Shown here piece by piece: positions 1 to 64,000 of a stretch of DNA of 64,000 bases. The position numbers and the translations under genes were made by a program. Below the pieces are notes generated by a model, which was given only the letters and a program-made list of their open reading frames with translations, was not told where the DNA came from and did not search any database. Where the stretch lies: NCBI GenBank assembly GCA_036172245.1, contig JAYWIR010000074.1, forward strand, positions 1 to 64,000, given 5' to 3'. Positions within the stretch are counted from its first letter, which is position 1. The number at the start of each line of letters is the position of its first letter. Source of the stretch: Raillietiella orientalis (taxonomy: Eukaryota).

Positions 1-3000
1 GAGCGGAGCGATCTGCCGACTGTCATGAAGGTGACTCCGTTGCCGCCTTTTAAAGGCGTAGCGAAAGCAACGAACCCAGAGAACGCAGCGAAAATCCCGG
101 AGGTTTCCGCAACTACTGTGGCGGAAGACTCCGAAAATCGCGAAGGCGAATTAAAGGTTGTGGAGAGAAGGATAGAAAAATCTCCAAAAAAAGCTCCACA
201 ACATCCATCCCTGAGCTCTTCCAAAGGAGAAAGCAGTCGCAAAAATACGAATACACGCGCGGCTTGTGCCTCTTTCATGGAAAAAGCCAGCGCCTTTAAC
301 GCGTGCAGGTCCGTTCCTGTGACTGCAGAGAAGACCATTCCGGTGCAATCGGACGGATGCAAGCGCACGTCGATCGTGCGAGCATCAGACTCCGCAGAGG
401 AGTCCGATGGCTCCGCTGAACGACGCGTTACTCGCGCATGAGCAAGCGCCCGCAGGGCTGAAGCCCTGAGGCGTGACACACTCGCCGCGGAACGACGAGT
501 GCTCACCCAGGAACCCACAGGTTCTGCACCCGGAAAGGAGCACCCGATTACGTGCAGCACAGTTGAGGCCGGTGGCGACCGCGCCCTCCAGCCCGTCGTG
601 CTGCTTACTGCCCGCTCGCCGGGTGAGGCGAGCACCATGGCCTCGCTTTCCCAACCGCGATCAGGGCAATCGCGTCTTCTCGTCGTGTTGTTGTGACGTC
701 TTGGACCGTCAACGGGCTTCAACACGACGAGAAGAGGCAACTAGTGGCTCACGCTCTGCGCGCCTTCGACTTGACGCTCCTGCAGGAGATTCACAGCATT
801 TCCTGAGAGCAGGCTGCCTAAATCGAACGGCGCGCGGGCGGAACTCTACTTTATAGATGCGGCGTTGCACGTACGTGCGGCGTTGCTTTCCTCGTGCGAG
901 GAACTTTGGCGGGAGCGGTGCGCAGCGTTTGTTTCGACACGGGAGGCCGAGTGGGACAGCTTGTACTCAAGTGGTCCGACTCGATCGACCTTGTCGTAAC
1001 CAACGTGTACGCGCCGAGCGGTGCTGGACGATGGGCCGAAAGGATTGAGTTATACGGTACCCTTCAAAGCCAGTGGCTCACTCGATCTCACCCTACTGTG
1101 GCCCATCTCATTGCGGGGGACTTTAACGTCCACCTGCTTTCCGAGAATAGATCCCACAAAAGCGAAAAGTTCCTACCAAAAGAGATGTGCGCGTCCGTGC
1201 ACGCGTGCAACTTGTGCGCTAGCTACCCTGTTATGCTAGCAAATTCGGACCACGTATACCTTGAACAACACTTGCTCTCTCAAGTGGGTCGGAGAGGGCC
1301 CGTGCCGTCCGTGCTTTCAGACCACAACAAACTCGAGTTCGAGTTTCTCCCGCCAGGCAAGGGGCTTCCAAACTGTTTTTAGACGATGCCAGCAAACTGG
1401 CTGAGCCAACCGGAAGCGGCTGAGCGTCTTTGCCAGTACCTCCTTGGCTCTGCCATAAGTGAGCTCGAGGACTGCGACGATCTGAAAAGATCGGTCCGCG
1501 AGTTCTGCTGACGGTTTCACTTGCACCAGCTTCGTCGCGGCTTCGGAGAGGGCGTACTTAACAGCAGAGATTTTCTGCAGGCCCGCTCCTTTTCCAGGCG
1601 CGCGGACGTTGGTCCATTATCCGAGTACAAGGCCAAGGCCGAGCGCCAGGTCTGGCAGTCAGGGGCGACAGTTCTGCTCGACGACCAGGACCGGGAATGC
1701 TCGGCTCCAGCCGACGTGCGACGGATAGTCAGGCGCGATTACTCTTCTCTGTATGGAGAAGCACCGACGGAACGCAGCCTCTCCCGGCTGCTTCTGCCGA
1801 TTGATGCACCTGTTGTAGACGAGGAGGAACGCGCGCGTCTTGATGAGCCCTTCACGGCAGAGGAAATTTCCTCGGCCATCTCGGGGCTCAAGAGACGAAA
1901 AGCGCCAGGCGAAGATGGGCTCCCCGCGAAATTCTTTCAGTGTTTTGCGGCGGAGCTCATCCCCCTGGTGCTCCAACTCTCGTCGCTGATGCGAGACTCG
2001 GGCGATGTCCCCGCCTCGTTTCGCTCAGCGAAGGTGCGTCTACTGCCGAAAGGCGGAGATTTGCACCAACTGAACAGCTGGCGTCAGATCACATTAGTGA
2101 ATTCGGACGTCAAGTTGTTCTTAAAACTTTGGGTGGCGCGGATAAGTAGGATCGTGGTATAATTGGTAAGGTCGTAGCAGACGTACGCTGTTCCTGGGAG
2201 GTCCATGGACGCGAATCTCTTGTTCATCCGCACATCGCTGCAATTGCAGCATCGTGTGGCCGTAAATCGTCGTGCGGAAGCGACGCCTTCCAGCTCTCAC
2301 CGACGGAGGCGCGGGACGCAAAGGGAGACACAGGGAGCCTTGGCGGTTGCAGTCGATCTGCACAAAGCTTTCGCTTGAGTGAACCAAAAGCTTCTTCTTG
2401 AGCTTTTGCAACGTCTGGGTCTTCCGGCATCTCTGTTGCGTACTTGCGCTCCTGCTGACGCCACGCGATTACATCCATTGTTTTCAGTGGCTGTCGCGTG
2501 TACGGCGTGCCGGTACGACGAGGAATTAGGCAGGGTGAAAGCTTAAGCCCGCTGCTCTTCAGCATCTATTTTGAATTGGTGCTGGAGGCTTACAGGCTGA
2601 CGCTAGCCAACCTCCCGAGCTCCTTCCCAGGTACGCCGGCCGTAGCAGCCTATGCCGACGACCTGCTTCTCCTGTTGCCCATGTCCACCCCGGCGACATC
2701 GCTTGAAGACTTCTTTGAGTTGATTCGTCGCGGTGCGGGCGTGAGCGTTAACAGGAGTAAGTGTATGGTTGTTCCGGTGGGTGCGACGTGGGAGGTGCAG
2801 TCCGACTGGATCGGCCTGGGGATTCCCACGGGCAGGTAGGTACCTCAGGTACCTTGGCGTGCCGTTAAGCGACTTCTGCATTTCAGAAGCGTGGTCGGAC
2901 TGCCTTCGGAAGGCAGAGCGTGCACTTGGCCCGTTTCCAGGAGGCGAGTTCGTCTTGCCGGAACGGGCCTGCATCTGGAACACCTTCGTTGCCTTCTTCC

Positions 3001-4586
3001 TCCGCCCCCTGTTTTTTGTTTGTCCATCTCCCCAGGAAGTCAAAGTCTAAGCGCAGCGCCTTCTACGCAAAGCGTTGTGGGGCGCTGCAAGATCCCGTGT
3101 TAGACTTAAAGAGTTGGTGGCGCCGCGTCAGGATGCAGGCTTGGGCATCCTCGACTTAAACAGCATCGAACTGCAGGTGCAGTTGCGCATGCTGCGGCTC
3201 TGTGCCAAGCTGTGGTGTATGCCGTGGTGCTTACCCGCACGCCTTATACTGAGGCGCTGCACGGGAAGCGAGGGACTGCTTTCGTTGCTACCCCACTTTC
3301 GGCACACCAGAATAGGGTTTGTCTTCCCGCTCAGGCAGCTGTTTACACTGCTGGAAGCCCAAAGCTGGATCTCCTGCCTCCCCATGAACATGAATGCATG
3401 GCGGCAGGAATCTTTTTCATCGTGGGCAGCTTCCGAAGGAACTCGCCCGGAAGATCTTCGACGCCTGCGACTTCTCCTCAGTCATCAAATGGACGAAGTC
3501 ATGCAGGACAAGAAGTTGTTGGATCGTCTGGCCGCCACACCACTCGCCGCAGCGCAGTCTGCCCTCAGGGCAAGCAAGGACGGTTGCCTACCGGCGGAAT
3601 GGGAGTTCTTCTGCAAAATAGCGGGAGTCAGTAAGCTCCTCGGCAGCTAAACGACAAAGGAGCTGGTGCAAGCCGCCACACCTCGGAATCGGGCCAATTG
3701 CCTGCTTCGGTGGACCGAACATTTAAGTGTGCCCCCCGGAGAGATCGTGGTTCCCCCCGTTTGTTTGGACAGCTCCGTGTTTCCCCTTAAGTGGAAGCAA
3801 GATGTGCTGCTCTTTTTACATTGTGCATTACACTGTAATAGGCAGCGAAGCATCGTTTTAGGGGGAGCTGCTTTGACAAACTGTTTAAGGTGCGGAGAGA
3901 TCGAGTCACTTCCGCACCTTTTGCTGGACTGCGGTGACCTCCGGGAACTGTGGCGAAGGCTCACTTCGGCCATCATGCCACAAGTAGGCACTGCCATTGA
4001 TGTGCTGCGGCGCTTCTTCAGCAAAAATGGACTTTCGGTTGGCGCGATTGTCGCAACCATGTGTTGCGTTCGCGCCATCGTGAAGGCCCGCTACGCCCTG
4101 GAGTTGTCAGCGCAGAGAAGGGATGCTCACCTGCTTGCATCTCAATTCATGGAGAAGGCTTCAAGGTGGTCTCATCTTCGTGACAAGGTGAATGAGGACA
4201 TCACCGGCATACATCGCAGGTATACAGACCTTTGATAACGGCGTAATCCGGTGACCCCTGCGACCTCTTGCCCACCCATACCCCGTCCACGTTCGCTCGG
4301 TAAAATTTCCGGTGCCCATGCTTTTATCCCCGTGTCTTCCAGAGCGATCCCAAAGACCCTTATCCCGTCCTCCTTATTCATTGTTTTTATTTTATTTTGG
4401 TTTCTTTGTGTTCCCCGCCCCCAGACACCGTTCACAAAACTGTTACTCTGGCCTGCGTGCCAGCAATATTCTCTTGATTATTGTTCAGTCGTCGGTTGGG
4501 AGTTTGGTTCCCAACTGGTTTATTTTATAAAATTATTTTTTGGTTATGTTATATGGAATAAACGCTTCGGCGTGACCGCGTGAGAA
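1..4586 (+). mobile_element. Non-LTR retrotransposon family A, copy A1 (ORF1 3' part, decayed ORF2, 3' UTR; 5' end outside window)
   Basis: ORF fragments give NVYAP/AGDFN/SDH (894-1382), KAPGEDG (1521-2162), GIRQG/YADD (2498-2839) and CLRCGEIESLPHLLLDC (3666-4235). It is colinear with 55000-59595 and ends AATAAAcgcttcggcgtgaccgcgtgagaa. Confidence 0.93.
660..4235 (+). pseudogene. A1 ORF2 (APE-RT-CCHC) pseudogene
   Basis: Relative to the near-intact copy at 55666-59239, the start ATG reads ATC and there are several stops and frameshifts. Confidence 0.9.
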
Positions 4587-4598
4587 ATCTCTTGTGCT

Positions 4599-5959
4599 CG
4601 CCCAGTACAGCCGTGTTTTCGCGTCTCTCCGCGTCCGCGATCGAGCATCTTTGTGCGTGCGTTTTCGCTCGCACTTGTGTGTTTCTTGGAAGTGGACGAA
4701 GCAGCGTTGAACAACATGGCCACTTGTATGAATGGTATGGAGGAGACAGCCGTTGAATCCAATTCCATTGGAATGGAAGCGGCAGCATCCTCAATGACGG
4801 TTTCCTCGCCTTCGGTGAGGAGCTACGCCGCCGTCACCCCTTAGGAAGCAGGACCCTGCGATGCGCAGTTGCAGGATTATGTGGCATCCGGCTACATGCC
4901 CGCACTCCGTTATAAGGTCAGTGGGCCCCTTACCGGGAGGATCGGGCGTGAGCTCAACGATGAGCTCGTCCAGATCGGCGTCCGGGAGGATTAGCTCCTC
5001 GCCATCATGCCCGCGGGCAAGATGCAATACCAAAACATACGGTGCAAAAACGCAGCACTTGTGCAGCGTCTTCTCCGTACTTCGTTGACCATCGGTGGCC
5101 AGGAAGTCCTACCTACAGTGATGGACGATTGGTTTGTCGTCCAATTGTGCGACTTCGAGCCGGAGATCTCCGACCGCAATGTCGTAAGTGTGGTTTTGAA
5201 TTTCGCCACCGTGCACGCTCTGTGGAGGAGGCCAAATCCTCTAAAGGATTTTCCCTTTGTCCACATTGAACAAGTTTCCGCGCGGATGACCTTCACGCAC
5301 AGGTGTGTTGTGCCCGAGCAGATGCAGGTGAACTGCACGGTCGTTCATCTGTGGTTTAACGGGCGGACTTGCGCGTGCGAGCAGTGCAGCAAGGAGGGAC
5401 ACCCAATGAAGGAATGTCTCACCCCGAAATGCCGTTATTGCAAAGAAACCGGGCACGAATTAAAAAAGTGCCGGTCCTTGATAAGAAAAGGGCAGCAGTG
5501 GAAGTTCGTAACGTTCAAGAAACCAACGCACGAAAGGCCGCTGCCCCCAAGAAAAAACAGTGTACGCGGAGTCTTGGAAAAAGAGCCGAGCAATACGCGG
5601 CAATACAAAAGGCGTCACCGCCCGCAACGCCCCAAAAGGGAGAAATCGCGGCGGGGAAGCCAATTAAAAAGGGGCGCGAGGGTTCGATGCGTGCTGTGCG
5701 CGCCCTCGCTGCCGTACTGGGAAACACCTCTTCACGCCAGGAACCGGGAAATATCCGAAGAACCTCGGTAGGAAAGGTAGGCGAGCAAAAACATCGGCAT
5801 AGGGCGAAGACTTTCAGTTTCATCCCGCTGTCCCTTCCCAAAACGGCCATCCCCCAATCCAACGTAGGAGTTTCTGCGGAGGCTACGAAACTCGTAGCAA
5901 GCCCCGGCGCGCCGCGCAAAAGCACGCTGCATGCAGCCACCCCTTCACTGACTCGGCAA
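4599..5959 (+). mobile_element. Family A copy A2: 5' UTR and 5' part of ORF1, tandem downstream of A1
   Basis: Starts cgcccagtacagccgtgttttc. ORF1 from ~4716 has stops and knuckles CEQCSKEGHPMKEC and CRYCKETGHELKKC. Homologous to 37286-38052(-) and 54245-55000. Confidence 0.88.
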
Positions 5960-7740
5960 GTTTCCCTAAGTCCCACAAGAGGTGGGGTGAATTTATTCTC
6001 CATTTTTTAAAACACATTCATTCTACAATCACATTCATACTACATACCCACTTAACATCACTCTGGAGTCCTTGGGGATATTACAAGTTCTGCTTTCATG
6101 TTGGGTTTCCAGACGTTTGTTCCCGGGCGTCGTTTTCAATCCTCATCAGGAAGAATCGGTAGGTCCAGGCATGGATGCGACCACAATTCCTGATACCGAT
6201 CTCCTTCTTAATGAGTCCTTGAAAAAGCTCTATCGGAGGTAAGGCTCTCCTGGCTTTCCTCGTCTTCCACCACCGCATAAGTATGGCGGTGTTGGATAGG
6301 GCAATGGTCGTCCTCACCATGGGAATGTAACAGGGAACATTACCATCTTCCTGAAACATCGCGGCGAGGATCTCCATTGTGGAGCTGTTGATGAGTCCAA
6401 TGATCCTTTTCAGAATCAGTCAGTCGTGTAGCAATGTGGGACACGTCAAGACGTGAAGTCTCGTGTCGGTGTCGCCACATGCTGCGCCGTCTTGTTCTTC
6501 CCGTCTTCCTGTGAAGTGCTGAAGTCTTTACTCGCTTCGAATTCCTCCATGATAAAACATTAGTAGGTTGTCGTGAGTGTCCCGGGGAAGATCACTCTTC
6601 CAGAGCGTCGTTCAGATCGCTAACCGGTTGATCCGGTCACTCCCGTAGCTATCGGCGGCTTCTTGGAGGGCACTGATGTCTCGGTCCTCTTCTTTGATGA
6701 GTCTTCAGAGGTTTGATTTGGTAACCCTAGACCACGCGAGGTCGTTGTGGTTGATCTACACCTCGGAGGTCATGTGAGTCAACCTTCCTAACATCATCTG
6801 TATATAGCGAAGTATACGAGTGTGATGTAGGTAGCCTGCTCTTCTCCATCCCTGAATTCGATGCAGGGTAACTTTGGACCGCCGGTAGATCCAGCTTCTT
6901 GTGTCCTAAGAAACCGGAAGCATCCAAGAAATCACCAGGATGAACTCCTCTTGCCAGAGTTTGCTGCTTCGCGGCACGATCTTAATTTTGTGCTTACACA
7001 CCAGCCGTTGCTTCCTCCTCCAGGTTGGGTGGATGGATGTCCACTCTACTGCTCGGCCTAGCAGCGCAGTCTTCAGGCCTTTCGAGCTGCTCAGCAACAA
7101 TTCGTAGGCTTTATGCGCCGCATACGGCCATTCATCCCACTGGGTGGCTATGTCCAGGATGTGTCGCGTGTGTCCATAATTTCCATGGAATGTGTAGGCG
7201 ACTTCATCTCGGAACCGCCTTCTTCCCTGAAACGACACAGGGGTTTCAGACGAACTCTTGGGCGACAGTGGCCTTACAGTGTTTTTCGTTGCAGCTTCTC
7301 TACCTCTCTCGTGGTTTGTTTGTTCATTCTAGCGGAGGCCGCCCCAAAGAGTACCTTAGGAGGGAATACTCCGTTCCACAGGTTGGCCCATGGCTTCATC
7401 CCAAAGTCCAATCGAGTGTATTTTGCTGCTTCATTGGCCGTTTTCCCCAGTTTTTCCGTCCAGAGTTGCTTCGACGCGGAGTCGTCGCCTATGTAGACTC
7501 CCAGGTACTTGGCCGTGTCTACCGTACGGAATGCACTCCCTGTGAGGGCAGAGATATCCAGTATTCCGATGGGCAAAAGCTGGCTCTTGTGGGCATTGAT
7601 CTTCAAGCCCAGTCCATCTTTCATAAGGCTCACCACATCCAGGAACGTTTGTTGATACCTCTCTCCTGTTATGAAGAAGAGAAGATCGTCCGCGTAGGCT
7701 AGATAGGTGAGCTTCTAGTCGTCTACATTCACTTTGTTTA
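5960..7740 (-). mobile_element. Divergent 5'-truncated decayed LINE (family G), RT C-terminal half to 3' end
   Basis: The minus strand reads YLAYADDLL near 7690 and GLKINAHKSQ..AKYLGVYI (7274-7636). The 3' end has AATAAA then cccac-ctctt-gtggg. It is less GC-rich and unlike A-F. Confidence 0.8.
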
Positions 7741-9536
7741 AACGTTTGTTCTTCTCGACGAAGGAAAAGAGCGCCTTAGCGAGCATTTCCTGACTGCCGC
7801 GGAGGCTGGCTTTCGCCGCCTTTCAAGGGTGCAGCGAAAGCTGCGCCCCTGGCGGCTGGAGACGAAAGCCCGGAGACGTTCCTGAGGAACATTTCGGAAC
7901 GCACCGAGGAAACAGGAGGAGTGTGGACGGTTGTGGAAAAAGGGAGGAAGGTAATATCTCCCAAAAATCCTCCACAACCTCCATCCAAGAGCCTTTGCTA
8001 GGCACGGAACACTGGCGCGCTAAAGAAAATTTGCGCAAAGGTTCCCTCTGCCATTGCAAATGATACCGCCGCTACCGCTTATAGCGAGAAATTTGCGATC
8101 ACCGGTAGCGATGCCACGGTGACCGCGAAGAAGGAAGTGTCCGCGGTCTCATCCGTGAGTACTTCCGAATCGACACGGCAGGATAGACGCGAAGCGCCGG
8201 CTCTTCAATTGGACTCGGAAACGGAGTCTGATATCAATGCCGCACGTCGCATCACCCGCAAGGCAGCCGTAGCGTGCCGGGCTAAGGCCCTGAGGCGCTC
8301 AGCGCAGGCAGCGAAGGAGCGAGAGCTCACCTCGGACCGTCAGACGAAGCTACCCGGAGACGAGCACTCGAATTCGTGCAGCATCAGGGAGGACAGTGGC
8401 GACCGTGAGCTCCAGCCAGCAGTTCTGCTTACCAACCGCTCGCCGGTAAAAGCGGGCAAAAAGATGCCAACTTCCCAGCATTAATGCGGCAAAAAGCTTC
8501 TCGTCGCCTGTCCGTCGCGTGTTGGAACGTGAACGGACTACAGAACGACGAGAAGAGGCGATTGGTAGCCAACGCCCTGCGCTCCTTTGACCTCGCGCTC
8601 CTGCAGGATATACACGTAATTTCCGACGAGCAGGCTGCGGAAGTCAAGGATCGTGCAGGAGGAAAGTTACTTTGGCGGTGTAAAGACGCGCGTACGTGCG
8701 GCGTCGCGTTTCTCGTAAGAGGAAAAATTGCGGAAGCGGTGCGTAGTGTACGCTACGAAGACGACGTACGGGTGGGCCAGCTTGTTATCAAGTGGTCCGA
8801 GTCCATCGATCTCGTCGTGATGAACATTAGCTCGCCTAGTGGCTCGCGCTACCTCGAAGATAGAATTGCGCTATTCGAGGATGTGAAATGCCACTGGCTC
8901 AACAACTCTGGCTCCCAACTGGCGCACCTCGTCGCAGGCGACTTCAACGTCCACCTGCTCTCCGACGAATGGAGCTGCCCGAGGGAGCGAACGTCGGCCA
9001 TCGAAATGTGCACGTCAGTACGCACTCTCAATTTGATGGTCGGCGTGCCTGAGATGGAAAGGTCACCGGATCACATCTTCCTCGATGACAACCTGCACCC
9101 TCGTGTGGGAAGAAGAGGAAGATTGTCGTCCGCACTTCCTGATCATAACAGGTTGGATTTCGAGCCCCTTCCGCCAGGCAAGGGGTCTCCGCTGAAAAAC
9201 TGGAGGATGTCCGCGGACTGGCTTAGCCATCCGGAGGCGGCGGAGCATCTCCGTGAGTACCTCCGGACCTTTGTCATCCGCGAACTCGCGGACTGGGATC
9301 ATTTAAAAAGATCAGTCCGCGAGTTCTGCGAACGGTTTCTCTTGCACCGGCTCCCGCGAGGCTTTGGAGAAGGGGTCGCCAACAGCAGGACTTTCCTGCA
9401 GGCGCGCACCTTTTTCACACGTGCTGATGTCAGCCGGCTTGCGGAATACAAGGCGAGAGCCGAGTGCCAGGTCTGGCAGTCTGGAGCATCTTGCTTGCTC
9501 GACAAAAACGGCCTGAAGTGCTCGACTCCAGCCGGT
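7741..9536 (+). mobile_element. B-like element fragment (B'): ORF1 C-terminus plus ORF2 endonuclease and linker
   Basis: TAATG overlap at 8482-8486. ORF 8484 reads WNVNGLQNDEKRR..AGDFN, close to ORF 24642. It is cut at KCSTPAG by the 3' end of F1. Confidence 0.85.
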
Positions 9537-12373
9537 ATATATATATCACCCGGATTTGTCTGGGCATTTATTATACAAATTTTTATGTAATAAAAATTTC
9601 AAAATAAAGTCTTTGAAATTATTCTAAAACTCTTTGAGCAGAACAAGTGGTTCCGCCTGGCTGGACACACTTCCCGCTGCAAATTCACAGGTTGCAGAGA
9701 TCCTGCCCGGATGCGAAGGGGGAGGGAAACCTACAAACAAGAACAGAAAAAAGAAACATCAAAACCAAGGGGAGGGCAATGTTTTTTAGGAGGGAAGGGC
9801 TGGCATGGGATCACTGGTAGCTTCAAGAGGTACTCAGCATCCTGTTCAGGATACGGAGATGTGCCGGACGTAATGATATTAGCCGAGACCATCGGGAAGC
9901 CTTGTGAATGTTTAGGGCCGTCCATTGGATGGCGTTTCGGCTGTTATGACGTCTGTAGGACGCAGCCCATTTGGCCAGGCTTCCGCGTATGCAGCAGAGG
10001 ACTGCTACACACGCAGTTGCTGGCAGGGCGTCCTGCATGAAGACGCGACAGAAAGTGTCTTTGGGTCGCCCCCGGGAATGTTCAAAATCGTCGACAATCG
10101 ATCCCACATGGGTCGAAGGGCGACACACTCAATGATGAGGTGAAGGACGGTATCTCGTTCATCACACACTGCACAATTCGCAACCACAATTCCGGAAGTG
10201 CAATGGAAGAGGCGTGCTTTGCATAGGAGTCCCCAATGCAACACCAGCAGCGCCGTCACTTGCCATTCCAAGGAGAATGTGCAAGAATCCCAGCACACTG
10301 GGGGCCACTTCACCTTTTCCGGAGGTATGCCGAGTAGCTTGCCCCAGCGCACAATTCCTTTAGACGTGAAGGTCAGGGTTGCAGCGTCCCATAACTCCCG
10401 AGTCGTAGACGCCTTTAATGGTTTTCTCCTGCCTCGGATGAGGCAGGACACTTCCCACAATGCTCGTTCGTTGCCGTTCCCGATGTTCAAAAGGGAGGAC
10501 AGCACGGGAGCAAGGGGGTCAATGAAGCCCACAGCAGTTTCCGCGGATTGTTGATTATCTCCTTCAGGGGCTGTAGAGCGCTCGGTCCTCGACGGGGACA
10601 GTGGTACTCCGCTTCGCTCGTGCCATTGATCTGGGCCCAAGCGTAAACTGACTCCTGAAGCCAGGCAGTGCACTTCGCGGGGCGGCAGGAGATCCAGGAA
10701 TTCTCCCTCATCAGGACGACCATCTGGAGCAGATGAAAGCCAAAGCTGTAATTGAGGCTGCGCGCGTACGCAATGAGGATCGAGGACAATCCGTCGCAGC
10801 CGGTCGCTCTTCTGGCGAGGAGCCGTGCGGGTTCACACCATGATGTCAACCATAAGCTAGCCGCAAAAGATAGCTCCCTAAAGTTTATGTGTTTTTGTAT
10901 GCGCTCCATCGTCAAGAGGCTCAAAGCACCGTCCCTGCGTGGAGCACACAAGTCTATTAATCGGAATCGTGACCTCGCTGTTCCCCAAAGGGCAGTTCTG
11001 AGGAGGGCCTTGGTCCGTCTCTTTATAATTGGCGGTGCGGGGCCCACAAAAAGTAACGGACGAAGGAGGGGGGCCGCGAAAGCGTTCCACACCGCTGCCT
11101 GTTCCTGCAAGTCAAACTTGCCGTTTCGGAAGGGTCCGATCGCCAGCTCTACCTTATGAAGACGGTCGGAACAGGCATCTGCAACGCAGAAGTCCCCCAA
11201 CGGAATGCCAAGGTACTTCAGGCACCTGCCCGTGGGGATCCCCAAGCGGATCCAGTCCGGCCGTCCAGCTCACGCCGTATTTCTTGAAAGAAGTGGTGAT
11301 TTTGCCACAATTGTGGATTTCTCTCTGTTCACCCGGAGGCCCGTCCCTCGGCGCAGCAGCTTGAAGAAATCTTCTAGCGCCTCCGCTGGGGTGGACCCGG
11401 GGAGCAGGAGCAGAAGATCATCGGCATAGGCCGACACGGCAGGCGTGCCGGGACACAAGCTCAGCAGGGTTGCCAGAGTCATCCTGTATGCCCTCAGCAC
11501 CAACTGGGAGTAGATGCTGAAGAGCAAGGGGCTCAGACTGTCACCCTGCCTTATGCCTCGACGAACCGGAACGCCGTACACATGTCGGCCGCTAAAAGCG
11601 ATGTTTATGATTGCGAAGCGCCAGCAGGAGCGCAGGTAAGACCGGAAGACTGCCGGGGATCCCAAACGTTCCAGGACTTCCAGGAGTTCCTGGTCGACGC
11701 AGTCGAATGCTATACGCAGATCGACTGCGACCGCAAGTGCTCCTGGCGCGGCTCTTCCATGAAGGGCGTCCCCTCCCTGGTCAGAGGAGAATCCAGGATT
11801 CTCTTGACCTCCCTGCGCTTCGCTTTGTAGCAACTGCCACCATGTACTGGCGAGGAACAGGTTGGGCTCCATGGATCGTTCTGGAACAGCGTAAGTCTGC
11901 TCCAGACTCACCACGGATTCCGCCACCCGTCCCAGTCGCTCAGCCCAATGTTTGGCCAGCGACTTTGCATCCGCATTCACTATGGTGATATGAGGCCAGT
12001 TGTCTACGTTGCGGGTGTCTCCTTGTTTAGGAAGAAAACGTACTTTGGCTGACCGGAACGACATGGGAACGTCCCCTTGTTCTCGGATCAGCGTGCATAG
12101 TTAGTGCACCAGGGGTACCAGCTACGCTGCGAAGAGTTGGTAAAACTCCGCGGGCAGGCCGTCTTCCCCTGCTGCCTTGCGTTTTTTCTGTTTTTCAATG
12201 GCAGAAATAATCTCCGCCATTGAGAAAGGCTCCTGTATTCGTTCTCGATCCTCCTGCTTCAATGCATGGGCGTCCTGCGGCAGCAATCGCTGCGCAAAGG
12301 CGCGCTCTGTGGTTCGCAGCGCGTAAAAAGCGAAGTAGAAATTCCGCAAGATGCGGCAAACCTGCGCCGGTGC
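9537..12373 (-). mobile_element. Family F copy F1: RT, C-terminus and 3' UTR
   Basis: ORFs 12122-12349, 11270-12064 (GIRQGDSLSPLLF, YADD), 10487-11245 and 10005-10673 (CAVCDERDTVLHLIIEC). The 3' end is AATAAAtgcccagacaaatccgggtga(ta)n. Confidence 0.88.
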
Positions 12374-14972
12374 CGCACGCGTTTTTGGTCAGCTCCCGTG
12401 AGCGAAGCCAAAACTAGGTGTTATGTGGATTGGAAGTGCGGCCGTTGGAAGCCAGAAATGACTGAAGAAGCCGCAGTACCTGCGACGGGAGACATGAGGC
12501 CCACGTCTCCACAACCTATGGAGGTGGGGTCATGCCCCACCACAAAATCAGCCCCCGCCACCCCGGCGAGGGCGTGGAACAAGGTGGCCGCGGCGGCTCC
12601 GCCGGACGTGGCCGCCAAAGTGCAGGCCTACATAAAGGAGGGCTACAACCCAGCCCTCCTTTACAAGGTAGGAAATCTTTATCCACCGCTTACAACGCGG
12701 AAATCTGAAAACGCCATCAGTAGGATGGGAATCTCTGACGAGGAGATCCTTTGCTTCTCGATTCGGAGCGGCGGGCAGTTCGCGGAGCTGATCTGCAAAG
12801 ATGCAGCGCTCACACACAAACTGCTCTGCACGCCCGTTCCGTTCGAAGGGCGCAATCTCCTCCCACACACGGTGAATCACTCTATGGTGATCCACCTCAC
12901 GGGTACAACGGTGCCGATGACCGATGAAGCCATCCGCACTGGAATCAACAAATTCGCGGAGATATACGCGATGTGGTCAAAGCCCAACGCCTTTACTTAT
13001 CGAGGCGCATTCAGTGGGCGAGTGGCCGCGCGCGCAACTCTCCGCGAAAACAAAGAACTTCCCCACAAGCTTGAAGTCAACAACGAGCTCGTCGACCTCT
13101 GGTACGTAAGGAAGGAAAAATACTGTGGGCTGTGCAACACATTCAGGCATCTTAAAAGGAGATGCCCGGATGCCACATGCCCAAACTGCGGCGCGAAGGG
13201 CAACACTAGTGCTGTGTGCCCGAAAAACGACGAGACAACGCCTTCAGCCCCTTCGACAAATGAGGGGAAGAAGGCAGTAAACCAAAAAACACGCGACCAA
13301 CAACCGACCTAAGAAGAAGTCGTGCACAAGGAGCAGGAGCCTCAAAAGGAGAATTCTGAGCCAACTGCCGACGAGGAAAACTGGAAAGTCGTTTCGAACA
13401 AAAAAGCAAAAGAAACACACACAAAAAAAACAAAAATACCTACAAAAAATGACAAATATCAGAACGCAAGCGTTCCCAAAAAACCCGCGGTCGGCAAACC
13501 AAAAATTTCGCCGCGCGAGTCCATAAACGAATGCCGCGTTACAATCGAGCGCGTTCCGTCGATCGAGCGTCGATCGGCGAACGCGACTCCCGCAACCGTC
13601 GCGAACGCCGCGGAACCGCCGCAGGAATCCTGCGACAAACACGCGAGCAGCAGCAACGAGAAAAACTTCGCGAAGGCGGCGGAGAAACTCGCGGCCACCT
13701 TAATGCGGCCGCCTAAGGCTGCAAAGAAGGCCGTCAGACGTCCGACGGAAGTTAAGGGCCCGGAAACTTCCGGGTCCGAGGCGGAAGCCAGAAACCCTCC
13801 CACCGTCGCCCTTCCGAAGAGGAAGGCGGGCCGGAAGTCGTGCAACCCCATCCGCGTCGCTCCCCCTCAGGCTGAAGAGGAGGAGATGCGCTCGCATAGC
13901 GAGGAGGCGATGTCCGCGAGGTCGAAGGATCCCTCCATCGACAGCATCCGGTCGGACCTTCCTATAAACCTCAGTCCGGCTGCAGACGTTCCGGTCGTTG
14001 CCGAAACGCCACCACCGCAGATGGACAACGACCTGCCGCCTCCCGAACAGGAGGCGGCAATACACACGCCACCACCATCACTAGTATGATGCGTGGAATC
14101 GCCTCTTGCCGGCAGCTGCGTATAGCCTGTTGGAATGTCAACGGGCTGCGTAGCGAAAGCAAGAGGCGTAGCGTGGCCGACACCCAGCGACCTTTCAATC
14201 TGGCACTACTTCAAGAGGTGCATGCCCTCAGAGCAGAGGACGTCCAGGAAATCGAGAGTCTACAAGGGGGAACGCTACTTTGGCGTGGTGGAGGAGACCA
14301 CTCCCGCGGAGTGGCCTTCCTGCTGAAGCAAACCGTCGCCAATGCGGTACGCAGTGCACAGTTCGACGAGGACGGTCGAGTCGGACAACTTGTGCTTAAG
14401 TGGTCCGAATCGATCAACCTCGTAGTCACGAACCTGTACACGCCCTGCACCAGCCACAGGCGCGCAGAACGCACTGCGTTCTTCGAAGCCCTGCGGCTAG
14501 ACTGGCTGGCTGAAGCAGGCGTGCGGCGGGCGCATCTGATAGCAGGAGACTTCAAAGTCCGCCTGCTGTCGAAAGCGCCCGACATACGAGTGCAATTGGT
14601 CAACGAGTTGTGTGCGGCTATGAACACACGCAACTTGTTGGCCGATGGAGCCGGGGCTAGAAGCGGAATCCACCAAGAGTTCCTCGATAACCACATGTGT
14701 ACGCGGGTGGGGACTCGAGGAGCAATTGCGTCGGAGCTGTCCGATCACCCTCGGCTAGTGATCGACATTCATCCGCGCCACAGAGGTCCACCCTCCGAAG
14801 CGTTGCGCCTGCCGGGGAACTGGTTGCGACTTGCAGGAGCGCGCGAACATCTGCGCGCATTCCTGCGTAGTTACGAACTGCAAACTCTCGCTGATTGGGA
14901 CAAAATAAAACGCTAATTCCGAGAGTACTGTGACCAGTATCCCCTCCATCAACTTCCTCCAGGTTTCGGCGA
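12374..14972 (+). mobile_element. Family F copy F2: 5' UTR, ORF1 and endonuclease
   Basis: ORF1 ~12458-14089 has one internal TAA (13310) and knuckles CGLCNTFRHLKRRC / CPNCGAKGNTSAVC. TGATG overlap at 14087-14091; EN ORF 14086-14916. Confidence 0.9.
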
Positions 14973-16617
14973 TGCCACCCGGATATGCCAGGACGTTTAT
15001 TAAAAACATTTCGACGGTCAATACAGAACGTGGAACAAAGTCCCACTGAAGGTAACGCAATACCGGAACTGCTGGGACACCGGGACGCAGCCCGGTGTGG
15101 CTATCCTCGGCAGCGGTGGGGCATGAAAGAGAAAACAAAAATAAAATAAAAGAGAAAAACAAACCACAAAAAAAAGTATGGAGGGCCGGGAAGGGATCAC
15201 AGAAAACTACTAGGAGCGCGCATCCTTTGCAGGATGCCTTCTAGTTCCATTTTCAGCTTTCCTAAATGGAGCCATTGGGTAGCTCTCTGCAGGAAGCGCG
15301 AAGCATACTCGATGACGTTCCTCACGATGCAGTCTTCATCTTCGGCATCACTCCAGGCCGCCACGATACCACGAATGCAGCAACATGCTGCCTGGGCTGC
15401 GGCTGGACTGAGAGCGTTCCGCACGAAGACAAGACTGAAGATACATTCAACATTGCCACCAAATCCGGTATCCGGAGGGCCGTTTTCAGACGATCCCAAA
15501 GAATCCGGACGGCAGGGCATTCAACTAAGAGGTGGGGGAGCGACTCCCGCTCCCCACACCTGGCACACGCAGGATTTACTCTTCCCCGCGTCCAGTGCAA
15601 GCGGCGCGCGTTGCAGGGTAGACTCCAATGCAGCCACAGAAGCGCCGATTCTTGCCACTTCAAGGGGAGAATCCTGGATCCAAGAAGAACCGGGGGCCAC
15701 TTCAGGTCATCCAATCGAATGCCGAGCAGCTCGCCCCATCTTCTTGATCCACGCGGCTGGAGACTAGGGGTCGTTGCATCTGTCAACTCTCCCATGGTCC
15801 AGCCGCTGATCATCTTCTCTCTGCCTGCGATACGGCAGCAGACTTGCCACCTTGGCTTCCGGCTTCCGTGAAGCGCCCTTTGGAGGAAGGGCATCGCCGT
15901 AACAAGGGGTGTGCCTTCCGCCCACGTGCAACTCGGTGGAAATTCAAGAATTTCACGGAGAGTGCGGCGGGCGTATAAGCCGACTAGCAGGCAGTTCATC
16001 CGGTCTTCGCACCTTTGGTTCTGCTTAGCCCAGGTGCCAGCAGTCTCTTCCAGCCAAGCGGAGGAGTTGGCAGGGCCACAAACCATCCGGTCGTTTTCCT
16101 TTGCCAGGGTTGCCATGCGGCCGAGCATTAGACCGCATCTTCGAATCTTCCGGCGAGGGCACAGAAGAAACGATGCGAGTCCTTCGCAGCGGGACACACG
16201 TCTGGCCAGGAGGGGGGCCGGAATGTACCAAGCAGTGCTCCACATCTTCGCTGCGATGGCGAGGGTCCACCATCGCAGCTGGATTTCCACGCGCTCCAGC
16301 GTCAGGATGCTGAGACAGCCGTCCCGACGCGCAGCGCACAAGTCCTTCAAAGGGACTCGGGGCCTCCCCTTGCCTCAAAGAGCTATGCGGAGGAGGTTTT
16401 TAGTCCCCTTTTTTGATTCCACGGGGGGGATCAAACAAGAAGCAAGGGGCGGAGGATGTGGGCCGCGAAGGCGTTCCAAACCGCGGCCCGTTCCGGGAAG
16501 TGAAACTTGCCTTCCAGGAACGGGCCGATCGCCGTCTCGACTTTTTGGAGGCAGCTGGACCACGCTTCCGCAGGCGAGAAGTCCCCCAACGGCACACCGA
16601 GGTACTTGATGCACCTC
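14973..16617 (-). mobile_element. Family D copy D1: ORF2 C-terminus and 3' UTR
   Basis: ORF 15322-16350 ends with CARCGERESLPHLLVEC. The 3' end is AATAAAcgtcctggcatatccgggtggca. Near-identical to 45623-47270(+). Confidence 0.88.
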
Positions 16618-19600
16618 ACGGACGACTTCGCCCTGTTCAACGTAAGTCCGGTTCGCCGATGCAGCAGGTCGAAGAACTCCTTGACCGCCGCAGCCGGGGT
16701 GGACATAGGGAGCAGCAGCAGAAGGTCGTCCGCGTATGCTGAAACGGCCGGCGTACCGGCACAGTCGTGCGGCAGATGCGCCAGAGTTCCCCTGTACGCT
16801 CTCAGTACCAACTCAAAGTAGGTACTGAAGAGCAAGGGGCTCAGGCTGTCTCTCTGCCGGTTCCCACGCCGCACCGGCACGCCGTGCACGGTCTGCCCGC
16901 TGAAAGTAACATTGATGAGCGCGTCGCGCCAGCAGGAGCGCAGATAGGCCACTAATGAGTCCAAGAAGCCCAAGCGTTCCAGAAGCTCTAGAAGGAGATT
17001 CTGGTCGACGCAATCGAATACTTTCCGCAAGTCGATTGCGACCGCAAGGGCTCCCTCCCCCTCCCGACCATCCAACCCCCTGCCGGCGCACGCACCGGAA
17101 TGCCGGCTGCACACCAAGCTCCTTTCATGTTGGAGGTCTAGCCAGGTGGAAGCGTGGAACAGGTTCGCCTCAATGCTTCGCTTGGGAACAGGATATGTCT
17201 GTTCCGAGCTGATGACGATGTTGACAACGCGTCCCAAACGCTCTGCCCACATCTTGGCTATCAACTTGGCTGCCGAATTCACTATTGTGATCGGACGCCA
17301 GTTGTTCATGCTCCTCAGATCTCCTTTTTTAGGGAGGATCCGCACCTTTGCCGAACGAAACGAGGCGGGAACGTCACATGTTTCGCGTATCAGCAAGGTG
17401 TGTTGCTGTACCAGGGGGGTAAGCTCAGCCGCGAAAGTTTGATAAAACTCCGCGGGCAGGTGGTCCTCTCATGGAGCCTTTCGCCTCTTGAGCTTTCCGA
17501 TGGCCGAGAGGATCTCGTCCATCGTGAAAGGCTCGTCGATGGTCTTTGTCTGCTCCTCCCCGATCGCTGGAGCGCCTTCCGGAAGCAGGATTCGTGATAC
17601 GTTCCTCTCCGGAGGTGCCCTGGCATACAGGGAGGAGTAGTAACTCCGCAGCAGGTCGCGGATTTGGGCAGGTGCCGAGTGCTCCTGGCCCTGATCGTCC
17701 AGTAAGCTGGCCGATCCGGACTGCCAGGCTTGCCTCTCGGATCCCGCTTTGTATTTTGCCAGCCTGCGGATGTCGTGGGTCATGGCGTAACGACCGGCCT
17801 GCAGGTAGGCTTGTTCGTTACGGACCCCGGTCCCAAAACCCGTAGGTAGGCGGTGCAGAAGGAACTGGTCGCAGAACTGCAGGACCGACCGCTTGAAGCG
17901 GTCCCAATCCTGGAGTTTCCGCAGCCTGAAGCTCCGTATGAACGTGCGCTGATGTTCCGCCGCGTCCGGGAGCTCCAGCCAGTCCCCTGGGAGACGCAAC
18001 GCTCACGAGGGGGGCCCCTGTCGCGCGGATGGATCTCGAGGACCATCGGGCGATGGTCCGACAGCTCGCACGGTAACTTGCGGCGCCTGCCCAAGTGAGG
18101 GCACAGGTGCTCGTGAAGAAACACGTGGTCAATGCTGTCTTCCATCCCCGGTTAACTGTCCAACAATTTACAGGTGTGCACCTCCATGCACACCTCGTTG
18201 ACCAGGTCACGCTCGAAATTCTGCCCATCTGGTTTCAGGCGAACGTTGAAATCGCCTGCAACCAGATGGGCATCCCGCACGCCTGCTTCGGTCAGCCAGT
18301 CTCGCCGAAGGGCAAAGAAAGAGTCTTTCCTCGCCCTCCTGGTCATCAGGTCCGCGCCGCTCGGTGCGCACACGTTCGTGACGATCAGATCGATCGAGTT
18401 GGACCACCTGAGAGTCAGCTGGGCGACACGACCGTGATCGTCGAACCCCACGCCCCGAGCCGCGGCCTCGACGGCTGGCCGAAGCAGGTAGGCGACACCG
18501 CAACTTTTCGCTCTCCCACACCTGTACCACAGCCGCCCTCCGGAGATCCGTTCGATCTCTTGCGCTTGTTCTGCAGAGATCACGTGGATCTTCTGCAGCA
18601 GCGCAAGGTCGTAGGACTCCAGAAGGGCGGCCATGTCTGGTCTCCTACCGGTGTCTGTCATGCCGTTCACGTTCCAAACGGCGATGCGGAGACGACGGCG
18701 GGAGGAGGTTCCCGGCATTACTGCTGGGAAGATTAAGGTGTGATGGAGCCCTCCTCTTGCGAGGCAGGCGGGATGTCCATGGGGGTTTCGGCCTTCTCAG
18801 GTAACTGAGCCACCTGTTCGGCCTTTACTCCCTCCATCCCCTCCGTGTCCGCGCGTGAAAGTCTCTCGGGCGATGGGTCCCGAGATTTTCCCACGCTCAT
18901 GGCACCCTCGCTTGCGGAAGCCATCTCTTCCCCTTCGACGGGGGAGACGAGCTTCCTTGGCTTTGTGGACTTAAGTCCGGCCTTCTTGCGCGGTGCCGTG
19001 GAAACGGAGGCTGCGCTTCCGGTCTTAACCTCGGGGTCGGAAGTGGGGGACTCCTGAAGGGAGGCCGGACGCCTTACATCCTTCTTGCCAGCCTTGGAGG
19101 GTTCTGGCTGCAACGAGGCTTCCAGCTCCTCCGCGGCTCGCGCGAAGGCTACGTCATCGATGGTGGTGTCGATGACGGACGCCGCCGCCAGCTCGCTCCC
19201 CTTGCTGTTGACAGAGTCAACAGAGGGGTTGTCGTCGGTAGCGACGAGTTCTTTTTCGAGCGGTGAGGAATACGCTCGACGACAACGCTGCATTCTTTAA
19301 TTTGCTCGCTTACCTGCTGTTTTTTCTGGCGGTACGCGAGCTTTTTCTCCATCCTCCTCTCCTTCTTTGATTTTTTGGCCAAAGATACCTGCCACTTAGG
19401 CTCCCTGCTTGTTCCCTCGACTTGTTCGGCGTTGTTCGCCGGGGTCTCGGGTGCAGTCTGGGCCTTGGGCGCGGGTAACACAGCCTTCGCGGCAGCTTTC
19501 GCCGCCAGCCTTTTCTGCAGAAGCGGGGCACGTTTTTTAAGGATTCTTTTAAAAACCACCCGCACTGCTGCTTTTAGGCACACCTCCCACGTGTGTCCCA

Positions 19601-20430
19601 TGGCTCCGCATACTTGGCACTGTATATTGGTACACCTCTTTTTAAGGTGGCCCGACGTATTGCAGAAGCCACAGTATTTCGGCTTCCCCACATACCAGAA
19701 GTCGACGGTTTCGCCTTCCACCACCAGTTTGTGGGGAAGAGTGCAGCCCTCCCGAACGGTTACGCGCGCAGCAGTGAGGCCGTGTTGCAGCCCCGTGTAG
19801 TCCTCGAAAGGACTTACTTTCGTCCACTGCGCTTGGACCGTTCCGAACTGTTTCAAAGCGGCGCGAACCTCTTCTTTGCGCATTCGCGCAGTAACGCCTA
19901 ACAGGTGGAGCACTACGCTGCGGTCCGCCGTAGTGAGGAGCCTGCGCGTCTCCATCACAAGAAGATTTTAAGCAGTCTTTGGGCCAGCTCTGCATGTTTG
20001 CAGATGACCTCAACGTACTGACCCCGCTGCGAATGGTCATACCGCTGAGCTCCTCCTCTTTCACATCGAGAGCGCGCATGCCTTTCGAAAATGCGCGCGC
20101 GCTCTCTAAAGAATATAAATTGCATACCTTGTAGAACAATGAGGTGTTGTACCCCTCCTCTACATTGGCCGACAATTCCGCCGCTGCTGCAGGCGATGGC
20201 GCCGCCACAACGGCGCTCCACGCCCGCGCTGCAGCAGGGACCGATTCTGTGGGGGAGGATGCCCCCACCTCTGTCCCCTCTTGGGACGGCGTTGCCGCTG
20301 CCCCCTGGCCATCCCTGATGTTCGCGTCAGGCATCGCGGCCTGATCGACCTCCGAAACACACGACGCTCGCTCTGAAGGAGACTTCCTGGCACGAGGAGC
20401 ACCGAGAAAACACGTCTACCGTGGAGGACG
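16618..20430 (-). mobile_element. Family E copy E1: 5' UTR, ORF1, EN and RT (fused to D1)
   Basis: 5' end cgtcctccacggtagacgtgttttc. ORF1 20334-18718 is broken; EN 18152-18718; RT 16431-17396. Homologous to E2. Confidence 0.88.
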
Positions 20431-22632
20431 CGAGGCGTTCTACCGTGTAAACCAGAAGCTGCTTTTGGAGCTTGTGGAACGCCTTGGGTTCCCGGCGCAA
20501 CTCCTGCTGATATTTGCGCGCGTGCTGGCGCCACGCGCTAGACTGCATCACTTTCAGCGGCTGCCGCGTGTATGGTATTCCCGTTCGTAGGAGCATCCGA
20601 CAGGGCGACAGCTTAAGCTCGTTGCTATAGAGCATCTTGTTTGAGTTCGTGCTAAGAGCATACAGGCTGACGCTGTCTCACTTGCGAAGCTCCTGCACGG
20701 GAACGCCTGCCGTGGCCGCCTACGCTGATGACCTGCTTCTTCTGCACCCCATGTCCACCTCGGCGTCCAGTGTCGAGGATTTCTTCGACCTGATTCGTCG
20801 GGGAGCGGGCGTGAGCGTGAACAGACAGAGAAGCGCGGTCGTTCCTGTGGGTACGTCGTGGGAGGGGCAGTCCGACTGGATCCGCCTGGGGATCCCTACG
20901 GGCGGGTACTTTAAGTACCTTGGCGTTTCGTTGGGCGCTTTCGGCGCAGGCAAAGCGTGGGCGGACTGTCCTCGGAAAGCAGATTTGGCCATCAGACCGT
21001 TCTTTAACGGCAAGTTCACCTTGCAGGAACGGGCGACTATTTAGAACACCTTTGTGGCCCCCCTCCTCCTTCCCCTGTTTTTTGTTTTGGAGTCCCCATA
21101 TGCGGCGAAACAGCGGGCTAAACGCCTGCTCAGGAACGCTCTCTGGGGTCCGGCGAGATCCAGGTTCCGCCATAAAGATTTGTTAGCTCCGCGTTGGGAT
21201 GCTGTTTTGGGTTTACTGACAATGGAGCGAATCGGACTGCAGGTGCAGTTCCGAATGCTGGCACTGTGTGCCCAGCTATGGACATCAATTCTGTGTGTGT
21301 CAGCTGGCATTCTCCTGCGGAGATGCGCCGGAAGCGGAGGATTTCTCTCGCTTTTGCCGGGCAGTCAATACAATAAGCGGGGTTTCGGGTTTCCATTGCG
21401 GCAGTTGACCGCACTTCTGGAAGCTCACTCGTGGAACTCCTGCCGCCCAATGAACTTTGAAGCTTGGCAACAGGAGTCTGTTGAATCCTGGGCGGCGTTC
21501 CAAGGAATACGCCCTGAAGATCTTCGCTCCCTGCGTCAATTTTTTCCACGATCCTTGGAAGAAGTACTGCAGGACGAGGTGAAGTTTTCTACCCTGGTTG
21601 CCACGCCTCTTACCGCAGCGCTGTCTGCCCTCAGGGCAAGAAACGACAGTCACCAACCGGCGAGGTGGGAGGTTTCCTGCACGATAGCGGCAAAAACCAA
21701 AATCCTTGGCGCCTAGAAGACCAGTAAGTTGGCCGACGCCGCCACTCCTCGTATTACTGCAAAGGGACTCCTCCTGTGGGCAGAGGAACTTGCTGCCCCC
21801 CCCGAAGAACTTGTAGTCCCTTGACAGTGTATTGACAGTTCGCTGCTTCCCCTTGCTTGGAAACAAGCCGTGCTGCTTTTCGTTCACTGGGGCTTTCAGT
21901 GCAACGAGCGTTGGCATCCTGACTCCGGGGGACTTGCGTCTGCGAACTGCGTTCGGTGCGGATCGACGGAGTCGATTCCGTACCTACATCTGGACTGCGG
22001 TGTCCTACAAGGACTGTGGCGTAGGCTGGCAACAGCACTAATGCATCCCGTGGACACCGCAAGAGACTTGCTGCGACGATTCTTCACGCCGAGCGGGCTG
22101 TCACTAAGCGCAAGGATTGCAACCATCGGTTGCATACGCGCGATAGTTTCCGTCCGCCAGGCGTTGGTAATCAACGGACAACACCAAGAGGTAATCAGCA
22201 AAGCATCCTTCTACATGGGAGCATCCGCTAGATGGCCTCATTTGACGGAGGAGACCAAAAGGAATCTCGCCGCAATACACCGCCGGTTTACACACGCTCA
22301 GCAGCGGCCAACCCGGTGATCATTGCTTTACCCTCCATAAACTATTTTTGTATTTTCTTTTTACACCCGCGTCCCCATAGGCTCCGGAACATTTTAGGTG
22401 CTCTTCGTTTAAATCCCCGTGAGTACGGAGCCTAACCAAAAACCTGTTACCCTTCCCTCCAGTTTTTGATTTTTGTTTGTTTCCCCTCATTCCTCCCACG
22501 CTGCGAGCGGTTTGTTTACCAGGGCTGCGTGCCGGTAATTTTTCTATGTTCTTTGTCGTTCTGTTGGTTGAGGACATTGTCCCTGACTAGTTTATTATTA
22601 TTAATAAACGCCCCGGCGTGACCGGGTGATAA
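20431..22632 (+). mobile_element. Family B copy B1: RT from the KAFD motif to the 3' end
   Basis: YADD in 20637-21044 and CVRCGSTES in 21870-22319. Closely similar to 26735-28922 and ends AATAAAcgccccggcgtgaccgggtgataa. Confidence 0.9.
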
Positions 22633-22640
22633 ATTTCAAT

Positions 22641-22659
22641 CGAGTGCGGACGTGTTTTT
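22641..22659 (+). promoter_or_regulatory. Conserved 5'-terminal motif CG-N(n)-GACGTGTTTT (representative; putative internal promoter)
   Basis: The same motif or a close variant lies within ~25 bp of every intact 5' end. The role is inferred. Confidence 0.55.
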
Positions 22660-22719
22660 CTTCGCTCTCGTCTCCGTGCTTTCATCCGCTTCATCTTGGC
22701 GTCGTACATTTTGACGACG

Positions 22720-24642
22720 ATGTCGACCCAACTTGAAGCTACTGAAGTTGGAGGAACAGCATCCGGATCTGCAATCGCGGAACCGACGGCCGCCTATACT
22801 TCGTCGTTCTCGCCAATGGAGAGCAGTTTTGCTGACGTTGCTGCCACAGCAGCCGTCAAAGGGAAACCACTCGACGAGTCTGAGTTGCGGGCATACGTAG
22901 CCCAAGGCTATAGAACTGCTCTCCGATATAATGTGAGTGGTTTTCTTTCTGCGCGCCACGGGAATCAGTTCAACGATGAACTGACCCGTGTTGGCGTGCG
23001 GGAGGAGGACCTTCTCGCGATTATGCCCGTAAAAGACATGGGCTATTTCAAGGTGCGTTGCAAAGACGCTGCACTTGTGCAACGCTTGCTGCGCACCCCG
23101 TTGTCGATCCGTGGCCAGAAGGTCTTCCCGGCCGCCATGGGCGACCCATTTGTGGCGGAGATTTTCGACATCGAGTCGGAAATCTCCGATATTGATATTC
23201 GGAACGCGTTGGCGAAATTCGCCACGGTCCATGCGCTGTGGAGGGTGCGTAGCAACCTCAAGGACTTCCCGTCCATACACAGCGGAGTCGATGGAGTCCG
23301 GCTTACAATGCCGGACCGCCGTCTGCTGCCCACCAAACTACAGGTGAAAGACACGGTCGTTCACCTGTGGTTCGTGGGCAAAGTAAGAACGTGCGAGCAA
23401 TGCGGGAAGGAGGGGCATTGTTTGGATAAATGCCCCTCTGGAAAATGCCATTATTGCAAACTATCCGGGCACCAATTGAAAACTTGCCCGGATCTTTTGC
23501 GAAAAAAGGCAGCCGCGAAGCTCCATCTTAAAAAACAAAGCGCGGATAAAAAGAGAAAATCTGCGAATAACCTGGAGACCCCACGGCAGAAATTCCGAGA
23601 AAACGCGAGGCGGCATGTCGCCCCAAAGCAGCAGGAAACCTCGCACGCGAAGCCCTGCGCGCCCCCTCTCGCGGAAGGGAAGCCGCAAAAGAAAGGGTGC
23701 GGGGAATCCGGGGCAATGGTAAGTCCTCCTAGGCGCATTAGCTGTCCTTCCCAAGCACGCCCGGCTCTTTCGGAGTTCGAGCAACCGGCGGGGACGTCAA
23801 TGGACAACGGCGGTAAGGACACTTCCAGTACCGTCAGATCCATTCCTTCACCTTCTGCAGTGGCTGAGCAGCCCAAATCGGGTAAGAAGGGTTGTGCAGT
23901 GTCGACTTCGAAAGTCGGCAAAAAAAAATCCGCGTCGCGATCCAACACCGCGAAAGCGGAGAAAAATCTCACGCCGTCGCAATCGGAGAGCAAGCTCTCG
24001 ACTGGCGCGGATGCCATGCCAACCAAGGGATTAAAAGCCCTTCCGAAGGCAGCGTCCATGACGAGCGTGTCGAAGCCATCCAAAGTGCTCCCGTCCAAAG
24101 ACGCGGATGGCTTCAAAGATGGCAATGGAGAACAATCTCCATTTACGGCGCCACGCGAAGTGAGGAACCGTAATGAAGTAAAGAAGACTTCAGCAAAGGT
24201 CCCTGGTGCAAGTGCGCGAGAGCACGCTGAAAACGGGCGCGCCGGGAAAGCAGCCGTCACCAAGAGCGATGCTCTGGGGACGGAAGACGAAAACAGGACA
24301 GCTGTCAATCCAGCAGAACCTGTCAGTGCTTTGCCGAAGGCCGAAACCCGATTGAACATGCGCCGGTCGGACTCCGAAATGGATGCCGTTCCGATCAACG
24401 AGACGAGGACAACTCGTTCGAAAGCGTGTGCGCGCCGATCAAAAGTAGGCTGCCAGGCAACGCTCGCCGCGAAGCCACGCGAAGTCTCCACGAAACCCGA
24501 CGAGGTCAAGCCTGGCGTGGAGGCATTACATGCATGTAGCACGATAGAGGACGGTGGAGAACATCCCCTCCAGCCAGTCGTGCTGCTCGCCGTCTGCTCG
24601 CCAGATAAAGCGAGCAAAAAGCCGCTACCTTCCCAGCAGTAA
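22720..24642 (+). CDS. ORF1 nucleic-acid-binding protein of B2 (two CCHC knuckles, K/S/A-rich tail); open frame
   Basis: Uninterrupted ORF (track 22696..24642; first ATG 22720) with CEQCGKEGHCLDKC and CHYCKLSGHQLKTC. Its stop overlaps the ORF2 ATG. Confidence 0.85.
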   Translation: MSTQLEATEVGGTASGSAIAEPTAAYTSSFSPMESSFADVAATAAVKGKPLDESELRAYVAQGYRTALRYNVSGFLSARHGNQFNDELTRVGVREEDLLAIMPVKDMGYFKVRCKDAALVQRLLRTPLSIRGQKVFPAAMGDPFVAEIFDIESEISDIDIRNALAKFATVHALWRVRSNLKDFPSIHSGVDGVRLTMPDRRLLPTKLQVKDTVVHLWFVGKVRTCEQCGKEGHCLDKCPSGKCHYCKLSGHQLKTCPDLLRKKAAAKLHLKKQSADKKRKSANNLETPRQKFRENARRHVAPKQQETSHAKPCAPPLAEGKPQKKGCGESGAMVSPPRRISCPSQARPALSEFEQPAGTSMDNGGKDTSSTVRSIPSPSAVAEQPKSGKKGCAVSTSKVGKKKSASRSNTAKAEKNLTPSQSESKLSTGADAMPTKGLKALPKAASMTSVSKPSKVLPSKDADGFKDGNGEQSPFTAPREVRNRNEVKKTSAKVPGASAREHAENGRAGKAAVTKSDALGTEDENRTAVNPAEPVSALPKAETRLNMRRSDSEMDAVPINETRTTRSKACARRSKVGCQATLAAKPREVSTKPDEVKPGVEALHACSTIEDGGEHPLQPVVLLAVCSPDKASKKPLPSQQ

Positions 24643-26346
24643 TGCGGAGAATCGCCTCTTCTTGTCGTCTGTCCGTAACGTGTTGGAACGTGAACGGACT
24701 ACAGAACGACGAGAAGAGGCGATTAGTAGCCAACGCCCTGCGCCCCTTCGACCTCGCGCTCCTGCAGGAGATTCACGTAATCTCAGTCGAGCAGGCAGCC
24801 GAAATCGAGGAGCGCGCAGGCGGAACGCTACATTGGCGGTGCGGCGGCGCACACACCTGCAGCGTCGCGTTCCTCGTAAGAAGAAAAATGGCGGAAGCGG
24901 TGCGTAGTGTTCGTTTCGATGACGACGGACGGATAGGCCAGCCTGTCATCAAGTGGTCCGAGTCCATCGATCCCGTCGTTACGAACGTCTACGCGCCGAG
25001 TGGCTCTCGCTTCCTCGAAGAAAGAGTAGCCTTCTTTGGTGAGGTGCAGAGCCACTGGCTCAACAACTCCGGTTTCCAAGTGGCGCACCTCGTCGCTGGG
25101 GACTTCAACGTCCGACTGCTCTCCGACGATTGGAGCCGCCCAAGGGAGCGCGCGCTGCCCATCGAGATGTGCGCGTCCGTGCACGCTGTTAACTTGATGG
25201 TCAGCGAACCTGGAATGGAAAGATCGCACGATCACGTTTTCCTCGATGAAAACCTGCATTCGCGTGTGGGAAGGAGAGGAAGATTGTTGACTAGGCTTTC
25301 TGACCACCACAGGTTGGAGCTTGAGACCCTTCCGCCAGGCAGGGGGCCTCCGTTGCAAAGCTGGAGGATGCAGGCGGATTGGCTTAGCCAACCAAACGCT
25401 GCAGAGCATCTACGTGGATACCTCCGAGGCTTTGCCATTCAAGAACTTTCGGACTGCGACGATCTCAAAAGATCTGTCCGCGAGTTCTGCTGCCAATTCC
25501 CATTGCACCGGCTACCACGCGTTTTCGGAGAGGGCGTGGCCAACAGTAAAGACTTTTTGCAAGCCCGCACGTTTTCGAGACGCGCATCTGTCTGCGTCTC
25601 GCAGAGTACAAGGCGAGGGCCGAGCTCCAGGTCTGGCAGTCCGGAGCAGCATGCCTGTGGGACGACAAGGTTCAGGAATGTTCGGCCCCAGCGAAAGTAA
25701 GCCGCATTGTGAGACGCTACTACTTCTCGCTCTACGCGGAATCCCCGACGGAGGATATTCTTTCTGAGATACTCCTGTCTCAGGATGCTCGTGTTGTCGG
25801 CGAGGAGGAACGCGAACGTCTCGACGAGCCCTTCTCGGCGGATCAATTTTCGTCCGCTATCGCTGGGCTGGAGAGACGAAAGGCGCCAGGCGAGGATGAG
25901 CTCCCTGCAGAGTTTTATCAGTGCTTTGCAGTAGAGCTCATTCCCTTGATGCTGAAACTTGCGACGCTGATGAGTGAATCCGGGAATGTCCCGGATTCCT
26001 TCCGCTCAGCGAAGGTGCGTCTCCTGCCGAAAGGCGGAGACTTGCGCCAACTTAACAACTGGCGTCCGTTCACCTTGGTGAACTCGGACGTCAAGTGGTT
26101 TTCCAAGCTGTGGGTTGCGCGGTTAGGAAGTATCGCGGAATCTGTGGTGAGCCCGGAACAAACCTACGCGGTTCCGGGACGATCCATGGAGGCGAAAATC
26201 CTTTTCGCGCGTACATGGATGCAGCTGCAGGAAGTTGTGGCGCAGCAAAGCCAGGCTGCTGCGAAAGTCACTGCCGAAGGCAAAAAGTACTGGCGCCGAT
26301 GACAGGAGGGAACGCCAGGTGCCTGGGCGGTCGCGGTCGATCTCCA

Positions 26347-26746
26347 CAAGGCGTTCGATTTTCACCCGGATTTCTCCGAGTCGTTTATTAAAAAAATAAA
26401 CTTTGTAAACAAATTATTAATGGCTGTGGCAATGCTCCAGCCAGAAGCTAAGAACCACGACGCCTGCGAATTCACCGGTTTCTAGACCGGTACTGTCCAC
26501 CAAGGCAGCAGGGGAAAAAGGAAAAACAAAAAAAAAAAAAAAAACTGAACAAACAAAAAAAAAAAAAAAAAAAGGGTGGGAGGGAAGGGGAAGGGATGCC
26601 GCTGCCCCCTGTCCATCCCTGGTGGTCGCGTCAGGCATCCCTGCCTGATCGACCACCGAACCAAACGACGCTTGCACTTAAGGAGACTTCCTGGCACGAG
26701 GAGCACCGAGAAAACACGTCCACCCTGGAGCACGCAAGGCGTTCGA
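26347..26746. repeat. 12-bp target-site duplication CAAGGCGTTCGA (26347-26358 / 26735-26746)
   Basis: Exact direct repeat. Removing the insert restores DLHKAFECVNEKLL. Confidence 0.93.
26359..26734 (-). mobile_element. 376-bp internally deleted family-E element (5' UTR plus ORF1 start fused to 3' UTR)
   Basis: 26598-26734 matches the E1/E2 5' ends and 26359-26597 matches the E2 3' UTR (50540-50763). It is flanked by a perfect repeat caaggcgttcga. Confidence 0.92.
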
Positions 26747-29248
26747 ATGCGTAAACGAGAAGCTGCTTTTGGAGCTTATGGAACGCCTTGGGTTCCCGAC
26801 GCAACTACTGCTGTATTCGCGCGCGTGCTGGCGCCACGCGCTAACCTGCATCAGTTTCAGCGGCTGCCGCGTGTATGGTATTCCCGTTCGTAGGGGCATC
26901 CGACAGGGCGACAGCTTAAGCTCGTAGCTATGAAGCATCTTGTTTGAGTTGGTGCTAAGACCATACAGGCTGACGCTGTCTCACTTGCCAAGCTCCTGCA
27001 CGGGAACGCCTGCCGTGGCCGCCTACGCTGATGACCTGCTACTTCTGCTCCCCATGTCCACTTCGGCGTCCAGTGTCGAGGATTTCTTCGACCTGATTCG
27101 TCGGGGAGCGGGCGTGAGCGTGAACAGAGACAAGAGCGTGGTTGCTCCTGTCGGTAAGTCGTAGGAGGGGCAGTCCGACTGGATCCGCCTGGGGATCCCC
27201 ACGGGCGGGTACTTTAAGTACCTTGGCGTTCCGTTGGGCGCTTTCGGCGCAGCCGAAGCGTGGGCGGACTGTCTTCAGAAAGCAGAGTTGGCCATCAGCC
27301 CGTTCTTTAACGGCAAGTTTACCTTGCAGGAACGGGCGACTTTTTGGAACACATTTGTGGCCCTTCTCCTCCGTCAGCTGTTTTTTGTTTTGGACCCCCC
27401 CTATGCGGCGAAACAGCGGGCTAAGCGCCTGCTCAGGAACGCACTCTGGGGTCCGGCGAGATCCAGGATCCGCTTTGAAGGTTTGTTAGCTCCGCGTCGG
27501 GATGCTGGTTTGGGTATCTTGACAATGGAGCGAATCGGACTGCAGGTGCAGTTCCGACTGCTATCACTGTGTGCCCAGCTATGGACATACCCCCTGTGTG
27601 TGCCAGCCCGCATTCTCCTGCGGAGATGCGCCGGCAGCGGAGGATTTCTCTCCCTTTTGCCGGGCACTCAATACAGGAAGTGGTGTAACGGGTTTCCATT
27701 GCGGAAGTTGTCCGCACTTCTGGAAGCTCACTCGTGGATCTCCTGCCGCCCAATGAACTTTGAAGCTTGGCGGCAGAAGTTTTTTGAATCCTGAGCGGCG
27801 TTCCAAGGAATACGCCCTCAAGATCTTAGCCCCCTGCGCCAATTTTTTCCACGATCCTTGGAAGAAGTACTGCAGGACGAGGTGAAGTTTTCTACTCTGG
27901 CTGATACGCCTCTTGCCGCAGCGCTGTCTGCCCTCAGGGCGAGAAACGACAGTTACTTACCGGCGAGTAGCACGATAGCGGGAAAAACCAAACTCCTTGG
28001 CGCCTGGGAGACGAGTGAGTTGACGGACGCCGCCACTCCTCGTGTTACTGGAAAGGGACTCCTCCGGTGGGCAGAAGAACTTGCTGTCATCCACGAAGAA
28101 CTTGTAGTTCCTCCACAGTGTACTGACAGTTCGCTGCTCCCCCTTGCTTGAAAACAAGACGTGCTGCTTTTCGTTCATTGGGGTTTTCAGTGCAACGAGC
28201 GTTGGCATCGTGACTCCGGGGGACTTGCGTCTCCGAACTGCGTTCGGTGCGGATCCACTGAGTCGATTCCGCACCTACTTCTGGACTGCGGTGTCCTACA
28301 AGGACTGTGGCGTAAGCTGGCAACAGCACTTATGCATCCCGTGGACACCGCAAGGGACTTGCTGCGACGATTCTTCACGCCGAGCGGGCTGTCACTATGA
28401 GCAAGGATTGCAACCATCGGTTGCATACGCGCGAAAGTTCAGGTCCGCCAGGCGTTGGTTATCAACGGACAGCACCAAGAGGTAAACAGCAAAGCATCCT
28501 TCTACATGGGAGCATCCGCTAGATGGCCTCATTTGACAGAGGAGACAAAAAGGAATCTCGCCGCAATACACCGCCGGTTTACACACGCTCAGCAGCGGCG
28601 AACCCGGTGATCATTGCCCTACCCTCCATAAACCAATTTTGTATTTTCTGTTACACCCGCGTCCCCATAGGCTCCGAAACATTTTAGGTGCTCATCGTTT
28701 GAATACCCGTGAGTACGGAGCCTAACCAAAAACCTGTTACCCTTCCCTCCAGTTTTTGATTTTTGTTTGTTTCCCCTTATTCCCCTCACGCTGCGAGCGG
28801 TTTGATTACCAGGCCTGCGTGCCGGTAATTTTCCTATGTTCTCTGTCGTTCTGTTGGTTGAGGACATTGTCCCTGACCAGTTTATTATTATTAATAAACG
28901 CCCCGGCGTGACCGGGTGATAAATTTCAATCTCCGTCTGCTAACAGGTGAGCCAGAAACACAAGAGAACGCGATGAACGAGTTGTGCGTTGCCATGCGTG
29001 CGCGCAAGTTGTTCGCGGGTGAGAGAAGAATGGTCCGCAGCATCGACCACGTCTTCCTCGACGCTTACCTGTGTTCACGGGTCGGAAAACAAAGGAGGGT
29101 TGCGACGACGTTGTCGGACAATTCCCGGTTAATTTTCGAGATGCGGTTTCGCGACAAAGGACCGCCATGCAGGAATTGGCGTCTGCCGGGGGACTGGACG
29201 CGACTCTCAGGTGCGAAGGAATTCTTTTGCGAATAACTGAGAGGCGTC

Positions 29249-32200
29249 ACGCTCCCGAATCTCCATTGAAACCCCGGTGAGCCGGGACGTTTATTCTCAC
29301 GAATAAACCTATACAATCTGTGACTGGACCAGTAGTCCAGCCACGCCTTGGAAAGATATAGCTTGCCGGGCTACCGGTGCGCAGTCCGGCGCGGGCGAGC
29401 TCGGCAGCAGAGGGGAGGGGGAACGTAACAAAAAGAAAACTAAAAATAAATAAAAATCTGGGAGGGAGCGGGAAGGGATCACAGTCTGCTGGGAGGGTCC
29501 GTCATCCTCTGTAGGATGCCGGAAGCTGTTTCTGCTTGTGTGGTCCCAGATGGGGCCATCAAGTCGCCATTCTGAGAAAACGAGCGGCATACACGTTGGC
29601 ATCCCTGTCTCTGGATCCTTCCGTCGCTTTGCTCCATGCCACGACGATCGCGCGTAGGCAGCACAGGGCTGCAAGCGAGGCCGCTGGAGGCAGGGCGTCA
29701 CGGACGAAGAGGGAGCGCAAAGCGTCTCTGGGGTTGTCTCCGGGCATCCCCAGGGCTGCGGCAAAGCGTTCCCATAAGGGACGGAGGGCAACACAATCCA
29801 CTAAAAGGTGGGGGAGGGATTCACTCTCTCCGCACCTGACACAGTTAGGGTTTACACCCTCCCGCGTCCAGTGGTGTCGGCGGGCGTTGCAAGGAAGCCC
29901 CCAATTCAACACCAGAAGTGCCGACTGTTGCCACTTCATGGGTAGGGTTCGCGAGTCCATGAGCAACGGGGGCCAATCGAGATGTTCCTCTGGAACATGC
30001 AGTAGCTCTTCCCAGCGCAACAGTCCATTTGGGGTGGTCCTCGGGGTCGCAGCGTTGGTGAGCTGACATGTTCTCCAATCCCAGATCTTCTTTGCCCTGC
30101 TCTCGATCTTGACAGTAACCTCCCATTGTGCCGCGACGTCGCTGCCCAGATGTTCCCGTAGGGTGAGCAGTACCGCAGCAAGGGAATGTCTTTGTGCCCA
30201 CGCTCTCCTTCGGGGATTCTCGATGATTTCTCGGAGCGTGCGGCGGGCATGCGGCCCGAACAGAGCTATTCGATCGTGTTGCGGGCTCTGCTCCTGAATC
30301 ATCGCCTACCTGCGGACGGTTTCCTGCAACCAGGCAGCACCGTTCGCGGAGCGTAGGAGGACCAGAACCGAGTTGTTCTTCACGAGCTTGGCCGCCCTCC
30401 GAAGTTGAAGTCCGCATTGGCAGATGGGGCTTCGGAGTGCAAAGTAGGACGAGAGTCCCGCATTGCCGGTGGCTTGCTCGACGAGGAGACGTGCAGGGAG
30501 GCACCAAGGGGTGCACCAATTTTCTGCCATAAAGGCAAGTCGGAACTGGATCTGTAGCTCCAGCCGCTCCAACGTCAGGAGGCCCAGGCCACCATCCCGA
30601 CGAGGAGCGCACAAGTCCGAAAGACGGACGCGGGGCCTCCCTCTGCCCCTAAGGGCGATCCTCTGGAGGTCCTTCGTCCTCTTCTTTGACTCCGCTGAGG
30701 GAGGGCAAACAAAAAGAAAGGGGCGAAGGAGGGGGGCCGCAGACGCGTTCCACGCCGCGGCATGTTCCTGCAGGTAGAACCTGCCGTCCTGGAAAGGGCC
30801 GATCGTCGCCTGAGCCTTCTGAAGGCAGCCGGACCACGCTTCCGCAGGGGAGTAGTCCCCCAACGGCACACCAAGGTACTTGAAGTAGCTCAGCGTGGGT
30901 ATCCCCAAACGGACCCGCTCCTGCTGCCCTGCCCACGCCGCTCCAACTGGCATTACGGACGACTTCGCCCTGTTCACCGACAGTCCTGTTCCACGACTCA
31001 GCAGGTCGAAGAAGTCCTCGACCGCCGAGGCTGGGGAGGACATGGGCAGCAGCAGCAGAAGATGGTCCGCGTACGCCAAAACCGCAGGCGTACCGGGGCA
31101 ATCGCACGGCAGGTGCGCAAGAGTCTCCCTGTACGCTCTCAGCACCAATTCGAAAGAGGCGCTAAAGATCTGGGGGCTCAGGCTGTCTCCCTGCCGTATG
31201 CCGCGTCGCACCGGTACTCCGTGCACGGCTTGCCCGCTAAAAAGAACATTAATGAGCGCGTCGCGCAAACTGGAGCGCAGGTAGGCCAGCAAAGAGGCCG
31301 GGAAGCCCAAGCATTCCAGAAGAACGAAAAGGAGATTCTTGTCGACGCAGTCGAATGCTTTATGCGAATCGACTGCGACCGCGAGGGCTCCTCTCCCCTT
31401 TCGACCATCCCGTCCCCCACCGACGGACGCACAGGAATTCCGGTTGCTTATTATGCTCCTTCCTTGTTGGAGCTCTAACCATGTGGAAGCGTAAAACAGG
31501 TTCGCCTCCATACTTCGCCCAGGAACAGCATATGTCTGTTAAGAGCTGATGAAGATGTTGGCGACCCGTCCCAGGCGCTCTGCCCACAGCTTGGCTGGCA
31601 ACTTGGCGTCCGCATTCACTATTTTGATGGGACGCCAGTTTTTTATGCTCCTAAGGTCTCCTCCCTTCGGGAGGAGCTGCACCATTGCTGAATGAAACGA
31701 GGTGGGAACGTCACCTGTTTCACGGATCAGCAAGGTGAGCTGATGTACCAGGGGAGTAAGCTCAGCCGCGAAAGTTTGATAAAACTCCGCGGGCAGGCCG
31801 TCCTCCCCTGGAGCCTTCCGCCTCTTGAGCTTTCCGATGGCCGAGAGGATCTCGCCCATTTTGAAAGGCTCGTCGAGGCTTCTTTTCTCCTCCTCCTTGA
31901 TCGCTGGAGCACCTTCCGGAAGCAAAAGTCGTAAGACGTCTCGCTCCGGAGGCGCCCTGGCGTACAGGGAGGAGTAAAATTTCCTCACTATCCCGCGTTT
32001 CTGAGCAAGAACCGAGTACTCCCGGCCCTGGTCGTCCAGAAAGCTGGCCGACCCGGATTGCCAGGCTTGCCTCTCGGCTGGCGCTCGATACTCTGCTAAC
32101 CTGCGCATGTCGGGGGTTCTCGCGTAACGTCGGGCCTCAAGATAGCACCTTTCGTTACGCGGCCCCTCCCCAAATCCCGCAGGTAGGCGATACAGGGGGA

Positions 32201-34798
32201 ACTGGTCGCAGAACTCCTGGACCGACCGCTTGAAGCGGTCCTAGTCCAGAAGTGTCTGCATCCTGAAACTCCGAATACACGCGTGGAGGTGCTCCGCCGC
32301 GTCGGGAAACTTCAGCCAGTGCCCTGGCAGACGCCACGTTGACGAGGGGGTGCCCTTGTCGTGCGGACGCAGTTCGAACATGATCCGACCATGGTTCGGC
32401 AGCTCGGATGGTACCTTGCCGCGCCTGCCCAATCGAGAGCATAGGTGCTGATCAAGGTACATGTGATCGATGCTGCTTTCCATGTCCGTGTCCCCGGCCA
32501 ACAAGTTGCGCGTGTTCATTTCTGCGCACAACTCGTTGACGCGGTCCTTCAGTGTATCCGGCGCACCTGAAAGCAGGCGCAGGTTGAAATCACCTGCGAT
32601 CAGGTGCGCTTTGCGAACTCCTGCATCGGTCAGCCAATCGCTTCTCAGGGCAAGGTAGAATTCCCTTCTTGCCTTCGCCCTCAACGCGTTGTTTCCGCTA
32701 GGAGCGTATAGGTTGGTGACGACCAGGTCGATAGAGTCGGACCAGCTGAGAGTCAGCTGACCGACGCCACCTTCGTCATCGAACCGAACGTCCTTTATTG
32801 CGGTTCCGATGGCTGGCCGAAGCAGGAAGGAGACACCGCTTGCTTTCGCGGTGCCGCAACGCCACAACAGCCGCCCACACGAGATGCGTTCGATCTCCCG
32901 GGCTTGATCTGCGGAGATCACGTGGATCTCCTGCAGCAGCACCAGGTCGAAGGATGCCAGAGTGGCGGGCACGTCACGCCTCTTGCCGTCGTAGCTTAGC
33001 CCGTTTACGTTCCAACAGGCGATCAGAAGACGACGGCGAGATGCGATTCCCGGCATTATGGCTGGGAAAGTGGCGTCGCGACACCTGCCGCGGGGCAGGT
33101 GTAGGAGAGGTCCATCGGTACGAGGACGGAGGCCTCTTCAGGCGCCTGGGGTACCTTTTCGGCCTCCATCCTCACCATTCCCTCCGTGTCCGAGTGTGGA
33201 ATTCTCTCGGGCGACGGGTCCCGGGAGTTTCCCACGCTCATGGCACCCTCGCTACCGGAAGCCATCTCTTCCCCTTCGTTGGGTGAGACGATCTTCCGGG
33301 GCATTGTGGACTTTCGTCCTGCCTTTTTGCGGGGTGCTGCGGAGATGGATGCTGTGTTTCCGGACATCACCTCGGGGTCGGAAGTGGGCGACTCCTGAGG
33401 GGAAGCCGGACGCCTGACAGCCTTCTTGCCAGACTTGGGGGCAACCGGTTGCAGCGAGGCAGCCAGCTCCTTCGCGGCGCGCTCGAAGGCGACGTCATCG
33501 AGCGTGGGCTCGATGACGGATGCCGCCGCCTCGCTACCCTCCTTGTTGACTTTGTCAACGGAGGGTTGAGCAGGGGCAGCAGCGAGTTCTTTAGCGCCGC
33601 ATTCGTCGATGGCGGGAATCCGCTCTACATCGACGCAGCAGCTAGTAATTTTTTCGCGGCGCAGTGCGGTTTCGCACCGTCTCGCCACGTTCTTTCCCTT
33701 CTTATGGGAGTTTTTCTTGGGGTCGAACTTCTGCCATCCTGGCTCTTGAGCCTCGCCCTCGAACTTTTCGGCGGTTTTCGCCGGGGTCTCGGGGCTGGCC
33801 TTCGCCTTGTTGGCGGAGGTAACCTCCTTAGCAGCAGCACGAGCAGTCAGCTTTTTCCTCTTGTTAGCCGCGCGCGTTCTCGCGTTTTTCGCGAACACGA
33901 CGCGGACTGTGTTTTGGGGGCACACCAGACGGGTGTGCCCCGCTTGTATGCATTGGTGGCACTCCACGCTCGGACCATTCATTTCAAGGTGACCGTAGCT
34001 GCTGCAGCAGCCGCAATACTTGGGTTTCCCCACGTACCACACGTCAACGGATTCACCGTTGACGGTGGGTTTGTGGGAAAACTCACATCCCACGCGAACC
34101 GTCACTCGCGCTGCACTCAGGCCGCCAAGCACCCCGTCGTAATCGACAAAAGGAGTAGGCTTTCCCTACAGCGCATAAACAGTTGCAAATTTTTCTAATT
34201 CGTTCCGGACGACCTCCTTCGTCATCCGGAACGTGATACCGGTCAGGTGAATGATCACCATCCGGTCTTCAGTAATGGAGAGAAGCCTCCGGCTGCCCAT
34301 AATTACGGGGGTTCGCAGAAGTCTCTGCGCAAGAGTTGCCTCCTTGCAGATAACCTCCACAAATTGACCCCCGCTTCTGACGGACATAGCCAGAAGCTCC
34401 TCTTTCTGTACGCCGAGAACGCGCATCGCCTGTGAGAAGGCGCGCGCGTTCTCGGGAGAATATAGACCGCCTACCTTATATAGAAGGGGTGGGTTATACC
34501 CCTCCTCCAGGTAAGCGTGCATTTTCGCCATAGCCGCTGGCGTAGGTGCCGCAGCCACGGCGTTCCAAGCCCTGGGTAGGGCCGGGGGCGCATCTTTGCT
34601 GGCGGGAGCCTCCACTGATGCGGGAGCTCCCACCTCCATCTGCTCCGGGGGCAATGAGGTCATCGCCCCCGGATCCTCACCGGTGGTGGTATCAGGCATT
34701 TCTGCCTAATCCTCCACCCACACCACGCACAAGCACCAACGGAAATGGAACTCAGGAGCAACGAAAAGACACGTCCGCTCGACGCTCCGGAATCTCCA
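29249..34798. repeat. 17-bp target-site duplication ACGCTCC(C/G)GAATCTCCA (29249-29265 / 34782-34798)
   Basis: Direct repeat with one mismatch bracketing C1. Confidence 0.92.
29266..34781 (-). mobile_element. Family C copy C1, full-length (~5.5 kb) with 17-bp TSD
   Basis: 5' end cgagcggacgtgtctttt. ORF1 34699-33056 has one stop; TAATG overlap; ORF2 33056-29479 has stops. The 3' end is AATAAAcgtcccggctcaccgggg. Confidence 0.94.
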
Positions 34799-36565
34799 AG
34801 ACTGGGACCTTTTTAAGGAATCGGTCCGGGAATTCTGCGAGCAGTTCCCCCTAGACCGCCTGCCCTCCGGATTCGGCGAGGGTCCTCGCAACCATCGGGC
34901 CTATTTACATGCCCGTAGGTACGAGCGAACCCCTAATGTCCGTCGCCTGGCCGAGTACCGCGCCGGGGCCGAACGCCAAGCCTGGCAATCCGGGTCGGCC
35001 AGCTTGCTGGACGACCAGTGCCGAAAATGTTCGTCCCCGGCGTCGGTACGGCATCTCGTGCGGAGTTATTATTCCTCCCTTTACGCCAGGGCGCCCCCGG
35101 ATCAAGATGCCTCTCGGCTCTTGCTTCCGGATGGTGCTGCGGCAATAGGGGAGGAGGAGTCGTTAAGCCTCGATGAGCCTTTTACCACCGGCGAAATTCT
35201 CAACGGTATCAAAAGGCTTACGAACCGGAAACCTCCAGAGGAAGACGGCTTGCCCGCGAAGTTCTATCAGACCTTCGCGGAAGAGCTGGCACCCCTGCTG
35301 CTTCAGCTGACAAGGCTGATCCGAGACGAAGGCGATGTTACCGCCTCGTTTGGTTCAGCCAGAGTGAGGCTCCTTCCGAAAGGGGGAGACCTTTGGAATT
35401 TGAACAACTGGCGTTCGATCACGATTGTGAATACGGACGCCAAGTTGGTTGCCGGGCTATGGGCTTTGCGTCTGGGGTAGGTGGCAGAAGCCATAATCAG
35501 CCCGGAGCAGACAGATTCTGTTCCCGGGCGAAGTATGGATGCCAACCTCTTCTTCGCGAGCACATGGATGCAGGCGCAGAGGTGTCAAAAGAAAGGGAAA
35601 GGAAAAATCGGCAACCCCACTTAGGGGCCGTCAGCAGGGCAGGGAATGGATTCTTGGGCGGATACGGGGGCCTTAGCGCTCGCAGTCGATCTATATAAGG
35701 CGTTCGACTGTGTTGACCAGGGGATTTTGTTAGAGCTCCTGGGTCGCATGGGCTTCCCACCCTCCTTGATTACCTACCTGCGCTCTTGCTGGATATATGC
35801 GATAATTTCCGTCTCTTTCAGGATTCAGAAGGTGCATGGCGTCCTCGTGCGGCGGGGCATCAGGCAGGGAGATAGCCACAGTCCCCTGCTCTTCAGCACC
35901 TACTTTGACTTGATGCTGAGAGCGTACAGGGTAACTCTGGCCCCATTGCCAAGCTCGTGCCCCGGCACGCCCGCCGTTGCAGCGTACGCCGACGATCTTC
36001 TGCTCTTGTTGCCAATGTCCACCCAGGCAAAGGCGGTTGGAGACTTCTTCGATCAGCTTAACCGCGGGACCGGACTGCAGGTCAACAGGGCGAAGTCATC
36101 GGTGGTGGCAGTAGGTGCGGAGTGGGCAGGGCAGCAGGACTGGGTCCGTCTGGGGATCCCCACGCCGAGGTGCCTCAAGTATTTTGGTGTGCCGTTGGGT
36201 GACTACTCCCCTGCGTAAAAGTGGTCCAGCTATCTTCAAAAAGTTGAGACGGCGATCGGCCCGTTCCTGGAAGGCAAGTTTCACTTGCTGGAACGGGCCG
36301 CGGTTTGGAACGCTTTTGCGGCCCCCATCCTCCGCTTCTTTCTTTTTGTTTGCCCCGCCCCCAGAGAATGCAAAAAGAGGACAAAGGGCCTCCTCCGCAT
36401 AGCCCTTTGGGGCAAGGGGAGGCCCCGCGTCCCTCTTAAGGATTTGTGCGCTCCTCGTCGGGATGGTGGTCTGGGCCTTTTGACGTTGGAGCGGCTGGAG
36501 ATAAGGCTCCATTTCCGAGTTTTTGCCTTTATGGCAGAAAATTGGTGCACCCCTTGGTGCCTCCT

Positions 36566-39500
36566 TGTGGCAGCTTTGGTCACCTTAAAATGAGGTGTCC
36601 GAGCGTGCAGTGCCAGCAATGCAAACAAGCGGGGCACACCGGTCTGGTGTGCCCCCAAAACACAGTCCGCATCGTGTCCGCGAAAAACGCGAGAACGCGC
36701 GCGGCTAACAAGAGGAAAAAGCTGGCTGCTCGTGCTGCTGCTAAGGAGGTTACCTCCGCCACCAAGGCGAAGGCCAGCCCCGAGACCTCGGCGGAAACCG
36801 CAGAAAAGGTCGAGGGCGAGGGTCAAGAGCCAGGGTGGCAGAAGTTCGACCCCAAGAAAAACTCCTATAAGAAGGGAAAGAACGTGGCGAAACGGAGCGA
36901 AACCGTTCTGCGCCGCTAAAAAATTAAAAGCTGCTGCGTCGTAGTAGAGCGCATTCCCGCCATCGACGGATGCGGCGCTAAAGAACTCGCTGCTGCCCCT
37001 GCTCAACCCTCCTTTGAGAAAGTCAACAAGGAGGATAGAAGGGGGCCGCGTCCGTCATCGAGCCCATGCTCGATGACGTCGCCTTCGAGCGCGCCGCGGA
37101 GGAGCTGGCTGCCTCGCTGCAGCCGGTTCCTCCCAAATCTGCCAACAAGGCCGTCAGTCGTCCGGCTTCCCTTAGGGAGTCGGCCACTTCCGACCCCGAG
37201 TTGAAGGCCGGAAACACAGCATCCATCTCCGCGGCACCCCGCAAAAAGGCTGGACGAAAGTGCACAATGCCCCGCAAGATCGTCTTCCCCTATGAACCAC
37301 AGGTGAACGACCGTGCCGTTCACCTGCAGCTGCTCAGGCACAACACGCCTGTTCGCTACGGTGATCCGCGCGAAGGCTTGCCCTATGTGGACAGAGGGGA
37401 AATCCTTTAGAGGATTTGGCCTCCTCCACAGAGCGTGCACGGTGGCGAACTTTGCCTGCACACTTACGACATCGCGGTCGGAGATTTCCGGTTCGATGTC
37501 GCACAATTGAACGACTAAAGACTCGTCCATCGCGGTAGGTAGGACTTCCTTGCCATTGATGGTCAACGGCGTACGGAGAAGGCGCTGCACAAGTGCTGCG
37601 TTCTTGCACCGAATCTTCGTATATTCCATCCTGCCAGCAGGCATTATGGCAAGGAGTTCCTCCTCGCGAACGCCTATCCGGACGAGCTCATCATTGAGCT
37701 CACGACCGATTCTCCCGTTAAGTGGCCCACTGAACCTATAACGGAGTGCAGGCATGTATTCTGATGACACATATGCCTGGAATTCCGCATCGCAGGGTAT
37801 TGGAGTTTGGGAGGTAACGGCGGCGTAACTCCTCACCGGGGGCGAGGAAACCATTACGGAGGATGCGGCCACTTCAAGTACAGCTGAAGTGCATCCAGTG
37901 GCTTGTTCCTCCATACTATCCTGTGTACTGGCCATGTTGCACTATGCTACTTGGCAGATTGCACAGGAACACACAAGTGCGAGCAAAAACGCAGGCACAA
38001 AGTTGCCCGATCGTTGGCGCGGATAGACGCGAAAACACGTCTGCACTGTACGAGCGCAGGAGATCGAACGGATCTCGGGTGGGAGGCTGTTGTGGCGTTG
38101 CGGCACCGCGAAATCAAGCGGTGTCGCCTTCCAGCTTCGGCCAGTCATCGAGACCGCAATAAAGGACGTTCGGTTCGATGACGCAGATCGCGTCGGTCAG
38201 CTGACTCTCAGCTGGTCCGACTCTATCGACCTGGTCGTCACCAACCTATACGCTCCTAGCGGAAACAACGCGTTGAGGGCGAAGGCAAGAAAAGAATTCT
38301 ACCTTTCCCTGAGACGCGATTGGCTGACCGATGCAGGAGTTCGCAAAGCGCACCTGATCGCAGGTGATGTCAACCTGCGCCTGCTTTCAGGTGCGCCGGA
38401 TACACTGAAGGACCGCGTCAACGAGTTGTGCGCAGAAATGAACACGCGCAACTTTTTGGCCGGGGACACGGACATGGAAAGCAGCATCGATCACGTGTAC
38501 CTTGATCAGCACCTATGCTCTCGGTTGCGCAGGCGCGGCAAGGTACCATCCGAGCTGTCGGACCATGGTCGGATCATGTTCGAAATGCGTCCGCGCGACA
38601 GGGGCCCCCCCTCGTCAGCGTGGCGTCTGCCAGGGCACTGGCTGAAGTTTTCCGACGTGGCGGAGCTCCTCCGCGCGTTGATTCGGAGCTTCAGGAAGCA
38701 GACACTTCAGGACTGGGACCGCATCTAGCGGTCGGTCCAGGAGTTCTGCGACCAGTTCCCCCTGCAACGCCTACCTGCGGGATTTGGGGAGGGGCCGCGT
38801 AACGAAAGGTGCTATCCTTAAGCCCGACGTTACGCGAGAACCCCCGACATGCGCAGGTTAGCAGAGTATCGAGCGGGAGCCGAGAGGCAAGCCTGGCAAT
38901 CCGGGTCGGCCAGCTTGCTGGACAACCAGGGCCGGGAGCACACGGTTCCCGCTCAGAAACGCGCGATAGTGAGGAAATTTTACTCCTCCCTGTACGCCAG
39001 GGCGCCTCCGGAGCGAGACGTCTCACGACTTCTGCTTCCGGAAGGTGCTCCAGCGATCGGGGAGTAGGAGAAAAGAAGCCTCGACGAGCCTTTCACGATG
39101 GACGAGATCCTCTCGGCCATCGGAAAGCTCAAGAGGCAGAAGGTTCCAGAGGAGGACGGCCTGCCCTCGGAGTTTTATCAAACTTTCGCGGCAGAGCTTA
39201 CTCCCCTGGTACATCAGCTCACCTTCCTGATCCGTGAAACAGGTGACGTTCCCACCTCGTTTCGTTCAGCAAAGTTGCGGCTCTTCCCGAAGGGAGGAGG
39301 CCTAAGGAGCATGAACAACTGGCGTCCCATCACAATAGTGAATGCGGACGCCAAGTTGTTAGCCAAGCTGTGGGCAGAGCGCCTGGGACGGGTCGCCAAC
39401 ATCTTCATCAGCTCTTAACAGACATATGCTGTTCCTGGGCGGAGTGTGGAGGCGAACCTGTTTTACGCTTCCACATGGTTAGAGCTTCAAGAAAAAAGGA

Positions 39501-41684
39501 GCATAATAAGCAACCGGAATTGCTGTGCGTCCGTCGGTGGGGGACGGGATGGTCGAAAGGGGAGAGGAGCCCTCGCGGTCGCAGTCGATTCGCATAAAGC
39601 ATTCGATTGCGTCGACAAGAATCTCCTTTTCGTTCTTCTGGAATGCTTGTGCTTCTTGGCCTCTTTGCTGGCCTACCTGCGCTCCAGCTTGCGCGACGCG
39701 CTCATTAATGTTCTTTTTAGCGGGCAAACCGTGCACGGTGTACCGGTGCGACGCGGCATACGGCAGGGAGACAGCCTAAGCCCCTTGCTCTTCAGCGCTT
39801 ATTTCGAATTGGTGCTGAGAGCGTACAGGGAGACTCTTGCGCACCTGCCGGGCGATTGCCCCGGTACGCCTGCGGTTTCGGCGTAAGCGGACGAACTTCT
39901 GCTGCTGCTGCCTATGTCCACCCCGGGTTCGGCGGTCGAGGACTTCTTCGACTTGCTGAGTCGTGGAACAGGACTGACGGTGAACAGGGCGAAGTCGTCC
40001 GTAATGCCAGTTGGAGCGGCGTGGGCAGGGCAGCAGGAGCGGGTCCGTTTGGGGATCCCCAAGTTGAAGTACTTCAAGTACCTTGGTGTGCCGTTGGGGG
40101 ATTACTCCCCTGCGGAAGCGTGGTCCGGCTGCCTTCGGAAAGCTCAGGAGGCGATCGGCCCGTTCGAGGACGGCAGGTTCTTCCTGCATGAACGGGGGGC
40201 GGCGTGGAACGCGACTGCGGCCCCCCTCCTTCGCCATTTTCTTTTTGTTTGCCCTCCCTCAGCGGAGTCAAAGAAGAGGACGAAGGACCTCCAGAGGATC
40301 GCCCTTTGGGGCAGAGGGAGGCCTTGCGTCCGTCTTTCGGACTTGTGCGCTCCTCGTCGGGATGGTGGCCTGGGCCTCCTGACGTTGGAGCGGCTGGAGC
40401 TACAGATCCAGTTCCGACTTGTTGCCTTTATGGCAGAAAATTGGTGCACCCCTTGGTGCCTCCCTGCACGTCTCCTCGTCGAGCAAGCCACCGGCAATGC
40501 GGGACTCTCGTCCTACTTTGCACTCCGAAGCCCCATCTGCCAATGCGGACTTCAACTTCGGAGGGCGGCCAAGCTCGTGAAGAACAACTCGGTTCTGATC
40601 CTCCTACGCTCCGCGAACGGTGCTGCCTGGTTGCAGGAAACCGTCCGCAGGTGGGCGATGATTCAGGAGCAGAGCCCGCAACACGATTGAATAGCTCTGT
40701 TCGGGCCGCATGCCCGCCGCACGCTCCGAGAAATCATCGAGAATCCCCGAAGGAGAGCGTGGGCACAAAGACATTCCCTTGCTGCGGTATTGCTCTCCCT
40801 ACGGGAACATCTGAGCAGCGACGTAGCGGCACAATTGGAGGTTACTGTCAAGATCGCCAGCAGGGCAAAGAAAATCGGGGATTGGAAAACGGGTCAGCTC
40901 ACTAACGCTGCGACCCCGAGGACCACCCCAAATGGACTGTTGCGATGGGGAGAGCAACTGGATGTTCCAGAGGAACATCTCGAGTGGCCCCCGGTGCTCA
41001 TGGACTAGCGCACCCTCCTTGTGGAGTGGCAACAGTCGGCACTGCTGGTGTTGCATTGGGGGCTTCCCTGTAACGCCCGCCGACACCTCTGGACGCGGGG
41101 GGGTGTCAACCCTAATTGTGTCAGGTGCGGGGAGAGTGAATTCCTCCCCCACCTGTTAGTGGATCGTGTTGCCCTCCGTCCCTTGTGGGAACGCTTTGCC
41201 GCAGCCCTGGGGATCCCCGGAGGCAACATCAGAGACGCTCTTCGTCCGTGACGCCCTGCCTCCAGCGGCCTCGCTTGCAGCCCTGTGCTGCCTACGGGGG
41301 ATCGTCGTGGCATTGAGCAAAGCGACGGAAGGATCCAGCGACAGGGATGCCAACGGGTATGCCGCCCGTTTCCTCAGGGTGGCGAATCGATGGCCCCATC
41401 TGAAACCACACACGCAGAAACAGCTTGCCGGCATCTTCAAGAGGATGACGGACCCTCCCAGCAGACTGTGATCCCTTCCCGCTCCCTCCCTGATTTTTGT
41501 TTATTTTTTGTTTTCTTTTTGTTTCGTTCCCCCTCCCCTCTGCTGCCGAGGTTGCCTGAGCCGACCTGCGCACCGGTAGCCAGGCAAGCTATATCTTTCC
41601 AGGGCGTGGCTGGACTACTGGTCCAGTCACAGATTGTATAGGTTTATTCGTGAGAATAAACGTCCCGGCGCACCCGGATTTCAA
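36566..41684 (+). mobile_element. Family C copy C2: ORF1 piece (36566-37285) and ORF2 to 3' end (38053-41684)
   Basis: Close inverted homolog of C1 (e.g. ORFs 38090-38728, 39446-39886, 39914-40690). Ends AATAAAcgtcccggcgcacccggatttcaa. Confidence 0.9.
37286..38052 (-). mobile_element. Family A copy A3: 5' UTR and ORF1 N-terminus, nested antisense in C2
   Basis: ORF from 37935 reads MASTQDSMEE..VVHLWFIG. The 5' end cgtacagtgcagacgtgttttc abuts agcgcaggagat (38053-38064). Confidence 0.9.
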
Positions 41685-44323
41685 TGGAGATTCCGGAGCG
41701 TGACGCCTCTCAGGTATTCGCGAAGGTGTTCCTAAGCACCTGAGAGTCGCGTCCAGTCCCCCAAAAGACGCCAATCCCTGGATGGCGGTCCTTTGTCGCG
41801 AAACCGCATCTCGAAAATTAACCGTGAATGGTCCGACAACGTCGACGCAACCCTCCTTTGCTTGCCGACCCGTGAACACAGGTCAGCGTCGAGGAAGGCG
41901 TGGTCGATGCTGCGGACCATTCCCCTCTCACCCGCGAACAAGTTGCGCGCACGCATGGAGGCGCACATCTCGTTCATCGCGTTCTCTTGTGTTTCTGGAT
42001 CACCTGTTAGCAGACGGCGATTGAAATCTACCGCTATCAGGTGAGCCTTCCGCACGTTCGTGTCCGCCAGCCAGTCGCTCTTCAGGGATTCCAGCAGACT
42101 GGTACGGTCGCTGTATGCCTGTTTACCGCTGGGGGAGTATACATTCGTGACGATCAGTTCGATCGAGTCGCAGCAGTTCAGAATCAGCTGACCGACCCGA
42201 CCGTCGTCATCGAAGCGCACGTCCTTCACGGCAGCGTCGATGGCCGGCTTCACGAAGAACGCGACCCCGCAGGTGTTGCGGAGGCCGCTCCGCCAATACA
42301 ACCGACCCCCCGCGATCGTCTCGATCTCCTGGCCGTCTGCCGCGTTGATCACGTAGATCTCCTGCAGCAGGGCCAGGTCGAGCTCACGCAGGCTGTCGGC
42401 CGTATATCGCCTGTTACCGTCGTCACGCAGCCCGTTGACGTTCCAACAGGCGGCGCGAATCCGACGGCGACTGGCGAGCCCAGGTGTTACTCCTGGGAAG
42501 ATGGCGATGCGGCGTCAGCCACCTGTTGGGGCGGAACGCTAGGTGGAGGAGTAGGGTCAGGCGCTGCGTGCACCTGGTCCCTTTCCTCCATGGGTAACGG
42601 CGCGTCGAGCGGGTCACCCTCAGGTGGGGTGGAGCCTACCCGTTGGCCCTCCTCCATGGGGGCGGGTTGTTCAGGCTCGGCGACTGCACGGAGGACTTCG
42701 CCCCCCTGCTCATCCTCCTCCATTGGGGTGGCCGTCTCCACGACTTCCGAGCATGGGAGTTCCCCCTCCGGGATTCCCACGCTACCGGTAGCTTCCTGCT
42801 TCTCCTCCTCGCTAGTGGAGGAAAGGCGCCTCCTGGGTTTCTCGGACTTGCGTCCCGACTCCCTGGGGGGTGCCTCCGAGGAGAAGAATGCACTTCCGGC
42901 CCCCAGGTCCTACTCACCCGTGGGGGCCTTTTTCGCGGGTGCCGGCCTTCGCACGGCCTTGCGTAAGGGGTTTTCACGCTCCGCCAGCCTGGCCGCGAGC
43001 TCCTCCGCCGCCTTTGCGAACGCGGCGTCCTCGGTGTCGACCGGCGCATCGCGCGGCTCACCATCTGTTTGCACAGAGGGTTCGCCGTCGCGAACTTCGG
43101 GCGCGACGGAAACGGCGAGGGGAGGCTCGTCGCCCCGGGTCTCATCTTCCGGAACGACGATACGTTTCATTGCCACCGTTCACTCGCGTACGGTTTTCGA
43201 ACGCGGCCCGATTTTTTTGCCTTACTGGCCGGCTTCTCTTTCTTCTCCTTTAAAGGAGATTTTTTCTCTTTTCTGGCTGCTACAAGTTACCAGCCCTCTT
43301 CACCTTCCCCCTCTTGGGAAGGTTTATCCTCCGTCTTTTCTTTTGGAGGTTGAGGATCTGGCAGCTTCAGCCGGCCAGCGTCCGTCTTTGGTCTTGTGTC
43401 CTTTAGTGCGTGTTTCCCCTGCGCCTTTTTCGCGGCAGGAGGAAACAAGGTAGGGGGTTTTGGGCACACCCGTCGAACGTGGCCCTTCTCCCCGCACATG
43501 TGGCATTGGATGTTAGGACACCTCTTGCGAAGGTGTCCTACGTTATCGCAGTAGCCACAATACCGGGGCTTTCCCACGTACCAGAGGTCCACGCTCTCTT
43601 GCGCGACCTCCAGCTTGTGGGGAAGCCCACATTCCTTACTCACGGTTACCCGCGCTGCAGCCTGGCCTCCGAAATGGCTATTAAAGCCTTCAAGATTGCT
43701 GGTTTAGGCCACAGCGCGTGCACCTCCCCGAACTTCCGTAGTTCTTGTGCTACCGCAGAGCGAGTCAAACGGCTCGTTATTCCAGTGAGATGGACTACCA
43801 CGGAGCGGTCCATCGTCACCGGCAAGATCTTGCGGCCGTCGACGTTCAACGGGTTGGTGATAAGAGTCTGAGCCAAGGTGATCTCCGTGCACACCACCTC
43901 GACTCGCTGACCTCCGCTGAGAACAAACAAACCGTCAAGATCTTGTTCTCTTACTCCGGCGTTTTGCAGCGCTTACGAAAACGCGCGTGCCGTTTTTCCA
44001 TCAAATAAGGGGTTTTCCTGGTATACCAAGCTGGGCTTGTACCAAGCTGCCCGATAGGCCGCCATCTCTGCCACGGTTTCCGCGATCGGCGCGGCCACCA
44101 TGGCGCTCCAGCTCCTCGCCTCGGGCGGCGAGGGCGATTCCAAGGCGGACGCCCTGATTCTGTAGGCTGTGGGGGAGGGCAAGCCTCCCTCACACCTACC
44201 TCCATCGTGGTGTCCTCAGGCATCGCTGCCATCGGACTGCAACGATGTTCCACAGCAAACAACTCAAGAAAAAACCGCTTCCTGTCGACTCACTCGGGAG
44301 CGAAGGAGAAACACGTCCACTCG
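41685..44323 (-). mobile_element. Family D copy D3: 5' UTR, ORF1 and endonuclease
   Basis: 5' end cgagtggacgtgtttc. Broken ORF1 44223-42487 has CGYCDNVGHLRKRC / CHMCGEKGHVRRVC; EN 41732-42352. Confidence 0.88.
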
Positions 44324-47270
44324 CCAAGGGATTCTGCGGAGGGGCTCGCAACAACCGCGCGTATTTGCACGCGCGTCGTCACGAGAGGAACCTCAATGTT
44401 TGTCGCCTGGTTGAATACCGCACCGGAGCCGAGCGACAAGCCTGGCAATCCGGGACAGCCAGCATGCTGGATGACCTTTGCTGGGAACGTTCGTCCCCGT
44501 CTGCGGTACGGAATCTCGTGCGGTGTTTTTATTCCTCCCTTTACGCCAAAACACCAACCGAACAAGACGCCTGGCGGCGATTGTTCATGAGTGGTTTCGT
44601 GGCGATAGGGGAGGAGGAAAGAGAAAGCCTCGATGAGCCTTTCACGACCGCTGAAATTCTCGCCGGTATCAAAAGGCTCAAGAGGCGTAAGGCGCCAGGG
44701 GAGGACGGCTTGCCCGCAAAGTTCTTTCAGAGTTTCGCGGACGAGCTGGCGCCCCTGGTGCTCAAGTTGAATAGGCGAATCCGAGACGAAGGCGATCTTC
44801 CCGCCTCGTTCCGGTCAGCCGGGGTGAGGCTCCTTCCGAAGGGAGGAGACCTCAGGAAACTTTGCAACTGATGTCCGATCACGATTGTGAACACGGACGC
44901 GAAGTTGATTGCCGGGCTGTTGGCGACGCGATCGGGGCAGTTTTCCAATTCCATAATTAACCCGGAACAGACTTACGCTGTTCCCGAGCGAAGTATGGAG
45001 GACAACCTCTTCTTCGAAAGCACATGGATGCACGCGCAGCGGAGTAAGAAAGAAGGGAAAGGGAAAATTTGCAACCCTACTTTGGAGCCGCCAGTGGGAC
45101 AGGGTAGGGACCCTCATGCGGGAAAAGGGGCCTTAGCGATCGCAATCGACCTCCATAAGGCATTCGACTGTGTTGACCAGGAACTCCTGTTGGAGCTCCT
45201 GGGTCGCATGGGATTCCCACCCTCCTTGAATACCTACCTGCGCTCTTGCTGGCGAAATGCGATAATCTCGATTACTTAAACTGGACAAAAGGTGTATGGC
45301 GTGCCGGTGCGGCGGAGCATAAGGCAAGGCGACAGCCTCAGCTCCCTGCTTTTTAGCACCTACGCTGTGTTGGTGCTGAGAGCGTACAGGTTGACATTGG
45401 CCCCCTTTCCGAGCTCGTGCTTCGGCACGCCAGCCGTAGCGGCCTATGCCGACGATCTTCTGCTACTCTTACCTATGTTCACCCCGGCGATGGCGGTCGA
45501 AGATTTCTTCGACCTACTTAGCCGTGGATCAGGATTACAGGTTAACAGGGCGAAGTCCTCTGTGTTGCCAGTTAGAGCGACGTGGGCAGGGCAGCAGGAC
45601 TGCGTCCGTATGGGGATCCCACGGTGAGGTGCATCAAGTACCTCGGTGTGCCGTTGGGGGACTTCTCCCCTGCGGAAGCGTGGTCCAGCTGCTTCCAAAA
45701 AGTCGAGACTGCGATCGGTTCGTTCCTGGAAGGCAAGTTTCACTTGCCGGAACGGGCCGCGGTTTGGAACGCCTTCGCGGCCCCAATCCTCCGCACCTTG
45801 CTTTTTGTTTGCCCCGCCCCCGTGGAATCAAAAATGCGGACGAAGGACCTTCTCCGCATTGCTCTATAAGGCAAGGGGAGGCCCCGAGTCCCTTTGAAGG
45901 ACTTGTGCGCTCCGCGTCGGGACGGCTGTCTCAGCATCCTGACGCTGGAGCGCGTGGAAATCCAGCTGCGATGGTGGACCCTCGCCATCGCAGCGAAGAT
46001 GTGGAGCACTGCTTGGTGCATTCCGGCCCGCCTCCTGGCCAGACGTGTGTCCCTCTGCGGAGGACTCGCATCGTTTCTTCTGTGCCCTGGCCGGAAGATT
46101 CAAAGATGCCGTCTACTGCTCGGCCGCATGGCAACCCTGGCAAAGGAGAACGACCGGATGTTTTGTGGCCCCGCCAACTCCTCCTCTTGGCTGAAGTTGA
46201 CTGCTGGCACCTGGGCCAAGCAGAACCAGAGTTGCGAAGACCGGATTAACTAACTGCGCGTCGGCTTTTATGCCCGCCGAACTCTCCGTGAAATTCTTGA
46301 ATTTCCACCGAGTTGCACGTAGGCGGAAGGCACACCCCTTGTTACGGCGATGCCCTTCCTCCAAAGGGCGCTTCACGAAAGCCGGAAGCCAAGGTGGCAA
46401 GTCTGCTGCCGTATCGCAGGCAGAGAGAATATGATGAGCGGCTGGATTATGGGAGAGTTGACAGATGCAACGACCCCTAGTCTCCAGCCGCGTGGATTAA
46501 GTAGACGGGGGATGGGTGCTCGGCATTCGATTGGATGACCTGAAGTGGCCCTTGGTTCTACTTGGATCCAGGATTCTCCCCCTGAAGTGGCAAGAATCGG
46601 CGCTATTCTGGCTGCATTGAGGTCTACCCTGCAACGCGCGCCGCTTCCACTGGACGCGGGGAAGTGTAGATCCTGCGTGTGCCAGGTGTGGTGAGCGGGA
46701 GTCGCTCCCCCACCTCTTAGATGAATGCTCTGCCGTCCAGATTCTTTGGGATCGTCTGAAAACGGCCCTCCGGATACCGGATGGTGGCAATGTTGGATGT
46801 GTCTTCAGTCTTGTCTTCGTGCGGGACGCCCTCAGTCCATCCTCAGCCCTGGCAGCACTTTTCTGCATTCGTGGTATCGTGGCGGCCTAGAGTGATGCCG
46901 AAGATGAAGACTGCATCGTGAGGGACGTCATCGAGTACGCTTCTCGCTTCCTGCAGAGAGCTACCCGATGGCTCCATCTGGGAAAACTGAAAATGGAACT
47001 AGAAGGCATCCTGCAAAGGATGCGCGCTCCCAGTAGTTTTCTGTGATCCCTTCCCGGCCCTCCATACTTTTTTTTGTGGTTTGTTTTTCTCTTTTATTTT
47101 ATTTTTGTTTTCTCTTTCATGCCCCTCCACTGCCGAGGAGAGCCACACCGGGCTGCGTCCCGGTGTCCCAGCAGTTCCGGTATTGCGTTACCTTCAGTGG
47201 GACTTTGTTCCACGTTCTGTATTGACCGTCGAAATGTTTTTAATAAACGTCCCGGCATATCCGGGTGGCA
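44324..47270 (+). mobile_element. Family D copy D4: ORF2 from PxGF onward and 3' UTR
   Basis: ORFs 44245-44871, 44887-45279 (KAFD) and 45292-45627 (YADD). Ends AATAAAcgtcccggcatatccgggtggca. Confidence 0.88.
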
Positions 47271-49869
47271 TCGCCGAAACCTGGAGGAAGTTGATGGAGG
47301 GGATACTGGTCACAGTACTCTCGGACTTAGCGCTTTATTTTGTCCCAGTCAGCGAGAGTTTGCAGTTCGTAACTACGCAGGAATGCGCGCAGATGTTCGC
47401 GCGCTCCTGCAAGTCGCAACCAGTTCCCCGGCAGGCGCAACGCTTCGGAGGGTGGACCTCTGTGGCGCGGATGAATGTCGATCACTAGCCGAGGGTGATC
47501 GGACAGCTCCGACGCAATTGCTCCTCGAGTCCCCACCCGCGTACACATGTGGTTATCGAGGAACTCTTGGTGGATTCCGCTTCTAGCCCCGGCTTTATCG
47601 GCCAACAAGTTGCGTGTGTGCATAGCCGCACACAACTCGTTGTCCAATTGTGCTCGTATGTCGGGCGCTTCCGACAGCAGGCGGACGTTGAACTCTCCCG
47701 CTATCAGATGCGCCCGCCGCACGCTTGCTTCCGCCAGGCAGTCTCGCCGCAGGGCTTCGAAGAACGCAGTGCGTGCTGCGCGCCTGTGGCTGGTGCAGGG
47801 CGCGTACAGGTTGGTGACTACGAGGTCGATCGATTCGGACCACTTAAGGACAAATTGTCCGACTCGACCTTCCTCGTCGAACTCTGCACTGCGCACCGCA
47901 TTGGCGACGGTTGGCTTCAGCAGGAAGGCCACTACGCGGGAGTGGTCTCCTCCACCTCGCCAAAGTAGCCTCCCCCCTTGTAGACTCTCGATTTCCTGGA
48001 CGTCCTCTGCTCTGAGGGCATGCACCTCTTGAAGTAGTGCCAGATCGATAGGTTGCAGGGTGTCGACCACGCTACGCCTCTTGCTTTCGCTACGCAGCCC
48101 GTTGACATTCCAACAGGCTATACTCAGCTGCCGGCAAGAGGCGAATCCACGCATCATACTAGTGATGGTGGTGGCGTGTGTATTGCCGCCTCCTGTTCGG
48201 GAGGCGGCAGGTCGTTGTCCATCTGCGGTGGTGGCGTTTCGGCAACGAACGGAACGTCTGCAGCCGGACTGAGGTCGAAATGAAGGTTTGACCGGATGCT
48301 GTCGATGGAGGGATCCCGCGACTTCGCGGACATCGCCTTCTCGCTATCCGAGCGCATCTCCTCCTCCTCAGCCTGAGGAAGAGCGACGCGCATAGGGTTG
48401 CACGACTTCCGGCCCGCCTTCCACTTCGGAAGGGCGACGGTAAGAGGGTTTCTGGCTTCCGCCTCGGACCCGGAAGTTTCCGGGCCCTTAACTTCCGCCG
48501 GAAGTCTGACGGCCTTCTTTGCAGCCTTAGGCGGCCGCATTAAGGTGGCCGCGAGTTCCTCCGCCGCCTTCGCGAAGTTTTTCTCGTCGCTGCTGCTCGC
48601 GTGTTTGTCGCAGGATTCCTGCGGCGGTTCCGCGGCGTTCGCGACGGTTGCGGGAGTCGCGTTCGCCGATCGACGCTCGATCGACGGAACGCGCTCGATT
48701 GTAACGCGGCATTCGTTTATGGACTCGCGCGGCGAAATTTTTGGTTTGCCGACCTCGGGTTTTTTGGGAACGCTTGCGTTCTGATTTTTGTCATTTTTTG
48801 TAGGTATTTTTGTTTTTTTTGTGTGTGTTTCTTTTCCTTTATTGTTCGAAACGACTTTCCAGTTTTCCTCGTCGGCAGTTGGCTCAGAATTCTCCTTTTG
48901 AGGCTCCTGCTCCTTGTGCACGACTTCTTCTTAGGTCGGTTGTTGGTCGCGTGTTTTTTGGTTTACTGCCTTCTTCCCCTCATTTGTCGGAGGGGCTGAA
49001 GGCGTTGTCTCGTCGTTTTTCGGGCACACAGCACTAGTGTTGCCCTTCGCGCCGCAGTTTGGGCATGTGGCATCCGGGCATCTCCTTTTAAGATGCCTGA
49101 ATGTGTTGCACAGCCCACAGTATTTTTCCTTCCTTACGTACCAGAGGTCGACGAGCTCGTTGTTGACTTCAAGCTTGTGGGGAAGTTCTTTGTTTTCGCG
49201 GAGAGTTGCGCGCGCGGCCACTCGCCCACTGAATGCGCCTCGATAAGTAAAGGCGTTGAGCTTTGACCACATCGCGTATATCTCCGCGAATTTGTTGATT
49301 CCAGTGCGGATGGCTTCATCGGTCATCGGCACCGTTGTACCCGTGAGGTGGATCACCATAGAGTGATTCACCGTGTGTGGGAGGAGATTGCGCCCTTCGA
49401 ACGGAACGGGCGTGCAGAGCAGTTTGTGTGTGAGCGCTGCATCTTTGCAGATCAGCTCCGCGAACTGCCCGCCGCTCCGAATCGAGAAGCAAAGGATCTC
49501 CTCGTCAGAGATTCCCATCCTACTGATGGCGTTTTCAAATTTCCGCGTTGTAAGCGGTGGATAAAGATTTCCTACCTTGTAAAGGAGGGCTGGGTTGTAG
49601 CCCTCCTTTATGTAGGCCTGCACTTTGGCGGCCACGTCCGGCGGAGCCGCCGCGGCCACCTTGTTCCACGCCCTCGCCGGGGTGGCGGGGGCTGATTTTG
49701 TGGTGGGGCATGACCCCACCTCCATAGGTTGTGGAGACGTGGGCCTCACGTCTCCCGTCGCAGGTACTGCGGCTTCTTCAGTCATTTCTGGCTTCCAACG
49801 GCCGCACTTCCAATCCACACAACACCTAGTTTTGGCTTCGCTCAAGGGAGCTGACCATAAACGCGTGCG
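47271..49869 (-). mobile_element. Family F copy F3: 5' UTR, ORF1 and EN (inverted twin of F2)
   Basis: ORFs 48931-49845, 48154-48921 and 47327-48157 are nearly identical to 12266-13312, 13322-14089 and 14086-14916. Confidence 0.92.
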
Positions 49870-52800
49870 GCACCGGCGCAGGTTTGCCGCATTTTGCGGG
49901 ATTTCTATTCCTCCCTTTACGCGCTGAGACCACCAGAGCGCTCCTTTGCGCAGCGCCTGCTGCTAGAGGGTGCTTCCGCGTTGAGGGAGGAAGAAATAAA
50001 CATCTTCCTCCAAGAGTTCACGATGGAGGAGGTAATCTCCGCCATCATTAAATTAAGAAAAAACAAAGCATAAGGGAAGACGGCCTGCCAGCTGAATTTT
50101 ACCAACACTTCGCTGCAGAGCTGGCCCCGCTGTTGCATAAACTATGTATGCTGATCCGTGAACGTAGGGATGTCCCCAACTTGTTCCGGTCAGCTAGAGT
50201 ACGTCTCCTTCCTAAGGGAGGAGACTTGCGCAACGTTGGCAACTGGCGTCCCATCACTGTAGTGAATGCGGACGCAAAGTTGCTCGCCAAACTGTGGTCT
50301 GAGCGCCTGGGACGGGTTTCGGACTCCATGGTCAGTCCGGAACAGACATACGCTGTTCCCGGACGAACCATAGAGGCCAACCTGTTCCTCGCCAGCACAT
50401 TCTGGCAGTTGCAGCAACGCGAGACGCAGCTACGTCGGGAAAGTCCTGGACTCTCCATTGACAAGGGGGAGGAAAGCCGGGAAGAAAATGCGGCGCCTGG
50501 AGCCCTTGCGGTCGCAGTCGATTTGCGTAAAGTTTTCGATTTTCACCCGGATTTCTCCGAGTCGTTTATCAAAAAAATAAACTTTGTAAACAAATTATTA
50601 ATGGCTGTGGCAATGCTCCAGCCAGAAGCTAAGAACCATGGCGCCTGCCAATTCACCGGTTTCTAGACCAATACGTTTCACCACGGCAGCAGGGAAAAGG
50701 GGAAAAAAAAAAAAAAAAAACTAAGCAAAAAAAAAAAAAGGGTGGGAGGGAACGGGAAGGGATCACTGTTGCTGCTGGGGCTGCATCATCCCTCTCAACG
50801 TGCTGGCAAGCTCTTGTTTGTTGCGAACATCCAGGTGGGGCCATCGCGACGCCCTCCTCAGGAATTCGGAGGCGCACTGGATGGCTTCCTGATCGCTACG
50901 TCCTCCCATCGCCGTGCTCCAGGCAGCGACGATCCTACGAAGGCAGCGCATGACTGCTATCGAGGACGCTGGCCGCAGGTCGTCGGCAACGAAGAAGGCT
51001 TTTAGTGCGTCCCTGGGGTTGCTGCAAGGGATACCGATGGCCGCGGCAAAGCGGTACCAAAGGGGCCGAAGGGCAACACAATCCACTAGGAGGTGGGGGA
51101 GGGACTCCCGTTCCCGCACCTTACACAATTGGGATCCACCGCTCCCCAGGTCTAGTGGTGTCGACGGGCGATGCAGGGGAGTCCCCAGTGCTGCAACAGG
51201 AATGCCGACTCTTGCCATTTTAGTGGGAGGATGGAAGTGTTCATAAGAATCAGGGGCCACTTCAGATGTTCAATCGGAACATCCAGCAGCGCTCCCCAGC
51301 GCAGAAGTCCATTAGGAGGCGTACTCGGGGTCGCAGCATCAGTTAGCTGGCCCGTCTTCCACTCTCTCTGCTTCTTCTCCTTCCCGGAGATTTTTATTGT
51401 AACCTCCCACTTCGCCGCAGCATCGCTGTCCTGATGTTCCAATAGGGAGTCCAGCGCAGCAGCGAGGGGGGTTCTTCCTGACCACGCTCTCTTCATAGGA
51501 TCCTAAGGGATCTCACGGAGCGTGCAACTTCTGTAACACCCAAACATGAACCTTCGTTCCTGATGGGAGGGTTGCATGCCGAACTGTCCCCACGTACGAA
51601 CGGTTTCCTGCAACCAGGCACTACCGTTCGTGGGGAGACAGGTGATCCATCCTTGATTTTTCATTGCCAGCGCAGCCACCCTCCGTAGCTGAAGCCCACA
51701 TCGGTTGATGCGGCATCGATGGAGAGCAAGAAACGACGTAAGTCCCGTCTTGCCGGTGGCTTGCTGAAGGAGGAGACGTGCAGGGACGCACCAACAGGTG
51801 CACCACAACTCCGGCACAAGTGCCAAAATCCGGAACTGGAGCTGCAGCTGCAGCCGCTCGAATGTCAGGAGGCCGAGACCACCGTCCCGACGTGGAGCGC
51901 ACAAGTCCTTCAGGCGGACTCGGGGCCTCCCGTTGCCCCAATGGGCGATACGGAGGAGGTCCTTCGTCCGCTTTTTGATCCTCTCTGTGGGGGGGCAAAC
52001 AAACAGCAGGGAACGGAGGAGAGGAGCCGCGAACATGTTCCAAACCGCGGCCCGTTCAGGCAGGAAAAACCTGCCACCTCGGAACGGGCCGATAGCCGTC
52101 TCTACTTTTTGAAGGCAGCCGGACCACGCTTCCGCAGGAGAGTAGTCCCCCAACGGCACACCAAGGTACTTGAAGTACCTCACCGTGGGGATCCCCAAAC
52201 GGACCCAGTCCTGCTGCCCTGCCCACGCCGCACGAACTGGCATCACGGACGACTTCGCCCTGTTCACCGTAAGCATGGTTCCTCGATTCAGCAGGTCGAA
52301 GAACTTCTCGACCGCCGAAGCCGGGGTGGACATAGGGAGCAGTAACAGGAGGTCGTCCGCATATGCTGAAACCGCAGGCGTTCCGGCGCATTCATGTGGC
52401 AGGTGCGCCAGTGTTCCCCTGAACGCTTTCAGTACCAACTCAAAGTAGGTACTGAAGAGCATGGGGCTCAGGCTGTCTCCTTGCCGGATTCCACGTCGCA
52501 CCGGCACGCCGTGAACAGTATGCCCGCTGAAAGTAACATTGATTAGCGCATCGCGCCAGCTAGAGCGCGCATAGGCCAATAATGAGGCCGGGAAGCACAA
52601 GCGTTCCAAAAGCTCCAGCAGGAGATTCTGGTCGACGATGTCGAATGCTTCTCGCAAGTCGACAGCGACCGCAAGTGCTCACTCCCCAATCCGAACATCC
52701 GTCGCATGACTGACGGACTCATCGGAATTCCCGGTGCGCATAGCCCTTTTCGTTTTGGAGCTCAAGCCAGGTGGAAGCGTGGAACAGGTTCGCCTCCATG

Positions 52801-55665
52801 CTTCGCCCCGGAACAGCATACGTCTGTTCCGGGCTGATGATGGCGTTTGCAAGCCGTCCCAAACGCTCAGCCCAAACCTTAGCTTTCAACTTGGCATCCG
52901 CATTCACTATTGTGATGGGACGCCAGTTGTTCATGCTCCTCAGATATCCTCCCTTAGGGAGAAGCCGCACCTTTGCCGAACGAAACGAGGCGATGACGTC
53001 ACCTGTCTCGCGTATAAGCAAGGTGAGTTGATGTACCAAGGGGGTTAGCTCAGCCGCGAAAGTTCGATAAAACTCCGCGGACAGGCCGTCCTCCCCTGAA
53101 GCCTTTCGCCTCTTGAGCTTTCCGATGGCCGAGATGATCTCGCCCATCGTGAAAAACTCGTCGAGGAACTTTTTCTCCTCTTTTCCGATCGCGAGGGCGC
53201 CTTCCAAAAGAAGGATTCGTGAGAAATCCCGCTCGGGAGGCGTTCTTGCGTACAGGGAGGAGTGAAAACGCCGCAGCACACCGCGGATCTGAGCGGGTGC
53301 CGAATGCTCCTGGCCCTGATCGTCCAGCAAGCTGGCCGATCCTGACTGCCAGGCTTGTCTCTCGGCTCCCGCTTTGTATTCCCCCAGCCTGCGGATGTCG
53401 GGGGTCCTGGCGTAACGGCGAGCCTGCAGATAGGCTCGTTCGTTACGTACCTCGTCCCCAAATCCCGCAGGTAGGCGGTGCAGAGGGAACAGGTCGCAGA
53501 ACTTCTGGACCGACCGTTTAAAGCGGTCCCAATCCTGATGTCTGCATCCTAAAGCTCCGTATAGACGTGCGGAGATGTTCCTTCGCGTCCGGGAGCTTCA
53601 GCCAGTCCCCTGGCAAACGCCACGCTGAAGAGGGGGGGCCCCTGTCGCGCGGATGGATTTCAATCACGATTGGTCGCTGGTGGGACAACTCGCACGGCAT
53701 CTTGCAGCGCCTGCCCACACGAGTGCACAGGTGCTCGTCAAGAAACACGTGATCGATGTTGTCCTCCTTCCCTGGTACACTAGCCAACAAATTACAAGTG
53801 TGCATCGCCGCGCACACCTCGTTGACCAGGTCACGCTCGTTTTTCTGCCCATCCGGTTTCAGACGAACGTTAAAATCGCCTGCCACCAGATGGGCATTCC
53901 GCACGCCTGCCTCGGTCAACCAGTCGCGATGGAGGGCAAGGAAAAATTCTTTCCTGGCCCTCCTGTTCGTCAGGTCCGCTCCGCTCGGGGCGCAAACGTT
54001 CGTAACGATCAGGTCGATCGAGTCGGAGCAGCTGAGAGTCAGCTGGCCGACACGACCGTGATCGTCGAACCGAACTGCACGGGCGGCGGCCTCGATGGCG
54101 GGCCGAAGCAGGTAGGCGATACCACAGCTTCTCGATGTTCCACACCGATACCACAGTCGCCCTCCGTAGATGCGTTCGATCTCCTGCGCTTGTTCTGCAG
54201 AGATCACGTGGATCTCCTGCAGCAGCGCCACTCCTGCGCGCTGCAAGTTCGCCACCGTGCACGCTCTGTGGAGGAGGCCAAATCCTTTAAAGGATTTCCC
54301 CTCTGTCCACATTGGACAAGCCTCCGCGAGGATCACCGTCGCGAACAGGCGTGTTGTGCCTGAGCAGCTGCAGGTGAACGGCACGGTCGTTCACCTGTGG
54401 TTCATAGGCCAGACTCGCGCGTGCGAGCAGTGCGGCAAGGATGGGCACCGAATTAAAGAGTGCCCCTCTTCAAGATGCCGCTATTGCAAAGATTCCGGGC
54501 ACGAAATCAAGAAGTGCCCGGTACTTGCAAGAAAAAGAGCCGCAGCGGAAATTCGTCGGGTTCAAGAGACCACTGCACGAAAAGCCGCAGCGGCAAATAA
54601 AAAACGTCGTCCGCAAAAACTCGAAAAAAACCACGAGCGATCCGCGGATAAAAAGAAAGCATCCCCGCCCGCAACGCCCCGAAAGGGGAAACTCACGGCA
54701 GGGAAGCCAATTAAAAAGGGGCGCGAGGGTTTGACGCGTGCCGTGCCTTCCCTCTCTGCCGAACTCGCAGGCACCTTTCCGAACCTGGAACCAGGAAATC
54801 TCCGTAACACCCTGGAGGGAAAGGTAGGAAAACAGGAAGATCGCAACAGTGCGAAGACTTCTTGCCCCGTTCCGTTGTCCCTTCCTAGTTCCGGACAGCC
54901 CCACTGCAGCGCAGGCCCCACTGCAAAGGCTACGAAAGCCGTAAAAAGCAGCGTCGCAACGAGCAAAAGCACGCTGCATGCAGTCGCCCCATCGCCGACT
55001 CGGCAGGAGAGGAGCAATCTCCCGACTGTCAAGAAGGTGACTCCGTTGCCGCCTTTTAAAGGCGTAGCGAAAGCAACGCCCCCAGAGAACGCAGCGAAAA
55101 TCCCGGAGTTTTCCGCAACTACTGTCGCGGAAGCTTCCGAAAATCGCGAAGGCGAATGGAAGGTTGTGGAGAGGAGGAAAGAAAAATCTCCAAAGAAAGC
55201 TCCGCAACCTCCATCCCTGAGCTCTTCCAAAGGAAAAAGCAGTCGCGCGAATACAAAAACACGCGCGGCTTGTGACTCTTCCAAGGAAAAAGCCAACGCC
55301 TTCAACGCGTGCAAGTCCGCTTCTGTGACCGCCGAGAAGACCATTCCGGTGCAATCGGACGGATGCAAGCGCACGTCGATCGTGCGAGCATCAGACTTCG
55401 CAAAGGAGTCCGATAACGCAGCTGAACGACGCGTAACTCGCGGGGGAGCGAGCGCCCGCAGGGCTGAAGCCCTGAGGCGTGACACACTCGCCGCGGAACG
55501 GCGAGTGCTCACCCCGGAACCCACAGGTTCTGCACCCGGGGAGGAGCACCCGATTACGTGCAGCACAGTTGAGGCCGGTGGCGACCGCGCCCTCCAGCCC
55601 GTCGTGCTGCTTACTGCCCGCTCGCCGGGTGAGGCGAGCACCACGGCCTCGCTTTCCCAGCCGTG

Positions 55666-58600
55666 ATGAGGGCAATCGCGTCTTCTCGTCGTGTTGCCGT
55701 AACGTCTTGGAACGTCAACGGGCTCCAACACGAGGAGAAGAGGCGACTAGTGGCTGACGCTCTGCGCGCCTTCGACTTGACGCTCCTGCAGGAGATTCAC
55801 AGCATCTCCGGAGAGCAGGCTGCCGAAATCGAACGGCGCGCGGGCGGAACGCTACTTTATAGGTGCGGCGTTGCACGTACGTGCGGCGTCGCTTTCCTCG
55901 TGAGAGGAACTTTGGCGGGAGCGGTGCGCAGCGTTCGTTTCGACACGGAAGGCCGAGTGGGACAGCTTGTACTCAAGTGGTCCGACTCGATCGACCTTGT
56001 CGTAACCAACGTGTACGCGCCGAGCGGTGCTGGACGATGGGCCGAAAGGATTGAGTTCTTCGGTACCCTTCAAGGCCAGTGGCTCACTCGATCTCACCCT
56101 ACTGTGGCCCATCTCATTGCGGGGGACTTTACCGTCCACCTGCTTTCCGAGAATAGATCCCACAAAAGGGAAAAGTTGCTAGCGGAAGAGATGTGCGCGT
56201 CCGTGCACGCGTGCAACTTGTTCGCTAGCGACCCTGTTATGGCAGCAACGCCGGACCACGTATACCTTGATGAACACTTGCTCTGTCGAGTGGGTCGGAG
56301 AGGTCCCGTGCCGTCCGTGCTTTCAGACCACAACAGGCTCGAGTTCGAGTTGCTCCCGCCAGGCAAGGGGCCTCAAAACTGTTTTTGGAGGATGCCGGCA
56401 GACTGGCTAAGCCACCCGGAGGCGGCTGAGCATCTTCGCCAGTACCTCCTCGGCTTTGCCATAAGTGAGCTCGAGGACTGGGACGATCTGAAAAGATCGG
56501 TCCGCGAGTTCTGCTGCCGGTTTCCCTTGCACCAGCTTCCGCGCGGCTTCGGAGAGGGCGTAGCCAACAGCAGAGATTTTCTGCAGGCCCGCTCCTTTTC
56601 CAGGCGCGCGGACGTTGGTCGATTATCCGAGTACAAGGCCAAGGCCGAGCGCCAGGTCTGGCAGTCAGGGGCGACAGTTCTTCTCGACGACCAGGACCGG
56701 GAATGCTCGGCTCCAGCCGACGTGCGACGGATAGTCAGGCGCTATTACTCTTCTCTGTATGCAGAGGCACCGACGGAACGCAGCCTCTCCCGGCTGCTTC
56801 TGCCGATTGATGCACCTGTTGTAGACGAGGAGGAACGCGCGCGTCTTGATGAGCCCTTCACGGCAGAGGAAATTTCCTCGGCCATCTCGGGGCTCAAGAG
56901 ACGAAAAGCGCCAGGCGAAGATGGGCTCCCCGCGGAATTCTTTCAGTGTTTTGCGGCGGAGCTCATCCCTCTGGTGCTCAAGCTCTCGTCGCTGATGCGA
57001 GACTCGCGCGATGTCCCCGCCTCGTTTCGCTCAGCGAAGGTGCGTCTACTGCCGAAAGGCGGAGATTTGCGCCAACTGAACAACTGGCGTCCGATCACAT
57101 TAGTGAATTCGGACGTCAAGTTGTTCTCGAAACTTTGGGTGGCGCGGATGGGTAGGATCGCGGAATCGTTGGTAAGTCCGGAGCAGACGTACGCTGTTCC
57201 TGGGCGGTCCATGGACGCGAATCTCTTGTTCATCCGCACATGGCTGCAATTGCAGCATCGTGTGGCGGTGGATCGTCGTGCGGAAGCGACGCCTTCGATC
57301 TCTCACCGACGGAGGCGCGGGACGCAAAGGGAGACACCGGGAGCCTTGGCGGTTGCAGTCGATCTGCACAAAGCTTTCGATTACGTGAACCAAAAGCTTC
57401 TTCTTGAGCTTTTGGAACGTCTGGGTCTTCCGGCATCCCTGTTGGCGTACTTGCGCTCCTGCTGGCGCCACGCGATTACATCCATTGTTTTCAGTGGCTG
57501 TCGCGTGTACGGCGTGCCGGTAAGACGAGGAATTAGGCAGGGTGACAGCTTAAGCCCGCTGCTCTTCAGCATCTATTTTGAATTGGTGCTGGAGGCTTAC
57601 AGGCTGACGCTAGCCAACCTGCCGAGCTCCTGTCCAGGTACGCCGGCCGTGGCAGCCTATGCCGACGACCTGCTTCTCCTGTTGCCCATGTCCACCCCGA
57701 CAGCGTCGCTTGAAGATTTCTTTGAGTTGATCCGTCGCGGTGCGGGCGTGAGCGTTAACAGGAGTAAGTGTATGGTTGTTCCGGGTGGTGCGACGTGGGA
57801 GGGGCAGTCCGACTGGATCGACCTGGGGATCCCCACGGGCAGGTACCTCAGGTACCTTGGCGTGCCGTTGGGCGACTTCTGCGTCTCAGAAGCGTGGTCG
57901 GACTGCCTTCGGAAGGCAGAGCGTGCACTTAGCCCGTTTTCAGGAGGCGAGTTCGTCTTGCCGGAACGGGCCTGCATCTGGAACACCTTCGTTGCCCCCC
58001 TCCTCCGCCCCCTGTTTTTTTGTTTGTCCACCCCCCCAGGAAGTCAAAGTCTGGGCGCAGCGCCTTCTACGCAAAGCGTTGTGGGGCGCTGCAAGATCCC
58101 GTGTTAGACTTAAAGACTTGGTGGCGCCGCGTCAGGATGCAGGCTTGGGCATCCTCGACTTAAACAGCATCGAACTGCAGGTGCAGTTTCGCATGCTGCG
58201 GCTCTGTGCCAAGCTGTGGTGTACGCCGTGGTGCTCACCCGCACGCCTTATACTGAGGCGCTGCACGGGAAGCGAGGGACTGCTTTCGTTGCTACCCCAC
58301 TTTCGGCACACCAGAATAGGGTTTGGCTTCCCGCTGAGGCAGCTGTCCTCACTGCTGGAAGCCCCAAGCTGGATCTCCTGCCGCCCCATGAACATTAATG
58401 CATGGCGGCAGGAATCTTTTTCATCGTGGGCAGCTTCCGAAGGAACGCGCCCGGAAGATCTTCGACGCCTGCGACTTCTCCTCAGTCATCAAATGGACGA
58501 AGTCATGCAGGACAAGAAGTTGTCGGATCGTCTGGCCGCCACACCACTCGCCGTAGCGCTGTCTGCCCTCAGGGCAAGCAACGACGGTTGCCCACCGGCG

Positions 58601-59239
58601 GAATGGGAGTTCTCCTGCAAAATAGCGGGAGTCAGTAAGCTCCTCGGCAGCTGGACGACAAAGGAGCTGGTGCAAGCCGCCACACCTCGGAATCGGGCGA
58701 AGGGACTGCTTCGGTGGAGCGAACATTTAAGTGTGCCCCCCGGAGAGATAGTGGTTCCCCCCGTTTGTTTGGACAGCTCCGTGTTCCCCCTTAAGTGGAA
58801 ACAAGATGTGCTCCTCTTTTTACATTGTGCATTTCACTGTAATAGGCAGCGTAGCATCGTTTCCGGGGGAGCTGCTTTGCCAAACTGTTTAAGGTGCGGA
58901 GAGATCGAGTCTTTTCCGCACCTTTTGTTGGACTGCGGTGACCTCCGGGAACTGTGGCGAAGGCTCACTTCGGCCATCATGCCACAAGGAGGCACTGCCA
59001 TTGATGTGCTGCGGCGCTTCTTCAGCAGAAATGGACTTTCGGTTGGCGCGATTGTCGCAACCATGTGTTGCGTTCGCGCCATCGTGAAGGCCCGCTACGC
59101 CCTGGAGTTGTCATCGCAGCGAAGGGAGGCTCACCTGCTTGCAGCTCACTTCATGGAGAAGGCTTCAAGGTGGTCTCATCTTCGTGACAAGGTGAATGAG
59201 GACATCACCGGCATACATCGCCGGTTTACACCCCTTTGA
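55666..59239 (+). CDS. ORF2 polyprotein of A4 (APE endonuclease, reverse transcriptase, CCHC), ~1190 aa after correcting one +1 frameshift
   Basis: ORFs 55663-58107 and 57776-59239 join across a T7 run (58015-58021) that is T6 in A1. All RT motifs are present; the EN motif reads GDFT instead of GDFN. Confidence 0.9.
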
Positions 59240-59565
59240 GAACGGCGTAATCCGGTGACCCCTGCGACCTCTCGCCCACCCATACCCCGTCCCCGTTCGC
59301 TCGGTAAAATTTCCGGTGCCCATGCTTTTATCCCCGTGTCTTCCAGAGCGATCCCAAAGACCCTTATCCCGTCCTCCTTATTCATTGTTTTTATTTTATT
59401 TTGGTTTCTTTGTGTTTCCCGCCCCCCCACACCGTTCACAAAACTGTTACTCTGGCCTGCGTGCCAGCAATATTCTCTTCATTCTTGTTCAGTCGTCGGT
59501 TAGAGTTTGGTTCCCAACTGGTTTATTTTGTATAATTGCTTTTTTTTTTTGGTTATGTTATATGG

Positions 59566-59595
59566 AATAAACGCCCCGGCGTGACCGGGTGAGAA
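59566..59595 (+). terminator. 3'-terminal signal AATAAA plus GC hairpin (representative; variants at all element 3' ends)
   Basis: AATAAA-cgc-cccgg-cgtga-ccggg-tga. Related ends lie at ~4557, 9545-9572(-), 14973-15001(-), 22603, 26359-26388(-), 28893, 29266-29295(-), 41655, 47242, 50540-50569(-) and 63690. Function is inferred. Confidence 0.7.
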
Positions 59596-61324
59596 ATCTC
59601 CTGCGCTTGTTCTGCAGAGATCACATGGATCTCCTGCAGCAGCACAAGGTCGAACGATCCTAGAATGGCGGCCATGTCTCGTCTCCTGCCGGCGCCTGTC
59701 GTGCCGTTCACGTTTCAATCGGCGATGCGCAGACGACGGCGGAAGGAGATTCCCGGCATTACTGCTGGAAAGATGACGGTGTGGGGGAACCCGCCTCTTC
59801 CGAGGCGGGTGAGATAACCATTAGGGTTTCAGCCTCCTAAGGCACCTTGGGTACCTTTCCGGCTTCAACCCCCTCCATCTCCTCATGTTCTGTGCGTGGT
59901 GGTCTCTCAGGTGACGATTCCCGGGATTCTCCCACGCTCATGGCACCCTCGCAGTCTGAAGTCATCTCCACGCCTTCGACCTCGAGAGGGGCTTTTCGGG
60001 GTTTGCTGGACTTCCTTCCAGCCTTCCGGCGGGTTGCCGCGGAGATGGAAACTTGGTTTCCGGCCTGCGCTTCGGGTTCGGAAGTTACCGACTCCTCGGT
60101 GGAAACCGGACGCCTCACTGCCTTTTTGCCAGCCTTGGAGGAGTCTGGCTGCAACGATGCAGCCAGCTCCTCCGCCGCACGCTCGAAGGCGGCGTCATCG
60201 ATCACGGTCTCGATGACGGACGCTTCCGCCGGTTCGCTCCCCACGCTGTTGATGTTTTCAACAGTGGGTTGCTCGTCGGTAGCAGCGATTTCTACCTTGC
60301 GGCGTTTGGCGGGGACGCGTCCTGCGACGACGCTGCATTCTTTTAAATTCCCGCTAACCTGCTGTTTTTTATTTTGGTAGGCGAGCTTTTTTTCGATTCG
60401 TCGTTCTTTCTTCGACTTTTTTTGCTTTTACGCTGTGACTTCTTGCCATTCCAACACCTGACCGCTTTTGTCAATTATTTCGGCATTCGTTGCCGGGGTG
60501 TCGGCTGAGGCCTGGACCACGGGAATGGGTGGCACAGCTTGAGCGGCAGCGTTGGCCGCCAGTTTTTTCTGAAGCAGCCGCGCGCGTTTTTTTAGGTTCC
60601 TCGCGGAAACCACGCGCACAGCGGATTGTGGACACACTTCCTTCGTGTGGCCCATTGTCCCGCATACCAGGCACTGTACGTTGGGGCACCTCCTTTCGAG
60701 GTGTCCCGACGTGTTGCAGAAGCCACAGTATTTGGGCTTCCCCACGTACAAGAGGTCGACGCTTTCTCCGCCGACCACCAGTTTGTGGGGAAGGGTAGAG
60801 CCCTCCCGAACGGTTACATGGGCAGCCGTGAGGCCGCACTGAACAGTGGTATAGTCCTCGAAAGGACTAGGCTTGGTCCATACTGCATGGACCATGCCTT
60901 CTTTTCCCAACGCGGCGCGTAACTGTTCTTTCCGCATCCGCGCGGTAACTCCTAAAAGGTGGACCACCATACTGTGATCCGCCGTAACGGGAAGGAGCCT
61001 GCGTGTCCCCATTACCACGGGGGATTTAAGCAGACGTTGGGCCAGATCTACATGTTTGCAGATCACCTCTACGTACTGCCCCCCGCTACGAATGGTCATA
61101 GCGCAGAGCTTTTCTTCTTAAACATCGAGAGCGCGCATCCCCTTCGAAAAGGCGCGCGCACTCTCAGCAGAATAGAAATTTCTTACCTTGTAGAATAGTG
61201 ATGAGTTATACCCCTCTTCCACATAGGCTGATAATTCCGCCGCGGCTGCAGGCGATGGCGCCGACACGACGGCGCTCCACGCCCGCGCTGCAGCGGGGAC
61301 CGGTTTTGTGGGGGCGGACGCCCC

Positions 61325-61455
61325 CACCTTCTTCGCCACTGAAGGCGACGTTGCCGCCGCCCCCTGGCACTCCACCTTCTCTAGAGGCGACGTTGCCTCC
61401 GCCACCTGGCACTCCATTTCTTCAGGAGGCGACGTTGCCACCGCCTCCTGACACG
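61325..61455 (-). repeat. About 3 copies of a 42-bp in-frame repeat in the E2 ORF1 N-terminus
   Basis: aggcgacgttgcc recurs at 61343, 61385 and 61427, encoding ATSPxExxECQxAx units. Confidence 0.85.
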
Positions 61456-63719
61456 TACTGGTGGTCGCGTCAGGCATTGCTGCCTGATCGACCACCACCA
61501 CACACGAAGCCTACACCTAGGGACGGTTCCCAAAACGAGGAGCACCGAGGAAACACGTCTGCTCTAGCCGACGTAAAGCTTTCGACTGCGTCGTCCAGGA
61601 GCTCCTTCTGAAGCTCCTGGAACGCTTGGGATTTCCGGCCGTCTTTCTGGCCTACCTGCGCTCCTGCTGGCGCTTCGCGTTCATCAATATCAATTTCAGC
61701 GGCCGGCACGTGTTCAGTGTGCCTATTCGTCGTGGCATCCGGCAGTGTGACAGCCTCAGCCCCCTGCTCTTCAGCATCTACTTTGAGTTGGTGCTGAGAG
61801 CATACAGGGAGACTTTGGCAACCCTGCCGAGCTCGTGTTTCGGCACGCCTGCCGTGTCGGCCTATGCCGACGATCTTCTGCTCCTGTTTCCCGATTCCAC
61901 CCCGGCATCGGCGCTCGAGGATTTCTTCGAGTTGCTATACCGTGGGACAGGCCTCCAGGTAAACAGGACGAAATCGTCGCTCTTTTCACCGACTCGAAGA
62001 GGGCCGGACGGTCGGACTGGATTCGCTTGGGGATCCCCACGGGCAGGTACATCGAGTACCTTGGCGTTCCGTTGGGGGACTTCTGCTCTGCAGAAGCCTG
62101 GTCCGGCCGTCTACAAAAGGTGGAGCTGGCGATCGGCCCGTTCCGGGACGGCAAGTTCCACTTGTAGGAACGGGCCACGGTATGGAACGCTTTCGCGGCA
62201 CCCCTCCTTCGCCCCCTACTTTTTGTGTGCCCTACCCCGTACCAAGTCAGGACACGGACTAGGGGCCTTATACGGAAAGCCCTCTGGGGCAACCGGCGGC
62301 CCCGCGTCCGGCTCAAAGACTTGTGCGCTCCACGCAGGGACGGTGGACTTGGTCTCCTGACGTTGGAGCGCATGGAGCGACAGCTCCAATTCAGAAAACT
62401 TGCCCTTGTGGCAAAGTTTTAGACAGCACCCTGGTGTGCACCAGCAAGACTCCTTGCTCACAGGGCAACCGGCTGCTTCGAATTGACTTCAATCCTGGTA
62501 GCCAAGGAACGCAGCCTGAACCATTGTGGTTATCAGCTGCGGGATTTGGTTGCTCTGATGAGAGACCACCCTTGGATCTCCTGCATCCCAGCGGACTGGA
62601 CTACCTGGCTTCAGGAGTCCGTATCCGCATGGGCGAAGATCAATGGCACCAGCGATGAGGACTTCTCCTGCCTCTGCAGAGGGAGGCACGCTGGTCAGCT
62701 ACTCCAGGAGATCGTTTCCAGCCCACGGAAACTTCTGTGGGCTTCCTTCACCCCCCTTGCCCCAGTGCTGCCCTCCCTCAGTTAAGTTCGGGACAGCAAC
62801 CAACAGGCATCGTATGAAGTGTCCTGTCTCATCGGAGGCAGGAAGAAATCACTGAAGGCGTGGACGCCGAGGGAACTAGCGGACGCTAGTACCCCGAGTG
62901 TCCCGCCGAACGGACTTTTACGCTGGGGCGCGCTACTCGGTATACCTCCGGAGGAGGTGAAGTGGCCCCCAGCGTCATGGGACAACGGCACCCTTCCCCT
63001 GCAGTGGCAGGAGACGACGTTGCTTCTGCCCCACTGGGGACCTTTAAGCAGAGCACGCCTGTCTCGCTGGACATCGGGGAATGTGGATGCTAGTTGTGCA
63101 GAGTGCGGGGAAAGCGAGACCTTCCCCCACTTGATTCTGGAGTGTGTTGCCCTCCACGAAATGTGGGACAGACTCTCGACGATCCTCAACATTCCGGAGG
63201 GTGACCCAAAAAATTTATTCAGACGCCTCCTGACGCGAGACGGCTTGTTAGCCTCCGGGAGCATAGCAGCACTCTGCTGCATACGCGGTATCCTGGAGAA
63301 GTGGACCGCGTCTAGGAGAGGAAGGACTAGCCGGAATGCCATCCACTGGGCAGCGATCTCCTTGGAGAAAGCGTGCCGTTGACGCCGACTTCAAAAACAT
63401 TTACCGACACTTGTTCGCATCCGAAACCGGATGCAAAGGCCTGCTCACGGCGCACCGTGATCCCCTCCCTCCCTCCTTCTCCCCAAAAACATTGCCCTTC
63501 AGACGTTTTTTTTTTTTTGTTTTGTTTTCTGTTTATTTTCCTTGTCTTGGCGCCAGTGAAGGACTTTATCGGCCTTTGGGTCGATAAACACAAGTGCTAC
63601 TGAACTTCAATGAACGTATGACGTCCAAAAAAGAAAAATTTTAACAACATAGACTTTATTACAAAATTTTGTAATGTCAAAATTTAAGTAATAAAAGCTC
63701 CGTCTAACCCGGGTGAAAA

Positions 63720-63905
63720 ACCTGTGCAGGGGCTGAGCACTCATGGCCTTAAGCGTTTAGTAAGCTCGCAAAGCTGGATTGCCAGACCTGTCTCTCAGCC
63801 CCAGCTTTATATTCCGCCAGGTTGCGGACGTCGGGATTCCTGGAGTGAGTACGGGCGTGTAGGAACGCACCGACATTCCTGATTCCTAATCCGAAACCTG
63901 AAGCC
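63720..63905 (-). pseudogene. ORF2 linker fragment of another sibling element
   Basis: The minus strand reads SGFGLGIRNVGAFLHARTHSRNPDVRNLAEYKAGAERQVWQS..HECSAPAQV. Confidence 0.8.
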
Positions 63906-63910
63906 TTTGC

Positions 63911-64000
63911 CGAAAGTCGGTGTGGGTAGACGTGTTTTTTATTCCCTCCGCCAGCGCTTGTCTAGGAAGCAACCGGAGTTTTTAGTGTAGTCAGGTGTAA
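63911..64000 (+). mobile_element. Probable 5' end of a further element
   Basis: GACGTGTTTTTT at ~63929, directly after an antisense xSGFG site. Only 90 bp are visible. Confidence 0.5.

Follow-up and report, generated by a model that had tools for sequence, protein, structure and literature searches.

Six sibling L1-like retrotransposon families at family-specific sites within each other's ORF2 in a 64-kb window of Raillietiella orientalis

Known havens of site-specific LINEs include rRNA genes, telomeres, microsatellites, and other transposons. Precise junctions and site reuse are typical of rDNA-specific LINEs, and Zepp elements end in a poly(A) tail. As described in the published accounts, the members of the Tx1 group (Tx1L and Tx2L of Xenopus; Keno, Kibi, and Koshi; the crocodilian Tx1-Mar, Tx1-8_Crp, and Tx1-4_AMi) are APE-type, L1-related, and sequence-specific, and several of them target other transposons, i.e., Tx1D, Mariner-N4_AMi, and specific LTR elements (PMC4494074, PMC6719617). 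Zepp of Coccomyxa subellipsoidea C-169 and ZeppL of Chlamydomonas and its relatives are reported as L1-type LINEs that nest into their own copies and form clusters (PMC3446292, 10.1101/2020.06.13.149070); because 5′ truncation is frequent in Zepp, its arrays are described as consisting mostly of 3′ ends (10.1101/2020.06.13.149070), and a single ZeppL family is reported in C. reinhardtii (PMC9940879). Furthermore, several lineages of rDNA LINEs (R1, R2, and their relatives) occupy different fixed sites in one conserved multicopy gene (PMC1919474, PMC4640811). Neither a comparable arrangement, in which six families occupy fixed spots in each other's ORF2, nor a case of six sister families dividing one ORF was found in the literature.

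The window analyzed here, the whole stretch of 64,000 nucleotides at positions 1–64,000 (forward strand) of contig JAYWIR010000074.1 in the R. orientalis assembly GCA_036172245.1, is the single 64-kb sample to which all junction counts refer. Nested elements of a guild of six sibling L1-like non-LTR families (A–F), with APE endonuclease (EN), reverse transcriptase (RT), and zf-RVT domains, account for approximately 96% of the window in our segmentation (Table 1). A domain scan yielded matches in 22 of 85 long ORFs (Exo_endo_phos in 9, RVT_1 in 10, and zf-RVT in 3). Pieces of ORF2 were mapped onto the reference ORF2 at 55633–59236 (residues 1–1201), on which fragment boundaries recur at residues 62–66, 164–167, 275–283, 302–315, 359–364, and 579–584. 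The 3′ ends of the elements were located by a motif scan plus reading of the sequence, and blastn-short searches in the window found no further 3′-end copies beyond these 12. Stop codons or frameshifts are present in every copy, the best being A2 with no stop and one frameshift.

Table 1. Segments of the window, followed by the element ends of each family (percentages are identities; residues refer to the reference ORF2).
Feature	Coordinates	Strand	Remarks
A1, family A	1–4588	+	5′ side cut by window start; ORF2 627–4232, residues 1–1201 (tblastn); 3′ hairpin terminus to 4588; 94.6% to 55007–59595
AQEI target remnant, 9 nt	4589–4597		antisense; between two A elements (A-T-A)
X, 5′ 1.36 kb of older A	4598–5958	+	full-length 5′ terminus; cut at 5958 by an unrelated element; 80.6% to reverse complement of 37295–38064; 77% to 54245–55005
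G, fragment of seventh, distant retroelement	5959–8214	-	RT piece 7274–7714 (RVT_1 E=3e-7; 28% to reference RT); 3′ end adjoins A 5′ region
B-like host ORF2, residues ~1–364	8215–9535	+	ends at SAPAQV; 79% to 24547–25657; tblastn residues 8–364
F element	9536–12373	-	3′ end at SAPAQV of B-like host; cut at own SAPAQV (residue 359)
e, 5′ half of F-type element (5′ region and EN, residues 1–315)	12374–14971	+	5′ end at SAPAQV of preceding F element; cut at PxGFG; 97.2% to 47272–49866
D 3′ part (3′ end to ~residue 758)	14972–16617	-	3′ end at PxGFG of e; 93.9% to 45626–47271
E 5′ part (residues ~737 to 1 and 5′ region)	16618–20432	-	fused to D piece, ~63 nt missing; 5′ end at KAFD of B1; 84.6% to 52243–54228
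B1, family B, KAFD to 3′ terminus	20433–22634	+	92.2% to 26733–28924
GDFN target remnant TTCAATC, 7 nt	22635–22641		between two B elements (B-T-B)
B2 left half	22642–26359	+	full-length 5′ end; 669-codon upstream ORF; ORF2 to KAFD
mini-E	26360–26735	-	228 nt of E 3′ end and 148 nt of E 5′ end; KAFD duplication on either side
B2 right half, KAFD to 3′ terminus	26736–28924	+	3′ end at GDFN of D-like host, sense
D-like host ORF2, residues 166–280	28925–29264	+	FN.. to TLRNL
C1, full-length family C, 5.5 kb	29265–34781	-	16-nt target duplication
D-like host of C1 resumed, residues 277–867	34782–36560	+	79.6% to 44329–45961
Part of C2 5′ region	36570–37295	+	C2 is an inverted duplicate of C1; 91% to reverse complement of 33275–34002
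X′, 5′ 0.76 kb of an A	37296–38053	-	full-length 5′ end at AQEI of C2; remainder of A element and 371 nt of host deleted
C2, residue 62 to 3′ terminus	38054–41685	+	3′ end at TLRNL of D-like host; 93.4% to reverse complement of 28920–32904
D-like 5′ half (residues 280 to 1 and 5′ region)	41686–44323	-	5′ end at PxGFG of D2
D2, PxGFG to 3′ terminus	44324–47271	+	3′ end at PxGFG of e′
e′, second F-type 5′ half	47272–49869	-	5′ end at SAPAQV of F4
F4 left part, residues 359–584	49870–50539	+	ends at KAFD
E2 3′ part (3′ end to AQEI)	50540–54244	-	3′ end at KAFD of F4
A2, 5′-truncated A	54245–59597	+	at AQEI of E2; reference ORF2 55633–59236, one frameshift
E2 5′ part (residues 66 to 1 and 5′ region)	59598–61574	-	5′ end at KAFD of F4; 76% to 18555–20309
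F4 right part, KAFD to 3′ terminus	61575–63720	+	3′ end at SAPAQV of last host
A/B-like host ORF2, SAPAQV towards PxGFG	63721–64000	-	continues past window end
Family A 3′ ends	4588, 59597		
Family B 3′ ends	22634, 28924		
Family C 3′ ends	29265, 41685		
Family D 3′ ends	14972, 47271		
Family E 3′ ends	26359/60, 50540		
Family F 3′ ends	9536, 63720		
Family A full-length 5′ ends	4598, 38053		
Family B full-length 5′ end	22642		
Family C full-length 5′ end	34781		
D-like full-length 5′ end	44323		
Family E full-length 5′ ends	20432, 26735, 61574		
Family F full-length 5′ ends	12374, 49869		

All 12 of the 3′ ends and all 10 full-length 5′ ends adjoin the ORF2 site of their own family, as the preliminary description had claimed for intact ends; in the A-A and B-B tandems, four of these ends (two of each kind) adjoin only a 7–9-nt remnant of the site. 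The sites are AQEI for A, GDFN (an EN catalytic motif) for B, TLRNL-QDW for C, PxGFG for D, KAFD (RT motif A) for E, and SAPAQV for F, and the insertions are antisense to the host in all families but B, which is in the sense orientation, a rule already proposed and valid for all 22 ends. The assignment of AQEI to family A likewise stands, although its placement was corrected to ..EQAQEI.., approximately 10 residues past the LLQE motif, and not that motif itself. The ends lying off these sites (54245, 36570, 37295, 16617, and 5958) are all truncated or rearranged. The hosts differ within most families: A is found in E and C, E in B and F, F in B-like, F, and A/B-like hosts, and D in F and D. 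By our own counts, both of the A-occupied sites read GCGCAGGAGATCGAACG, from which the nine unoccupied copies deviate at one or more positions, and TTCAATC and the TLRNL codons, used by B and C, are present in D-like hosts only.

A single 5′ terminus and a single 3′ terminus are common to all six families. The common 3′ terminus consists of AATAAACG, followed by a 5-bp hairpin, CCGGGTG, and a short family-specific tail; the hairpin and a tail of 3–11 nt are present at 12 of 12 3′ ends, an AATAAA box lies 25–30 nt upstream of the element end, and the element tail matches the target over 1–2 nt only. Poly(A), which is typical of L1 albeit not universal, is absent from all 12 3′ ends, at which the longest A run is 5. 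The EN domains of the families are 40–73% identical at the protein level, and the EN-then-RT order within one ORF2, read from the map onto the reference ORF2, is that of L1-type (APE) elements. Among solved structures, a comparison distinct from a clade phylogeny, the reference ORF2 is nearest to human L1 ORF2p (E=5.4e-46, vs. 5e-14 for R2 proteins). Among the best 150 of 41,866 matches, only two public proteins from outside the window exceed 39% identity. The shared termini, the EN identity, and the likeness to L1 ORF2p indicate that the families share a common origin.

Four insertions retain both flanks, and each carries a target-site duplication, as expected of target-primed reverse transcription: 11–12 nt at the KAFD site (AAGGCGTTCGA) for the mini-E in B2, 12 nt for E2 in F4, 16 nt for C1 in its D-like host, and approximately 50 nt for A2 in E2. 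The E2 and A2 insertions form a clean three-deep nest at 49870–63720, in which A2 splits E2 and E2 splits F4. In the tandems A-9 nt-A and B-7 nt-B, a remnant of the target separates the two elements, showing that a site can be reused.

The locus resembles the Tx1 group in its sequence-specific insertion, often into another repeat in that group, with six family-specific sites in the window that were occupied independently for A, E, and F; it differs in that the Tx1 targets described in these accounts are unrelated transposons, RNA genes, and microsatellites, whereas the targets here are the coding sequence of sibling LINEs. Insertion into their own kind and the resulting nested clusters are shared with Zepp and ZeppL. 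By contrast with the Zepp arrays, the window contains 10 full-length 5′ ends against 12 3′ ends, with 5′ truncation in A2 and C2 only, and no element end bears a poly(A) tail; six families are present, as opposed to the one reported for C. reinhardtii, and fixed nucleotide-level targets in ORF2 are absent from the cited accounts of Zepp and ZeppL insertion. As in the rDNA LINEs, a conserved multicopy host gene is shared among several lineages, each with a fixed site of its own, and junctions are precise and sites are reused; however, the host gene there is the cellular rRNA gene, whereas in the window it is the ORF2 of the guild itself, so that the host is an element of the same kind as its parasite.

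Recurrent junctions may also arise with no insertion specificity, if a few ancestral junctions were copied by segmental or inverted duplication, unequal crossing-over, or gene conversion in a repeat array, and part of the window does have this history. The two C junctions lie in a large inverted duplication (28920–34002 vs. 36570–42030) with a uniform identity of 90–94% across the junction, which leaves a single insertion for C; both D 3′ junctions (D-e), within a continuous zone of 98% identity, are probably duplicates; and the E 5′ junctions in B1 and B2, at 87–95% identity, are indistinguishable from duplication. Rearrangement is further evident from the D/E joint at 16617 (~63 nt missing), deletions at 37295 and within the mini-E, and the missing other halves of several hosts. 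Copying is nevertheless opposed by the abrupt steps in identity at the junctions of E and F (64% vs. 86–99% and 76–80% vs. 97–99%, respectively): at KAFD, the host flanks are 63.9% identical, whereas the inserted E 3′ ends are 86.1% identical and their terminal 80 nt 98.75%; at SAPAQV, e and e′, assigned to F by target alone as they have no ORF2 region in common with the F copies having 3′ ends, are 97.2% identical vs. 75.8% (76–80%) for their F-type hosts, and identity steps from ~79% to 99% exactly at the F element 5′ end, position 12374. Different host families are also occupied at the same site, A being found at AQEI in an E host, in a C host, and beside another A across the 9-nt target. 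Past 9 nt, the two A 3′ ends have unrelated flanks, as do the two B 3′ ends past 7 nt, and the four insertions with both flanks bear target duplications. Seven repeat events agreeing in place and strand within ~5 nt of a 3.6-kb ORF2 would have a chance probability of ~(11/7200)^7 = 2e-20 by our own rough arithmetic. Descent of all same-site junctions from one ancestral insertion, which the preliminary description had set against its own reading, thus does not hold for A, E, and F, while it holds for C and probably for the D 3′ pair; likewise, of its claim that every site is seen at two or more junctions, the differing contexts of A, B (two), D (two), E, and F stand. Duplication without specificity is accordingly considered very improbable. 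False joins between repeat copies during assembly appear more improbable still: the region is highly repetitive, the contigs of the sole run containing it (X1) are short, with no listed piece spanning a junction with 31 nt on either side, and the D/E joint, which lies at homologous positions of the RT, is one that an assembler could make; yet the target duplications match on both sides of the elements, the junctions recur with diverged sequence, and they join unlike sequences, i.e., a hairpin terminus and an antisense ORF2 interior, which have no words in common from which a false join could arise.

A further alternative retains site-specific families and differs in what fixes the start of reverse transcription, which would be the pairing of target read-through RNA with nicked DNA, the nuclease being less choosy. 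A role of this kind has been proposed for co-transcription in rDNA elements, and co-transcription with the target is described as able to strengthen target-specific integration (Kojima, 2015, PMC4494074); all copies lie in the same target, so that a read-through RNA would end complementary to the primer strand. Against this, the AATAAA box and the precise termini suggest RNAs that stop at the element end, the tail-target match is very short, in the A-T-A and B-T-B tandems the upstream copy is followed by only 7–9 nt of target, and, in the same account (PMC4494074), non-LTR target choice is set mainly by the endonuclease. This alternative is regarded as unlikely, albeit less so than duplication or misassembly.

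It is quite probable that six sibling L1-like families, each recognizing its own ~15–25 bp in guild ORF2 DNA, built up the island through target-primed reverse transcription. In the five antisense families, the APE endonuclease, in which site specificity would be encoded, possibly together with other parts of ORF2p that read the site, would nick the host sense strand at a fixed bond, and the free 3′-OH would prime cDNA at the extreme end of the element RNA, comprising AAUAAACG, the 5-bp hairpin, CCGGGUG, and the 3–11-nt family tail without poly(A). The second strand would then be cut 7–16 nt away, and the cDNA would usually extend to the defined 5′ end (..GGACGTGTTTT..); B would follow the same cycle in the sense orientation. 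The hairpin may have a role in this cycle, and the 5′ end may act as a promoter. Since the upstream half-site and the duplicated segment survive a full-length insertion, the site would stay open to a further hit, yielding the two tandems, and since the sites lie within coding motifs that no family can afford to lose, each new copy would supply fresh landing pads. The earlier inference that the families partition conserved ORF2 motifs in a self-building island is supported with corrections, the insertions of A, E, and F having arisen in separate events.

The observation is confirmed, its first interpretation holds with these corrections, and the arrangement adds a new variation to the biology of site-specific LINEs. 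The safe haven would be protein-coding sequence of the guild itself, split among six sister families, an arrangement of niche partitioning and mutual hyperparasitism among transposons. On balance, it is plausible that the guild is a closed transposon ecosystem, in which one L1-like ancestor gave rise to at least six lineages with endonucleases retargeted to six sequences of at least 12 bp in coding motifs that must be conserved, and which thereby supplies its own insertion sites, leaves host genes untouched, and gives rise to islands free of genes, possibly centromere-like or heterochromatic blocks. If so, it would offer a natural collection of APE endonucleases that are closely related yet differ in their six long specificities. 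Together with their six known targets, the six EN domains would make up a data set of a kind rarely found in nature, revealing how APE-endonuclease specificity is encoded and changed, and relevant to site-directed insertion work with retroelement proteins. Furthermore, the guild model could explain the self-building of islands composed purely of LINEs, for example the LINE centromeres of algae.

The GC content is 51-61% across the whole window, and Pfam matches were obtained in 22 of the 85 long open reading frames (ORFs) scanned, i.e., Exo_endo_phos (9), RVT_1 (10), and zf-RVT (3). Among solved structures, the nearest to the reference ORF2 is human LINE-1 ORF2p (E=5.4e-46), R2 proteins scoring 5e-14, and the upstream regions of 1.4-2 kb gave only weak CCHC zinc-knuckle matches (best E=0.001). 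On this domain content and closeness to LINE-1 ORF2p, the elements are classified as L1-type APE non-LTR retrotransposons. In our own segmentation, the six sibling families A-F, referred to as the guild, occupy approximately 61.7 of 64 kb, and the remainder is a fragment of a seventh, distant retroelement. Stop codons or frameshifts are found in every copy; the best is the A2 copy, whose ORF2 (55633-59236), used here as the reference ORF2, is the least damaged, with no stop and one frameshift. The 3′ end of the seventh retroelement has AATAAA approximately 33 nt before its end and lacks the hairpin motif of the guild; it adjoins the 5′ region of an older A element, X, at 5958. This position corresponds to 55006 in A2 and thus to window position 1 in A1, the A copy at the window edge, which may be fortuitous or may suggest an interruption at the equivalent spot of A1.

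All families share a 3′ terminus, comprising AATAAACG, a 5-bp hairpin (CCCGG..CCGGG), TG, and a short family-specific tail, and a 5′ start around ..GAG(Y)GGACGTGTTTT... The junctions revealed no poly(A) tail at the 3′ end of any family. The hairpin is retained in all 12 3′ ends with five pairs conserved and no compensatory changes, which is neutral regarding a structural role. Internal T-rich tracts or T-rich short repeats lie 150-250 nt before the terminal hairpin in the element-sense 3′ UTRs; these resemble poly(A) tails on the opposite strand and could pass for element ends. Exact positions were obtained for two 3′ ends in each family, 12 in total, and for 10 full-length 5′ ends; a permissive blastn-short search of the window, using the last 80 nt of every family as queries, revealed no further 3′ ends. 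Every ORF2 piece was placed by tblastn on the reference ORF2, and the motifs named in the preliminary description were put on the same scale; ORF2 fragment ends cluster at exactly the six motif positions. The earlier statement that intact ends adjoin a family-specific ORF2 site holds for 22 of 22 placed ends, and that on orientation was likewise borne out, A, C, D, E, and F being antisense to the host and B sense. The occurrence of element ends at six family-specific sites is real and far beyond chance.

Table. Target sites, insertions retaining both host halves, and other features of the window. Residues refer to the reference ORF2 (1-1201); occupancy was counted by the authors from the table of all site copies and the junction reads, and the samples are small.
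Feature	Position	Host or context	Details
AQEI (A site)	residues 62-66		occupied 2/11
GDFN (B site)	residues 164-167		occupied 1/12
(TLRN)LQDW (C site, TLRNL)	residues 275-283		occupied 2/11 (one event and its duplicate)
PxGFG (D site)	residues 303-307		occupied 3/12
SAPAQV (F site)	residues 359-364		occupied 4/13
KAFD (E site)	residues 580-583		occupied 3/12
mini-E	26360-26735 (-)	B2 halves 22642-26359 and 26736-28924	376 nt (E 3′ end 228 nt, E 5′ end 148 nt); duplication 11-12 nt (AAGGCGTTCGA)
E2	50540-54244 and 59598-61574	F4 halves 49870-50539 and 61575-63720	duplication 12 nt
C1	29265-34781	D-like halves 28925-29264 and 34782-36560	duplication 16 nt
A2	54245-59597	E2	5′-truncated; duplication about 50 nt
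42-nt tandem repeat	61343-61454	E2 5′ region	2.7 copies, 85% matching
T-rich 3′ UTR tracts	26522-26573, 50703-50739, 15126-15176, 41494-41524, 63508-63534
Seventh retroelement, distant, fragment	5959-8214 (-)		RT piece 7274-7714, RVT_1 E=3e-7

The best explanation, which we regard as highly probable, is that each family inserts by target priming at its own site in the conserved ORF2 sequences of the guild. Both host halves and a target-site duplication are retained in four insertions, and the segment 49870-63720 is a clean three-deep nest of A in E in F, with the 3′ end of the outermost element (F4) located at SAPAQV of another ORF2 (63721-64000). Comparison of 3′ and 5′ junctions yielded duplicated segments of approximately 9-11 nt for full-length A, 7 nt for B, 13 nt for D, and 13-15 nt for F. 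Furthermore, the duplicated segment alone separates the 3′ end of one element from the 5′ end of the next in two tandems, A1-CTCTTGTGC-X (4589-4597) and B1-TTCAATC-B2 (22635-22641); site reuse would predict both, provided that the upstream half of the site and the duplicated segment suffice for recognition. The short mini-E, with its duplication intact, either lost its interior once inserted or arose as a non-autonomous deletion derivative that was mobilised in trans. Twin-priming inversion was considered for the sense/antisense pairs and rejected because the inverted pieces are at the 3′ side and not at the 5′ side.

Descent of the junctions at each site from one ancestral insertion, the condition under which the preliminary description would give up its reading, was assessed by comparing identity on both sides of each same-site pair; it fails for A, E, and F, whereas C was counted as one event and the D 3′ pair once. 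For E at KAFD, the 300-nt host flanks are 63.9% alike, whereas the 228-nt E 3′ ends are 86.1% alike, with 79 of 80 terminal nucleotides identical, and the insertions in B and F hosts are independent events. The junctions of E 5′ ends with B1 and B2 are 87-95% identical, a range in which insertion and duplication are not separable. The two F-type 5′ halves, e (12374-14971) and e′ (47272-49869), are 97.2% alike over 2595 nt, the F-type hosts beside their 5′ ends are 75.8% alike, and identity in 200-nt windows climbs exactly at 12374, from 79 to 99%; when the two diverged 3′ junctions of F at 9536 and 63720 are included, three to four F events are counted. Divergence between e and e′ is patchy, the 5′ region (12400-13800 of e, 47900-49850 of e′) being 98-100% identical and the EN region (13800-14600) only 90-96%, which suggests gene conversion with other copies. 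The two 3′ flanks of A at AQEI are unrelated past 9 nt, and a third A is present as a 5′ end only in a C host at 38053. The two 3′ flanks of B at GDFN share only TTCAATC. Both D 3′ junctions lie within a continuous 98% zone, and the pair was therefore counted once; a second context is found at 44323, where a D-like element has its 5′ end inside another D element.

Shared descent does account for the C pair at TLRNL, where host and insert are uniformly 90-94% identical; this pair lies within an extensive inverted duplication (28920-34002 and 36570-42030, 90-94% identical, 2.6-kb spacer) bearing the whole C element and part of its host, and hence represents one event only. An A insertion and a deletion (37296-38053) later affected one of the arms. 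Counted conservatively, about 13 integrations took place at the six sites; support for site-specific insertion is good for A, E, and F and reasonable for B and D, and C contributes one event.

The island departs from a simple nest. The other half is missing for several hosts, the A element at 38053 and the mini-E lack internal sequence, and C2, the inverted duplicate of C1, is cut off at 36570 beside host residue 867. The joint at 16617 links the 3′ part of a D element to the 5′ part of an E element in the same orientation; the RT positions that meet there are nearly homologous, and, compared with five other copies, about 63 nt are lost. This joint could have arisen by recombination or template switching, or during assembly. 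Taken together, these features indicate that the island has been reshaped by duplication, deletion, and recombination.

Regarding target recognition, GCGCAGGAGATCGAACG is found at both A-occupied sites, and the nearest empty copy is one base off. The AQEI copies of A and B themselves differ from the A-occupied sequence at no fewer than three positions, which might reflect self-immunity of A, although the sample is far too small; these elements carry GCYGCCGAAATC.. at this site (810-824, 24792-24806, and 55816-55830). GAT-TTCAATC and the TLRNL codons, used by B and C, are present in D-like hosts only, and E tolerates the site variation AARGYNTTCGAY. These small samples point to recognition of the DNA sequence and not of the protein motif as such.

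Across the six families, the EN domains can be aligned over their whole length (40-73% identical), and between-family nucleotide identity in ORF2 is 65-80%. A protein search outside the window yielded 41,866 matches at E<=0.001 among 1.84 billion representative proteins, and only two of the best 150 exceed 39% identity, P0003 (64%, to A) and P0090 (61%); a word-indexed protein search agrees with this scarcity of close outside relatives. Because the sequence of P0003 starts 9 residues before SAPAQV, this protein is uninformative as a test. Another protein, P0027, was rejected as an informative close relative, being an unrelated tandem partial RT. Given these identities and the best 150 outside matches, the six families are each other's closest known relatives, a pattern that fits a local radiation.

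One public run (X1), probably from the source sample, contained 42% of the sampled words, and two others (X2 and X3) next to none. Among the joints listed for the short X1 contigs placed on 44300-64000, two cross KAFD (50525 to 61572 and 50532 to 61586), and X1 contigs also join an E 5′ end to a KAFD site, the 15 intervening letters being those found at 26721-26735. Other copies within the window, near 11700 and 26730, are the probable source of these joints, which were thus not counted as independent. In metagenomes, the pattern of the 3′ terminus matched 119 loci; tblastn and blastn showed no relationship for any of them, and they are considered chance matches. No relative was found in viral contigs.

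R-elements divide up sites in rRNA genes and, with site partitioning in common, are the closest functional analogue of the guild. In the available portions of the cited sources, Tx1 inserts into Tx1D, and crocodilian Tx1 families into Mariner-N4_AMi or particular LTR elements (PMC4494074; PMC6719617). Zepp and ZeppL integrate into copies of themselves, and their clusters are thought to be centromeric (PMC3446292; 10.1101/2020.06.13.149070); a single ZeppL family is described in C. reinhardtii (PMC9940879; for further Zepp/ZeppL sources, see 10.1101/2025.03.28.645958; PMC11005252). Sister families with their own fixed nucleotide-level targets in each other's ORF2, as in the guild, are not described in those portions. 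The preliminary description knew of no case with so many partitioned targets, and our literature search likewise found partitioned ORF2 targets described nowhere, although the original Zepp papers may report preferred sites. As seen in one 64-kb window, the guild would extend site-specific LINE biology to sister families targeting fixed ORF2 positions.

Follow-up and report, generated by a model that had tools for sequence, protein, structure and literature searches.

A LINE family with a probable fixed landing site in the endonuclease genes of its sister LINEs

Family A is very likely a sequence-specific APE-type (L1-like) non-LTR retrotransposon of ~5.95 kb, with a fixed landing position in the endonuclease (EN)-coding region of sister LINE families C and E. 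The window, by which we mean the whole 64-kb stretch of DNA analyzed, consists entirely of a LINE-in-LINE nest of related ORF1 and ORF2 fragments on both strands. It contains four family A copies with only five termini in all; two are 3' ends, and of the three 5' ends two are full-length and one is truncated. All five adjoin the 12-mer ATCTCCTGCGCT or a duplication beginning with it, and none of them has unrelated flanks. The copies and their junctions are as follows.

1 to 4586, plus strand: A1, the 3' 4.6 kb of a family A LINE, from mid-ORF1 to the 3' end; degenerate
4557 to 4586, plus strand: A1 3' terminus, with AATAAA, a short hairpin, and the tail TGAGAA, without poly(A); 27-nt motif with 3 mismatches
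4587 to 4598, plus strand: A1-A2 spacer atctcttgtgct, a TSD copy with two C>T differences from ATCTCCTGCGCT
4599 to 5959, plus strand: A2 part 1, with the full-length 5' end, the 5' UTR, and the N-terminal half of ORF1
5960 to 7768, minus strand: X, a 5'-truncated, AT-richer, unrelated LINE within ORF1 of A2, with a YADD reverse-transcriptase frame on the minus strand
7769 to 9535, plus strand: A2 part 2, with the remaining ORF1 and then ORF2 to residue ~364, where the 3' end of a minus-strand G-family element interrupts it
37289 to 38052, minus strand: A3, the first 764 nt of a full-length family A copy; its 3' part and 382 bp of host C2 are missing
38053 to 38064, minus strand: exact 12-mer in host C2, adjoining the A3 5' end (38052)
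54179 to 54228, plus strand: left copy of the 50-bp TSD of A4 in host E4, headed by the exact 12-mer (54179-54190)
54229 to 59595, plus strand: A4, a 5'-truncated family A copy with ~9-17 nt of filler and A sequence from ~54238
59596 to 59645, plus strand: right copy of the 50-bp TSD of A4 in host E4, headed by the exact 12-mer (59596-59607)

Family A contains a reverse-transcriptase (RT) domain (Pfam RVT_1, E = 1.2e-20; 74.5 bits against a cut-off of 29.6), and the best solved-structure match of this domain is human L1 ORF2p (E = 5e-46). L1 ORF2p is also the best solved-structure match of the family A EN, which aligns in PDB sequence matches to human L1-EN (E = 2.5e-6) with the catalytic motifs WNVNG, LQE, NVYAP, and GDF(N/T), the last being intact GDFN in A1 and GDFT instead in A4; Pfam Exo_endo_phos gave no match to family A at E ≤ 0.01. 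ORF1 has CCHC knuckles, two of which are present in the ORF1 remnant of A4. Of the LINE hallmarks, 5' truncation and a TSD are found together in A4, and for full-length copies we infer a duplication of 12 bp. A poly(A) tail, typical of L1 proper, is absent, and at both family A 3' ends, the terminal ..GGGTGAGAA meets the target directly. Every family A copy in the window is dead: a tblastn map and inspection identified stop codons in the A1 EN, and ORF2 (EN and RT) of A4 has one frameshift. Close database proteins are P0001 (64%) and P0089, a 132-aa fragment (61%), and the remaining matches are at ≤39%. One of the protein matches, P0026, is a mere gene model composed of repeated LINE pieces, matches in the ESM Atlas are generic EN/RT clusters, and a metagenome scan with an alignment of A4 and P0001 identified four loci, all of them distant (24-36% identity).

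The first-pass annotation had described three family A junctions, and each of them is seen directly in the sequence. The A1 3' end reads ...AATAAACGCTTCGGCGTGACCGCGTGAGAA with its last base at 4586, and the A2 5' end begins CGCCCAGTACAGCCGTGTTTTCGCGTCT... at 4599, with nothing between them other than the spacer, a two-mismatch copy of the 12-mer. The A4 3' end reads ...CCGGGTGAGAA with its last base at 59595 and is followed by the 12-mer in an E host, and the A3 5' end adjoins the reverse complement of the 12-mer in a C host. The 12-mer at 54179-54190 is a fourth junction, absent from that earlier list; the A4 duplication that it heads has 1 mismatch between its two 50-bp copies. Both 3' ends are joined directly 5' of the 12-mer (ATCTCCTGCGCT, or atctcttgtgct at A1), antisense to host ORF2, and each of the two full-length 5' ends begins immediately 3' of the same 12 bases. 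Exact matches to ATCTCCTGCGCT occur three times on the two strands of the window, against 0.01 expected (0 of 100 shuffles reached 3), and all three are at family A termini. When ≤2 mismatches are allowed, there are 14 matches against 6.9 expected; therefore, weight can be given only to copies at the homologous EN position that match exactly or nearly so.

The 12-mer is host sequence, not family A sequence. Its reverse complement reads GCG CAG GAG AT in the host frame, within ..SAEQAQEIERI.., so the earlier reading of the target as antisense AQEI codons holds. It is present at the homologous codons of two uninterrupted host genes, where it is bordered on either side by normal host sequence.

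18555 to 18566, plus strand: empty target in uninterrupted host E1, ATCTCTTGCGCT, 1 mismatch, antisense to the AQEI codons
32893 to 32904, plus strand: empty target in uninterrupted host C1, ATCTCCCGGGCT, 2 mismatches, codons AREI

A4 likewise has duplicated host sequence (50 bp) on both sides. That the 12-mer occurs at both kinds of termini could suggest a terminal repeat belonging to the element itself, a condition set beforehand as refuting the target reading; however, the 12-mer consists of ordinary codons in the E1 and C1 genes, and the A4 duplication reaches 38 bp further into host sequence. We give the terminal-repeat explanation virtually no probability, the empty sites having refuted it.

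Homologous sequence was compared in all 11 EN copies of the window. Both of the two perfect sites are occupied, whereas the other nine copies are unoccupied and have one mismatch (E1), two (C1), or more. Insertions at the same nucleotide position are found in hosts C2 and E4 and in the A1-A2 tandem, with the 3' junction represented twice and the 5' junction twice, and the orientation is antisense in both readable hosts. The C and E endonucleases share 55-62% protein identity and the flanks of the insertions differ; these insertions are thus independent, which bears out the argument that occupancy of two host families reflects specificity. Since full-length copies join 12 bp downstream, the 12-mer is the TSD of full-length insertions, not necessarily the entire recognition site. 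At the homologous place in the genes of A and its closest kin, A2 and B2, the sequence reads ATTTCGGCAGCC, ACTTCCGCAGCC, or ATTTCGGCTGCC, with at least 6 mismatches, although the upstream CGTTCG is retained in family A's own site. Family A therefore spares itself, and bases inside the 12-mer must belong to the recognized sequence; these escape changes hint at an arms race in which transposons are pitted against one another and not against their host. In addition, a public X1 contig (383 nt) contains the family A 3' end, the 12-mer, and then TGTTCTGCAGAGATCACG, an E-type flank; this contig may be A4 itself and is weak support for targeting.

Based on the standard target-primed reverse-transcription model, the family A EN would nick the host sense strand at 5'-..GCGCAGGAGAT/CGAACG..-3', the predicted nick GAT/CGA lying within the duplex ..CGTTCGATCTCCTGCGCTTG.., and the freed 3' OH would prime cDNA synthesis exactly at the terminal ..CCGGGTGAGAA of the element. 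The conserved 3' end, AATAAA-hairpin-UGA(N)AA, which is common to all LINE families of the window, probably sets the point of initiation. The stability of the family A hairpin is not significantly higher than that of shuffles (z -0.4 to -0.9), so its support comes only from its conserved position across families. A cut in the second strand 12 bp downstream would produce the 12-bp TSD, and 5'-truncated A4, with its 50-bp duplication and filler, would represent an aberrant case.

The target could instead be chosen mainly by RNA-DNA pairing and not by the EN, an alternative that we consider rather unlikely. Transcripts of resident copies would extend a few bases into the 12-mer, and this read-through tail would anneal to the nicked target, so that specificity is “inherited” with the flank of the donor; such annealing has reportedly been proposed for R1Bm. 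The AATAAA signal lies 24 nt before the element end, yet no junction has poly(A), which needs precise internal initiation; moreover, the 27-nt 3' end is identical between A and B, and A2 has a B-like EN but occupies the site of A. Nonetheless, a nick at the exact phosphodiester would still be required and must be made by protein, at least three families with different sites coexist despite nearly the same 3' ends, and nothing in the data shows read-through RNA (no RNA run with the element is listed).

Each full-length insertion would leave an intact 12-mer on both sides, and a second A-type element could enter one of these copies, resulting in a head-to-tail pair A1-12mer-A2. Repeated insertion into a regenerated target, the explanation originally offered for the tandem, is supported, and the B1-B2 tandem offers an independent parallel. 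Neither the 3' end of A2 nor the host upstream of A1 lies within the window, and we infer rather than see the order host-12-A1-12-A2-12-host. Family B has the same architecture as family A with its own 9-mer.

22633 to 22641, plus strand: B 9-mer ATTTCAATC, the sole sequence between the B1 3' end and the B2 5' end
28923 to 28931, plus strand: second copy of the B 9-mer, after the B2 3' end; TSD of B2 in host F1
42019 to 42027, minus strand: empty B site in F2

B2 (22642-28922) is thus flanked by a 9-bp duplication of ATTTCAATC, and the B1 3' end sits directly on the upstream copy.

The members of the A tandem differ in lineage. A1 aligns to A4 (55007-59607) with 94.3% identity over 4,606 nt, whereas A2 belongs to another subfamily, in which an A-like 5' region (part 1 has 81% identity to A3 and 78% to A4) is joined to a B-like ORF2. 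A2 sits at the site of A and B2 at another, though the A2 EN is closer to that of B2 (73% identity) than to that of A4 (only 62%). Either specificity depends on few residues, or A2 was mobilized in trans, or the EN is not alone in reading the target.

Template jumping is known for LINE reverse transcriptases, and the A1-A2 tandem could in principle be a single event in which the RT jumped from the 5' end of the A2 template to the 3' end of an A1 template carrying read-through target. The spacer length, which is exactly the duplication length, fits such a jump; however, the A1 and A2 lineages differ by 20-30% in nucleotides, their ages look unequal (A2 carries the X and G insertions, whereas the 4.6 kb of A1 carries none), and the B1-B2 pair would demand the same rare event. 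We regard this origin as very improbable.

In so highly repetitive an array, the tandem could also stem from ectopic recombination, gene conversion, or mis-assembly, with the 12-mer between the copies incidental, but we consider this extremely unlikely. Mosaic identities and the loss from A3 of its 3' part plus 382 bp of host attest to scrambling of the window by recombination or gene conversion, and any single junction may be the product of a rearrangement. There are also inverted segmental copies at ~93% in the window, and the start of the window coincides exactly with the A position at which X interrupts A2, suggestive of an assembly break. No listed public piece bridges 4586-4599 (17 X1 contigs on 3600-5600, 0 of 17 at ≥99% likeness), which leaves the tandem junction without read-level confirmation. 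On the other hand, an overlap of 12 bp (9 bp for B) is too short for homologous exchange or an assembly join, the sequence and length of the spacer are exactly as the three other junctions predict, and the same rule applies in two unrelated tandems. Re-insertion into the duplicated target is the reading that we retain.

In families C, E, and G, too, insertion into sibling LINEs is at a fixed site that differs from family to family, and the same is probably true of H and X. The E site recurs at the KAFD codons in three hosts and the G site at residue ~364 in two hosts; family C has a 16-bp duplication at C1. A B-like target for family C, read as ATTTCAATGG, was rejected, as the 16-bp duplication at C1 shows that TTTCAA is the tail of C itself. 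Taken jointly, these sites may tentatively be read as a closed “ecosystem” formed by six or more sister LINE families, a possibility that we do not favor outright, in which each EN would be specific for a different conserved codon block in ORF2 (or ORF1) of the others and escape would occur via codon changes. The target blocks in this reading would be as follows.

A: antisense AQEI in EN
B: sense DFN in EN
C: antisense, ~residue 285
H: antisense GFGD
G: antisense, ~residue 364
E: antisense KAFD in RT motif A
X: ORF1 of A

Lineages would dodge their own and each other's enzymes through synonymous or conservative changes at the target codons. If this is true, mutual hyper-parasitism alone would build gene-free, LINE-only islands, and it would provide a nucleotide-level mechanism behind Zepp-type (possibly centromeric) self-nesting clusters.

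Family A represents a known strategy, that of site-specific LINEs and Zepp-like self-nesting clusters, on an unusual target, the endonuclease gene of sibling LINEs. The literature searched, which leaves most subscription journals and Repbase Reports outside, contains no description of LINEs targeting coding motifs of siblings; this is not proof of absence. Site-specific LINEs are of value as natural “safe-harbour” integrators, and they serve as models for the acquisition of sequence specificity by an AP-type endonuclease. Several closely related endonucleases of the window (45-73% identical) appear to read quite different sites, and such a set is a compact natural series with which to map specificity determinants. 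The findings also offer a testable mechanism for the long-standing question of why some LINEs (Zepp/ZeppL) accumulate nowhere but in their own clusters; under this mechanism, elements would land on a conserved coding motif of kin LINEs.

Human L1 ORF2p and family A have the same domain order, with an identity of only ~30%. Human L1 uses poly(A) and nicks loosely at TTTT/AA, whereas family A has one site defined by 12 bp and no poly(A).

The Tx1 group (L1 clade) includes Tx1L, whose target is the DNA transposon Tx1D, and the R1 clade includes R1, TRAS, and SART. According to PMC4640811, transposons are among the known targets of specific LINEs, and Tx1 and R1 are the APE-type specific clades. 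Both resemble family A in combining an APE endonuclease and a reverse transcriptase with an ORF1 containing CCHC knuckles, in inserting in one orientation, and with a defined TSD, at a single fixed site of a multicopy sequence, and in having precise 3' junctions without long poly(A) and with tandems possible. The endonuclease chains of R1Bm and TRAS1 gave no PDB match to the family A EN up to E = 1, whereas L1-EN chains did; as a comparison of sequence only, this is a weak argument against membership in the R1 clade. Family A differs in that it targets sibling LINEs of its own lineage, at a protein-coding motif, whereas Tx1/R1-type targets are rDNA, snRNA, telomere, microsatellite, or DNA transposon sequences. 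The window also differs from Tx1/R1 systems as a whole, as several of its sister families hit different sites in one another.

In cluster organization, the window resembles Zepp/ZeppL of the L1 clade, whose clusters consist of nested elements with GC above that of the genome (PMC3446292). In the green algae Chlorella, Coccomyxa, and Chlamydomonas (centromeric clusters), as in the window, L1-like LINEs occur almost only in clusters of their own kind, and the LINE-only nesting characteristic of Zepp/ZeppL is found throughout the 64 kb. The Zepp/ZeppL descriptions, in the portions available, give no nucleotide-level target site and one family per cluster; the window, in contrast, contains at least six families with exact sites and duplications, no poly(A), and AATAAA present.

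The family-A LINEs have readable junctions in the window (letters denote LINE families and numbers their copies), and inspection of the junction sequences bore out the arrangements described in the first-pass annotation.

4586, forward strand: 3' end of A1, AATAAA-hairpin-TGAGAA
4587-4598, forward strand: A1-A2 spacer, atctcttgtgct; the A2 5' end follows from 4599
59595, forward strand: 3' end of A4, with ATCTCCTGCGCT directly after it
38052, minus strand: 5' end of A3, adjoining the reverse complement of the 12-mer

There are three exact copies of the 12-mer in the window (0.01 expected). The third copy (54179-54190), missed in the first-pass annotation, heads the left flank of A4.

We aligned the six relevant stretches. 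Uninterrupted E1 reads ..CCGTTCG ATCTCTTGCGCT TGTTCTGCAGAGATCAC.. without a break, and uninterrupted C1 carries ATCTCCCGGGCT at the homologous position. E4, the host of A4, follows E1 until 54228; A4 comes next, and then the same 50 bases at 59596-59645 with one mismatch. The target-site duplication of A4 is therefore 50 bp long, with the 12-mer at its start. Because uninterrupted E1 and C1 hold the site and the A4 duplication extends into host sequence, the 12-mer is target sequence and not part of the element. At the left junction of A4, the duplication is followed by ~9-17 nt of filler and then by 5'-truncated A. This filler (54229-54245, CACTCCTGCGCGCT..) includes CTCCTGCGC, which matches 9 of the 12 target bases and may record slippage of a template or primer there.

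In the host frame, the site reads ..S-A-E-Q-A-Q-E-I-E-R-I.., about ten residues past the catalytic LQE motif of the endonuclease (EN). Family A is antisense to the ORF of its host in 2/2 readable cases, and the earlier assignment to AQEI codons is correct. The two full-length 5' junctions (A3 and A2) directly follow ..GCGCT (or ..GTGCT), and ATCTC.. comes straight after each of the two 3' junctions of A; the duplication made by a full-length insertion is therefore exactly this 12-bp stretch. We consider site-specific insertion with a 12-bp duplication highly probable.

The homologous 12 bases were taken from each of the 11 EN copies in the window. The perfect sites, in C2 (host of A3) and E4, are both occupied (2/2); the others read as follows.

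E1, unoccupied: ATCTCTTGCGCT
C1, unoccupied: ATCTCCCGGGCT
F2, unoccupied: ATCTCCTGGCCG
D1 and D2, unoccupied: ATTTCCTGGACG
A4, A lineage: ATTTCGGCAGCC, with a near-identical copy in A1
A2, A lineage: ACTTCCGCAGCC
B2, A lineage: ATTTCGGCTGCC

In family A's own site the upstream CGTTCG is retained, with differences at 6/12 positions. It follows that recognition must involve bases within the 12-mer and that family A is immune to its own insertion. Endonucleases of C and E are only 55-62% identical and their flanks are unlike, which makes the C2 and E4 insertions independent events. The earlier argument that two host families indicate true specificity is thus supported.

A full-length insertion would leave a 12-mer at either end, and re-insertion at one of these copies would give A-12-A, the arrangement observed. 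A1 is 94% identical to A4, whereas the 5' part of A2 shares 78-81% identity with A4 and A3 (81% with A3, over the 5' UTR and ORF1 N-terminus); at the protein level, the A2 EN is 62% identical to A4 and 73% to B2. Neither A1 nor A2 is therefore a recent copy of the other, and A2 has in addition received two later insertions, X and G; this excludes simple duplication and leaves two events as the economical reading. The tandem of family B provides a parallel. B2 (22642-28922) has ATTTCAATC on both sides, a 9-bp duplication, and the B1 3' end adjoins the upstream ATTTCAATC copy without a gap, followed by full-length B2 (tandem 20283-28931). The B target lies on the sense strand at the catalytic (G/V)DFN codons of the F-family endonuclease, and an empty site is present.

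42019-42027, minus strand: empty B site in F2, ..GTA GAT TTC AAT CGC.. (V-D-F-N-R), sense orientation

The B tandem has the same architecture as the A tandem and is independent of it. With these refinements, A1/A2 divergence and the B parallel support the proposed repeated insertion into a regenerated target, and sequential re-insertion is the probable origin of the A tandem. A1's upstream host and A2's 3' end are beyond the window or lost. The only public sequencing run that contains this sequence is represented by short contigs, none of which crosses the tandem junction. One public contig, which may derive from A4 itself, joins an A 3' end, the 12-mer and an E-type flank.

A2 (4599-9535) is a mosaic lineage with an A-like 5' part and an EN nearer B2, yet it lies in A's site, not B's. 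This means that few residues set specificity, that A2 was mobilised in trans, A and B having an identical 27-nt 3' end, or that RNA-target pairing contributes.

Wherever a family's ends can be read, it occupies a fixed position in related families. Three hosts (a G-type element, B1 and B2) carry antisense insertions of family E at the K-A/V-F-D codons of RT motif A, and G inserts antisense at ORF2 residue ~364, a homologous position in two different hosts.

~50540 (50529-50545): E4 in a G-type element, KAFD site
20420-20432: E1 5' end adjoining B1, KAFD site
~26359-26734, antisense: internally deleted mini-E in B2, KAFD codons
9535/9536 (9530-9545) and 63720/63721 (63715-63730): G 3' ends, tails TATATATATA and AAAAA
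29266-34782, minus strand: C1, 16-bp duplication CGCTCCSGAATCTCCA at the 29250-29272 and 34783-34798 regions

Mini-E, ~125 nt of the E 5' end fused to ~245 nt of the E 3' end, is flanked by a duplication of 12 bp or longer (CAAGGCGTTCGA, 26347-26358 and 26735-26746) and looks like a non-autonomous derivative. The host of C1 is split into F1 (28923-29265) and a piece at 34783-36560. H occupies the G-F-G-D codons of D in antisense orientation, seen twice but inside a duplicated segment. A D 5' end lies 8 bp off G's site in a G-type fragment (~12376). X (5960-7768), an unrelated LINE, lies within A2 ORF1 without a duplication. Window position 1, in A1, is the same phosphodiester at which X interrupts A2 (5959/5960; A4 55006/55007); either X specifically targets that point in ORF1 and the contig ends where such a junction lies, or this is coincidence.

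All families share a 5' start, ..GACGTGTTTT.., and a 3' end of AATAAA, a 5-7 bp hairpin ending CCGGG, and CCGGGTGA(N)AA (TGA(N)AA). The E hairpin, with a GAAA loop, is much more stable than its shuffles (z -4.3), unlike the A hairpin (z -0.4).

59566-59595; 22603-22632; 50541-50570 (minus strand); 47242-47268: examples of the shared 3' end

Self-comparison and a tblastn map with family-A proteins identified the whole 64 kb (GC 51-61%) as nested pieces of related two-ORF elements, lying on both strands, with no host gene visible in the window. The LINE array has clearly been reshuffled: identities within supposed single elements are mosaic in self-comparison (93% vs 72-74%), and A3 lacks its 3' part, along with which 382 bp of host are gone. 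Two pairs of inverted segmental copies end at insertion sites, and single elements are hence mosaic.

11703-16619 with 50539-45624: inverted pair, ~93% identity
28923-34002 with 42027-36570: inverted pair, ~93% identity

This pattern resembles the outcome of gene conversion or ectopic recombination inside the array.

Full-length A is ~5.95 kb (A3 first 600 nt plus A4 from 54245). A4, the best copy, keeps a remnant of ORF1 that includes two CX2CX4HX4C knuckles (Pfam zf-CCHC, E 0.001, under that model's cut-off) and an ORF2 with an RVT_1 domain (E 1.2e-20). Human LINE-1 ORF2p is the closest solved structure to both its RT (E 5e-46) and its N-terminal endonuclease (E 2.5e-6); R2 proteins gave far weaker matches among solved structures, and R1Bm and TRAS1 endonucleases were absent from the EN matches at E up to 1. 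The motifs WNVNG, LQE, NVYAP and GDF(N/T) align to L1, and GDFN is retained in A1. Sampling of the lineage is sparse: among 1.84 billion representative proteins, only one at 64% identity and one 132-aa fragment at 61% are close, and no other exceeds 39%.

Target-specific APE-type LINEs are well known; PMC4640811 records transposons among their targets and names the Tx1 and R1 clades as the target-specific groups of APE type. Zepp/ZeppL elements (L1 clade, green algae) nest into existing copies, with one cluster per chromosome, and the descriptions drawn on give them no nucleotide-level target (PMC8226300, PMC3446292, 10.1101/2025.03.28.645958, 10.1101/2024.02.27.582245). A literature search outside Repbase Reports and the primary Zepp papers yielded no description of LINEs whose specific target is a coding motif of sibling LINEs. 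The kind of mechanism is ordinary: target-primed reverse transcription at a specific site, a defined duplication, and re-insertion. Unusual features are the target choice and the multi-family network.

Follow-up and report, generated by a model that had tools for sequence, protein, structure and literature searches.

In several green algae, centromeres are marked by self-nesting clusters of LINEs. Zepp of Coccomyxa/Chlorella and ZeppL of Chlamydomonas are centromeric elements of the L1 type which combine a gag-like ORF1 with a reverse transcriptase ORF and are found nearly only in nested clusters, an organization that the copies described below appear to share. The parts of PMC8226300 and PMC3747384 (Table 3) that treat Zepp portray its clusters as tandemly arrayed 3' ends, truncated on the 5' side and carrying poly(A). 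As for how new LINE copies find old ones, the relevant portion of Blanc (2012) offers only "hotspots". In the literature searched, which lay outside the original Zepp papers (PMC1169995, PMC169880), no exact ORF2 target position is named for Zepp and no described ORF2 self-target was found.

The window analysed here (the whole stretch of DNA, 64 kb) is tiled by approximately 22 fragments of a single endonuclease/reverse-transcriptase LINE superfamily, whose copies are nested in one another, plus one fragment of a foreign LINE (Table 1). Over these 64 kb the copies lie within their own superfamily, as those of Zepp and ZeppL clusters do, and in its behaviour the window resembles these self-nesting algal clusters. 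Unlike those of Zepp, its elements were inserted in antisense orientation, mostly as full-length copies whose tails span 0–12 bases, and neither poly(A) nor truncated head-to-tail arrays are present; head-to-tail order is found only in the pieces I-J-O'. The elements R1, R2, TRAS and SART use one exact nick site and are known for 3' junctions that are precise, copies that are often full length and targets that are specific to a lineage, these targets being host multicopy genes or telomeric repeats. The window shares all of these traits, but its elements are directed at the antisense strand of their own superfamily's ORF2. Tx1L of Xenopus, an APE-type LINE of the L1/Tx1 group, targets a specific sequence in a DNA transposon. 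The window resembles it in that the target lies inside another mobile element, and differs from it in holding several lineages that use one private site apiece within a LINE's own coding sequence. "Target-specific insertion" is the wording used for Tx1L in the part of PMC3747384 that mentions it.

The copies show the features of APE-type non-LTR retrotransposons, namely a reverse transcriptase domain, an N-terminal endonuclease domain and target-site duplications without terminal repeats. In Pfam searches RVT_1 lies above the cut-off on R (E=1e-20), G (3e-19) and F1 (1e-15), and Exo_endo_phos on B' (34.2 bits) and F2 (27.5 bits); the latter domain is absent from the matches to R ORF2 at E<=0.01. 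Of the zinc motifs that characterize the L1/Tx1 group, zf-RVT, expected C-terminal to the reverse transcriptase, is weak and below its cut-off in one copy (20.6 bits vs 27.5), and zf-CCHC, the knuckle of a gag-like ORF1, is below its cut-off on R ORF1 (19.5 bits vs 20.8). An Rfam search of the window returned zero family matches. Most of the 12 3' termini could form a hairpin with a 5-bp stem; compensatory change was not seen there, and the hairpin is an unproven candidate for a real feature of these ends. The best database relative is a 619-aa protein with 64% identity, the others reaching at most 31%, and look-ups in the Protein Atlas and by cluster yielded neither names nor taxa other than generic LINE families. 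Among metagenome contigs no relative was found either by protein patterns from the reverse transcriptase alignment or by a DNA pattern of the 3' end; 18 hits of the DNA pattern are likely due to chance and are without a tblastn match to three LINE proteins.

Five lineages are resolved in the trees (local support 0.90–1.0), and the ends of each lie at one site only. Altogether 25 element ends were mapped in the window, consisting of 12 3' termini and 13 5' ends, and 21 of them fall at five sites in ORF2 (codons 62-66, 277-280, 302-309, 359-364 and 579-584, here sites A to E). All 21 are antisense, and every site holds exactly two 3' termini. Within this single 64-kb window the match of lineage to site, observed directly from the trees and the mapped ends, is one-to-one. 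Under a null model of 8-12 random events, at most five bins and all antisense, the observed clustering and orientation have a P between 2e-7 and 3e-15. Family F, the delta lineage from which the analysis of this DNA started, is not special in this respect, as four other lineages behave alike at four other ORF2 sites.

Table 1. Coordinates of the features in the window, in order of position.
Feature	Position	Strand	Description and evidence
E1 4-base tail and orphan 14-bp site-A duplication	4583..4600	+	sole separator of E1 3' end and B' 5' end
B', host copy, alpha lineage	4601..9536	+	from the full-length 5' end through ORF2 codon 364, cut at site D; tblastn ORF1 and ORF2 aa 8-364, Pfam Exo_endo_phos
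Unrelated LINE fragment	~5960-7800		inside host copy B'
F1 tail	9537..9546	-	alternating A/T, ten bases
F1, delta lineage	9547..12373	-	ORF2 codon 359 to 3' terminus; tblastn aa 359-802 and C-terminal part, RVT_1, terminal heptamer
F2, delta lineage	12374..14975	+	full-length 5' end, ORF1, ORF2 to codon ~309; Exo_endo_phos; cut at site C by G3' 3' end
G3', gamma-type 3' part	14976..16427	-	site C of F2; 97% to H 3' end
G5', epsilon-type	16428-20430		in-register fusion partner of G3'
T1 duplication	26347-26358 and 26735-26746		12 bp, exact
T1, epsilon element	26359..26734	-	372 bp, internally deleted, plus 4-base tail; in J at site E
K duplication	29249-29265 and 34782-34798		17 bp (16/17)
K, beta element	29266..34781	-	full length plus tail; site B of O'/L
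N 3' end	41677		at site B of O; tail 41678-41684
O, gamma lineage	41685..44323	-	5' end to codon 280; 5' end at site C of H (H from 44324)
F3	47268..49869	-	near-twin of F2 (98.7-99%); 5' end at F4 site D; cut at site C by H 3' end
F4a	49870..50539	+	F4 codon 359 to site E; 14-bp duplication copy 50526-50539
P+Q duplication in F4	50526-50539 and 61572-61585		14 bp (13/14)
P+Q, epsilon element	50540..61571	-	full length; site E of F4; carries R at own site A
R duplication	54179-54226 and 59596-59643		48 bp (47/48)
R	54227-59595	+	inside P+Q, site A
F4b	61572..63715	+	remainder of F4, site E to 3' terminus; duplication copy 61572-61585
F4 tail	63716..63719	+	short, 4-5 A, to 63719/20
S, host copy	63720..63916	-	ORF2 codons ~300-364; tblastn vs R ORF2 aa 305-364

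The initial annotation had proposed that family F targets the antisense of SAPAQV codons, its own family included. All four F ends in the window (two 3' termini and two full-length 5' ends, in four hosts) indeed lie at codons 359-364 of ORF2, and two of these hosts, F1 and F4, are themselves F copies. At the 3' junction of F1 the plus-strand ORF of B' ends at 9536 with the residues CSTPAG, and the terminal heptamer of F1 (9547-9553) follows the A/T run, so that F1 ends antisense in site D of B', while its own site D (12360-12373) is taken by F2. F4 is followed by its A tail and then by the 20-mer previously quoted (63720-63739), the antisense of CSAPAQV in S, a copy bounded by F4 at site D and, near site C, by the 5' end of U (from ~63917, recognized by its 5'-end motif). 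The 14-mers at 12360-12373 and 49870-49883, described earlier as abutting the 5' ends of F2 (12374, +) and F3 (49869, -), do so; they are exact reverse complements and represent codons 359-364 of F1 (-) and F4 (+). A short (TA)n tail had been ascribed to F1 alone, which is right for this type of tail only, as F4 too carries a short tail, made of A. F ends occur nowhere else within the 64-kb window. The concern that the 5' and 3' halves of F belong to different families did not materialize: two reverse transcriptase trees group F1 with F4 in one clade (support 0.90 and 0.97), and F2 with F3 is the sole 5'-part lineage without another 3' partner. By elimination we infer that F2/F3 and F1/F4, whose sequences do not overlap, are one lineage. 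In tblastn with the near-intact R ORF2, 13 copies reach the region; 4 of them end at aa 359/364 and the other 9 continue across it, a frequency of breaks that exceeds chance. The earlier observation on family F is confirmed and its interpretation is supported.

For the target-site duplication of F, predicted earlier at 14-16 bp, the extent to which left and right host pieces overlap would give a length of approximately 14 bp; an F insertion with both flanks of one host is not present in the window. The reading of B'/F4 and of F1/S as halves of one element was rejected, the two 14-mers agreeing at only 11/14 bases, and so was a simple nest in which B'+F4, F1+F3 and F2+H are each one element, whose presumed duplications mismatch. 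B'+F4 fails also since its 5' and 3' flanks are different sites.

Duplications are directly observed at the four insertions, all of other lineages, that have both flanks in the window, and they measure 12, 14, 17 and 48 bp with 12/12, 13/14, 16/17 and 47/48 matching bases. Independent insertion at the same nucleotide is indicated in several places. A single 14-bp duplication serves both the 3' end of E1 and the 5' end of B', which thus represent two insertions at one nick, and R at site A has a different duplication (48 bp) from that of E1/B' (14 bp). T1 and P+Q lie in unrelated hosts, the T1 and P inserts being 79% alike vs 66% for the hosts, and F2 and F3 are 98.7% alike vs 74% for theirs. 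Three same-site pairs show equal identity of insert and host, namely C (97 vs 99%), B (92 vs 91%) and D 3' (61 vs 63%), and may be single events that were later copied. The last of these concerns F1/F4 and their hosts B'/S, which are about equally diverged, so that the pair could be one old event copied later; similarly, the near identity of F2 and F3 together with a mirror-image block means that their two 5' junctions are not certainly independent. Our count for the window is 8-12 independent events, including 2-4 for F.

Copying of this kind could be extended to the whole locus, if inverted or tandem segmental duplication, together with gene conversion, had multiplied a few random nested insertions made without site preference. 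Mirror blocks do exist (12374-16427 / 45817-49869 at 96-99%, and 28920-32917 / 38040-42030 at 92-94%), K/N, G3'/H and F1/F4 stand in mirror order, G is a chimera with an in-register fusion at ~16427, and the insert and host identities of the three pairs above fit such a history. We nevertheless regard it as quite improbable, because it leaves unexplained the discordance of insert and host at the D 5' junctions and at site E, the two elements on one 14-bp duplication (4583-4600) and the use of the same nick with 14 and 48 bp, the occurrence at one site of hosts from different lineages (B'/S vs F1/F4; J vs F4), and the antisense orientation of all 21 ends. More improbable still is that a collapsed or chimeric repeat assembly made false junctions. 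The region is wholly repetitive, and contigs of sequencing run X1, which holds 42% of sampled words, cover it only in short stretches, most of them 90-95% alike; yet the junctions have matching duplications, tails and complete termini, and a short-read contig of X1, which may be the source sample, repeats the R/Q junction with R's own variants. An X1 joint of 4586 to 18555 turned out to be this same R/Q junction of the window, matched to paralogues, and X1 contributed neither an independent event at site A nor flank data across the genome.

The best reading of the locus, to which we assign a probability of about 0.7, is lineage-specific, sequence-directed target-primed reverse transcription, with F as the delta lineage of APE-endonuclease/reverse-transcriptase LINEs living inside each other. 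The sense strand of a host ORF2 would be nicked within codon 364, just past a 5-base string of the used hosts, the freed 3' end would serve as primer for copying the F RNA into cDNA from its conserved 3' terminus, and the second strand would presumably be cut afterwards, about 14 bases off. The new F copy would then lie antisense in the host ORF2, usually at full length and with a short flanking duplication, and since F's own ORF2 has the preferred string, F would also land in F. Four sister lineages acting likewise at four other ORF2 positions, each putatively directed by its own endonuclease, would produce the 64-kb nest.

The five bases directly before the nick are identical in S, F1 and F4 and differ by one base in B', and this 5-mer occurs in 0/9 unoccupied copies of the site; common to the used D sites, it would be the only sequence support for specific nicking by the endonuclease. 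Recognition had been described as degenerate yet positionally exact. Exactness stands, with the same position at 4/4 ends, but strong degeneracy is not needed, given the shared 5-mer on the nick side. No motif common to the five nick contexts was found, and endonuclease specificity is therefore assumed and not demonstrated. Sites E and A look alike in used copies and several unused copies, and the duplicated bases differ among hosts at several positions.

These target sequences also bear on homing by a co-transcribed flank, a pairing that has been proposed for R1-type elements. Here the endonuclease would be weakly specific, and the downstream host flank of a read-through transcript would pair with the same site elsewhere, such that a lineage stays at the site of its master copy. 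Pairing could tolerate several host differences in the duplicated bases, and a perfect match of lineage to site would be expected, as would the small difference of used from unused copies at sites A and E and the tails that are identical within lineages although their hosts differ (4 bases in E1/R and in T1/P, 6-7 bases in K/N). Nonetheless we consider flank homing unlikely: the F1 and F4 tails differ, a transduced flank beyond the duplication length is present in no copy, an exact-base nick would still be required, and the mechanism is carried over from other families.

A wider scenario can be put forward tentatively, at somewhat less than even odds: at least five co-resident LINE lineages would partition the antisense strand of their shared ORF2 into private sites through their own endonuclease specificities, with some self-family targeting. 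The growth of LINE-only domains such as the algal centromere clusters would then depend on self-targeting directed by sequence, instead of on centromeric chromatin being recognized, and antisense insertion would be favoured as inverted nesting avoids direct-repeat deletion. Backwards insertion at one exact spot of the reverse transcriptase gene per sub-lineage would explain how LINE-only clusters build themselves, and the window provides a concrete, testable answer for one cluster in the form of exact ORF2 nick positions, one per lineage and always antisense. Its closely related endonucleases with apparently different targets also offer a natural set for studying the evolution of LINE target specificity.

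Among the 25 element ends mapped in the window, 21 lie against the ORF2 of a different copy, at one of five positions (A to E) and in each case with the insert running antisense to its host. These ends belong to LINE copies and fragments, each designated by a letter, and were placed with the proteins of a nearly intact copy, R, as a ruler for tblastn against the window. By this measure the window is fully tiled by approximately 22 fragments of one LINE superfamily, and the fragment lengths leave no space for hidden insertions. G+C content is 51–61% throughout, and six-frame ORFs compared with Pfam gave, on both strands, reverse transcriptase (RVT_1), apurinic-type endonuclease (Exo_endo_phos) and, weakly, zf-RVT. 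Stops or frameshifts are present in most copies, with one frameshift in the ORF2 of R. The sole foreign piece, whose RVT_1 match is below the cut-off (E=5.6e-6, 26.6 bits), lies off all five sites and has no second copy in the window. The inverted beta-type ORF1 fragment has an element terminus on neither side and probably represents what a deletion left of the 5' part of N.

Features of the window, with codon positions referring to ORF2 of copy R
Feature	Position	Strand	Details
R ORF1	54170-55666		weak zinc knuckle
R ORF2	55633-58107		824 aa
R ORF2, C-terminal part	57752-59239		frameshifted
Foreign LINE fragment	~5960-7800	-	lower-GC, 5'-truncated, different family; inside ORF1 of B'
Beta-type ORF1 fragment	36570-37260	inverted	91.5% to K; between broken end of L and broken ORF1 of M
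T1	26363-26734		372 bp; duplication in J perfect (12/12 bases)
P+Q in F4			duplication 13/14 bases
K in O'/L			duplication 16/17 bases
R (5'-truncated) in P+Q, site A	54179-54226 and 59596-59643		duplication 47/48 bases
Site A (alpha)	codons 62-66	antisense	3' termini E1, R; 5' ends B', M, truncated R
Site B (beta)	codons 277-280	antisense	3' termini K, N; 5' end K
Site C (gamma)	codons 302-309	antisense	3' termini G3', H; 5' ends O, U
Site D (delta)	codons 359-364	antisense	3' termini F1, F4; 5' ends F2, F3
Site E (epsilon)	codons 579-584	antisense	3' termini T1, P; 5' ends T1, Q, G5'
B'/F1 junction	9536/9547	+/-	B' stops behind CSTPAG; 10-base A/T run (9537-9546); F1 terminus
F4/S junction	63715	+/-	F4 ends; 4-5 A; antisense of CSAPAQV of S
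F1/F2 junction	12360-12373/12374	-/+	14-mer, then F2 5' end
F3/F4 junction	49869/49870-49883	-/+	F3 5' end, then 14-mer
Mirror block 1	12374-16427 vs 45817-49869		96-99% identical
Mirror block 2	28920-32917 vs 38040-42030		92-94% identical

Of the mapped ends, 12 are 3' termini and 13 are 5' ends. A conserved heptamer forms the 3' terminus, approximately 19 bases past a near-invariant hexamer (across the 12 aligned 3' ends five of its six positions are constant, and it varies in P) that resembles a polyadenylation signal within the last ~26 bases (e.g., 59566-59591), and tails are short or absent (0–12 bases). Full-length 5' ends have a recognisable start in common; 11 of the 13 are full length and two truncated, which is unusual for LINEs. 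A 5-bp hairpin is possible immediately before the final two bases of the 3' ends, and among the 12 aligned ends its stem has no compensatory pairs, only wobble changes or mismatches. T1, with complete 5' and 3' ends and no coding region, is a candidate non-autonomous derivative that would be mobilised in trans.

Nucleotide trees of two RT segments, the endonuclease region and ORF1 gave five lineages with local supports of 0.90–1.0: alpha (E1, R, B' and M, with J and I as sister), beta (K, N), gamma (H, L, O), delta (F1 and F4; F2 and F3) and epsilon (P/Q and G5', with T1 assigned by end similarity). The 5' and 3' trees are tied by full-length copies in alpha, beta and epsilon and by O'/L in gamma, and F2/F3 and F1/F4, the 5' and the 3' lineage that then remain unpaired, are joined as delta by elimination. 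Each lineage has all its site ends at a single site, so that in this one window five lineages have five private antisense sites in ORF2. Hosts are not restricted to the inserting lineage: delta occupies alpha-type B' and S as well as the delta copies F1 and F4, epsilon occupies J and F4, and gamma has hosts in delta, in gamma and in S.

Delta is family F, for which the initial annotation had proposed targeting of the antisense of SAPAQV codons, degenerate yet positionally exact. Its description of the F junctions was borne out throughout on re-inspection of the sequence; the two 14-mers are exact complements of each other, and on the ruler (tblastn, R ORF2) the B' and S matches stop at aa 364, while those of F1 and F4 begin at aa 359. 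Thirteen copies reach this region, four broken and nine uninterrupted. The nick-proximal five bases are identical in S, F1 and F4 (63720-63724 and 12360-12364 as complement; 49879-49883) and differ by one base in B' (9532-9536), and the 5-mer of S, F1 and F4 occurs in none of the nine unoccupied copies; recognition is therefore less degenerate than had been held. L and H, both unoccupied at D, have four bases in common with the B' 5-mer.

Target-site duplications are readable where both flanks lie in the window, which is the case for four insertions. The same site-A nick shows a 48-bp duplication for 5'-truncated R versus 14 bp for full-length insertions. At 4576-4608, also site A, the E1 terminus is followed without gaps by a 4-base tail, a single 14-base duplication and then the B' 5' end, and this shared duplication indicates two insertions at one nick. 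Since no insertion at site D has both flanks of one host in the window, the F duplication is inferred rather than read, and would be ~14 bp because the left pieces extend to the end of the second base of codon 364 and the right pieces begin at codon 360. Pairing B' with F4, or F1 with S, as halves of one element was rejected, as the two presumed duplicate 14-mers match at only 11/14 bases.

Copying within the window has to be weighed against repeated insertion. Each mirror block spans the junction of two elements, block 1 having its edge exactly at the F2/F3 5' ends, and the blocks could have arisen by inverted duplication, by gene conversion or through a composite that retrotransposed. G (14976-20430) is contiguous but chimeric, with an in-register fusion near 16427: its last 1.45 kb is 93–97% like H (gamma), the remainder groups with P (epsilon), and its 3' end occupies site C but its 5' end occupies site E, which points to recombination between copies. 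When insert identity was compared with host identity over same-site junction pairs, the 3' junctions at C (insert 97%, host 99%) and B (92%, 91%) may each be a single event, copied, and those at D (61%, 63%) are ambiguous, whereas the D 5' junctions of F2/F3 (98.7%, 74%) and the E 3' junctions of T1/P (79%, 66%) are read as independent. Further independent events are the shared duplication of E1/B' and the different duplication length of R, and the count is 8–12 events in total, 2–4 of them delta. Under a uniform null, the probability that 8–12 events would all be antisense and occupy no more than five 20-base bins is 2e-7 to 3e-15. Duplication alone cannot explain the same-site junctions, as it accounts neither for the discordant insert/host pairs nor for the uniform antisense orientation.

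The junction anatomy fits target-primed reverse transcription, because the 3' junction is precise, the duplication short and the 5' junction less constant (14 vs 48 bp at site A, and U ~15 bases off at site C). No motif common to the five nick contexts was found, and the lineages are least alike in the endonuclease region (46–49% to R vs 54–67% in RT, tblastn); on these grounds we favour a lineage-specific endonuclease specificity. Its main rival is homing guided by the co-transcribed downstream flank, which would account for the identical tails within alpha, beta and epsilon and for the small difference between used and unused copies of each of the sites A and E. Antisense nesting may endure because repeats in inverted order undergo inversion and not deletion, and the mirror blocks are consistent with this.

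The four exceptional ends form a head-to-tail series, I-J-O'. Identical 12 bases stand behind the 3' termini of both I and J (22629-22640, 28919-28930), followed head to tail by the 5' end of J and by the 5'-truncated copy O', respectively. This string may mark a further, sixth target, sense in orientation and situated at the tail of the element itself, which would yield Zepp-like tandem arrays. The K and N tails contain part of the same string. Zepp (Coccomyxa) and ZeppL (Chlamydomonas) are, in the portions of the literature available, LINEs restricted to clusters of nested copies at putative centromeres; Zepp is described there as polyadenylated, 5'-truncated and tandem, whereas the copies in the window are antisense, mostly full length and carry tails of 0–12 bases. 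Target positions were not found in those portions, nor was a description of ORF2 self-targets found in the literature covered, outside which lie the original Zepp papers that may bear on the point. Database relatives are few: only 25 proteins at E<=1e-3, the best an unnamed protein of 64% identity, and pattern scans found none in metagenome contigs. One sequencing run contains the region, in short contigs only, and the one pertinent joint among them is the R/Q junction of the window itself.

The proposed targeting by family F is thus supported as one part of a five-lineage, five-site pattern, which is larger and more interesting than the F observation alone.

Follow-up and report, generated by a model that had tools for sequence, protein, structure and literature searches.

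KAFD codons of sibling reverse transcriptases as the probable address of a family of L1-like retrotransposons

In general, site-specific LINEs follow a safe-haven logic; the sequence they target is a multicopy one. The known targets are rDNA, snRNA genes, telomeres, microsatellites and one DNA transposon family. Sequence-specific LINEs of the AP-endonuclease (APE) type are found in the R1 and Tx1 clades and include R1, TRAS/SART, Tx1L, Keno and Mutsu; Tx1L targets another transposon. The trypanosome elements ingi/RIME and L1Tc/NARTc have target-site duplications (TSDs) of 12 bp and insert recurrently at one position of the multigene family RHS. RIME is a short derivative that is built from the two element ends. 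Zepp and ZeppL of green algae are, as far as the available text of two sources goes, L1-type LINEs that nest into existing LINE copies and form LINE-only clusters; Zepp nests in its own copies, giving arrays of 5′-truncated 3′ ends (PMC8226300; bioRxiv 10.1101/2025.03.28.645958). In full-text searches of the literature, no description was found of a LINE that is addressed to the reverse transcriptase (RT) codons of other LINEs. An element with such an address in the catalytic region of the RT would represent a new class of target.

The locus described here, referred to as the window, is the whole stretch of DNA that was analysed (64 kb; GC content ~57%). It consists almost wholly of nested, related non-LTR retrotransposons. 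One of the families, E, is best read as a sequence-specific APE-type LINE of the L1/Tx1 kind, addressed to the K-A-F-D codons of sibling RTs and belonging to a guild of sibling LINE families found almost nowhere but inside one another; the breakage of the host RT would then follow from the address, without demonstrably being what the address is for. The probability of this reading, which is drawn from sequence comparison, is put at roughly 0.75.

Like R1- and Tx1-type elements, E combines an APE with an RT and has one fixed target in a multicopy element, a fixed orientation and a constant short TSD. It differs from them in that the target is a catalytic-region coding motif in the RT of sibling LINEs, and the guild differs in that several siblings hold different addresses on one ORF2. 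With ingi/RIME, E shares the 12-bp TSD and the single recurrent position, and its short copy, mini-E, is comparable to RIME. The ingi/L1Tc target is a host gene family rather than an RT, whereas that of E lies in RT codons. The guild is also unlike ingi/L1Tc in the ORF2 tails that were scanned: no RNase H family was found in the tail of A2 ORF2 (57752-59239) or in 15322-16374, an H14-like tail (Pfam, E ≤0.01). R2, in 28S rDNA, resembles E in being site-specific and in occupying a fraction of a multicopy target, but it has a restriction-like endonuclease; the top solved relative of the ORF2 of A2, a sibling of E, is human L1 ORF2p (E 5e-46), R2 reaching only 5e-14. In line with this, the guild would appear to resemble the L1/Tx1 clade, a resemblance that is measured on the sibling A2 ORF2. 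Zepp and ZeppL share with E the L1-like character, the insertion into LINE copies and the LINE-only clusters. Unlike Zepp, E has full-length 5′ ends, enters other families and uses an exact 12-bp site; the available text of the sources states no base-exact target for Zepp. Insertion into the own family with arrays of truncated 3′ ends, which is the Zepp pattern, is not seen in E, as none of its three copies lies inside an E copy.

The guild and the anatomy of family E

Pfam matches over the window comprise RVT_1, Exo_endo_phos and zinc knuckles, in open reading frames on both strands. The sole long intact ORF2, that of A2 (55633-58107, 824 amino acids), serves as the residue ruler throughout. 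Approximately 20 pieces of ORF2 in the window have 46-88% amino-acid identity to this 824-aa reference (tblastn), and the identity between A2 ORF2 and the E copy E1 is 49-54%. A2 ORF1 carries two CCHC knuckles, to which E1, E3 and E′ have homologous counterparts, and the motif CX2CX7HX4C is present in the tail of A2 ORF2. The elements end in an AATAAA signal, a 5-bp GC hairpin and a short A-rich tail; the signal does not match the TGTAA that chlorophyte algae use for polyadenylation. The 3′ hairpin is conserved, with compensatory change in none of its five pairs. Across families the 5′ ends have GGACGTGTTTT in common, ~10-20 nt from the precise start.

The copies of E, together with A2 and the closest relative of E, are as follows.

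16619..20430, minus strand: E1, the 5′ 3.8 kb of E, with its 5′ end at 20430 and the 5′ terminal motif
26359..26734, minus strand: mini-E, 376 bp, consisting of 229 nt of the E 3′ end and 147 nt of the E 5′ end
50540..54228, minus strand: E3, 3′ part, comprising the 3′ UTR, the RT and most of the APE
59597..61573, minus strand: E3, 5′ part, comprising the APE N-terminus, ORF1 and the 5′ end at 61573
54229..59596, plus strand: A2, nested antisense in the endonuclease region of E3, with a TSD of ~47-49 bp (54180-54228 / 59597-59645)
29267..34783, minus strand: E′, the closest relative of E (75%), in host G at residues 277-281, with the TSD CTCC(C/G)GAATCTCCA

Family E is thus represented on the minus strand by a 5.6-kb L1-like LINE with an AP-endonuclease and an RT. 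Its ORF1 contains CCHC knuckles, and its ORF2 is composed of the APE, the RT and a C-terminal CX2CX7HX4C motif. The 3′ region has an AATAAA signal, a short GC hairpin and the terminus ...GGGTGAAAA. Read on the plus strand, this terminus is TTTTCACCCGGATTTCTCCGAG, of which there are two identical copies, at 26359 and 50540; the 5′ terminus reads ...GAGGAGCACCGAGRAAACACGTC..ACG, in three matching copies that end at 20430, 26734 and 61573. RVT_1 is matched in E1 (2.8e-19) and in E3 (5.9e-13). Exo_endo_phos scores in the close relative E′ (2.1e-11) and not in E1 or E3 (Pfam), and by tblastn the APE of the reference maps onto both copies (residues 1-247 onto E1, residues 8-275 onto E3). The two complete E insertions both have TSDs of 12 bp, and terminal repeats are absent.

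E3 is a full E of 5617 nt, which spans 50540-61573 inclusive of the nested A2. E1 has lost its 3′ part: at 16618/16619 a recombination event has joined it to another RT, at the position homologous to the break. A weak zf-RVT match at 15322-16374 is assigned to the H14-like partner rather than to E, because this stretch lies 3′ of the break. Mini-E is an internally deleted E, bounded on the left by the E 3′ terminus and on the right by the E 5′ terminus; this single copy could represent either a non-autonomous derivative comparable to RIME or a deletion that arose locally. Every E copy in the window is dead, owing to stops and frameshifts. The 5′ ends are complete in all three, which suggests efficient full-length copying and an internal promoter. 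A ribozyme at the 5′ end was considered and is unsupported (HDV-like match of 14.8 bits against a threshold of 44); Rfam gave no match at gathering score in the window, and nothing but noise at the E 5′ end.

Insertion at the KAFD codons and the number of events

The original prediction described three E insertions, antisense at KAFD codons, in the hosts B1 (20431-20442), B2 (26347/26735) and F4 (50528/61574), and the junctions are indeed placed there. The sites and hosts are listed below.

20431..22633, plus strand: host B1, KAFD through 3′ end; TTTCAATC comes next and then B2, 5′ end first
20431..20442, plus strand: KAFD site of B1, decayed to CGAGGCGTTCTA, adjoining the 5′ end of E1 and aligned with the sites in B2 and F4
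22642..28923, plus strand: host B2, full length (ORF1, ORF2 and 3′ end), split by mini-E
26347..26358, plus strand: left TSD copy in B2, CAAGGCGTTCGA, equal to the K-A-F-D codons
26735..26746, plus strand: right TSD copy in B2, CAAGGCGTTCGA, from the motif search
50528..50539, plus strand: left TSD copy in F4, TAAAGTTTTCGA, from the motif search
61574..61585, plus strand: right TSD copy in F4, TAAAGCTTTCGA, from the motif search
11703..11714, minus strand (read 11714-11703): empty KAFD site of F4inv, TATAGCATTCGA-CTGCGTCG, an uninterrupted paralogue of F4

When the flanks are compared with the reference by blastx, all five E junctions fall at residues 580-583 (K-A-F-D) of the 824-aa ORF2, and the host is in each case antisense to E. 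The two F4 copies, TAAAGTTTTCGA and TAAAGCTTTCGA, agree in 11 of 12 bases and have E3 between them. F4inv reads straight across the KAFD site and provides the empty-site counterpart of F4. In B1, the E 5′ junction (20430/20431) alone survives; the flank aligns with residues 606-658 of ORF2, a short way downstream of the KAFD site (blastx), and the site is missing from the motif listing because CGAGGCGTTCTA is two mismatches away from the motif used in the original prediction.

The events can be told apart by comparing inserts with hosts. As regards INDEPENDENCE and chance, mini-E and E3 show 93-94% identity in the 3′ part, a value that drops to 83% in the 5′ part, whereas their hosts, B2 and F4, are just 69-72% alike on both sides of the junction. 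The TSDs carry bases specific to the host (CAAGGCG in B2, TAAAGCT in F4), and E1 and E3, at 80.6% over 3718 nt, represent two subfamilies. Taken together, these values imply two events or more, in which two E subfamilies entered two host families at the same 12 bases, and imply that the KAFD address has been kept across the subfamilies. For B1/E1 and B2/mini-E the picture is different: the E 5′ parts are 89% alike and the hosts 91-94%, so that insert and host have diverged equally. These two may go back to one insertion; a later duplication, and the loss of internal E sequence from one copy, would then account for the pair. The safe count of independent E events is two, possibly three. The claim that E targets KAFD is therefore upheld by the 12-bp TSDs, the two host families and the two subfamilies, which speak for site-specific insertion rather than coincidence; the claim that the three insertions are separate events is not, as B1 and B2 are inseparable.

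The window is rich in duplications of 91-100% identity and in recombination joints between diverged elements, and ectopic recombination and duplication in the region make event counts uncertain. Such a setting, and the equal divergence within the B1/B2 pair, would suit a single ancestral insertion whose composite was spread by segmental duplication, gene conversion or co-mobilisation, all junctions being inherited. This is nevertheless highly improbable, given that the inserts in B2 and F4 resemble each other far more closely than do their hosts on either side, and that the TSDs contain the host-specific bases. A co-conversion tract is likewise absent, since the flanks that adjoin the junction are host-specific. 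One candidate duplication ending at KAFD, 45624-50539 / 16619-11703, was rejected; the part with 91-100% identity is an H14+J composite, and the F hosts of the pair are just 73-85% alike on either side of KAFD.

The geometry of the insertions is that of target-primed reverse transcription by a sequence-specific APE LINE. In the proposed mechanism, the E endonuclease would attack the RT gene of a sibling element: a nick in the coding strand, directly behind the TTCGA of the F and D codons, would free a 3′ OH, which would prime reverse transcription from the 3′ end of the E RNA (...GGGUGAAAA). Priming from a nick in the coding strand would place E antisense to its host. A cut in the second strand, 12 bp upstream, would then create the 12-bp TSD YAARGCKTTCGA. 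Read-through E transcripts would contain UCGAA past the end of the element, and pairing of these bases with the primer could sharpen the junction. The protein region that recognises the site, the strand that is nicked first and a selective benefit, if there is any, are all inferred.

In principle, pairing could also do the whole of the targeting. E RNA or cDNA, by way of the read-through UCGAA... or 5′ microhomology, would in that case use unrelated nicks or breaks in RT genes. The half-site TTCGA|A is palindromic and would be present in the read-through transcripts of any resident E, which favours such homology-guided entry. The constant 12-bp TSD and the fixed orientation are, on the other hand, the signature of two staggered enzymatic nicks, E has an APE domain of its own, and pairing over five bases cannot single out the ~12 KAFD sites among the 143 TTCGA sites in the window. 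There is little chance that this is the correct explanation, and nicking by the E endonuclease at a fixed address is preferred.

Occupancy, sequence variants and conservation of the KAFD site

The original prediction also proposed counting interrupted versus empty KAFD sites; in the 64-kb window there are three occupied (B1, B2 and F4) against nine empty, out of 12. The empty sites are those of A1, A2, F4inv, G, H14, E′, the E′ duplicate, and E1's and E3's own. Two of them match the motif perfectly, namely G (TAAGGCGTTCGA) and A2 (CAAAGCTTTCGA), at positions 35696 and 57369. With nine of the 12 sites empty, two of these perfect, the niche is not saturated, and no pressure to escape is visible, contrary to the suggestion that the target is hard for its victims to escape. 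E does not appear to be clearly immune either, since its own KAFD codons, GAAAGTATTCGA and AGAAGCATTCGA, are near the target sequence.

Among the intact occupied sites TTCGA alone is invariant, and the wobble bases of the K and A codons vary. Escape by way of the Ala wobble base was considered (G or T in all three occupied sites, A in six of nine empty ones) and rejected, as the difference, though suggestive, is not significant: Fisher p ~0.09, a hand calculation in which one of the six A sites is a duplicate.

The small invariant core raises the question of how much the endonuclease reads. It might recognise merely ~5-8 bases, for example GCKTTCGA, for which KAFD would be the commonest carrier in a region so rich in ORF2; the genome elsewhere would then hold E at many non-RT sites. 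The variable wobble bases are compatible with this. The KAFD-codon motif of the original prediction occurs 12 times in the window with at most one mismatch, against 2.99 expected. There are 12 GCKTTCGA octamers, of which five are KAFD-linked, and the chance that two insertions both fall at KAFD is then (5/12)^2, or p ~0.17, for a count of two or three events. None of the seven octamers outside KAFD is occupied, however, and two E subfamilies that are 19% apart share the same site. TTCGA by itself is insufficient to account for two KAFD insertions, because ~12 of 143 TTCGA sites are KAFD (p ~0.007). A preference for such a short motif is accordingly considered unlikely, if less so than a single insertion or homology-guided entry, and an address of KAFD length is retained as the favoured reading.

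KAFD had been supposed to be among the most conserved parts of the RT. At the DNA level, and within this guild, the KAFD 12-mer ranks at the 83rd percentile of 2395 windows of 12 nt and is surpassed in conservation by at least 15 windows that do not overlap one another. The more general notion that the guild's targets are the most conserved DNA was rejected as well; the percentiles are 54-60 for four of the sites, 86 for that of B and 83 for that of E.

Addresses of the sibling families and traces in public data

E is not special in having a fixed position; families A, G/H and F/J recur at fixed positions in sibling ORF2s. In all, five other sibling families are also found inside sibling ORF2s, B and E′ with one site each, and entry is antisense in five of the six families, as judged from family assignments that come from one window with partly duplicated copies. 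The addresses are, in order along ORF2, as follows.

Family A: residues 51/61-66, antisense; ATCTCYTGYGCT, the '..AQEI' ('..QAQEI') codons just past the LQE motif of the endonuclease
Family B: ~residue 165, sense; the endonuclease 'DFN' codons, (A)TTTCAATC
Family E′: residues 277-281
Families G/H: residues ~298-308, antisense; 'GFGE/D' ('GFGEG') codons, three junctions
Families F/J: residues 359-364, antisense; 'APAQV' codons, three junctions plus duplicates
Family E: the RT 'KAFD' codons

For family A, ATCTCYTGYGCT is found at the junctions of A2, x38042, A1 and A3, at three host positions. A2 is 5′-truncated by ~590 nt, x38042 lies inside the E′ duplicate, and A1 is directly upstream of A3 with the 12-mer ATCTCYTGYGCT in between. 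B2 sits in G, and the empty site is kept in the inverted duplicate of G; B1 is in tandem on the site of B2, so that one physical site has been re-used. The G/H junctions are the H14 3′ end at 308, the 5′ end of the G duplicate at ~304-306 and the x63928 5′ end at ~298-305. Those of F/J are the 5′ end of J, which lies in F4, together with the 3′ ends of F4 and F4inv, whose hosts differ from each other. The insertion of E′ is a single event and is not at KAFD.

These positions bear on the supposition that E kills the RT of a competitor. Each insertion does break the host ORF2. As a strategy the idea fares less well: the five sibling families are also in ORF2s, and most of the addresses are of median conservation. 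As several of the siblings have fixed entry points of their own, the broken host RT is regarded as a consequence of the address, and their use of other, less conserved addresses points to the ordinary logic of site-specific elements. A safe haven, i.e. a multicopy and dispensable target, here provided by other LINEs alone, would seem to fit the sequences as well as competition does.

A broader reading can be put forward tentatively, at somewhat less than even odds. At least six sibling L1-like families might share out ORF2 as private, base-exact landing sites and so form a closed community, which produces gene-free, LINE-only and possibly centromere-like blocks and leaves host genes untouched. 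Such a community would be self-sustaining, because each new copy gives new targets to the other families. E and E′, 75% alike, might on this broader reading, and with the same reservation, be close relatives that have switched address. If the siblings do hold different ORF2 addresses, this would amount to a mechanism, at the level of sequence, for the formation of LINE-only nests. It would further represent a natural case of parasites that exploit other parasites, where the victim's own enzymology enforces the conservation of the target, and would make available several closely related APE endonucleases whose ~12-bp specificities differ, useful for learning how such enzymes read DNA.

The lineage is barely sampled in public data. 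One close relative is present among 19 matches, and two of the best 150 matches, from 1.84 billion cluster representatives, exceed 50% identity. One public DNA sequencing run contains related sequence (share 0.20), and no RNA run was listed; 76 of its 122 contigs are less than 90% alike to the window, and the A-rich core of mini-E was masked. Matches to the E 3′ 20-mer in metagenome contigs (three loci) and genome contigs (six) were set aside as chance; six of the nine match the window over 20-27 nt, and three match nothing beyond the seed. Past KAFD, the host reading frame stays open for 42 codons of antisense E, and a search with such read-through frames for further junctions gave no match. 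One contig from the public run, 3755 nt long and 96% alike, ends 7 nt past the E 3′ junction, which is no more than suggestive. A contig of this run skips 26196-27084 and has 496 letters in between, the pattern expected of a B-like copy that lacks the 388-bp insert.

Landing sites in host ORF2

Throughout, the host is the element whose ORF2 received the insertion, and residue numbers follow the 824-aa intact reference ORF2 (55633-58107). All A-family elements adjoin the 12-mer ATCTCYTGYGCT, which is the antisense of the host endonuclease '..AQEI' codons. The copy A2, which lacks ~590 nt at its 5' end, is flanked by a TSD of ~47-49 bp (54180-54228 / 59597-59645), and the copies A1 and A3 lie in tandem, A1 upstream, with the 12-mer separating them. 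After the B-family 3' ends comes TTTCAATC, which in host G encodes 'DFN' of the endonuclease. B1 and B2 sit head to tail there; the empty site is preserved in the inverted duplicate of G.

Landing sites and junctions in the window
4589-4600; 54180-54228 / 59597-59645; about 38056-38068: A-family junctions with ATCTCYTGYGCT
22634-22641; 28924-28931: B-family 3' junctions with TTTCAATC
about 42025-42045, minus strand: empty B site, uninterrupted GTAGATTTCAATCGCC
29257-29270 / 34784-34797, antisense: E' TSD CTCC(C/G)GAATCTCCA in host G, ORF2 residues 277-281
47268 onward; about 44319-44330; about 63880-63915: G/H-type junctions
63721 onward; 9530-9546; about 49862-49880: F/J junctions

E' is the closest relative of E (75%), yet occupies a different address from the K-A-F-D codons at which E lands. 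This implies that the target switched between close relatives.

In three different hosts, G/H-type elements adjoin the 'P.GFG(E/D)' codons in antisense, at about residues 298-308; for F and J elements the adjoining codons, again antisense, are 'APA(Q/D)V' at residues 359-364. Identity between J and its copy is 91-100%, whereas their F hosts are only 73-85% alike. In F4inv, an uninterrupted F4 paralogue, (TA)5 lies between the 3' end and its target. The only close public relative is P0002, a metagenome protein of 619 aa with 64% identity. Its start corresponds to approximately residue 352, beside the F/J landing site, and its contig might therefore carry a junction.

Shared element ends

The 3' ends of all families in the window have in common AATAAA, a 5-bp GC hairpin and an A-rich tail of 2-5 nt (for example, 59567-59596 and 26359-26388); long poly(A) is absent. 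At ~150-230 nt inside the 3' UTR there is an A/T-rich tract (e.g. 50690-50745). At the other extremity, a GGACGTGTTTT box, conserved across families, is found ~10-20 nt from each complete 5' end and could act as an internal promoter or as an initiator.

GGACGTGTTTT boxes
20405-20417, 22648-22660, 26709-26721, 34764-34776
38030-38042, 44306-44318, 61548-61560, 63928-63940

The 147-nt 5' part of E contains a conserved hairpin, GGTGGTCG..TCAGGCA....TGCCTGA..CGACCACC, which is also kept in E'.

Recombination and duplication

The RT of the E copy E1 is joined in register to that of an H14-like element at 16618/16619 (about residue 716); this fusion arose when two elements from different families recombined ectopically. 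The window also contains a large inverted duplication.

Inverted duplication
28920-32904 vs 42030-38053: arms, 93%, G with E' inside; centre about 35.5-37.5 kb

B2 is present in one arm only and x38042 in the other only; both insertions are thus younger than the duplication. Just 761 nt of x38042 are kept, beside a 371-bp loss in its host.
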